Shown here: positions 1-40,549 of the stretch, in pieces
How positions within the stretch are numbered: position 1 is the first letter of the stretch
Layout: each line of letters starts with the position of its first letter
Assembly: GCA_013115125.1 (NCBI GenBank)
Contig: JABANN010000312.1
Coordinates: 1 to 40,549, forward strand
Direction: 5' to 3'
DNA from: Perkinsus olseni
Taxonomy: Eukaryota
DNA: 40,549 nucleotides
Position numbers and translations under genes: made by a program
Notes under the pieces: model-generated
Seen by the model: the letters and a program-made list of their open reading frames with translations, nothing else
Databases searched by the model: none
Told to the model about the DNA's origin: nothing

Positions 1-723
1 GCACAACTTGTTGTGTGTAGAGTAAATAAGCGCATCGTAGGGAGAGTTTGGATATCTTTCGTGTGCGGTGCTGCACAGTGTTACTGTGTTGTAGGCGAGC
101 GAGAGAGACATGGTATCTATGCACTGGTCTTGAGTTGATTAGTGCATCAGGATATCAGGCTTGGCGGTGGCTTGAGTTGTCTATCGAGCGAGTGCGTTTC
201 AGTTGCCTGTGTAAGGCGAGTCCTGTTTTTTTTCTCTTTTTCGGGAGGTGCCAAGTTGGTGACAAGGTTTATCTATATATATACTGGTAGATAGCGAACA
301 GGTTGTTCGTCACGGCGAATGTCACCAATCTGGCCCGCGATGGTCTTGCCAGCAGATTGTGCTGCCACAGCACATCTGGCCAAACCATCTGCCTCTTCCC
401 ACTCTCCCGAAGAGAAAGCGATTTATCTTTCTCTCGAGAGGTGGATTGGAGGATCGAGTGTTCTATCTCCCTCATGGTGTGACTCAACCTCTACGTAGAC
501 TAGGGCTTTGGACAGCTCCCATGTTGGTTTGTCGCGTCTACAATAATTTGACTTCTTGTGTCCCAGTCGTCGTCTTTGTAATCTCTCCCCATCCTACCGC
601 ATACAAGCGTGAGTCTTTGCTCGACTGGTCTAGCGCAAAGACCTCTCATACAGTAACAGCGCACAGCTTTCTGAACATGTCAGTATTAACAGCAGACGTT
701 GATCGAGAGAAGTGAAGCAACAT

Positions 724-1579
724 CTAAATATATCTCTCTTTCTTTGTCGCGTTGGGAACATGATAGCTCGCCGTGATGCTGAACTTCTCAAACAGCTCCA
801 CATCTGCAGCGTTCTTCTCCTCATAGGTGTCACATAGTTCCTCATACATTTCGGAAAGCTCATAACGGTCTTCGGGGATGAGCACGAAGCCTCCCTCAGA
901 GCTTTCCAAATCCTCTCTCGAACGCTTCTTCTCCTTCATGTGGAATCGGAGGTGGCTCAGCACGGTCACACAGCTCATTTTTACCCCGAAGTACCCCAAG
1001 GGCGGCGTGGCTCCTTGGGTCATCCCCGGGAGAGGATCGAGCGCACGTGTAGTCGCCTTCATCCTCCCCTGCACGTATAAAGGGTTGAATCTTGGATGGG
1101 CCGTTATACTGTCGAGAGGGGCCACGCCTTTCTCGTTCACGTCGCTGAGGATACAGGTTATCAAGAAACCATCCGCAGGGCTACTGACCAAATTCACTAC
1201 TCATCAAACAGAAGTGACTACGAGGTGACACCGAGACCCGATATACTTGACGAATGACAGGGAACTTACTAATGAAAGATGTGCTTATTGCACATGATCC
1301 TGCGAGTCTTGAGACAGTCGTTAGCATAGTCGACGAAGAAGATCCACGGCTCCGGCTGTACATAGACAACACACTCATCGAACTCCGGGTCGTCCTCAAC
1401 GGTGGCGCTGTATGTCTGAGGCAGACCAATGGGTGCTCAACAGAAACGAGTGTCCCTCGCTTCACCTGAATCGTGGGGACCTCCATCGGTTTGGATTCCC
1501 TGAATTGCTGGTATGAATTGCCGGAACGCCTGCTGTAGACAGAGATGACGGAGAGGAGTGCCGCAGTAAGCCAAAGCAT
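724..1579 (-). CDS. Hypothetical secreted protein, multi-exon (exon structure only partly resolved)
   Basis: ATG at 1579 opens MLWLTAALLSVISVYS (signal-peptide-like). Donor CAG|GTGAA near 1465 and acceptor CTCAG near 1416 give a ~50-nt intron. The next exon reads TYSATVEDDPEFDECVVYVQPEPWIFFVDY. The last exon is ORF 724..1197. No recognisable domain. Confidence 0.5.
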
Positions 1580-2045
1580 GGGGATGGATGCGATACTCCT
1601 AACACGCGACTCAACATCAACTCGCCTCAATAAACCTCGGCCCGCGGAAAGCTTCTTGCGCCCGAAGGATCAGTCCCCTTGGGCGAGCGAGAACATAAAG
1701 CGCTCGAATTCCTATCGGGCCGTCGGACTCGAAGGAGATCTGTCAATGATCACTAAGGAAGGCCTGCAAGGTGGAGCAGTCCTTCAGGGGGTCGATAACT
1801 GTCCACTTACCACTAGACACTGGGATGTACCAATGGACACGCAGCTGCTTCACACACTGCATTCGCAGTAGTGTTGAGAGTGCCTCGCCGCCGCGCAGTG
1901 AGAATTATCCCATTCTTAGCTCGTATCTCGTGAGCAGAGAATCTACAGGTAAATAGAGAATAGTTTTAATAACAAACGCGACAATTCCGCCGGCCTTCTG
2001 CTGAAACTTTAAATCCGAAACGTGCATGCAAAGGCAGAGTTGAAT

Positions 2046-5000
2046 TCACTGAATGTGAGCAGTAGCGGCCTCTGGCTCATCATATTCGTTGTCGTCAGTT
2101 TCCTCGCCGTCCACAGGAGAGGCGAATCCTTCGTGATCCCGGATCCTTCTTGGACTTCCCTGGATATGGATTTGGAGCATCGAGTGGTATGAAGCTGCTG
2201 GTCATTCTTACCCTCTTCTGTCTGTCGAACAATTCCTTCTGAGCATCTTCCCGAACATCAGCCGCGGCGTAGTTGATTTCACGACTCCCCCGAATCCCCT
2301 TGGCTCCTAAACAAATATCGAATCCCTTACTCTTGCTCCGCCCAGCCTACTCTGAGCCTCCATGAAATCTTCAGCGTCATCAAAGTCTTTCACAACTTTC
2401 ATCCGAGCCTTCTCTGCCTCATTCCGAATCCGCATGCGCTCGTCCAGACCGGCATCCTCCGCCACCTTATAGAACAGCGGTTCATCATCCACAGCCTCGG
2501 CAACAGGCGAGACGCTGTCCCCTGAACACAACGACATAACTACTCCACGCCGTGCAGCCCCGACGGCGTTACCGAGCTCAAAGGCAGTTGCATCAGACGG
2601 TAGGACTTCCTCAGCGAAGGGTCGGCGAGCATCATTTTCCTTCAGCTGTCGTGCGAGCCGTTGAATGACATCGTGAGCTGATTCAACGCTCTGGCTGTCA
2701 GCAATCTGACAGCTGCACGCTCCCTTCGAAAAACCACTTCGTCGCACTCCGCACTCACCGCAACTTCGAGAACATCGCCGAGAGCAACGTCCTTGGCCGT
2801 GTCATCGGTGACGACTTTAGCATCAATAAGCTGCTTCCAGAAGGACCCCACATACCGCAGTCTCTTCTCCCTCGTGCCTAGCCATTAGACTATCAGGGAG
2901 GGGCCAATCCCCCCGCGCGGACGAATTTCACTAGGACGGGTGCTGAAGCAGTTGACCGATCGAACTGCTGCTGATCCTATGCAACGAACCGAGTCATGGT
3001 GACTATTGAGTTCCATATAAAGCCCCGGGGGCATCTTTCATCGCCCAGGATACCCACGATGATATCCCGTGCCCACTCACCACATTGGGACCACTCCTGG
3101 TAGGGTACCCGAATAACAGTGAAGCCTAACGCCTCCAAGATGCGGTGCTTCAACAGACTTGATGCTGTCCTCATGCTAGTGTCACGGTAGAAGTGATGCG
3201 GCCCATCAACTTCAAACGCGAAGGACTCCCCGACCAGAATCTGACGGAACACTCAAGGCCTTGTCCGAAGCCTGTCCCTTTGGCTACATCAATGGAGTAA
3301 GGCCCGACGACCACTTCGTTCCGGTGACGCAAACCAACCATGGTGAAGAACTTCGACACTTGCCGATGCAGTTGGGACGTCTGGCCCATCACGTCCTCAG
3401 TAGCCGTGTTGTAGGCACGAGCCCGTGCAAGGAGATCTTGATGCTGACGGAGCGAAGCGATGCAGGACTTCACATTTTCGCGAACTACACCCTTCATGAG
3501 CGCCTTACTTCTCTCTCCATTTTATCCATGATGGCTTCGGGTGCTAGGAGCCTCGCCCACAGGTCGAATATTTGCAGCTGTATGACCGACGAGAAGTTCA
3601 TCTCTTTCCTGAGAGAGTCGCCAATGGAAATGCAGCAGTAGCGATTCCGTTCAGCCAAAGACTCGCGACGGAATACCACCGACGTTGTGGGCGACTTCCG
3701 CGAGAACTGAAGCTCGAGGATGGCCCACCTGAGCCGGTTGGCAACCCCCAGCAGAGCGTGCACGGCAGCCTCCTGCCAAGGGTTGCTCTTCCCGATGTCA
3801 GTAATGGCGATGCCGTAGAGGAGGGCCGGGGCCAGCTTAGGTTCGGTTATTTGATGTTGCTTCTCGAACACCATCCTATAGGCCGCATCGAACCAGGTGG
3901 GATCGTGGATTCTGAATTTCGGAGAATAAATAAGGCGGAGCGAGGCAGCCATGTATACCTCAACTTTTGGTAGTTGACGATGCACATGGTGACGCCACTG
4001 ACTGAGAGGTTTGCATGAAGTCGATGAGCTGCCGTCTGTGCCAGCCGGCGGGCGAAGATTTCATCTCGGTAATTTAGCGAGCCTGATCCATCCTCATGAA
4101 TAGGTTCAAGCTGTGCGAGTAGCATAAAATCACCTATGCACAAAAACCAGTTGGTCAAGTCCGTCTCGTTGAAATTTGCCAACTGCAAGGTCGCTTGCTT
4201 GGTGGCTGCCCTCATGAAAGACCTGCCCCATCACAATCATCTCAGCCATTATCGTACGGATGCTCACCGATTGTAAACCTTCATCATCCCCAACGACATC
4301 GCCATCACCGACAAAGTGCTGCAACTGCACTGGGCCACTCTCGCTCTGACCTGACACCAGACCGAGTCATTGCAGCCGAGACTCCCGGGCAAGATACCTC
4401 CTTCAGTATCTTGTCCACGAGCCTCTTATCCTTATGCTCGAACTTCGCCAACGCCACCATTATCGAGCCGAGGTTGTAAGTGGACGTCCGCTCCACCATA
4501 TGATAAATACGGTTGGAGAAGTACTGACTGATGCCTGATCAACGCTGCCCCTTGAAGATACTCGGAGGTTACTCCCGCTGTCTTTTCAAGGGACAGTATC
4601 AGCAAAAAAAGAGCGGCCCCATCTACACCATCGTCAGCATCAGACGACGACCGCTGCTGGATGTTGGAGTAGCGGAAGCTAAGAATCGCTGAGCGCCAAT
4701 CATGGCCCTTCCCTACCATGTATATTCATCTTGGACCGGGCATAGGCCGCTAGTATTGCTGACAGGTCGTTGGGGGATACCTACAACCAACCGAGAATTG
4801 ATATCCAGTCTAATGCCCTGAAACCTGACGTCAGTTTTGGCCAGCATCGCATCCGCTGGAAGCCTGTCTTCTTCCTGAGGTTCCTTCAACCTCTGCTTGC
4901 GAGCCTGCCGTCGAGCCTTCGAGAGTTCTACTCGCTCTCTGAGCCGCTGATTGGAGACGGCCTCGTATACTCTAGCCTTTATCATGTTATACAGCACGAA

Positions 5001-7615
5001 ATACCTACCAGTAAAAGTCTCACCATCAACCTTTGCCTTCTAGCGTCGGCGGTAATGCTGATGATCGGAGTGATGACTATTCCGGAATCCTCGGGTCCGG
5101 GTACTCGACAGGGAGGGCTCACATTCTCTGATCGTGTTCCTTTGTCATCTTGGACATCCCCCATGCGATCAGTCTGAGGGACTCCAGCTTGAGAGCTAGA
5201 TGCGGGTATCGGACGCCAACTGAGGAGAAGGATTACCGACGGCGTTGAGAAGCAAACATGACGGAGTTGGTCCCCAGAGTTCACGCCAGTCGACCACTCA
5301 AGCACGTACGGCTGGAATAATATCAATAATACCGTATTCAGCTTCGAGTGAAGGGACCCTATCCGAGTGATCTCGTTGTGGAGAGTCGGCGATAGGATAA
5401 GGAATCAGATCATTCAAGGCCAAGCGCAGATCAATGGCGACCTACCGGTGCCTCTGAAGATGATCTCATCGTTCAGTGCCTTAACTAGAGCAGAATGCCG
5501 AACATCAGCCCGGGCGAATCTGAGTTGGGGTGGACGAGGAAATCGCCCCTTTTCACCACATCGAAGACGCAGCTTACCCATAGCAGACCATACTCAGAGC
5601 CTTTCCGTCCGCCTCGCCGATAAGACGCAGGAACATTGACCCGAGCCGCTCAAACAGGACCTACTGAAGATCATACAACCCGGCGGAGCGGAGCAGGAAA
5701 TGGCTCACCTCTTCTCGATAACCCATCTTTGCATACGCATGAGCGACCATCGCCACTTCCTGACACCATCACGCAGGTTCGATTCCCAGTCACGGCATCT
5801 TTTCGACGTCTCACTTGAGCATCATAGTAGCGAACCTCTCTACAGATGAAAGGAGCCAAAGCAGCAAACACTCGACTGTCGTTGTAGTCCAGCTGACAGA
5901 GGGCGCTGACAACCTACAGCAAAAGAACAGACCGATTCCGAGAGAACCTCTGAGGCAAAGTCGGGATACCAGAGACGTCGAGTGTGGGCAAAAGCGTTTC
6001 GCATTGGCCACGGTGTAGTCCGCGACGGCAGCAAGCAGGGGGAGGGGACGTATGCGGAACTTGTGATAGGAGTTGATAAGGAGGGCCACGTCTCTCGGTC
6101 TCCAATCTAAATCAGGCTTGAGGATAGAAGACATCCCCGGACCAACAGAGGAATGATGGTCGAGGACGGCCGGGCAGCAATATGGGCCTCCTCAATTCAC
6201 CCAGGGGAAGCTGGCAGCCAACAGGCGCGACAACCGGAGACGAAGGATGCCATCGGTATGCCGACCGTTGCCGTGCTGATCGTTGGTGTTCCCTTCCTTA
6301 TTGTATATACCCAACTTAGCTGCTGCCTTTCGGGCTGCGACGTCGAAGGCGTTATCGGCCCTATAATCAACCTGAAAACTATCGAATACTCCTTGCGCCG
6401 AATCTAAAGCGAGACCACCCAACCGCTCACCTGGACGAATGCGTTCAGTGTTGCTGCTAATTGCCGTGGATCCATCTGCCGCGCCAGACGCGGTAGCTGA
6501 CTCGTTGCGAAGTCTTTCCACATGACTTCGAAAATCTGTACTCCGCAGATACGGAAGGGCAGTAAGACAGACCGAGGCCGGTCAAGGTACCTTGCATCCC
6601 TTTGGCTTAATGTGCAACCTCGAGAAGGCGCAAGTGAATCCAGTGAGGTCATGAGGACCGAAGCTTTGCCTTATCGGAACACCCGCCTTCGTGCCATAGA
6701 GGAACTGAGAGGGGGCCAGCTAGTGATGAGCTGGGACACTCTCAAACCTGCTCGATCCAAAGGGATTTCGTCGAGCCCCTTATTTTGGGTTCGAATTACA
6801 AATAGGTGGCGAGTTACCTTAGCAAACGCCCTTATCGTGGTAGCGGCCCTCCAGCCCATCTCCTGGTAAGCATACACCATCTCGGTCATGGGTTGGACGG
6901 ATGTAAGGCCATGGACCGTACGGCGTATCTGAGGTGCTGCGTACGGCGATACCACTGCAGCAAGCCTCCGACTCTGTGATTGAGGGCCTGCACGAGCTCC
7001 TTATTGCGGACTTTGCTCTTAGCGAGACACGCTATGATGTCGGCAACTTGCTCAGGCAGGAGACAATGCTGATTTTTAATAGTATATCTGTGGCAAGGAG
7101 AGAATCGAGGGCGGAGCGAAGCAATTCACGATCTACCGCATTAGCGCCTCCCAGTCAGCAAAGTGCATCTCTACTGACGAGGGGTCTTCCTTTGCCATAC
7201 TTGCCAGCTTCTCATACACCTGATGAAAAAACGATGTGCCTCAGCGGAGCGAAGCACAGGCCAACCTCGGGAATGCTATCAGGCTCGAGATCATGAATTC
7301 GCCTAAGCTCTGGCAACACCGGCCGCGGGAACCTCACCGCCTGGTAGCCCGCCTCCAGCAAATCTGAAAGAGCGGAGCGATGCACTGATAGCAGCAAGCC
7401 CGTGACTGCTATACCAGCCTCGTCTTGGGTGTCAGGGAAGTCCCTGTCCTTCGGGATGACTACCACACTCTGTGCTGGACCTCTACCGAACAGCCGGGCT
7501 AAGACGAGTATCTAGGCAGGATCTAGCGATGGGAAGGCTGACTAGTTGGTCAGATGAGACCTACAGCTGGTCGATGGTGGACTGCTACAGCCGAGGGGGA
7601 CAGCCGGGAAAGCAT
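2046..7615 (-). CDS. Large helical-repeat (HPR/OPR/FAST-like) protein with C-terminal RAP domain, probably mitochondrial RNA-binding; many exons
   Basis: The RAP motif AFEVDGPHHFYRDTSMRTASSLLKHRILEALGFTVIRVPYQEW is at ~3080-3250. Repeat-like helices lie upstream (PRDVALLINSYHKF, EVAMVAHAYAKMGYRE, LSMVCYGFARA, NLGSIMVALAKF). The junctions checked join in frame across GT-AG introns. N-terminus MLSRLSPSAVAVHHRPA|ILVLARLFGRG is Arg/Ser-rich like a transit peptide. Stop TGA at 2046-2048 after ...EPEAATAHIQ. Confidence 0.8.
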
Positions 7616-7795
7616 TATAGGTAGAACCAGCGATGCTGAGTCCCGCCAAGTGCTCCCTTCTCCACTGGTGGCTAGCTCACATAATCTCTTCTTTCATAAA
7701 TCACACAACGTCCCCCAGGACGTGATTGACACGTGACTGAACGCCGAAAGAGCCGACAGATGGTCACGAAACTTGGTGAATGCATTAATGGTGAT

Positions 7796-7820
7796 TCCAC
7801 GTATTCCACGTATTCCACGA
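7796..7820. repeat. Short tandem repeat (TTCCACGTA)x~2.8 in intergenic DNA
   Basis: ttccacgtattccacgtattccacg read directly. Confidence 0.8.
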
Positions 7821-7939
7821 GGCAATAGGGCAAACAACAGGCTGAAGGTAGACTTCAAACACACGGTATAAAGATGATGATGCCAAACAAAGCGACGACA
7901 ATAGCAATGACCGCTCTTCCCTCACGCTGGAGCGGTATC

Positions 7940-9609
7940 TCAGACGTCGTAGTTGATGTCGTATGCTCTGTGCAAATTGAGGTGGCAAACTGGGCAAGTG
8001 TGAGAAGTATTCAACCATCTACTCAAACAGGCGCGATGGAAGCGATGACCGCAGATGATCTCACGCAGCATCGGGTACCGTGGCTCGACATACCGACCGT
8101 CCATCGGAGAAACGAAAGCCTGCAGACCAAAAGTCACCATCTCCACCCTGGCGTCCCAGTCGTGGGCTTACTTCGTCACTGGTGAATCCTCCAGTTGGTG
8201 GAGCGGAAGAATCCTCGTTATGGTCGCTAAAAAAGGTGAGGAGGTCTCCTCTTGTGGCACCATCATCATCGCCATAGTAGCTCATGTCCTTGGCACAGAT
8301 GGCGCAGGTCCCTTCGTCAGGGCCCGCCGGAACCAGCCGAATGCGGTTAATGATACCTACAAGAGAGCAGGCATCAGCTTTCCTATCACACGCTGTGTTA
8401 CCCTTCTTGGCTGCCTCCGGGCCTTGGATCCATCCTGCCTTTACTAGGCACAAAGTCAGAGGGACCTGAAATGGGAAAACATGACCGGTGATGAACCAAA
8501 TGGTAGAAGGAGTACTGTGAGGAGCGTGATGAGAGCTAGTGTCCACACGAGCAGGCCGACCCATACAAAACACTGCACTAAGATATACAGACTGGGGGCT
8601 GTTCTGGAGCACGTCCGAGTGAGGGATATCAGATGGAGCCCGTATCTGCGAGGACGCCAAGGTTGCACGCACGCGCAAAGATACGGCAAAGTCTCACCCG
8701 AACCATATCGGGTAAAACAATGAAATGAGACTCCGGAATAGCACGAGTAAGGAGGGCAAGGGATCTGAACAATAGAGAGGAATGCACTCCATGGTAATCA
8801 GTTGGAGGGAGCGAACCTGAATCTTGCAGAGGTCTGCCTCCCCTCGCTATACGGCAATATATCCACTCAAGGCCATTCTGAAGAGGGTCTGTTAGGAAGG
8901 TGATGAAAACATAGACTTCCACCCACGGCAGAAGCGGCTGGTCGCAGTCTGACTGACAGGAAGGCAGCTACGTACACCGAAGACGACCCGCGACCTAGGC
9001 GACGCACGTTGGATTGGTAGTTCAGGTCGGATGGAGTACGAGGGTGAGACACCAAAAAGGATGCAATTTTTGGCACAATAGTGCAGCGTCCCGTTGCCTA
9101 CTCTTCGCACAGTGATGACTTCTGTGAGAGCCCATATGAACAGGGCGCCATAGGAGACAGTAAGGATGACCACGAGGCAGACGACGACCTGTCGGTGACG
9201 AATCAGTCGGAGACTTGCCAGACTCGAGGCTCGAAACTCACCCAAACGAAGCATCGATATGAGTGGACCAGCGTGGATACCAAAGTACTTCGCATCCGCT
9301 GAACAGCATCCTCCTTACTTCGAGGGGCAGGATACAGAACGTCCGAGCTCCCGAAGGGGTTCGACCTATCAACATGGGAGGCATCACTACGCGGCGCACC
9401 GCAGAGTGGCAGTTGATCGTACTCATCGCCGGTATGAGCCCTCCGCCTAGGTAAGACCACATCATTATCAAAGCTCTCGAACGCTCGACCTTCAGTCACC
9501 GTTGGCAGCAGGGGTTCTCCGAGGTTACTCGAGGATACCTGCGATTCACAATAACCTCGGGGACGTGAGATTGGGCCTCATACATGTCGCCTGTCATCGA
9601 TGGAATCAT
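7940..9609 (-). CDS. Multi-pass transmembrane RING-H2 E3 ubiquitin ligase
   Basis: C-terminal RING-H2: TCAIC ... CGHRFHRACLSRWLNTSHTCPVCH. Upstream TM exons include VVVCLVVILTVSYGALFIWAL and SLFYPIWFG|YGLHLISLTRTCSRTAPSLYILVQCFVWVGLLVWTLALI. Start ATG is approximate. Confidence 0.85.
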
Positions 9610-9949
9610 CGCTGCTGAATCTACCGCTTGCCGAATCTAGGAGCTTCGACCGCCGCCGGAAGGGAAAGACTGAGCACAAACCAACAGGAATTGTGATAGC
9701 TGCGATGCTTTAAAAGCATTGCTTCAGAATATTCCACATTCGCAGGTTATGCTCCTCCTATAGTGAGTCCCAGCGCCGCTGCCCGCCAGCGGTATTTTTC
9801 CGACGTCTGGAGTCGCATAAACGGCACTTAGGCAAGAGCCCTGGAACGGCACTTCATATACAACGCCCACAATGGTATCGGGTAAAATATCCTCGTCCCT
9901 GGAGTCCTTCGAGTATCTCACTCGCGATTTGGCTCATATAAGCACACGG

Positions 9950-10880
9950 ACGTAGTATTACATAGAAACTTATCTCACGCATGAAAGCTAAGGAGTACTA
10001 TTTTTATGCCTCCGGTAACGATGTCGAGTGGCGAGGGCAGGAACCTTGTTTTCGAAGCCCTTCAGACTCACTGAGAGCCACTCTGAGCTTGAGAGGCCCG
10101 CTGCTTTGCGGGAAAATGGCATACTTGACGAAGTCCACAACGAGTGCTGGTCGACAGACATCACATACGGTTGTATGACGATGTAGTTTCAGGGAAGCAT
10201 GAGCCTGCAGGGCTCTGGCCCCGAGGGCGCTATACGGTAGCAAGAAGTCAGAACTCAACAACTCGCTCAACACTTTCGTTAGACCATGTCACAGTCAGCA
10301 TCCACTGCAGCAGACGACTAGTTCTACTTGATCGCTGCTGCATCGACACAGTATTGCATGGGCTCAATAACGAATCACATGTCCATGAAAGAGCCGCAAC
10401 GGTACTTGCCGCTACACCAACGCTTTGACTGGGTCCAAGAACGTCGTTGTTACAACGAAGCGCAGTGAATCGGCTCGTCCGAGTAGTAGAAGCAGCAGAG
10501 CTTTGTCAGGCACACGCGAACGTATAGCAAGTTCGATAACGAAGCCTCGCCGGTGTGCAAATGAAGCCGAATGGGAGTCATGAGCAGCTCAAGTGCCTCC
10601 GTAGACAGAGAAGCCGAACAACTGCATCGCCCTTTCCTCTGAAGGCTATGTTAAAGAATGCGCTAGTGACGTCCACTGACGCGACGTGTGGCGGTACATC
10701 AGCCGACAGCGAGACTCGGAATAGATGGTTAAGACCGTCACACGCGCCCGTGCGCACGTATTTGTTTACTCTCCTGCCGTCGACGGCGATTCGTTTCTTG
10801 GTCGTCATGGCCCTGGTCTTGAACACTGGAATGATCGGCCTTCTGCGGGTGCCAACTGGCGCGTAGTATACCACATATCA
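9950..10880 (-). mobile_element. Decayed reverse transcriptase (LTR/DIRS-class retrotransposon relic) with frameshifts
   Basis: Ordered RT motifs across frameshifts: PIIPVFK...KKRIAVDGRRVNKY, VASVDVTSAFFNI, AMQLFGFSVYG, LPFGFICTP (10577-10548) and degenerate catalytic YYSDE (~10488-10474). No LTRs seen; boundaries approximate. Confidence 0.75.
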
Positions 10881-10899
10881 TGGAGAAATTTGAAACATA

Positions 10900-11542
10900 C
10901 TTATCAGGAGTAATTGTCGATGACCTACGGCCCTCCCAGCAATGCACGAGTGATGAGCATCCAGCAAGTCGGAGGAGTCTCACGATCCTGATCCTGATGA
11001 GGCGAGCAAACTTATTGGTAATACTACACATACCGGTGAACAACACTACCACGCTGTGCACGAAGTTCGAATTTGCTGAGATCATTGATTCTTGAATCTA
11101 CGACAGATACTAAATCCCTCGTATTCTTACTGTAAGCTCCCCCTCGAGGCGTTGCTTGGCCTGTGCTCAGAACGCCCGACATTGACCGAAAGAGCAGCTC
11201 CGACGACGAGTGATAACGCCTGAACGACATCATGCAGGAACGAAGACAAAACTGAGCCATGCCCGGATGACGTACTAGCCGTTGCTTCATAGACATGCGG
11301 TCATGCCATCAAGAAGTTGAACGTGTCGAATCGACTCACCCTGCGCTGGTCGCGGGAACCAAACCGAACTCATTATCCTCGTTGTGATCACTCCCTTCAG
11401 CACCACTGTCACTGCCATCACTCATGCGAGCTTCGCGACGGCTGAAGGTCCGAAGTAGACCTCCCGGACCTGGTATGATATACGGGAGGAAGTTCGTCGT
11501 GTACGACATATTTGATGGAGCTAGTGGCGGTCGTCTACTCAT
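10900..11542 (-). pseudogene. 5' exons of a hypothetical gene, apparently truncated by the RT relic
   Basis: ATG at 11542 opens MSRRPPLAPS...PATSA and ends at a strong G|GTGAGT donor (~11339). Hydrophobic exon-like pieces follow. No continuation found past ~10900. Confidence 0.35.
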
Positions 11543-11850
11543 GGAAAAAATCGGGAATCATGATGGTCTTCACCACAAACAACTGAAAAGATAGCTTTCG
11601 AAAGAAACCAGCGGGCGTAAATCTATCTTCAGCCCAGCTGGCCAATCATCGTGTAGTGCGTGAGCACGGATGTAGACCAACCACAGGTCGCCGACCGGTC
11701 TGCCTCGACGCGGTCATAACACAACACCTGGACCAAGCTTAGGAGCGGGTGTATGATGAATGTACGAATGAGCAAGACAAATGTTCGAACACAAGCAGTC
11801 GTATCCCATAGCAGAATATAATACCCTGGGGGGATAGACAAACAGAGGAA

Positions 11851-14800
11851 TCAGAAATTATCCCAGTCAAAATCGTCTCCCCATCCCTCGCTAATCTTCC
11901 TCGCTTCATTCTTCTGTGCTGTCGTATTACTCGAGTTACTGGTTACTTTTGGGACCGGGTGAACTCCATTACCGATACTATGACCCGATGAGGTCTCCTC
12001 TTGGTTCTTCGCAGGGCCTGGAAAATAGGACCTGGCCGAAGGGGAGGGGCCTTCACTCATACCTGCTGACGCTTGCGTTGGTGCCGGATGCATCTCGAAG
12101 CGACCATCGGCAAGTTGGGTCTCATCCCGCGGGGTGTAATGCTCATTGGTCGGAGAATGTTCGCCCGGTAGTGGGACGTCATCAAACTCCCCCCAGAAGC
12201 CCTCCCCAACGTTATCAAGATTATCGTCGAAGTCCAGGTCGAGCTTAGGACCGCCAATACTCTCCTCTGGAGCTTCGTGTCGGACCTGATGGTAAAAATG
12301 GATTTCCAGCCGCCACAACCGTCCGTCGTCGGCGATTCCGTCTCGCTGCGCTCGTCCATGCGAGCGGCACTGCGAGCCCATTAAGGTTTCAGAAAGCCCA
12401 CTCCAATACCGAATAATAGAAGACTTACGTCCATTCCAGGTGAGCTGCTGGTGCTGCTACTGTAAGACGTGGCCTGTGGAACAGCTGGAGGCGGACCGTT
12501 GGTCTCAACCTTCGCATAACCCGCACGACTATCGCCAATGTTACCGGAAGTGGGACCCGCTTGCGTTACGCCCAGACCGAACCTGGTACAGCACATACTT
12601 GAGACCCTGCGAGGGCACAAAAGAGAATAGAGTGGAGAATAGAGTGGATGCGATTCGTGTACAGGGAGCATCTGGTCTTCAGTTCGATTTGCACTACACG
12701 GAACTATCTCACACATATACTATTATGCCATAGCCTACCTTCCAAAGACGTTATAAGCACCGCTGCTAGTCGAAGCGCTTTTAGCAGCAGCAGCAGCAGC
12801 AGCAGCGCCCTCAAGCCCATGAGAGTCTTTCGAAGCTTCGCCATGATCCTCCTTCAACTGGGCGACACGCCGCGCCTCTAGCATTCCCTCGCGGACCATT
12901 CTGAGGAGGAGCAAGCAATTCGAAGAACCAAAGATCAGGAAGCTGCTCGTACTTCACCACAGGCTGGAGGGCATCATAGGCAGCATCCTGAACTTCTGGA
13001 CTGGGGTCGACAAGTCGGAGGACCAACAAAGGCAATGCCTGAGAACGAGTCCCTCACCTTCTACAGCACTGAGCTGTTGAAGACGGAGATCCCGCGTCGC
13101 TCACCTTTCCTCCAAGCTCCGCTGGGTCGTAGATGCTGGATGTGGCTTGCAGCGCCTGGATGCACGCTACTCGACAGGGTGAGAAGCTGTCCTTCATACC
13201 GGTCACGAAAGCATTGAGCAGTATCTAACAGAAGCAAAGGAATGCCGTTCTCATGAATATATCCCGAGATCTTCTGAGGGGAAAGACGTCTCTTATGCAA
13301 CTGCTGCAGTGGTTGTACACGCAACGGCCATTTCGGCACGACGAAGCTTCGGCTCACCTGAGGTTTCTGTGCTGGGTCGAAATAGTCCGAGATCTTTCCA
13401 ATGCAAATGGCAGTGTTGGTACCTGGGTTCAGCGCATGACTCTTGATGCACCAGCTGGTAGTCCATACGAATTGAAGGCTCCGGATCTCCTTGGAGCTTA
13501 GTCAAGTTTCTCAGCACTTTATTAGTCACCGTCGACGTCTTCAATTTCGGTGCTAGTAAAACCTAAGATCGCAAAAAAGGTGGGAGGGGTCCTGGATTGA
13601 TCAATATACCCTTACTATAGATTTCAAGGTCTGCTCGCGTATTGCGCTGTGAGAATCGTTGAACCCGCTCGATATCTCAGGATACCTGCAGCCAACCTTG
13701 CCCATGCTGCCGTGAGACTCACCACATGCCCTACAGAGTATTTTCGACGACCTTGTTGTCCATGTGCTCAACATACACATCCATGTTGCACAAAAGTCGA
13801 TACCGAATTGTACCTGGCTTGATTGATACACGTTGGAACCAAACCGAACCTCGGGGTTTTTATCCGACAATAGATAGCAGACTGCCTTCCTCCCATAGTA
13901 ACGTGATGAGTTGTCAGCCGCTAGCTGCACCCGCGCAAGCCGCAACTTGACCAGAGGCTGGCTTCCGACTGAGAATTTCCGCAATACTCCTACGACGGTT
14001 CTACTCAGTAGAATCCGCAGAAGTCCGCAGTAGAATCTACTGCGGACTTCTGCACTCGAAAGCAGGGACGGATGAGAGCCTCGAGCCCGAGATATCACGC
14101 CAGTGTATATGCTACGCCTATATCTCATATCATTATGCTCGGAACTCCACAGCCCAGCCCACGTCCAACTTACGATCAGAAGATCCAAATAACTTCAGTA
14201 CCGTAGGAAGGAGATCTCGCTTGAACTCCTCTGGACTGAGATATGTACCTAACACCTTGACAGTAAGCATGCTTCAGGATCCTCCACCGGCAGCTAATAC
14301 TACCTATCTTCGTGAGGTTGACAAGAGCCGGAGCTGCTAATCGTGGGGCGTCATCCACTACCTGAGGTTGGAAGCAGGGCTCTACTACGATTGTGCTCCC
14401 CAAGTGAGAAGTATCTCCAGGTCGCATACGACGACCACTCACCTGGACCAGATCATGGAGGAGGACGGTCACTTGCATAGTCACCGGCAAACTCGGAAGC
14501 ACATTCGGTAGCACGCCTGAGCATCGACGAAAGAGAATTTGCAGGCACATACCATTCCAGCGGCATTCCAGAATCCGCGGCTCTTTCCGTGAAGTTGGGA
14601 ACCGCGTAGAACCTATCTGACCAGCTCGTTCGCTCCTGGCCGCCTGATTCGCACGTTCAACTGCGGGACGGTCCCGCCGGGACCAGAAAAGCGGAAGAAT
14701 TCTACGAAGACTAACTTCCGAATTAAAAGTAGCTGCGTGCCTTGTTTAATGATCGAAATTTTTAATAAAAAATGAAGCAAGCCGCAACAGAAGAAATCAT

Positions 14801-17800
14801 AGCTCACTGAGCTAAGCTCAGAGTCTCGGCGATGCAAGAACATGAGTCTTACGCCGTAAGACTTACGGCCCTCAGTAGCGACGCTCAATATTCCTTGAAG
14901 AACTCAAGACTGAGATGGAGAACTGAAGGGGCTCGTGGCACCCATAATACCATATCGAAAGTCACCCCCGTTATCAACCATCGTTTTGACGGCTTCACGA
15001 TGAGCAACCTAGGTCATAGGGTCCTGGACCCAGAGGAGCACCCGCACTGGCGATACAATCTGACCTTCAATCTGGTCTTGGATACAACTGTAAATGCCCT
15101 AGCCTATTCAACTGTTGGATATTTGGGCGTTCGAGCTTCTAGTAGCGCGGGCAGCACATACCCCGCACATGGGCACAGTAGTAGTGTTGAGACCCACCAC
15201 TTGGCATCGACGGTTATAACTATAGTCGAATCTCGGACAAGATCCATTATATCGAGGCAGCGATAGCATCACTGCAATATGAGCATACCAAATGGCGATG
15301 AGCAACCCGATGATGATATTTAGGTCGCCTTGCAACCAAACGACCGCGTCTCGTCGGCCTCGCCCTCGAACTTTCCATCTCCAAAAAGATAGACTTTCCA
15401 TCTCTCTGCCTCGGATCTGGTCGTTCAAGCCTGAGCTACTCATCTCATCTATCAAACTCCTTTTTCCCTATCGGCAAACAATCCTGTAGCATCCTCCTTC
15501 TAGCAATCCCTTAGTCTCTTCCGCTTTGACTAGGCATTGACTAGCACCATCTTCTGGGCTAGTAGTCTGCATCAACGATGAGACCGCGGCGCGCGATCAA
15601 GTTGGCCATCCCACTGAGCACGACCTGCTCGTGTCGCCATAACATGTTTTTCCATAATTACTCGGTCAGTCAGACTGACTCAGTCTAAGAGGACTGAGCA
15701 CTGCTCTACACTGGTCCAGATCCGGACCCTCTCTGGCCCCCCAACGGGGCATCGTTGAAGCTCATAAAGCTTTCAAAAGTGGTTAGATTGGTTGAAAAAT
15801 TAGCAGTGGTTCGAGCAAGGTCTCTATTATGGAGATTCTCAGAAATTCAGAAAAATTCCATTGAATTCTAGAGACTCTCTAGTAGAGAGCACTGATAGCT
15901 GTAGGTTCGCTGCGAACTTTCTACTACGAAAACTCACGAATCATCCAGCAGCCTCCTGTCCACGCGATTATTAGCACTCCCCCAACCTACTATCGAAGAA
16001 CTCATCCTGTGCTACCGCCGTCGCTAACCGAAGCTGAGACTCCAGGAAGTGGAGAATAGTAACCTGACGAGATAGGGAATAACAGAATGCTCCGGAAGGA
16101 AGAGACGACTACAACGAGAAAGCGATAGAAGACACGAACCGTTTGAATTTTCAGGCTCAGGCTCAATGTTCTCGAATGCTCAGATTGGAACCTTAAAGAC
16201 GCTTTCGAATGTTGAGCCATGAGCGATGGTCACACGAGAGATATCCGAGAGATTGATCAGTATGCAAAAGTTGTGAAAATCCTGCAAAGACTCAAAGCCT
16301 CTCGACTGGAGTAATATCACCGCCCACCTGAGGGTTCTCCTTCAGAAAACTGCTATTGGCCAATCTCGTAACCACCATACCAGCATCGCGTGACCGCGAA
16401 ATCTCGTGCAAAGAGAGACTCCGGAATCCCCCTCGATACTGAGAACAGCTGACGGTCTCCCAAGGTGCATTAGAATACCTCTCGATCGAACCAGTACTAG
16501 ACCATGTCAAGTATGCTGCTTCGCCGAGCCCGCATGCTTAGAAATATTCCAGCTCTACAACGCTATGTAGTCGACTGAGTTTTACATCGTGCATTGCGCG
16601 ATACGCTCCGAGAATTCAGCTTCAGCTCAGCGGTGGACCCCCTGCCCTAAACCCTCTAACAAGGTCAATCAAACAGAACGATGCAAGCGCCGACGAGACG
16701 ACTGGAGAAAGTTCTAAAAGCGCCCGGACACGCGAGGATATCCCCAATATTCTCACTACAACTTTAGCCATGCTCCCCTTATCACCTGACTGGGTATACT
16801 GGCCGCGGGATCCTCCCCTGGATTGAAAGATCCTTCTCCCCTATACAGCACTTCGCCATTGAGAAGATATGCCGCAACCAGAGCTAAGCCGTAGAGGTCG
16901 ACCACTGATGGATTACCCGACATGAGGTTACGTGGCGGCACAAACCTGCGACAGAAAGAAGATTGGAGGCATTGTTTCGATGCACAGAGGGGGTCCCCGC
17001 CTTGCACGTCCCCTGCAAGGGGACGACCCAGGCACTGGCGGCCAGTGGTTACTGCGCCATCACCAGCCCGCAGTACAGTTCTAGTAACAAGCACATTTCG
17101 TTAGACGACGACTAACGGCCGTATTGAACGACAATGATCGCAAAGTTCTGCAACTCCCGCCCGCGGAATCGCAAGGAATGGTCGTATTTCACCACAACCA
17201 TTTGCAATAGTTTAGTTTCCGAAGCACTATCAATGACTGCAGCACGCACCGGGAGAGGCTGGAGCACAGTGATTCACGCTGTTCACGCCCAAGGGGAAGC
17301 GTTGATGCAAATGACAACTATCGGTCATACTTCAGCTTCCGTGAGCTATAAAACCACAGCCCTCATCACCTCGTTAGGCCAGAAGAATCGATATCAGACA
17401 CAAGTCTATTGCCATCAGCCTCTGAGATCGGCCTGGCCAACTCGAAACCGCCGAGCCGGAACTCTCCTTTAGGGGTAACGAATACGGATTGGGGCCCAAC
17501 ATTACCTACATGGGAGCCGACTAATATTCTCTACCAGGCAACAAAGGAACTGGTAATCGCTCAAACACAAGTTGGCCCCACTTTTATCACAGTCCTCTAC
17601 AGAACTTTCCCACGATAGTCCGATACGTTTACCGTCAGTAAAACATATACGCCGGTAGATGAGTCCATTGTCGCTCACAGCCAGCGCTTCAATCACGAGA
17701 GACGCGCTGTTCACAGTGCCGTTGTCATCGGCGGAGGATAAGCTCATGAACCCGTACTACCGTGCACCAGTTTCCCATCCACAACCAAGAACCGCAACGC

Positions 17801-18739
17801 AGAGATTATCGAGTACCTGAGGAGTGAGCCAGTGGAGCATGAAGATAATAGAAGACCGACTAAGTCTCCTCGTACTCTCACCAATCAGAGCAGCGGCTGA
17901 GAGAGTCAGTCTAATGCATTACGACTGCATTACATACAGCCACCCACGCTCCCGTTCACCCGACTATTACAATCCCCAGACACACGGTTGCTTCCGGTCC
18001 TCCTGACGCCATGAGAAGTCGGCCAGCCTTGAACACCGCTCCACTACCACATATATACCAGTATCATTCTCCACAGCATCGTAAACCTAATCCAATGCAG
18101 CACAGCAGGACAATAACGCTGTAGCCCTCCACGCGTGAATTAACTACGAAAAAAACTTCCTATATGCTCACGGCGATCGAGCTTCATGCTCAAGAGAGAA
18201 TATGGCCCAGAATAGGAGATTTTGTATGCATGAAGCGCTCCAACCTAGTCTATGGTTACTTTGAGGACACAAGGATGCCTCAGGGTTCTCATCCTGTTCA
18301 TGGCATTCCTCGCCATAAGAACTTCCGTATACGTAGCGGTCTTCTTCAAGAGGACCAGAGCGGTGACCTCCGATCCATCTGCTTTGGACGTTCCCTCGTA
18401 GACCTCCCAAAAACTACTCCTTCCGCCACCTGAGAGGGGCACCATGCAGCGAAACTCTCTGCCACAATTGTAGGCTCTGGTCGAGAGGGCAGAATTGCCC
18501 CAAGCACTACACCACGATGATCGGAGGATTTGCCAAGAATTAGCGCACCATCAACTTCGTGACGACCAAGCATACGCTCGACCGCCCAGAACCTTATCCA
18601 CGCCAGGGCACCGCTCCGCTTCCTTACTACCATCGACCACTTTCTTGGTGATGTGGAACTTCATGGAGCTGGGCAGTCCTCCGAGGCCCGTCACATTGCC
18701 GACTGTAGAGACTACACTCTTATAGAGGGCATTCAACAT
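11851..18739 (-). CDS. SCYL1: SCY1-like pseudokinase with HEAT repeats (SCYL1/NTKL family)
   Basis: Spliced exons read FWEVYEG...ARNAMNRMRTLRHPCVLK|VYDAVENDTGIYVVVE...VWGL|YSIISALRFL...LVH|GNVGPQSVFVTPKGEFRLGGFEL. HEAT region includes YPEISSGFNDSHSAIREQTLKS, LRNLTKLQGDPEPSIR and VDPSPEVQDAA. Acidic tail GWGDDFDWDNF*. Confidence 0.9.
12783..12806. repeat. (AGC)8 microsatellite, probably intronic in the SCY1-like gene
   Basis: 24 nt of perfect agc repeats. Confidence 0.85.
14017..14053. repeat. Perfect 18-bp inverted repeat with 1-nt spacer
   Basis: gcagaagtccgcagtaga-a-tctactgcggacttctgc. Confidence 0.95.
14613..15937 (-). other. Unusually long (~1.3 kb) intron of the SCY1-like gene, rich in palindromic scars
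   Basis: Donor GTGAGT at 15937 after ...LLDD and acceptor CAGATAG at 14613 before FYAVPNF join in frame. It contains five inverted micro-triplications. Confidence 0.6.
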
Positions 18740-19212
18740 TTAGGACAACCTTACTGAGCAAGAGCGACGGGAAAGTTCTATAAAACTCAGGTTTCTGAAT
18801 GCCCCATTGTGGATCCCCAAGCCCGCACAATCTGCGATGAGGAGCCTCCCCGGCTCGAGAGATTTACGCACCACCGCTGAAGCAGCATGGGCTTGCAAGG
18901 ACCCACCGTAACTGAATGTCGCGATCCGGTGGACAGTTGAATCCTCTCCGCTACAAAGCCATTGGTATCATTGACGTGTGCTTATACCCTTGTCACTGAT
19001 ATAGGTGTGATGCTCCTCTGAGACTTTCACTCAGAGTCCCGCCACCCAACTATTCCACGTACCATTATGCTAGCTCAGCGCGAAGGGCAAGATGTCAGCA
19101 GCTATCCGCGACACCTCCCGCACACAATTTGAACCAAACCTCCGAACGCTAGTGTACACTATGCACGCAACATGCCAAGCGAAAACCAAATGCTGCAAGT
19201 TATTGATAATAG

Positions 19213-20788
19213 TTATAGGTGATCACTTGTTGCCGAGTCGAGTCCAGATCTGCGACAGAGAATAAGGGTACCGATATTCACAAAACTGCTATTACGAGTT
19301 CGATCCGGCCGCACGGGACGGCCAGTCTTATCAGAGCGAAGTCTGAAGTAGCATCGTTTGCAGCAGAAGGTCGGGTTATTGGGCAGCACGGGGTCGTTCA
19401 GGACGACCATGTTGGCGTAAGCGGTATTGCATAACTGAGAGAAACTGATCGCTGAGACCAACGGCACGAGTAGTTCGAAAAGTATCGGCAGCGTAGATGA
19501 TGATGCGGCAACATCCTCACCACGCATAAGGCTGCTTCGAAAAAGGACTCACCGAGCACATTTTCAAGTAGAGCTTCTGCTTCTGGTGCGTCCGTAATGG
19601 GTACACTTCGCGTACCTGTGAGGGGCTGATGGATCCTCCTAGATGCCGAGGACTTACAAGGGAGTGGACTCGAGCGTCGAGTAGAGTAACGTTGGTGAAG
19701 TAAACTCGCTCCTCCGTATTGGTGTAGTGGAGATAATAACAACACGTTGAATGCGCCTTGGGGGACGACCGATAGAGACGTTCCACACTAAGGGAACGTG
19801 CCAATGACCAGAAGACCACGGCCGAGGAAGCCTCATGCCTACGCTTCCTGGACGGTCGTCGAACGCATCTCGGCGAAGGTGATTTCAGGCAAGGCCGCGC
19901 GATCTCGCGGTGTGAAGTTGGCATCGTGCACTCGTAGCCAGTTCCTAATATGCCCTTCATAGTCTACTGGCCTGCAAAAGCAATACTCAAATCATTGAGG
20001 AGCGAAAGAGAGGTCTACTTATCGTTCGACGAGGGTTTATCTGGCGAGTCCGTGTAGACCGCATCGCCCATGACAAAACATGCTGATTTGGCGTACTTCG
20101 GACCATCGAAAACTCTGTCGGCCAAGAAACTGAAGCTATCTCGCAGGTCCTTTAATGTCTGACTGCCGAGGACGTCGAAGGACTCTACATGGTCGTTTTT
20201 ACGGAAGTTCCTCTGGTCCGTATGATAAATATCGACCGAGACGACCACTTCGCTGCCGTCTGGCATCCTGTGAAGGCCCTCAGGACCATCAACATCTTCC
20301 TCGGCAAGCCTCACTAATTGCGCATAGTCAGAGGGCAAGCCGCTCCGGTTAGCCTTGAAAAGCGCTACCCGGCGCATCTCGTTGTGTGAGATGGGCATCT
20401 TATCCTCGCCTCCACCGTAGTCCTGCTTCAGCCTTTCCGAAGCCAGATGGCCGACTCTTCGGAATCGATCGGCCCGCAATTCTCGCAGGGTAGGAGGCTC
20501 CGAGCCATCCGCCATGCAACGGTCCAGAACCTGATTGGCCTCCGCCATGCACGAAGGGAACTGGATGTCAGCGCTGGTCGACACGTCGTCAATCCGCATA
20601 CTCGGATCGACAGGAGGAGTGAAGCCCCGGGATAGCTCAGCAAAGGCCGCCAGAGCCGCTCGAGTGTCATCGGCCCACTGAGACAGGCCTCCTTCGTCCA
20701 ACACCGAATCGCGGTTATCGGGCTCTGGAGACCAACCCGCTGAGGCGATGGAGGAAAGGGAGAGTCTCGAAGACTCCGATGACTCCAT
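19213..20788 (-). CDS. SNAPC3: snRNA-activating protein complex subunit 3 (SNAP50)
   Basis: Family-like motifs: VVVSVDIYH...FDVLGSQTLKDLRDSF...KSACFVMGDAVYTD; CYYLHYTNTEERVYFTNVTL; C-terminal zinc-binding region ANMVVLNDPVLPNNPTFCCKRCYFRL. Likely ATG at 20788 (MESSESS), preceded by ctcatag-t. 3' end approximate. Confidence 0.85.
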
Positions 20789-20891
20789 ACTATGAGAATG
20801 ATACTGACATAACGAACAGCATGGTCCACGAGGCTTCAACAAAACAGCCAGCCAAAACAGAAACATCGTCATGCCAGGACGGAGCTTCTCT

Positions 20892-22138
20892 TCACCATTC
20901 ACCAACAGCCGTCAACAATCTCCGGAAGGCTTTCATGTCTGTTAGCAAATCATCTGAGGCGACTGGAAGGTCGAGGAGAAGAGGATAACGGTCTCATTGG
21001 GCGTATCACCTGGCTGCAGACCGGCGATCACTGGGGAGTCTCTATCATATGCCCGACCCATCTCCTTAGCCTGTATAGCAAATAACAGCCCCATTGGAAA
21101 GTGAACGACCTCACTTTGTCCGGAGTCATGGACTGCGGCTGTGCGCAGAAAAGGACTCTCTTATCGTTCATCCGATACACTTTGAACCACCCCTTATCGG
21201 ATGATGTCGAGAAGCCCTCACCTGGCAAGCGGCGAGCTGAAGATCGAATCGACAATCCTCCTGCTCATCACCTGTCACCACTATGCCGGTGAACGCTCGT
21301 TGGAGGGCATTCCGCAAAGTAAAGTAGACCTCAGTTTCTGCGACAAAACATCGTCATCAGGTACCGAGCAAAGATGAGCCCGTCCAACCGACCAGCGAAT
21401 GGCTCGTATACGATATGAATCTTCGTATTAGACTTGTCCAGCGTGGGGTTGTTGAAATCTGTCTGGTAGTACGTCTTGGAGAAGTACTTCGTACTATAAT
21501 ACGGCCAACTGAGGGTTGCTGATGAATGCTAGGCAACGACCAGGCATGGTCCAAGCCAGGCCAATAACTCCAGTCAGTTCCGAGTCATGCGGGATCTCTA
21601 GTTAGCGACTTACTTCTTCCTGGTTGACCTGTTCTTCAATGTAGATGGTCGTATTCGCCTATCCGCCATAGTATGGGGTTTATCCTTGAACATCCACACT
21701 GCCTTACCATGGCTAGGTAGTGGTCCATCAGTCAGACAGCGGACACCGACAGGTCGTAAGAAGGCCACTTGCCGAGTGGACAGTAATAATGTCATGTAAA
21801 AAGTCTCAACTGAAGACAAGACAAGTGGTGAGGGAGAGGCAAGCCTAGACTTGAGCAGTCGCTCAGACAAGGCGAGGTTCGGGAAAGCGATCGCACATCA
21901 CACGTGACCTGATCAGAACGTAAAAAATGTTGAAACTGTTTAATCTCCGGCGACGCTCTCGAAGTAGCCGGAGTAACAGAACACTAGAATCGGAAGACAG
22001 CCTCACTCGACCACTGCCTACCAATGGCTACCAATTCCCTACGCAAAGCAGCAGCGTAGTCGAGCGAAAGCCATACGGAATCATCACACGATGCCTGGGT
22101 GGAGTTATGCCGTAGGGGATTCGGGGGCGAGCGCTCAT
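20892..22138 (-). CDS. Hypothetical protein ('gene X'), basic N-terminus and possible thioredoxin/Rdx-like fold; multi-exon
   Basis: In-frame spliced reading: HGKAVWMFKDKPHTMADRRIRPSTLKNRSTRK|NTKYFSKTYYQTDFNNPTLDKSNTKIHIVYEPFA|ETEVYFTLRNALQRAFTGIVVT|ARRLPGEGFSTSSDKGWFKVYRMNDKRVLFCAQPQSMTPDK|AKEMGRAYDRDSPVIAGLQP. The second copy at 25283-26046 conserves these exons. The 5' end is uncertain. Confidence 0.55.
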
Positions 22139-22373
22139 GCCTGCCCGTTCGCTCAACAAGTTACTCCAGGCGGATTTCCACGCGCGCAAATACAGTTTTC
22201 CGGCGGAGCCTGGTACTAGAAGCCGGGAGTAACTCGAGGGTAGGAACATCTGAATGATCATGACGATGGGATCAGTCGATTTTATGATCGACCTCGTCTG
22301 CCGAACACCAAGTAGGCTACTTGGAGTAGCACCCTCACGCTATTGGAGTGTTCAGTAACTCCTAAGTTGATCC

Positions 22374-23565
22374 ATGGCCCGACAAATTGCCCTTCCGTGC
22401 TTACTTGTCCTCGCCGTTTTTCCATCGTCAGCTTACTCAGCTGCTCTGCATGAGCCAAGTGGAACAGCTAACGCTTCATACAGAAACAGCCAGGCTTTCT
22501 ACGACCCCGAGACGAGGGAAGAGGTAGAGCGTTGCCAACCTTCATCGCGGTTCCTTCTGCTGTTTCCGGCCTCAAACGCGGCGAACCTCGACTCGCAACT
22601 TCCCCCGGCATGCTGTCAGTCTTGCAGACCGTCATCGGTTATCGCAAAACGCCTGGAGTGGAGAAATTCGAGGTTACCGATGTGACACACCTAGAGTTCA
22701 ATCCTGCCTGGTGATATCACTCGGGGCGAACACCGTTATACATCAGTCCTTTACAGGGAGAAACCAGGCTATAAGTATGTCATACTAGCTGATGAAGATG
22801 TGTTGATAAAGAACTTCGTCAACGTGATGAGAGGACCCCGGAAGAATATCACAACGCAGACTCCGCCTTCACTGAAAAGGCAGCTGATGTATAGGTTCGG
22901 TAGAGACATATGGGGCGAGTTCAATGAGAATAACCATAGGAGTGCGGGCATGCTAGTCTGTGGCTTATACACGCTATTCAGGGAGCGTCAGCGGGGGAGA
23001 CCGAAGGTAGTCAATTGACGTTGTAGTTCCAAGCCAAGTCGATGGATAGTCACAGATTGTTTCTTTACTCCTTCAGCGCACAATCCGCTATTCGATCTTC
23101 TTGACGAGGCTGAAGCCCCACGAGGCTTTCAGGTTCACAGCGCTCAGAGTAGCACTTTATGTGCATAACGACACAAACTGGTGGTAGGCTTTGCAATAGT
23201 TACCTGAGTTGAATAAGTTAACTCGTTATCAAGTTAGATCGGTTTATTGTGGGTTTTGAAATTATGGTGCTATTTTTAGGATGGGTACGGTCAAACCCAA
23301 GTTTAACGCGGACAGGTTGGAAGAATTGCTGTCCCGCAGCGAAATAGCCAAGCCTGATGGAGTTGATGTGGTTCGGGATAGTAAAATAAAGACCTGCACA
23401 AAGCAAATCCTGGCTTATAGTAACTTCATCTCACCACCTGGTAGTAACATTCCAGTCGATACTTGGCCGGCAGCATATGAGGAGGCCGAATCATCCAGCG
23501 AGCAATATCCTCCTCACATTATCAACATATTCCATTGGCTGACGAACGGTACTACTAAGTACTGA
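22374..23565 (+). CDS. Hypothetical secreted protein, multi-exon
   Basis: Signal peptide MARQIALPCLLVLAVFPSSAYSA. Exon-like ORFs 22532-22714, 22800-23010 (ends at AAG|GTAGT) and 23281-23565. No recognised domain. Confidence 0.6.
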
Positions 23566-24361
23566 ACTCGGGTATATGAGCTCGTTGGAGTGCCGGGGGC
23601 ACGCTTCGACCGGTATGAAAGCAATCTCCGACAACGTCCGATTACTCATTCTGAGGCGGCTTTCTTCTATGTTGCTGTTGTTGTTAACCATCGAGGACCT
23701 CTGGCAGTTCTTAGTAGGATTGATGTTGCTCTGTTGATACCCTAACGAAGTGTTGCGTTCCGATTAGATCCCATTTCTGGAGGCTCAGCTTTAGCACAGA
23801 ATCGTGTGGAATCCTCGAGCAACCACTCGACGAGCACACTGTGGCGAAGCAATCTTCGCCACAGACCATTTGCCGAGCGATCACCTATGAGATCATATCC
23901 GAAGCTCAAGTGAAGAGAGCTAAAGGCAGGGAGTTGAGTAGCTTGAACTGGAGTCATACAACTGCCGGAGAAATATGGTATAAAAGCGGCCTGCTATTAC
24001 GTCGACGCCGCCCGGCGTCGAGTCAGGTAACGGGAGCTTGGTGACTCGAGAGGACCTCGCCCGTAGGGCTAAGTGCGGCTATAACACCGGACCTGTCGTA
24101 CCTGCTAAGGTGAATCCTTCCTGTACTGTTGGTCATGCCCTCCCGCGGGTGTGTCATGAGGATCGGTGTTGCACTCACGTCGTAACCACGGGTTACGTTT
24201 AGATGTACTCTTATAGCCGTGAGGCTGACCCATTCTAAAGAAGTAGAGTTGAACGACAAAGCCAAACTTGCAATCACCGAGCAAATTGCTCGGAGCAATG
24301 TTAGCACAGCTTCTGCTCCCTATTCTGTCTGTATTACAGACACCTGTACCCATTACAGGCT

Positions 24362-24423
24362 CTGTAATGGGTACACTTCGCGTACCTGCGCGGAATGAAC
24401 AGCTGATGGATCCTCGCAGATGC
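24362..24423 (-). pseudogene. Duplicated SNAPC3 exon/intron fragment
   Basis: ctgtaatgggtacacttcgcgtacctg...gctgatggatcctc matches 19592-19646 (ccgtaatgggtacacttcgcgtacctgtgaggggctgatggatcctcc). Confidence 0.85.
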
Positions 24424-24560
24424 TAGGTGATCCGACTGTCGGGTGAAGTAACCCCAGGACCAACTGAGCATCAATCAACTAACGACTAGACATGAACTAC
24501 GATCCCGATGGTCGGAGCCCTACCACGTCCGCTAAAAGACCGTCAACACCTTGGGCTGTT

Positions 24561-24757
24561 TTCTAGTCCGCCTGTTCTTCAATGCAGATGGTCGTATTCG
24601 CCTATCCGCCATAGTATGGGGTTTATCCTTGAACATCCATATTGCCTTACCATGGCTAGGTAGAGGTCCATCAGTCAGACATCGGACATCGACAGGCCGT
24701 AAGAAGGCCACATGTCGAGTGGATGGTAATAAGGTCATGTAAAGAGCCTCAACTGAA
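24561..24757 (-). pseudogene. Partial third copy of gene X (one exon plus flanking intron)
   Basis: Near-identical to 21620-21812 and 25925-26046 (HGKAIWMFKDKPHTMADRRIRPS). Confidence 0.85.
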
Positions 24758-25292
24758 ATGTAGCCGAAGTGAACTCACCTATAATAGAATCTCTGTCGGA
24801 CATCGAGGCACATACCCAGGCGTCAACCACCTTGGAATGGGTTACATACATTCGGCCACAGAGGGCGTGAAGATCACCAGGTTCGGGTTTGGGCTCGGAT
24901 CCGGAACTCTACGAAGCGGAAACGCATCGAACCCGGGACGATAGGAAAGCGAAGTCTTTTTTTCAGACTGCGACACCGAGCTGCCCGATCAATGAGACTG
25001 CCATGACCCCGCAGCGCCCTTTCGACTACAACCCAGGTAGAAGGAGCTATTGGAAACACCTAACGACTTAGCCAGAAGTTAGTCATGTCATACAGTATCG
25101 AACATTACGATCTACAGAGAACGGAGAACAGCCAGCGGACCCCAGGTACCACCTAGACGTATCATCGAATAGCTTCACTCGCCCCTGGTGGAGGCATGCC
25201 AGTGGTCAGTCTTAGCGTCTGGGTATCGCCGAGCAGCTTCGCTCCGCCAATAGTTGAGGACATCTTTGACGGTTTGTTGAATCTCATTGGCT
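24746..25292 (-). pseudogene. Diverged duplicate of the 3' end of the STELLO-SDR gene and its downstream DNA
   Basis: Aligns to 26068-26590. Encodes ANEIQQTVKDVLNYWRSEAARRYPDAKTDHWHASTRGE*, versus ...EVARRYPDAMTDHWYPSTKGE* in the intact gene. Confidence 0.85.
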
Positions 25293-26046
25293 GGTCTTAC
25301 TGAGCGTCTCACCAGGTTGTAGACCGGCAATCACTGGCGAGTCTCTATCATACGCCGGACCCATCTCTTTAGCCTGTACATAGGAATGTGCAAGCCATTG
25401 GAAAGTGGACGACCTCACTTTGTCCGGAGTCATGGACTGTGGCTGTGCGCAGAAGAGGACTCTCTTGTCGTTCATCCGATACTCCTTGAACCATCCCTTG
25501 TCGGATGATGTCGAGAAGCCCTCACCTGGCAAGCAGCCAGCTGAAGCAGCCAAGATCGAATCAATGATACCCCCGCCCACCTGTCACCACTATGCCGGGG
25601 AACGCTCGTTGGAGGGCATTCCGCAAAGTAAAGTAGACGTCGGTTTCTGCGACAGAACATCGTCATCAGGCGCCGAGCAGGGATGCCCCCATCCGACTGA
25701 CCAGTAAATGGCTCGTATACGATATGAATCTTCGTATTGGACTTGTCCGTTGTGGGGTTGTTGAAATCGGTCTGGTAGAACGTCTTGGAGAAGTACTTCG
25801 TACTATAGTACGGCCAACTGAGTAATGATGAATACTAGGTGACGACCAGGCACTGTCCAAGCCAGGCCAACAACTTCAGTCACTTCCGCGTCATGCGGGA
25901 TCTCAAGTGAGTGACTTACTTCTTCCTAGTCGACCTGTTCTTCAATGTAGATGGTCGTATTCGCCTATCCGCCATAGTATGGGGTTTATCCTTGAACATC
26001 CACACCGCCTTACCATGGCTAGGTAGAGGTCCATCAGTCAGACAGC
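25283..26046 (-). pseudogene. Second, terminally truncated copy of gene X
   Basis: Colinear with 20992-21738, including introns. The 3' end is joined to the SDR duplicate at tctcattgg; the 5' end breaks next to the palindrome atatgcgcatat (26049-26060). Confidence 0.85.
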
Positions 26047-26469
26047 AATATGCGCATATGAGAAAGCTCAACTAAGACGTAGCAGAAGTGAACTCATCTC
26101 CAATAGATTCTCTGGAGGGCACCGGCCACACACTCAGGCGGAGGTAACCTCGAAAGTGTTGCATACATTCGGTCAGAAGGGGCGAGGAGATTACCAGGTT
26201 CGGGCTCGGTACACTATAAAACAACGTCGAATCGAACCCGGGTCGACAGGGAGGCAAATGCTCTAACAAACCGTGACGCCAAGATGACCGTTCGATGCGA
26301 CTACCATCGTCACCTTTCCGACTAGAACTCGGGCAGAACAGCATATTGGAAACACCAAGAGACTTGGCCAGCAGTTAGTCATGCCATACCGTACCGAGCA
26401 TTATGATCAACAGGGTACGAAGAACAGCCACCGGACCCATCTGTCATCCACAGGTATCATCGGGCAACG

Positions 26470-29400
26470 TCACTCGCCCTTCGTGGAGGGATACCAGTGA
26501 TCAGTCATAGCGTCGGGGTATCGTCGAGCAACTTCGCTCCGCCAGTAGTTGAGGACATCTTTGACGGTTTGTTGAATCTCATTGGCTGGCATCCATCCCG
26601 TTAGGTTGCGCAACTGACAGCATGATACCATCAAAGGGCAGTAGGCGCTGTCATGTCTACCTTGGCGTTGTCAGCGATGAGTACAGCTTCATCATAGGCC
26701 CGCATTCTACTCTCATCCTGCCTCAGCTCAATGCGTGGCCCTATAGGAGACTCAGCCAGCACCAGACGGAGGAGTTGTTCGGTGGACAGGACCTAGCGGG
26801 GAGGATGTGAGGATTAACGCCCTTCCCGTTGTCGAACCCCATTGTGCCGACTAGAATCGAACTCCGCAATCTGATCATCGATCCCTTGTCCCTCTCTTTC
26901 AGCAGCGGCGACTGCCTCGGCCACGTAGCTGCCCACGTTATACACCTCTCCCGGAGCGGAAGTCTCCAGGACCTGCAGGATGACCCCAGCACAGGGGATG
27001 GGATCAACTAGGGATGCACTTTGATGAGCTGCGTGGCCGAGTCCCGAACATCAGTTGTGTCTCGACGTGTCTTCAATGCACCATGCCTGGCCGCGGGACA
27101 GTTCCCACTCCGATAAAACTAGCTGGACGTGCCGACCTTATCACGGGCTCCTGCTTCCCGCCCTCGATCATGGCAACTTGACGGGAGAACTCCTGCAGGG
27201 CCAATGCCTCGGTCCCACCAGGCGAGACGTGGATGAAGAGCCGAACAGCTACGCAATGGGTTCCTGAGGGTGACGGAGCCGACCACATGAAGGGGCGGAG
27301 CCCGAAAGCCTCCCACCGTGGGCCTTGTGCTGCTGAAGGCATATCATCTCAGTAGCCGCCTTACTGACACCATAGGGAGACACCGGTCCCATCGGTGCCG
27401 ACTCGGGAATAGGTCGTCCGATGTAGTCCGGGCTATCCGATGTACCTAGAGAAGAATTATCCACAGGCCACCATCAATGGCTGTGGTACTCCCATAGACA
27501 GTGCTGCTGCTTGCCACTAACACCCGTGCACCCATACCCCGGAGGGCCTGCATGACATTAGAAGTCCCCTCGACCTGAACCAACTACCGGTAACCAGCTG
27601 CAGGCCATTCCCTCGATGCTTCTACGTTAGACTTGTAGGTGAGAGTCTCGGACTGGAAGGATACCCCATTGATGGCTTGAGCGGCGAAGTGGAATACCGT
27701 GTGGGGGCGGACCTCTGCTGAGGGCAATCGTGTAGGACGGCATCCGCCGCCACTGACCCCGGATGATGTCCTGTATGCGCTGTGCATCGGTGAGGTCTCC
27801 ATAGGTGAGTTTGATATCCTCCAGCACCCCGGCCAGATTACCGAGATTGGCGCGGTACCGCACCAACCCGAACACAGCATAGTGAGGTCCTTTCACGTCC
27901 TCGGAGTTGGAGAGCCCCACCTGTGATCAGACCTGCTATCATTACTACAAACTCAGGCCATACCAAAGCCTTAGCGATGTTGGAGCCGATCATGCCGTTG
28001 ATGCCTGTTATCCACACACGGACGACCCGTCGTGAGGTGCCTGGTGTGGCCACCGTCGGTGGTGTGTAATAGAGAATGTACGCTCACTGTTGAGAACCCC
28101 AGCAAGCGAAGGCACTCCTTGAGGGGGCACTGCCTTGTGGCCGTTCCCATTAGCCATAGCAGCATCAGCCCAGCTGCGAGAATCCCCAGTGGCAGATGAT
28201 GCTACCCTTGGCCATCGATACCTGGACCGCAATTACAGTCTTATACCTGCCTACCGCTCTAGCGGCTACGTACCCCAAAGATATGAGGGCCTCGATCCAC
28301 CGCTGCACATGGTTGACCTGAACACAAGCAGTAATGCTCCTTGGTCACGACATCGACTGGCGCTATCGTTCGCAGTGAGCCGCCTATGATGATGGAGGAG
28401 AGGACTTGGGATCACCGCATACTGACCTCATCCTCTTCTACGAAGCCCCTGCGGTATAATTCTACGTAGACCTCCTCAAGGCGAGCAGGTAGAGTGCCTG
28501 GTAGAGGTATAGCACAGGACACCCACCACACAGACTACCGCTAGTGGGCACCCATTCCGCCAAGAACTTCATCATAGCCTCTGACTTCTTATAAACCTAA
28601 CGATGGCCCTGCGGGGCCGCCCAGCAAGGAGCATTACATCATCCTCCGCGATAAAGTCAGCAAGATAATCATGAGAGTTTCTGAGCTGCCTCACCCAAGT
28701 ACGGCCTGCCACGGCCACCGAGGCCCCTAGGTCCCAGAGGAGCCTTTGCAGGACCTAAGCAAGTCGTCATCATCATCATCATCAGCAGTAGGGAAGCCCT
28801 GGCGACATACGAAACTCCGCCATATATCACTAACACGTCCGTGGACCTGAGGGGCCCATCACTACCAACGGAGACTCCGAGGTGGGTTACTGTAACAGGG
28901 AGGTAGAGTCCCCATAGAGCATCATAGTCTCTAAAGAGGCATGCTTGTGCGTTGAGAGGCGTGAAGGCTGGAGGGTTCAGGAGGAAAGCTGACGTAGTGA
29001 GCTGGTGGAAATCCACCGGCAGGGGACCTGGCCCCGACAGCATGCTCAGCCACGCGGACCACAGCAGACGCACGGGTTAACCGGTAGATAGCGTCGAAGT
29101 CAGGATCATGATCGGCCAGTGTCTGGACGACAGCCACCTTCCGCGCCCATGTATCTGACCATGGGCCTGCTGCCCAGACTAAGTTCGGACCACCTTTCGA
29201 AGTGGGCTCTGTTATCGTAGTTGAGCGCTGGCGACGGATGTATCGTAGTGGAAAGCCTCTAGGCCACAGGACTTCCTGCGGGTGGACATTGGCTATGTCC
29301 ATACCTGATTGCCGGCAACAAGAGCCTCGGGTAGATCACGGAACGACTACTAATGAGACTAGGCCCTACTACTACGGCTACTATTGGCAATACTACTATA

Positions 29401-31032
29401 AGGATTGAAGACGCTTGGGACCGCGGATGTAGCAGAGACGGTTGTGGGCACTTTGTCAGGGCAACCTGCTCGAAGATGGTACCAAAGTTTCGTCACGACG
29501 ACCTTACAGTCGCCGTTAAAGACGCCATTGGTGATATCCTCGACACTATCGGTGTAGATGATGTTATCGTCGTCTAGATCGAGAATTTTCTCAGCTCCAT
29601 GGACGAGGGCGTATCTTTAGGTACACCACGACATTCATAGTGAGCAAAGATAACTTCCAAAGAGCTCTACAAATAAGCTATGTTCTTCCGTCCAAAGTGC
29701 TTCCACGGCAGCTCCTCCTGACATTTGCTATCACTCCCTCTCCTCAGGTCAACTCCCCACCGCAAAGGCGCCTCCAATGGCCACTTGGTCCTCATCATTG
29801 AGGAAGACAGCCCTCGAGGCCGCAACGTGTTTCTTGAGCTCAGGCCAGAGCTCTCTAGGTCCCTTCTTGTCCCCGGCCACGACCATACACCTACTAGTGA
29901 TATCAGACTCCCCCTGGCACTCCGCTGTGTACCAATTCCCTGTGATCAACATCACATCAGCAGCAACTCTGGGGCCATCGGGCAAATCCTCGGAAATAGT
30001 CGTGATGGCTATCCAATTCGAACCTGAAGGCGAAGTCCGTGCGTGGCAAATGGAGCGACGGGTAACACTGTGCACAGCAAATCGACATACTCGCAGAGAA
30101 AGGCTACTCACAGCAAGGCTCTCCACCACTGCACTTTGACCCTATGGTCCCATTCTTCGGTGCTCCCTCGTCCGAGACGGATCTGGTGGAAGCCACTTGC
30201 CCCTCCCCCCTGTGTAATCTACTACCCATCAAATATTCTTCTGCCCGTGAACTCGCGTTTGATATCCTCAGTGAAGAGTCTCCCACTGACTCCTTCCAAG
30301 GATGGAGATTTCCCGCTGCCATGGTCACCAGCTAGCTTCGCTTCAAGCTCTACAATTCTCGCTTTCAACGAGTCGATCTCGTTCGGGGCGGGCGCGGGGT
30401 ACTAAACGCCATTCCGCTTCGGTTGCCCGTATCACCCAGTAGTACCGTAAGATCCTCATCTCCTATTAGTGCTTCTCTGGCAAGAGAGTAAATGTCCTCA
30501 CCATCTCCATCATCACTGTTACTGACCACTTCCAAGAAGGCTACAGTTGAAAGTATGCCTGCCGCGGTAAGTGTAGAGTAAATGCTTTCTCGAGTAGCTC
30601 CCCAGTGCGTTGTAAAATCCCAATCGAGATGCCGCAGCAAACCGGTATTCGAACTCAGTATCCATTTTACCAACCGGGAGTGGTCCCGGGATCGATTCCC
30701 AGAGTCGTCATCGGTTTACTGAACAACTATTGTTGACGAGAAATCCCGATTTCGGGGTGGCGGAGGGTCCGAGTAGAATGGAGGAGGGTGAGCTTGACTA
30801 CGAATCATGCATAGGGTGAGGCCAGCGGCCACTACGCCAGTGCCCATCGTACTGAGGATAATGGCCTGGCCTCTGTCTGTAACACTCCTCTTGAACGACA
30901 GGACGAACATTTTGAATGGTTGTGAATATACCCGAGGCTGCTGTCCACTGTGTCCCTTCCCTCATTACCGATTAATGTAATGATTGCCGATGATGCTATT
31001 ATCATGATATGTCGATTTGACAGAAGGGCCAT
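26470..31032 (-). CDS. Putative membrane-anchored fusion: STELLO/DUF288 glycosyltransferase-like domain + extended-SDR GDP-mannose dehydratase/reductase-like domain
   Basis: N-terminal anchor MALLSNRHIMIIASSAIITLIG. DUF288 motifs: WIAITT, MVVAGDKKGP, LPWKHFGRKNIAYL, DDDN, WPRGFPL, QTLADHDPDFDAIYRLT, FTPLNAQ, LWGLYLPVTV, RWIEALISLGY. SDR motifs: VWITGINGMIGS, VFHFAAQA, VASSSTVYG, SPYGVSK, VRLFIHVSP, DESRMRAYDEAVLIADNAK|LRNLTGW. A 47-nt intron (28041-28087) joins the domains in frame. Stop at 26470-26472. Confidence 0.8.
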
Positions 31033-31138
31033 GGAGTGAAGAAGACCACAACTACGCCCCGCCACCAGCGACAGATTCCAGGGCGGGCGCGCTGGTGATC
31101 GTTCCGCCGCCCCGAGATGGCCAGGGGGCGGAAGAAAT

Positions 31139-31404
31139 GGGTAATTCCCAAAATCCAAGGGAAAGGTACAAAATCCAAGGAGGCACTTTCGGGGATCGTG
31201 TTGCCCACGGTAATAGTTCCGGTTTCTGGTTGCCCTGGGTAACAGTTTCGGGATCGGGTTGCCCTGTCGGGTTTCGGGAGGGGTTTCTGGTTTCCTGTTC
31301 CTGCCTTCACCCGCAGTTCAGGGTTTTTTTCTGTTGATTTTGCCTCCCTGCCGCACGCGCTTCCTTGGATTTTGTACCTTTCCCTTGGATTTTGTACTTC
31401 ACCC
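31139..31404. mobile_element. 266-bp MITE, Mutator (MULE)-type
   Basis: ~43-bp TIRs beginning GGGT, with a perfect 33-bp core (caaaatccaagggaaaggtacaaaatccaagga at 31149-31181; reverse complement at 31362-31394). Flanked by a 10-bp direct repeat cggaagaaat (31129-31138, 31405-31414). TSDs of 9-11 bp and G-initial TIRs are typical of MULEs. Confidence 0.9.
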
Positions 31405-31550
31405 CGGAAGAAATGTAGGGCAAGCGCATAGAAGGTTGTAGAAAGAGCTAGATGCTATCGGGGAGGGTGTGAGGTGTATTTCTGAGCGCAATAGGAATCA
31501 AGACATCGGAGTTCAGCTCAGTTTTGTTGTCGAGTGTTGACAGTGCTGTA

Positions 31551-32963
31551 ATGCCTCGCTCTCCCTCCGTCTTCCTTTTGTCAGTGGTGCTGATCATCCT
31601 ACCACACCCTGCGATACTCACAGCACAGCCCGACACGGCAGTGGTTCTTATAGAAGGTTCTAACGGCAATCCAGTCGGTATAGGAGATGCTTTCTACCGG
31701 CACCGGAATGTACTCGGGCAGTTGGGGTATCCACAGGAAAGACTTGACCGATTAGCAATGTGCTTCAGAGTATCTAAGGAATCTACCGCAATAGAGAACT
31801 TGGGAACTATCGGGGCCCAAATAGTCCACGGTGGAGGTCCGGACTGCCCAGCGTCGGTTGTAGAGATTTGTGCATTGGTCGAGGACATAACACCGTATGT
31901 AGACTACAGGGAGCTCTCCTGCACAGATGGATCGCAGCTGAGTTCGCCCGCACTGAGCACAGGTAGGGCGGATGGATCGGTCACTGCTGGAGCGATCCTG
32001 AGAGCACACCAAAATGTGTTGAGGTATCCTCCTAACGACCCTTTATTCCCACGACAGAAGAGATTTTTCCAAGCCCTGCGTATTGAGGAGACTTGGGAGG
32101 CGGTGCGGCAATCGGGCCTCCCGCGGAAGGATGTCATCGTGAGCTTAGTAGATGATGGTGTACCCGGTGGACATCCCGAACTCAAGGGTAAGCTGCTGAA
32201 GGGATACGACGTTGGTGGCGCCAAAAATAAGTCTCTATTGGTTAAAAGTGGTCACGGCACGGCGATGGCCGGTATCATCGCCGCGAACATCAATAATGGG
32301 ATAGGTATCGCTGGCATCGCTGACAAAGTCAAACTGCGTCCGATAGATGACGTGAACCCCATAACGGGTAAGGCCACTCTGTCCATGACAATGCGAGCGT
32401 TGGAAGCGACCCTTCGTTTCAAAAAGAACGACGTTATACTCTTCGCTGCTGGATATCCGTATGGACAGAAAACTGCCTTGTTATTTAAGCGCGTACTGGA
32501 AAAAGCTGTGAAGAAGGGCATACTATTCCTCACGGCCGTTTCCAACAAAGACGATGCGGATGGCATGGAAGAGTTGCTCTTGCCGTGCTCATTAGCGAAT
32601 GGTATCCCGGGGGTCCTCTGCATCGCGGCAACCACTGCGAAAAATCCTTTCGTCCTCTCGCGCAACAGCTCGCGGCTTGCCAGTTTTGGAGCACCCGGCA
32701 CGGATGTCTGGCTGCCAACACGGAAACGTGACGGAGACGACTGGATATATAAGAATCGCAAGGGCGCATCTGCTGCCGCAGCAGCTGTTGCTGGTATAGT
32801 CGCTCTGATGAAGAGTTTCAAGAATTTCAAACCGAGGGATGTCGAGAGGATACTTCTAAATTGTACTGAGGGTAGAGTCAGAACTGAAAATGGAGCAGAG
32901 ATGTTCTACGGTGTTCTCCGACCTGATCTTGCAGTCAGTCAAGCAATAGCCGAAGCTCGATGA
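31551..32963 (+). CDS. Secreted subtilisin-like serine protease (S8), intronless
   Basis: Signal peptide MPRSPSVFLLSVVLIILPHPAILTA and a prodomain, then PNDPLF. Catalytic Asp VSLVDDG, His GHGTAMAGII, oxyanion Asn AVSN, Ser GASAAAAAVAG. Confidence 0.92.
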   Translation: MPRSPSVFLLSVVLIILPHPAILTAQPDTAVVLIEGSNGNPVGIGDAFYRHRNVLGQLGYPQERLDRLAMCFRVSKESTAIENLGTIGAQIVHGGGPDCPASVVEICALVEDITPYVDYRELSCTDGSQLSSPALSTGRADGSVTAGAILRAHQNVLRYPPNDPLFPRQKRFFQALRIEETWEAVRQSGLPRKDVIVSLVDDGVPGGHPELKGKLLKGYDVGGAKNKSLLVKSGHGTAMAGIIAANINNGIGIAGIADKVKLRPIDDVNPITGKATLSMTMRALEATLRFKKNDVILFAAGYPYGQKTALLFKRVLEKAVKKGILFLTAVSNKDDADGMEELLLPCSLANGIPGVLCIAATTAKNPFVLSRNSSRLASFGAPGTDVWLPTRKRDGDDWIYKNRKGASAAAAAVAGIVALMKSFKNFKPRDVERILLNCTEGRVRTENGAEMFYGVLRPDLAVSQAIAEAR

Positions 32964-33199
32964 GGGTTGGCCTTCTAGATTATATTTATGCGCGGCCCAC
33001 CAAAGGTACCTGTTCAAGATGGCCCGGGGTTTAGGGTGTCCTACCTTCTGTCGTGTGGAAGCTCACGTGAATAATACTTATAATAAATGCTGTGATCCGT
33101 GTCGCTGTGAGGAGCCTCTCTCGTTGTTGAGTTGTAGATGGGGTCAGACAGGCACGGTGTTCTATTCAAGGTTTCTCCAATAGCAGTTAGTAGAGTGTC

Positions 33200-36100
33200 C
33201 ATGGCCATCAGTATGCCTGCCAGGTAGTGGTCACCGGCCTGCCTTCTGGCACCAGCCGTACTTCATTAATCTAATCAGTGACAGCATCATCTATTGGACT
33301 CCTGCGTCGTTTGAGGCCTACACGGACGATTGCCCTGTCCAGCTTGTTTTGTTGTTGTCACGATGTTATGGCCTCGGGGTGAGGTTTTCGACCATGCCAC
33401 CGTCCATACTGCAGTGCGTTGGAGCGTTCGAGATGTAATGGAGTTTTTAAAGGGCCTCAAGTAAGACCTAGGGTAGGGACTCGATCGTTGCTCATCTCCG
33501 AGCGCAGGAAGTCGATTCCCGGCACGGCTGTACTACGGACACGATTCCTGGACTACTGTGCGGATCCTGGCGAACATACACCACATCTCACCCAGGCCGA
33601 GGCAGTCGCGTAGGGATCGCCCCCTGGGGGGCCAGCCAATGGAGTCGTAACGGCTGCCGTTCTTGCCGTAGATACTGGACGGTATTCTCGAATATTAACC
33701 GAGCCGTCTTCCCGTCCCCTTCCGGCAGCAGCAATGCTTCCCTAAAAACCTCGGCATCGTTGGGTGATGCTAATGACTGGTGTGATATACGCGTTCTTGG
33801 AGTACTACTCTTCCTCCAGGTAGTGGGCGTGGCCTGAGACTGTGTTCGCGTGTCCGAGATCACTACGGCATATACTGTTGCAGATTTTCAGCCACTCCGC
33901 TGAATTGATCTTACTCGTAGGGGAGTGGCTAAGCTTAGTATCGAGTTAGTGGTCGTCTGGGGAACAGAGTGGATACAGACACGGTCGTTCCTCCTTCTTC
34001 CTTTGCGTTGAGGCCTCCCTCAGATCCTCCCGTATTCTCGTAACCTCAGACAGGAGTCATTCAGAAGAGGGACAGCAGCAGGGGAATCCTGGGTCCAGGC
34101 TCTTCCGGACGGTAGTACTCGGGGCAGTGGGAACCCTTTACTGGGGTTAGCACATATTGGTGACACGCAGACGTCACCGTGGCAGTTTCACTGCCACTCC
34201 GTAAAGGTAGCTACACCTCGTCGCCCACTGCTCATCGTCGTAATGCGTTATGACTCTGTCTGATGTCCGCTGGGGTGAACGATCTCTCGCATGTATTTTC
34301 TTTCAGTGTCAACGGCCGCTCATTCGCCCCGGTCCCAGTCCCAGGTAGTAGTAATAGCATCAGCATGACCTTCGAGATCCACTTGTATCGGATCCTCTCA
34401 GCAATCCCCTCGAGCATCGATGGTCATGTCGTCGCAGATCAGTGGTGGGCGAATTGGACGGGATAACCAGCAGGCCGTTGGGTTCATAAGGTGATGCTGG
34501 GAAAGGATCTGCCCGTTACCGTCACCATACTGAATAGTCACTTCATGCGCGAACCTTTCGTGGTGTATTCTCAGCCCAGCTAGTACTCAATGGCTCGGGT
34601 TTGGTTCTCAGGACACATTGCGCCAGCCTGTTGCGGATAGTATGTCAATGTTTTGAGGACCCCAGTGGAGCATCATCCCCAACATCGTCCCCTCCCAAGA
34701 AGGAAGTCAAAGTTGATAAGGTCTCATCAGAGGCAATGGACAAGCTGGGGTGCGATCCGAGGTTCTCTCGCTCAGTGCATCGAGCTGGTGTCTTCCTCCT
34801 CCAGGATCCTTATCGCTGGTGGCCCATCATTTGGGTCGCCCTGCAAGACCCTTCACGAAGCCGTGTTTGCGCTGAGCGGCGCCTCATCACTGCGGAGTCG
34901 TATCTCCAGTAGCCCTAGTATTGCCTTCGAGAAACTACAGGTAGGGAAGGGTCGTGTTAACTGATGGCTCTTGTGACGTCCTTGTTAGGGTCTCATCGAA
35001 TCCAACTTGGTTTGGAATGAGGTCGTCTACACCCCCACGCTGGGCACCAACAAGTCTGGCCCAATAAACACTGAGAGCCCATCTAGTTGTGCAATCGGGT
35101 AACCTAATCGTCATTGACATCCTCAGGGTTGGAAGATCCTTAGCAGGTATCGGTCGTTAACCCTCTCTGGTTTGTCTAAAACCACTATTCTCCGAGATGT
35201 TACCCGTGGTAGCTCAGCGACGGATTTGTTGTATATCTCCAATTGTAGCGAGACCGTCATCTACCTCACTGGTGAGTACGCTGTGGTTATCATCGTTCTC
35301 TGCCTACCGCTTGTGGTAGGTCCGATAAGATTTGCGGCGGTGGTCGGGTGTGTTGACTGTGATATAGTGTTGTTGTGCTGCACCTGTCAAGTCTCTGTGG
35401 CGAACTGCGAGCGGTGCAATATCCATACTATTACAACGGCGATAAGGTGAGGCTCTCACCGCACTATGAGGGTCTTGGTCACTCCTTCTTCTATCAGGCT
35501 GGAAAGCGGAGTTGATGTGAACCTGTACACACTTACTCGGGTAGGTCCCATCACTGGGCCGACTCTGTTGCCATCGGTGTGCTCTCAGAATCCGCCTGTG
35601 ATCACTGGCGACTGCCGGGGCATCAAGTTAGCGCCCTTCAACGTTTTGTATAGTGGAAGTGCTGCGTTACTTGAGACGGCGGGGATGCTCGATCTCATAG
35701 GCACCGAGACGGAGCCGCCAAATCGATACGCGGTAGGGCAAGCGTGCGGACGGCTCGTTCTTGTCAATCCTATTCCTGAGCAGGCCGGTATCTGGGCGCA
35801 TCCGACATGGTGTCCATTGATGCCGGACGCAGGAGGGGATCGTGCGTCGTCGGCTAGTGCCACCTCGAACAGGAGTTCGACCGGTTCTGTTGGATCCGAC
35901 AAGCAGGCCACACAGGGATACTATCTCGTAAGGAGTTGCCGAAGGGTAATTGATCTCAAATTGGATGGTATCATCAGATGGCACCGGAGAGCTTCAATAC
36001 GGTCAGTTTTCCCGAGCCTCGAAGTGCTTCGCGTGAAGGGGGCCTTGACGGAGGCGAAACCGTACCCAAATTAGCATTGCCTGAAGTGTACTATGACGCG
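33200..36100 (-). mobile_element. Possible heavily decayed retroelement pol/integrase-like remnant
   Basis: A long coding-like but stop- and frameshift-riddled stretch with no evident intron structure. Weak integrase-region-like fragments: GLLVIP...H; YLRQERQPLRLHW...RPG*DVVYVRQ. No diagnostic motif confirmed. Confidence 0.3.
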
Positions 36101-36979
36101 CTGGTAAGTTAAGGATATGAGATAGGAAGTTCTTTCATGCGTGCGTTTGTCAGGAGGAGCGGCGAGAAACCCATGCGAAATTATGCGGCCAGCTAGATGA
36201 GATTGCCGATAGTGCTCGGCGGCAGCAAGTATCGGAGCTGATGGAGGGCTACTTCCGAGAATGGATTGCTAACACTAATCGGACGCGGCAGCTGGTAGAC
36301 TTGGTCAGGATATCTCAAGAGCAGCGGGAAGGTCGAGACAGAGCGAGTAGTGGCCGCGACCATTAGCGGAGCATTATATTCCTTGGGTATTATTCGGAAG
36401 ACCTTCCTCTCGGCCCTTCATCGCCACCCATATCATTTATGAGCTGTCTCCATTTATGCGCTCAAATGCATGGTGTTTCAAGTCACAATCACAGTCAGTC
36501 AGATGAGCTAATCCGCTTCGGCCAGCTGCGGCGTAAGAAATCAATGGCGGATGATTTGCCGAACCAGCATAGGAATTGTAATGCCATCACGATATGTCAT
36601 ATCGTTCGGCATATTAGGCGACGTCGTCGCCTAATCGCCGCGACAAGCAAATCTCGACACCGACACCGTGATATCCGCATCCTGCGGTACAACGTCTGAG
36701 ATATTATATCCCTGGCCTACCTCAGGTGATGCAGCTGCGGCAGCTGAGCTGCCGAACGACAACAGCGTCATACTCTTAGTGGTACACCACAACCCGCTGC
36801 CAGCGGGCCGCTGGACAGGCAACCGGTGCTAGGCCACAACAGGTGACAATACGACTATCTAAAAATATGATTAACTAGGGACATCTTATGTGAGCACTCC
36901 AACAGCATCGGCTACAGGCTGCAGGTCGGCAGGTTGCAATTTGCAGCGATTGTTGATCTCACATTGATTCTAGTCTTAC

Positions 36980-37270
36980 ATGTTTGTAAAGCATTGCTTA
37001 ATGCCTCTGCCGCATCTGCAACGAGTAAGGTTGAACTTCAACCGTTGAAGTAAGGCCGTGGAGCTAAGTAAGTAACAACTTGTCACTAAGTAAGGCCAGC
37101 GAATGAGGACCACACGGGCCATGGAGCGGAATGTCGCTCCTACTGTATGAGTCCTACAGTCTCCTGAATTTCATTACTCGTTAATGCAGAAGCTATAGGT
37201 CTGGACTCCAGACTCTGGAGTGACCCGTCCATTCGAGGCCACTCCTGAGCAGTAGGGCGTACCCAGTCAG
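36980..37270 (-). mobile_element. Degenerate MULE transposase fragment, copy 1
   Basis: Reads PIASALTSNEIQETVG...GATFRSM...TLLVADAAEALSNALQTC, broken by insertions. Paralogous to 37800-38050. Confidence 0.7.
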
Positions 37271-37708
37271 CTCAGGTCCGATGTAAAATCAACAGCACGG
37301 CTTAACTCTTGCATAAGAAAGTTACTCACCTCTTGTGATATCCTCGTCTTGCGGAGCCAATCCGGTATGCTGAGTATCCAACTCTGAGCCGTCAGAGGCA
37401 ATAGTGCTGCGGTTTGTGGAAGTTGATGTGGGCCGCGATCCGTCCGGGAACCCCATGTCATTGTCTCTCACAGACTTAGGCCGAATAGATTGGGATGTGC
37501 CCCATTCTCCTCGGTTCTATCAATTTGACACTATTGGAGTCACGTCTCTCAGAGAGCCTCCGGACACAGAAAGTTTCTTGGCAAAACCAGCATCGTGTCC
37601 ACGCGATCAGGTGTCGATTCTGGTTAAAGTAACAAGAAGGGCGATTTCGTCGAGGACGATTCGACACCGACGACCCACGTGTCCCAGGCTGGGACTCCCA
37701 GCATAGTC

Positions 37709-38050
37709 CTACCGGGAATGACAGAGGTGACGTAGTCCTCGTACAGCTCGCGACACTAATGGTGTTTCAGCGATTGTTGATCCCGCATTGAATGTAGTAT
37801 TACATGCTTGTTGAGCATTGCTTAATGCTTCCGCTGCATCTGCAATAAGTACGGTTGGTAGGTAAGGACCACGTAGCTCCTCCGGCTTTTGCGCCACGGA
37901 GCGGAACATCGCCCCTACAGCCTCCTGAGTTTCACGACTCGTTAATGCAAAGGCTATCGACCAGGTCGATAGCAGGTCGATTCGACCTGCAGTGACCCCT
38001 CCAATCGAGCCCACCCGTGATCAGGAGGGCATACTCAGTGAACCAGCTCA
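37709..38050 (-). mobile_element. Degenerate MULE transposase fragment, copy 2
   Basis: SIAFALTSRETQEAVGAMFRSVAQKPEELRGPYLPTVLIADAAEALSNA matches the MULE core pattern (P/S)xAFAL..ET.E....F..........P.(V)II.D...A(L).NA around the second catalytic Asp. Confidence 0.75.
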
Positions 38051-38849
38051 TCATGATTATCGATTTCAATGAAATCATTTCACCATCCTTCACATGATCC
38101 TCGATCTCTTCTTTGATATCAAGTCTCCTCCGCCTCAGGGATGGAGGGCCTCCATTGGAGGCGTTCCCACTTCCTTAGCTCTGCAGACCCAACACCGCAA
38201 ATATGGTACTTGCCTCTCAACGAACTGGTCCTCTTGCCCAGCTTTCGAGTTCACGATACTTCCCCAATGCTTTGTACCCTCCTTGAGTGAGTGAAGCTCT
38301 CTTTCTTTCGCTCTCAGTCTGAGAGCCTCAAAGCCATTTGCACATTCCTGAAAACCGAATCACGATATGCATCTCTTCATATTATGAAGTTCACAAATCG
38401 AGTCGAGAAAAACTCGAGTCGAGTGAGTCGAGTGACTCGACGTTGGACACTTACTTTCGGTTCCATATCTTGGTTATTTTAGGTCCTGATTCCTTGAAGC
38501 GATTATACGAAATAGAACAGGATCGCCAGGTACGTCCTTCCTTCTCTTCTAGGGTCTGGATGGAAGGGTCAGGATTTCCTCCGGCGTACAGCCTGGACAC
38601 TTGAGTGATGTCAGATGGATGTCCGACCTTCAATGCCGGTTTATGCCAGCATCACTCGCGTTACGCGAGTCGGCTCCATGTTCCGGCCTTGTGCAGTTTG
38701 CTCCCACCTTTCTCTCGCTGGGAGGTTGCAATCAATAGACATGAACCGCATCCTAATGGACTATGAACGAATAGTGTGCGATACAGCCGAGCGTGAGTAC
38801 CGTACTCAGAGTACCTAAACCTGCCCGGCAACTGCCCTGTTGCAGACCC

Positions 38850-38888
38850 CTGGGCGCGGCACTATTCATTAAATAGTGCCGCGCCCAG
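38850..38888. repeat. Perfect 17-bp GC-rich hairpin with 5-nt loop
   Basis: ctgggcgcggcactatt-catta-aatagtgccgcgcccag. Confidence 0.9.
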
Positions 38889-39899
38889 TGGCTTCAATAT
38901 CAGTTGTCCACTTGATAAATAGTATTCAACTCTTCAACAGCCGAACGACATCAAACCCTGTACTTAAGAGTTTGGTCTCTTTAAGTGCCGGCTTCATGTT
39001 TATCTCCCTAAGCGGTAGATCGCTAAATGGGCATCTCATTGAGATGATCTCAACCAGATGCCGCGTCGAGGATGTGAGCCGCGAGTGCGGTAGGCCGCCT
39101 ACCGTAGGCGTATCCGGGGTTTGATCAACTAACTCGGGTAAGTGTTCAGCACGAACCTTGCGTACGGTCTGCAGTCAAGATGTGTCAGTTTTTCGACTCT
39201 GTTCTCTCATTCGAAGACGCCTTGCAATAATATTGCTCGCTATTATAATATGAGCATATTATGGTCGCTGTCTGATGGATATCCCAGGGATATTATCCCT
39301 GGAGTCGGTGAGCTAGCTTATGGGAGTGGAGTGCCCCAAGGCTATGATGAAGCTATGCAGTTAGCAATCGTCAAGCGCGGATCCCCCTTTAGGCCGTATT
39401 GGGTACGCGCCCACGGGTTTTTCCCCCAAACGGTCTTTCTCTTACCCGGAGCAAAAAGGTGCGTCACTGACATGCGGCGATGGTACATGAAGCAATTTGG
39501 GGAGCGCAGCTCCGGCGGACACCGACAGTAGATCGGTCAAGATCATATCTGCTTAGGAGAACCCGGTCGAGCAGTGCCTGTGGTGATGATTCCAGACTGG
39601 AGCTCAGCCCGGGACCTTGGCAGGACTCCAGGCAGATGCTTTTATCGATGATCGACCACATGAAGCCTGTATGCAGCATCATGCTGGAAGTTGTCCGCTT
39701 GTTACGGTGATCAGTGAGGCCTGCCTGGCGAGAAGAGACTTCATTCTCAACGGAAACAAGTCATCCTGATTCGACCGAAGAATTTCGAGAGTATTCCCAC
39801 CCACTCAGTATTTCTCGCAATACTAGCACACTTTGCAGCAAGTATAGCCCACATATAGTGACGGCGAATGAACTTGGTTGGCTTTTCGTCAGTCAGATC

Positions 39900-40130
39900 A
39901 TGAACTGCATTCCTCTCCACTATTCGAATTCCTTGCCCCAATAACTCGTGCTATTCCGGAGTCTCATCTCACTGTTTTAGGCTAAAACTTTTAGCCGATA
40001 ATATTGGGCCGATATAGTTCGCGTGAGACTTTGCCGTATCCTTCCGCGAGCGTGCAACCTCCTAATCTTCGAAGATACGGGCTCCATTTAATGTCGCTCA
40101 CTCGGACGTGCTCCGGAACAGCCTCCCCCA
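39900..40130 (+). pseudogene. Intron-retaining fragment of the TM-RING gene (or a paralog), inverted relative to the gene
   Basis: Reverse-complement match to ~8590-8795: an exon (with TAA and an insertion), the GTGAGACTTTGCCG intron and the next exon YGLHLMSLTRTCSGTA. Confidence 0.85.
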
Positions 40131-40549
40131 TGGTCACGCATGTGCGAGTCGCATCTTCTCTTTTCGGGTTGCTTAGTTCACTGACCGCGCTGAGTATCTG
40201 TGACGGTACGGGATCTCTCGACGCATTTGCCATCGCTGAGTCATTGAATGACAACTATGTCGTCGGGCTTGGCTCCGTCCATAGACTCCCATTTAATGGG
40301 CTTATTTAGCCTGGTGCCTCAAAGCCCGTTGCCACTCCCCGTGTCACCACAAAGAAGCACGCGCGCGCATAGCCTAACATATGCGCGTTTCACCATGGGC
40401 GCAATCGGTTCAACACATCCAGCAATCGGAGTTTCAAGTCCGCCGACTTACTCTGATTCATTCAGTTGCAACCCTCGGTCCCGCCTGAAAATAGTGAATC
40501 CTGAAAATGGTGAAGGGCGAGAAAATCCGTATTTGTGGGTTTTTGACCC

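Follow-up and report, generated by a model that had tools for sequence, protein, structure and literature searches.

The window analysed here, a stretch of 40,549 nucleotides from Perkinsus olseni (JABANN010000312.1:1-40549), carries many short structures in which an 8-nt word, Z, is read forward, in reverse and forward again. In its perfect form the structure is a 22-mer laid out as Z1-7 + revcomp(Z1-8) + Z2-8; Z is single-copy in the empty site, and the gain per event is exactly 14 nt. These 22-mers and their variants, referred to below as scars (none is assigned to a strand), occur roughly once every 250 bp between 36.7 and 40.0 kb, and none lies inside the three ORFs with Pfam matches, which are the ORFs checked for them. 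At the right-hand edge of the window, a high-copy repeat starts at a sharp boundary (40477..40549, plus strand). It begins with GG, contains a 16-nt subterminal repeat (period 16, 1.9 copies), has a sequencing depth of about 2000 against 113 and is flanked differently in its other copies, making it a candidate transposon end.

Perfect palindromes with a one-nucleotide centre and arms of at least 7 nt number 50 in the window, when compared with 2.56 ± 1.8 (maximum 9) in 100 dinucleotide shuffles, and 43 of the 50 can be assigned to 22-mer-type events. Even spacers of 0, 2, 4 and 6 nt yield 1, 2, 4 and 5 palindromes, which is the chance level (for spacer 0, 1 against 2.5 expected), so that the excess of one-nucleotide spacers proposed by a first-pass annotation is borne out. 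Overlapping double palindromes occur 18 times, against 0.04 in shuffles. When both arms must be at least as long as the distance d between the two centres, all 16 pairs in the window lie at d=7, with none at d=6 or at d=8-13. The annotation had described arms of 6-10 bp, a range that gives way to a fixed geometry; its view of a common architecture rather than a sequence family stands. Scored against the 14 pairings of the 22-nt model, 16, 5 and 3 sites of the window have 0, 1 and 2 mismatches, where chance predicts 0.00015, 0.006 and 0.12, giving 24 sites with at most two broken pairings against 0.13 by chance. In 16 of 16 perfect scars one centre is complementary to Z8 and the other to Z1, a rule that also holds when true empty sites are consulted, one at 37454 and one in the paralogue that lacks the 39974 scar. 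A duplicated word of 8 nt is implied by the 16 perfect canonical scars and by three irregular ones, while a word of 7, 9 or 10 nt fits no canonical or irregular scar tested.

The perfect canonical scars, in which all 14 pairings are intact, begin with a group at 14663..14684 (Z=GCGGGACC), 14800..14821 (Z=TAGCTCAG), 14847..14868 (Z=TCTTACGG), 15665..15686 (Z=GTCAGTCT) and 15868..15889 (Z=CTAGAGAG), followed by 24278..24299 (Z=CGAGCAAT) and 36732..36753 (Z=CAGCTGCC). Several of the remaining ones can be compared with paralogous copies in the window or with contigs from two divergent samples, X7 and X8, which are 95-99% alike to the window. The scar at 36793..36814 (Z=CCCGCTGG) is missing from both samples, which lack exactly 14 letters at 36794; that at 37029..37050 (Z=GGTTGAAG) is missing from a paralogue at about 37857; that at 37199..37220 (Z=GTCTGGAG) is again missing from X7 and X8 (14 letters at 37200); and that at 37681..37702 (Z=GTCCCAGC) is missing from X7 (14 letters at 37682). 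At this last scar, the X8 contig alignment has the same gap total as that of X7 (21). The scar at 38141..38162 (Z=ATGGAGGC) is common to X7 and X8, whose contigs cross it without gaps. Contigs of both samples have a single 14-letter gap in 38915-39170, so that either the scar at 39032..39053 (Z=CATCTCAA) or that at 39089..39110 (Z=GGTAGGCG) is missing there. The series ends with 39279..39300 (Z=ATATCCCT) and 39974..39995 (Z=GTTTTAGC), the latter missing from a paralogue at about 8711 and present, gapless, in X7 and X8. All 15 sites listed in the first-pass annotation are present and their structure is real, although its list missed three perfect scars (37681, 38141 and 39032) and several decayed ones.

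One of the 14 pairings is broken in the scars at 10437..10458, 22309..22330, 38062..38083 (common to X7 and X8), 38375..38396 and 38794..38815, and two are broken at 9705..9726, 37137..37158 and 38311..38332. A further decayed scar (39994..40015) adjoins the one at 39974 and has three broken pairings, one of them through a CpG transition; its paralogue lacks it. Irregular scars also consist of palindromes with one-nucleotide centres, and were scored on eight constraints, which follow from a target duplication of 8 bp whose end bases are complemented. At 13999..14053 the arms measure 7 and 18 nt and the centres (14006 and 14035) lie 29 nt apart (Z=TTCTACTG); at 24326..24375 the centres are at 24334 and 24360, the innermost pair of the second palindrome being broken (implied Z=GTCTGTAA); and at 37953..37990 the arms measure 10 and 9 nt with centres 18 nt apart, at 37963 and 37981 (implied Z=ATCGACCT). 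All three agree with 8 of 8 constraints. The last had been listed with the other sites; it is real, but an irregular variant rather than a canonical scar, and X7 and X8 contigs starting at 37982 are preceded by the eight letters predicted for its empty site. A probable fourth case, with a long left tail and a short right one (36613..36646), agrees with 7 of 8 constraints and is marginal taken alone.

This rigidity bears on the possibility that a repair polymerase made the scars by switching templates, through a Pol-theta-type snap-back or a fork U-turn in which a 3' end would copy a few bases of the opposite strand in the backward direction before resuming forward synthesis, a route that needs no transposon. 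The product of such a path is formally the same as forward-reverse-forward movement along local sequence, templated inverted insertions are a recognized signature of Pol-theta-type and template-switching repair, and no transposon was found in the window. Small inverted triplications arising by replication error have moreover been published, though with units of about 148/160/148 bp (PMC13334657). The products of template switching would be expected to vary in length and in loop size; here, the inverted piece measures 8 nt without exception, and 16 of 16 cases have their turning points 7 nt apart, with none at neighboring distances. Even the three irregular scars have exactly 8 nt bracketed by their outermost turning points, which a duplicated target accounts for and switching does not. 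The iterative, Pol-theta-like snap-back that the first-pass annotation offered as its first option leaves the constant 8-nt unit and 7-nt turning points unexplained, coming from a stochastic polymerase, and snap-back insertion of variable length and loop does not describe scars of invariant length and spacing. We therefore consider template switching improbable.

Both empty and scarred alleles were observed at at least six sites when contigs rebuilt from public runs were compared with the window over 36400-40549. X7 and X8 have some of the window's scars and lack others, and the reverse is also seen: at 37454..37461 (Z=CATGTCAT), where the window has an empty site, both samples carry a perfect new scar whose 14 inserted letters are exactly those that the model predicts from the window's empty site, while at 38027..38034 (Z=GGGCATAC) they carry a scar one letter short, with 13 letters inserted behind the empty site. 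Of the 12 indels between strains with the best support, 5 are scar events. In paralogue alignments the insert is missing and Z occurs once, in agreement with the earlier observation that the paralogous copies lack the structure at 37029, 37199/37953 and 39974, and the empty sites in paralogues and in X7 and X8 confirm that the sites are insertions. The scars at 36980 and 37804 occupy the same position in two diverged paralogues. Ranging from strain-polymorphic to decayed, with some shared between paralogues, the scars fit a long-running biological process.

These comparisons also make an assembly, amplification or sequencing artefact extremely unlikely. Palindromes can trouble assemblers, and one contig of run X5 does break within the inverted repeat at 38847-38891. 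Against this, contigs rebuilt from public runs of two studies, which may be the source samples, show 0 differences from the window across 36400-40474, arguing that the structure does not stem from one assembly; other strains carry part of the scars and are exactly 14 nt shorter where one is missing; some scars have decayed through point changes; and two scars occupy equivalent positions in diverged paralogues.

We think it likely that the scars are donor sites of a cut-and-paste transposon with 8-bp target duplications, excised through flank hairpins by the chemistry of the hAT superfamily; that an element was inserted and excised, that hairpins formed and how the ends were repaired is what we infer from these structures. 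Insertion of the element would duplicate Z, leaving one copy on each side. The transposase would then nick one nucleotide inside each flank and seal each chromosome end as a hairpin with a tip complementary to the outermost Z base, which would supply the one-nucleotide centre. Opened by host nucleases far from the tip, the hairpins would leave a long 3' tail on each side, one bearing Z and the other its reverse complement. Since the two tails can pair along all 8 nt, they would anneal and be joined through microhomology, and the product would always read Z1-7 + revcomp(Z) + Z2-8, 22 nt long and 14 nt longer than the empty site. Tails joined at another point may account for the irregular scars with their longer arms. 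The annotation had offered, as its second option, repeated hairpin sealing and opening as in hAT or RAG footprints: hAT-type hairpins come close to the evidence, whereas repeated sealing is unneeded, one hairpin on each side of an 8-bp duplication being enough to give the whole 22-mer in a single step, and the RAG geometry is excluded.

The element itself was sought in several ways. No pair of inverted ends flanked by an 8-bp direct repeat was found in the window, and no transposase family was recognized, either among the 122 ORFs of at least 90 aa found across the whole window or, in its scar-rich parts, among 67 shorter ones of 45-89 aa. A filled allele is likewise missing from the contig matches listed for other strains over 36400-40549, where short contigs would break at a high-copy insert. 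In the Perkinsus literature found, only Dada and Merlin-related transposons, not hAT, are on record. The hAT target nTnnnnAn shows only faintly: 26 sites give 52 symmetrised counts, of which T2/A7 make up 21 (p=0.006 before correction), which is not significant once corrected for about 48 tests. Plant-type short footprints, which keep both copies of Z with the two middle bases complemented, were found in none of six candidates, and the repair outcome would therefore need to be unusually uniform. Similarly, one scar per about 250 bp calls for a very mobile element.

The missing element leaves room for a host dimeric nuclease or transposase-derived enzyme that makes cuts staggered by 8 bp in ordinary DNA, closes the ends into hairpins and leaves no element behind, whether by hit-and-run, aborted transposition or domestication. 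In its favor, the geometry is enzyme-like in its rigidity, and neither a resident element in the window nor a filled allele among the contig matches listed was seen. It would, however, require two copies of Z before the hairpins form, and to our knowledge only a completed insertion followed by gap repair produces them; from what is understood of DDE transposases, we know of no enzyme that acts in this way on bare DNA. One 40-kb window is also too small to call the element missing, and we regard this explanation as unlikely.

Instead of hAT proper, the source of the scars might be MULE or Merlin, other superfamilies that duplicate 8 bp, which seems to us possible but doubtful. Merlin makes 8-9-bp duplications and its ends begin with GG (PMC8101967), relatives of it are reported in Perkinsus marinus, and the repeat at 40477 begins with GG and has subterminal repeats. 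This repeat is, however, tied to no scar, and we know of no description of how Merlin cleaves DNA. The MULE Muta1 likewise forms flank hairpins, yet MULE excision is reported to be precise in more than 90% of cases and to be repaired differently from hAT (PMC5499845), and the complemented one-nucleotide centre is documented for Ac/Ds, a hAT element (PMC5873905).

In a more far-reaching but less probable reading, Perkinsus may harbor an extremely mobile cut-and-paste element, possibly of a superfamily such as Merlin, or a transposase-derived nuclease without a resident element. If so, scars would be a leading class of insertion in non-coding DNA, as their density and their share of strain indels would have it. 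Their near-total uniformity would imply that hairpins in this lineage are opened at a long distance from the tip and that breaks are rejoined almost only through microhomology, pointing to weak or absent Artemis/Ku-type end joining.

Among known systems, RAG and Transib form hairpins without an offset, yielding palindromes without a central base, and their duplications measure 5 bp. The scars share with them palindromic additions from off-centre opening of flank hairpins, and differ in their 8-nt unit and in having no spacer-0 analogues of the triple structure for d>=5 in the window, which excludes the RAG/Transib geometry. Hermes, as Zhou et al. reportedly found in 2004, nicks one nucleotide into the flank. 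It resembles the inferred element in its 8-bp duplications (PMC10368747) and in the flank hairpins that are formed by hAT, MULE, Transib and RAG (PMC5499845); unlike Hermes, which prefers nTnnnnAn, the window scars show this pattern only faintly. Pol-theta insertions and small inverted triplications also read local sequence forward, in reverse and forward, but are variable or far larger: the FEN1-linked triplications (DUP/INV/DUP of about 150 bp) have spacers of about 30 bp (PMC13334657), and the scars, with 7-8-nt units and one-nucleotide centres, are not of this type. The closest likeness is to Ac/Ds, whose footprints have been studied in yeast, Arabidopsis and Candida (PMC5873905 and PMC1978519, which cite Lazarow 2012, Huefner 2011, Yu 2004 and Weil & Kunze 2000). 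Ac/Ds palindromes are centred on the complement of the element-adjacent base (PMC5873905), so that the one-nucleotide centre, which the annotation took to be undescribed, has a documented counterpart; hairpin opening and microhomology joining are reported in Arabidopsis and yeast (PMC1978519). In common with the scars are the 8-bp target duplication, the palindromic P-nucleotide insertions, the complemented centre, arms that are long if the hairpin is opened far from its tip and microhomology in joining (PMC5873905, PMC1978519). In contrast to Ac/Ds footprints recovered with reporters, the window scars are natural, fixed or polymorphic, and their element is not seen; short footprints of the kind often met in plants and Candida do not occur in the window, which is dominated by one product, a full inverted 8-nt word between two 7-nt copies. 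Taken together, the scars are best read as a kind of footprint already known from hAT excision, at a density that is unusual in this shellfish parasite.

Palindromes with exactly one central base are over-represented in the window: with perfect arms of at least 7 nt we counted 50, against 2.56 ± 1.8 expected from 100 dinucleotide shuffles, and at spacers of 0, 2, 4 and 6 nt the same arm length returned 1, 2, 4 and 5 palindromes, with about 2.5 expected for each from the same number of shuffles. The one-nucleotide excess supposed in a first-pass annotation, made by eye, is thus borne out within the window, and all 15 of the 15 forward-reverse-forward sites that it listed are present. Overlapping pairs of palindromes number 18, with 0.04 expected (100 dinucleotide shuffles). 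When each arm is required to be at least as long as the distance between the two centres (d), there are 16 pairs, exclusively at d = 7; at d = 6 and throughout d = 8-13 the window has none, nor does it hold centre-less equivalents of the paired structure at d of 5 or more. The double palindromes of the annotation therefore stand, but its loose range of 6-10 nt for the arms does not, the geometry being far stricter. Each 22-mer, which we call a scar, reads as the first seven nucleotides of an 8-nt word Z (Z1-7), the reverse complement of all eight, and the last seven (Z2-8), so that the two central bases complement the outermost bases of Z. Under this 22-nt model, with its 14 required pairings, 16, 5 and 3 sites are found at zero, one and two mismatches, versus 0.00015, 0.006 and 0.12 by chance, and with d set to 6 or to 8 instead the window shows no comparable peak of low-mismatch sites. 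Altogether, 43 of the 50 strong one-nucleotide-centre palindromes could be assigned to 22-nt-type events.

The state before insertion was read from two repeat pairs inside the window and from contigs of public sequencing runs. The scar at 37029 is missing from the repeat copy at about 37857, where Z occurs once, and neither the 39974 scar nor its decayed neighbour at 39994 is present in the copy at about 8711, Z being single in each case. Contigs of X1 and X5, from runs of two studies, match the window over 36400-40474 with 0 differences and possibly represent its source samples; those of X7 and X8, two further samples that carry the same organism label, are mostly 95-99% alike to it. At 36794 and 37200 both X7 and X8 are shorter by exactly 14 letters, at 37682 X7 is shorter by 14 letters, and somewhere within 38915-39170 both carry a single 14-letter gap; the scars at 38062, 38141 and 39974 are common to the window, X7 and X8. 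Behind 37454, X7 and X8 have 14 additional letters, exactly those that follow under the model from the empty site in the window (Z once, neither element nor scar), and behind 38027 they have 13, the predicted scar less one letter. The annotation was right to regard the structures as insertions: the empty sites of paralogues and strains are shorter by exactly 14 nt. Such events make up 5 of the 12 indels listed, out of 36, between strain contigs and the window, and the process is therefore recent, polymorphic in both directions and non-artefactual. There are older scars too, some with point changes, and two 3-mismatch copies (36980 and 37804) occupy the same position in diverged paralogues. Strain polymorphism and decayed copies both contradict an artefact, which we consider excluded.

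The same comparisons revealed other structures. At 38517-38522 the X7/X8 contig has 27 extra letters and a 6-nt repeat; most of the extra letters copy 21 nt of the left flank in inverted orientation around a 3-nt centre, a fold-back event longer than, and unlike, the 22-nt form. At 39228-39259, 32 nt are missing from X7 and X8, and short-arm palindromes with one-nucleotide centres imply two different 8-nt words, so that two overlapping events may be superimposed. An inverted repeat at 38847-38891 (20-nt arms, 5-nt spacer) troubles short-read assembly, since the X5 contig breaks exactly there, its loose end being a run of G. An inverted repeat pair of about 200 bp (8594-8793 and 39899-40127, 83-85% identity) connects the left part of the window, which is rich in genes, with its scar-rich right end. 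Long open frames (8061-8693, minus strand) overlap one of the copies, and the other may thus be a pseudogene fragment.

If the 22-mer consists of two hairpin-derived palindromes around a duplicated target of 8 nt, the same 8-nt rule should hold at irregular sites. The seven nucleotides leading up to the first centre (as Z1-7) should then overlap with the seven that follow the second (as Z2-8), and the two centres should complement Z8 and Z1, making eight constraints in all. Three irregular sites, with centres at 14006/14035, 24334/24360 and 37963/37981 (spaced 29, 26 and 18 nt apart), agree at all eight; with the duplication taken to be 7, 9 or 10 nt long, no site in the window satisfies all constraints. 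At 37963/37981 the X7/X8 contigs start with the 8 nt predicted for the empty site. The pair at 36624/36639, agreeing at seven of eight, is on its sequence a probable fourth irregular scar. A search of the ORF at 13601-14194 against longer proteins, made to locate exons around the scar at 13999, gave no match. The irregular sites bear on polymerase snap-back or template switching, the former having been proposed in the annotation. Its topology would be identical to that of the scars, but it predicts variable lengths where their geometry is invariant, and the bracket of 8 nt kept by the irregular scars also speaks against it; the evidence thus argues against this origin. Published small inverted triplications, as described in the available part of PMC13334657, have about 150 bp per arm, a size unlike that of the scars.

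Neither an element nor a transposase was found in the window. The window contains no 8-bp direct repeat around 14-nt inverted ends, and contigs of other strains yielded no filled allele, that is, a site with the element still inserted. Pfam detected no transposase domain among the 122 ORFs of at least 90 codons in the whole window, nor any transposase among 67 ORFs of 45-89 aa in 13900-16100, 24000-24600 and 36000-40549, and an Rfam scan of the window gave no match. Only three Pfam matches were obtained among the 122 ORFs: to a RAP domain (2977-3252, minus strand), to SNAPC3 (19213-19548, minus strand) and to a subtilase (31473-32963). The subtilase frame runs for 496 codons, and its best named relatives, with P. 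olseni first at 86% identity and P. marinus and P. chesapeaki next, all belong to Perkinsus, so that the window can be assigned to a species of this genus. Several segments duplicated locally (120-760 bp, 76-94% identity; 20990-21814, 24560-24887 and 25018-26589) suggest a small tandem gene or segment family.

Several candidates were rejected. Segments skipped by other strains' contigs were considered as elements, and none of the 11 junctions has inverted ends or duplications; several resemble repeat cross-mapping. Just upstream of the subtilase frame lies a 246-bp MITE-like element (31149-31394). Its inverted ends, 44 nt long, are 91% complementary, and a 29-nt tandem repeat lies between them; it was dismissed as the source, matching 8-nt flanks being absent. 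A 66-codon frame within the scar-rich region (38454-38651, minus strand) matches GCR1_C weakly (E = 0.0014, short of the Pfam cut-off) and may be a mobile-element relic. The window ends in a high-copy repeat (40477-40549) with a sharp left boundary at 40476/40477, a depth of about 2000 versus 113 (about 20x unique sequence in three runs), other copies with different flanks, and a 16-nt subterminal unit repeated 1.9 times just inside the end. This is probably a DNA transposon end and the cause of the contig stop, and nothing links it to the scars. A 9-nt match between it and the scar at 14670 is at chance level among many 9-10-nt matches. When metagenome contigs were scanned for exact matches to the end of the repeat, there were none.

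By title and abstract, we found no paper on scars or palindromes of such kind in Perkinsus, a protist parasite of bivalves; Ds footprint catalogues may list the inverted-duplication product. Our searches returned almost nothing on transposon traffic or hairpin-break repair in perkinsozoans, and a P. marinus CRISPR paper makes no statement on the organism's end-joining genes. The scars offer a natural, dated record of this traffic and this repair. As exact 14-nt presence/absence differences between strains they would serve as simple isolate-typing markers for a shellfish parasite of commercial importance. Once their origin is understood, they should also not be taken for errors of assembly, hairpins with a regulatory role or a mutational process of a new kind.

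The published signature of hAT excision combines a duplicated target of 8 bp, flank sequence copied in inverted orientation and centres that complement the flank base beside the break; the scars have both the duplication and the complemented centre. Excision would leave each chromosome end as a hairpin with the complemented outer base of Z at its tip. Opened at least 8 nt from the tip, the hairpins would give 3' tails carrying the reverse complement of Z and Z, which could pair across all eight bases, by far the best microhomology on offer; trimming and filling would then produce the 22-mer. If the direct Z copies annealed to each other, the original site would be regained exactly, with no visible trace, and joining elsewhere would yield irregular scars. 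A transposon-free nuclease would not easily do the same, the two Z copies needed by the hairpins being hard to make. The uniform product suggests repair by microhomology. Short plant-type footprints (none of six candidates in the window) and tandem 8-nt duplications show no excess there, and the lack of the former fits a lineage in which hairpin opening at the tip and homology-free end joining are both rare. Among the scars the target pattern of hAT elements is faint and does not stay significant after correction. With 15 canonical scars within 36732-39995, the element would have to be highly mobile or, like Ac, prone to local hops.

Hermes, as Zhou et al. reportedly found in 2004, nicks one nucleotide inside the flank. 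It generates 8-bp duplications (available part of PMC10368747). The palindrome arms of Ac/Ds footprints reach 20 nt in yeast (available part of PMC5873905). According to the accessible text of PMC5499845, flanking DNA is hairpinned by hAT, MULE, Transib and RAG alike. The transposons reported from P. marinus in the literature searched are Dada and Merlin-related, not hAT. The scars may instead be of MULE or Merlin origin. In Arabidopsis and yeast, hairpin opening is followed by microhomology joining, as PMC1978519 states in its available part. The proposed mechanism, which would work like the formation of Ac/Ds footprints, is textbook; the density, uniformity and lineage of the scars are not.

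What the first reader, a model, noticed from the sequence alone, without database searches (positions are those of the whole stretch)
26470..31032. STELLO/DUF288 glycosyltransferase-like domain fused in frame to a nucleotide-sugar SDR
Seen: the STELLO-like C-terminal motif (RWIEALISLG|YRWPRV) runs through a ~35-aa linker and a canonical 47-nt GT-AG intron (28087-28041) into ...GVLN-S-TSRRVVRVWITGINGMIGS, with no stop codon. Established: plant STELLO1/2 are Golgi DUF288 proteins affecting cellulose synthase trafficking, with unresolved chemistry; GMD/RMD-type SDRs make GDP-6-deoxy sugars and are normally soluble. Inference: a type II membrane enzyme that makes and uses its own nucleotide sugar in the secretory lumen. 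That would be a Rosetta-stone clue to the DUF288 substrate, and possibly to wall or surface glycan synthesis in this protist.
Basis: partly seen in the sequence, partly recalled or inferred. Interest (0 to 1): 0.72.

Follow-up and report, generated by a model that had tools for sequence, protein, structure and literature searches.

The report
Golgi sugar-mutase-like domain fused to reductase
This shellfish parasite has a membrane-anchored enzyme that joins a STELLO domain, shaped like sugar ring-shrinking enzymes, to a GDP-sugar redox enzyme; the same pairing recurs in other microbes and hints at what the unsolved STELLO proteins act on.

Summary
The fusion is real with high probability (~0.9). 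A 28-exon model (all GT-AG, 934 aa, no internal stop) gives signal anchor + STELLO/DUF288 domain + NDP-sugar SDR. Fused models are deposited for three Perkinsus species, unnamed or misnamed, and 14 non-Perkinsus proteins have the same order, one on a contig barely longer than its ORF. No RNA crossing the junction was seen, and a split reading exists in the sequence. The STELLO domain folds like the GT75 GDP-pyranose mutase MtdL (Z 34.2) and keeps its DDD, catalytic Arg and base Asp, but lacks Asp87 and the Mn-binding His. The SDR is closest to RMD, has Thr at the dehydratase Glu and meets no NCBIfam cut-off. It belongs to a clade of long SDRs, apparently eukaryotic, that usually carry an N-terminal anchor, fused or not. 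Best guess: a lumenal two-step GDP-sugar tailoring enzyme (C4 epimerase or reductase, then pyranose-furanose mutase); transferase is the main rival. STELLO also fuses to transporters and other transferases, so the clue narrows the substrate class, not the sugar. I found no paper on the architecture.

The parts
26470..31032 (-). Whole gene model: 28 exons, 934 aa, anchor + stem + STELLO/GT75-like domain + linker + NDP-sugar SDR
   Evidence: tblastn of Perkinsus models; public fused models P0002, P0006, P0128, P0129, P0135
30527..31008 (-). Predicted type II signal anchor (aa ~9-32), split by intron 1 (30968-30559); an alternative first exon from ATG 30910 is used in models P0004/P0135 and is also hydrophobic
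   Evidence: hydropathy; P0128 has this N-terminus; first exon not confirmed by RNA
30016..30526 (-). Stem region (aa ~33-144), low confidence in the structure model
28209..30015 (-). STELLO/DUF288, GT75-like domain (aa ~145-512): T149, D179, D245-D247, R305, D345, Q381, R403, D406, R436, H439
   Evidence: hmmsearch to MtdL E 2e-36; Z 34.2
28222..28273 (-). 52-nt GT-AG intron whose removal makes the conserved GY-x-W/F-P motif and sets the fused frame; retention gives a stop
28027..28208 (-). Inter-domain linker (aa ~513-557), holding the rival stop (TGA 28167-28165) and rival start (ATG 28157)
   Evidence: split models P0004 and P0133
28041..28087 (-).
   Evidence: same junction in P0002, P0006, P0128, P0129, P0133, P0135
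26520..28026 (-). Extended NDP-sugar SDR, RMD-like (aa ~558-917): G565-G568-G571, R599/R601, S685, T687 at the dehydratase Glu, Y715, K719

Best explanation
One gene encodes a type II membrane protein with both catalytic domains in the ER/Golgi lumen, where it tailors an imported GDP-sugar in two steps. The SDR (NADP(H), Ser-Tyr-Lys triad, no dehydratase Glu) changes C4: most likely a redox-neutral epimerisation with bound cofactor, like other Golgi SDRs, or reduction of a 4-keto-6-deoxy intermediate. The STELLO domain, a divalent-metal GT75 relative, then converts pyranose to furanose through its conserved Arg/Asp pair, supplying an unusual donor to Golgi transferases. Shown: gene model, architecture, recurrence, fold, residues. 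Inferred: single mRNA, topology, GDP preference, both reactions, their order and coupling.
For: Open 934-aa model. 14 non-Perkinsus STELLO-then-SDR proteins, 1 in reverse order, plus P. chesapeaki and P. marinus models; P0024 is 799 aa on a 2545-nt contig. No Met in the P. chesapeaki linker. STELLO model pLDDT 88.5 matches MtdL at Z 34.2, rmsd 2.6 over 322 residues; rice UAM2 22.6; next 11.3. MtdL T13, I15, D40, D109-D111, N112, R159, D195, Q229, R257, D260, R289, H292 are kept (roles from PMC9937993); T13 is a guanine-selecting residue there. Nearest solved SDRs are GDP-sugar enzymes (2pk3 E 2e-28, 7us5, 6x3b). 35 of 48 long clade members have a hydrophobic N-terminal stretch and 39 of 48 have Thr at the Glu site, against Glu in 55 of 94 short relatives. 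A Cys pair flanking the SDR's first strands is present in 13 of the 17 same-clade fused proteins aligned and both Cys are absent together in the window's protein. Genome holds GMD- and Fcl-like genes. Other STELLO partners among 120 listed hits include TPT/EamA transporter domains (4) and GT31 (3). A bacterial locus has STELLO-like and RMD-like genes overlapping (L227). Plant GAE, UXE and some UXS are Golgi enzymes (PMC8636097).
Against: MtdL Asp87 (essential) is Phe and the Mn ligand His287 is Gln; Ser228 is Ala, which cut MtdL activity by about 79% (PMC9937993). The matching Arg was not needed for Arabidopsis STL1 complementation, though it is essential in mutases (PMC4906169). 4 of 14 non-Perkinsus fusions (P0142, P0143, P0145, P0210) have eroded STELLO motifs. 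32 of 48 clade members lack STELLO; only 6 of 120 long STELLO hits carry an SDR, one a GalE type. In bacteria only 20 of 80 STELLO-like loci have an NDP-sugar SDR within 5 kb, and 1 of 160 SDR loci has a STELLO-like gene; no background rate. The P. chesapeaki model also runs on into a SNAPC3 gene, so Perkinsus annotation does fuse neighbours.
Confidence: 0.4

Rival explanations
1. The fusion and lumenal topology are real, but the STELLO domain is an inverting glycosyltransferase that transfers the sugar made by the SDR to a glycan or protein acceptor.
For: GT-A fold with DxD; Arabidopsis STL needs both Asp motifs but not the Arg, read by the authors as GT activity (PMC4906169, section 8); loss of MtdL Asp87 and His287; unfused clade members carry other long C-terminal domains, one with a weak GT15 hit in P0210.
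Against: It is far closer to mutases than to any transferase (Z 34.2 and 22.6 vs 11.3). Arg and both flanking Asp are invariant in 59 of 59 STELLO sequences aligned. STELLO is itself fused to other transferases and transporters, which suits a donor supplier.
Confidence: 0.3
2. The fusion is real but the two domains are not chemically coupled: it only co-locates two glycan enzymes on one anchor, or STELLO serves as a sugar-nucleotide-binding or scaffold module.
For: Eroded STELLO motifs in 4 of 14 fusions; fused and unfused SDRs are intermixed in the tree; varied partners on both sides.
Against: The Perkinsus domain keeps most active-site residues; the pairing recurs in both orders and once with a GalE-type SDR (P0149, P0080); adjacent genes in L227.
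Confidence: 0.2
3. Two adjacent genes: a STELLO protein ending at TGA 28167-28165 and a soluble SDR starting at ATG 28157, resolved by trans-splicing; the fusion is an annotation artefact or a minor isoform.
For: This reading exists in the sequence; split public models P0004 and P0133; Perkinsozoa trans-splice (PMC9399869, search listing only); false-looking fusion to SNAPC3 in P0003.
Against: The split ends drop the GY-x-W/F-P motif conserved in homologues; the Met is absent from the P. chesapeaki linker; 14 non-Perkinsus fusions in the same order, one on a contig with only ~145 nt to spare; the fused donor scores higher.
Confidence: 0.1

Closest known systems
Arabidopsis STELLO1/2 (DUF288, PF03385)
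   Same: Type II anchor, GT75-related lumenal domain, both Asp motifs and the RGP-type Arg; Pfam STELLO hit above cut-off.
   Different: Only the first ~120 of 387 Pfam positions match; the rest is replaced by an SDR. No cellulose synthase context tested.
MtdL/Hyg20 and plant UAM/RGP (GT75 NDP-pyranose mutases)
   Same: Fold (Z 34.2 to MtdL), DDD, Arg159, Asp195, Gln229, Arg257, Asp260, Thr13, Asp40.
   Different: Asp87 is Phe, His287 is Gln, Ser228 is Ala; 23% identity; membrane-anchored and fused, whereas plant UAM acts in the cytoplasm (PMC8636097).
[quoted passage not shown]
   Same: Best solved-structure sequence hit; SDR triad; aligned through the substrate-binding half.
   Different: Anchored and fused; Thr where 2PK3 has Glu and 6X3B has Asp; activity untested.
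GMD and GDP-heptose 4,6-dehydratase (7US5)
   Same: PF16363 hit, Arg pair after the second strand, Tyr/Lys/Ser triad.
   Different: No catalytic Glu; TIGR01472 score 95.8 against cut-off 415; a separate canonical GMD exists in the genome.
Golgi SDRs GAE, UXE, membrane UXS
   Same: Nucleotide-sugar SDRs placed in the Golgi.
   Different: Those act on UDP-sugars; this one's nearest solved relatives act on GDP-sugars, and it is fused to a GT75-like domain.

Membership tests
STELLO/DUF288 (PF03385) | Pfam score above gathering cut-off | tested here: met
   55.4 bits vs 27.8 for P0135; 62.2 for P0129
STELLO/DUF288 (PF03385) | Full-length match including the C-terminal region of the model | tested here: not met
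   positions 1-114/120 of 387 only
STELLO/DUF288 (PF03385) | Single N-terminal anchor, type II | tested here: inconclusive
   one hydrophobic stretch in aa 6-36 of the model's first 511 aa; first exon and orientation not shown
STELLO/DUF288 (PF03385) | Both Asp motifs needed in STL1 | tested here: met
   D245-D247 and D343-P-D-F-D347; motif equivalence to STL1 by spacing, its supplementary alignment not seen
GT75 NDP-pyranose mutase | GT75 fold | tested here: met
   (model of the 94%-identical P0001)
GT75 NDP-pyranose mutase | DDD, Arg159, Asp195, Gln229, Arg257, Asp260 | tested here: met
GT75 NDP-pyranose mutase | Mn-ligand His287 and Asp87 (Ser in RGPs) | tested here: not met
   Gln434 and Phe223 by sequence alignment
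GT75 NDP-pyranose mutase | Mutase or self-glycosylation activity | not testable with these tools
   needs assay
GDP-mannose 4,6-dehydratase (GMD) | Catalytic Glu two residues after the triad Ser/Thr | tested here: not met
   T687; role of Glu from PMC3584063 passages
GDP-mannose 4,6-dehydratase (GMD) | TIGR01472 cut-off | tested here: not met
   95.8 vs 415
RMD-type GDP-sugar reductase | Nearest solved relative; triad intact | tested here: met
RMD-type GDP-sugar reductase | NADPH-dependent reduction of GDP-4-keto-6-deoxymannose | not testable with these tools
   needs assay; no RMD model appeared among the NCBIfam hits
UDP-glucose 4-epimerase (name given to the P. marinus model) | TIGR01179 cut-off | tested here: not met
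   93.4 vs 262.3; separate GalE-like copies on C332

The most novel reading that the evidence does not exclude
STELLO/DUF288 domains are lumenal NDP-pyranose mutases, and this fusion marks an undescribed Golgi pathway in microbial eukaryotes that makes a rare GDP-6-deoxy-furanose donor on site. That would give plant STELLO a reaction and add GDP-sugar interconversion to the Golgi lumen.
Probability: 0.2. Interest if true: 0.82.

Novelty: new variant of a known kind. Interest (0 to 1): 0.58.

Why it matters
STELLO chemistry was left open in the Arabidopsis paper, and I found no later assay in the library searched. This fusion family gives two independent pointers to GDP-sugars (the partner's nearest relatives and the MtdL-type Thr) and a short substrate panel to test. 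It also exposes a clade of anchored RMD-like SDRs with a changed catalytic residue for which I found no description. For Perkinsus it predicts an unusual sugar in secreted or surface glycans, which is not shown.

Tried and rejected
PF03385 search of the own genome found nothing and rang in no control: uninformative with these short exons. Single-exon Pfam scans: 0 of 3 hit. Run search: no RNA holder on record; one run X1, guessed RNA. X1 contigs mix spliced and unspliced stretches, depth falls to 0.9-5 over most of the SDR, 132 pieces were not shown, and no joint over the junction was listed: no verdict. Full-length fold was poor (pLDDT 59.9), so the domain was refolded. The SDR tree is the quick one, not the careful one; it separates the short unanchored SDRs from the fused ones (SH-aLRT 97) but cannot count fusion origins (P0080 had no domain hit and was left out). 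ESM Atlas gave only sub-0.9 leads. No full-length relative among the best 80 viral loci: matches were SDR-only at 40% or less. Earlier scan notes: none. Rejected: GMD, GalE, a frameshifted pseudogene (all introns canonical, frame open). Whether the genome has other STELLO copies rests alone, which found none.

Full report
Observation. The region 31032-26470 on the minus strand reads as one gene of 28 exons, with 27 GT-AG introns and 934 codons without an internal stop. Near-identical public proteins come from Perkinsus olseni (94% to P0129 over the first 509 aa). Three introns in the STELLO part appear as spliced joints in run X1, so that part is transcribed if X1 is RNA, which is a guess. The junction has a real alternative: with intron 28273-28222 kept, or a weaker donor used, the STELLO frame stops at 28167-28165 and an ATG follows at 28157 in the SDR frame. 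Both readings are deposited: fused (P0002, P0006, P0128, P0129, P0135) and split (P0004, P0133). No RNA over the junction was listed.

The fusion recurs. P. chesapeaki (P0003) and P. marinus (P0010) models are fused too; the former has no Met in its linker but also runs on into a SNAPC3 gene, so Perkinsus models alone prove little. Outside Perkinsus, 14 proteins have STELLO followed by the same SDR type (P0024, P0110, P0139, P0140, P0142, P0143, P0145, P0146, P0147, P0179, P0181, P0182, P0210, P0278), one has the reverse order (P0149, partial) and one uses a GalE-type SDR (P0080). These come from the top 120, 18 and 150 rows of three capped searches, so the count is a floor. P0024 is 799 aa on a 2545-nt contig. 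The homologues keep the GY-x-W/F-P motif that only the fused splice form makes. Their source organisms are unnamed; I take them as eukaryotic from anchors, from transcriptome or EukProt sources of clade members (P0141, P0150) and from the gene context of L011. I put the fusion at about 0.9.

The STELLO domain. Its only solved sequence relative is MtdL, a bacterial GT75 GDP-pyranose mutase (E 1e-10 single sequence; 2e-36 with a 59-sequence profile). A model of the 94%-identical P0001 (pLDDT 88.5) matches MtdL at Z 34.2 and rice UAM2 at 22.6, with ordinary GT-A enzymes at 11.3 or less. Homology of STELLO to GT75 was already noted (PMC4906169; I read passages and section 8, not the supplements, whose Fig. 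5a alignment bears on residue matching). Against the MtdL paper (PMC9937993; parts 1-4 of 7 read, supplements not seen), the domain keeps T13, I15, D40, the DDD motif, N112, R159 (proposed nucleophile), D195, Q229, R257, D260 (proposed base), R289 and H292. It differs at D87 (Phe), H287 (Gln), S228 (Ala), S86 (His), R90 (Lys) and N42 (Lys). D87 mutants were inactive in MtdL and H287 binds Mn. T13 helps select guanine there, which leans towards GDP. So it looks and may work like a GT75 mutase but fails two membership features. Pfam matches only the first ~120 of 387 positions.

The SDR. Nearest solved relatives are RMD (2PK3, E 2e-28), a GDP-heptose dehydratase (7US5) and a second RMD (6X3B). 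The triad S685, Y715, K719 is intact, but Thr687 stands where dehydratases have the Glu base (PMC3584063, passages). No NCBIfam cut-off is reached. The genome has a separate GMD with the Glu motif, an Fcl-like gene and GalE-like copies. Of 48 long clade members that I picked have a hydrophobic N-terminal stretch, 39 have Thr at that site and 16 carry STELLO; 94 short relatives start at the Rossmann fold and 55 have Glu. A quick tree separates the short forms from the fused ones with SH-aLRT 97 and leaves fused and unfused long forms mixed. A Cys pair next to the first SDR strands, present in 13 of 17 aligned fused proteins and absent as a pair in the window's protein, fits a lumenal disulfide (inference).

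Mechanism. Most likely (0.4): both domains face the lumen; the SDR alters C4 of an imported GDP-sugar and the STELLO domain contracts the ring. Golgi precedents GAE, UXE and UXS (PMC8636097, passages) involve no net redox change (my knowledge), which favours an epimerase; a reductase is not excluded. Rivals: STELLO as transferase (0.3), supported by the dispensable Arg in Arabidopsis; uncoupled co-location (0.2), supported by eroded STELLO motifs in 4 of 14 fusions; two genes (0.1). Bacterial context is modest: STELLO-like genes often sit beside glycosyltransferase and polysaccharide-export genes (118 neighbours scanned), 20 of 80 loci have an NDP-sugar SDR nearby, L227 has the pair overlapping, and 1 of 160 SDR loci has a STELLO-like gene (L058). 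I had no background rate.

Novelty. Searches for STELLO/DUF288, PF03385, GT75 with STELLO, MtdL, and Perkinsus with nucleotide-sugar or glycan terms listed no paper on this fusion or SDR clade, judged from titles and abstract starts; the library lacks most subscription papers. PMC5466300 (passages) lists DUF288 proteins only as expression targets. Both domains are of known kinds and the fused proteins sit in databases as hypothetical or misnamed, so this is a new variant of a known kind. Interest 0.58: it makes STELLO chemistry testable with a short panel, but names no sugar.

Noticed in passing
window:31149-31394: 44-nt inverted repeats (91%) around 158 nt, just upstream of the gene; depth in X1 jumps to 700-1800, so probably a high-copy MITE-like element.
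   Followed up: partly
window:25017-25294 and 24463-24892: Partial duplicate (79-85%) of the SDR gene's last exon and 3' flank 1.3 kb downstream, followed by a second SNAPC3-like start; an X1 contig splices from this copy (25153) to 24908.
   Followed up: partly
window:19550-21740 and 25293-26046 (-): SNAPC3 (PF12251)-like gene in one longer and further partial tandem copies; the P. chesapeaki model joins its orthologue to the SDR.
   Followed up: partly
window:31473-32963 (+): Intronless 496-codon frame with signal-like start and subtilase domain (Peptidase_S8, E 2e-25), divergent from the fusion gene.
   Followed up: no
P0031, P0058, P0089, P0092, P0028, P0036, P0055: STELLO fused to TPT/EamA transporter domains or to GT31, in unnamed proteins.
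   Followed up: no
P0136, P0138, P0167, P0139, P0140: Anchored proteins with two SDR domains in tandem; in P0139 and P0140 the first copy is degenerate, in P0138 the copies are near identical and may be an assembly artefact.
   Followed up: no
L058:3301-10483: Bacterial-type heptose synthesis cluster with a soluble STELLO-like gene on the opposite strand (gene roles read from motifs, not scanned, except the SDR).
   Followed up: partly
L171:51-1511: Anchored 487-aa eukaryote-type STELLO protein on a 1.6-kb contig of a bacterial MAG; may be contamination.
   Followed up: no
G000:C332:19870-23500: Two GalE-like genes in tandem.
   Followed up: no
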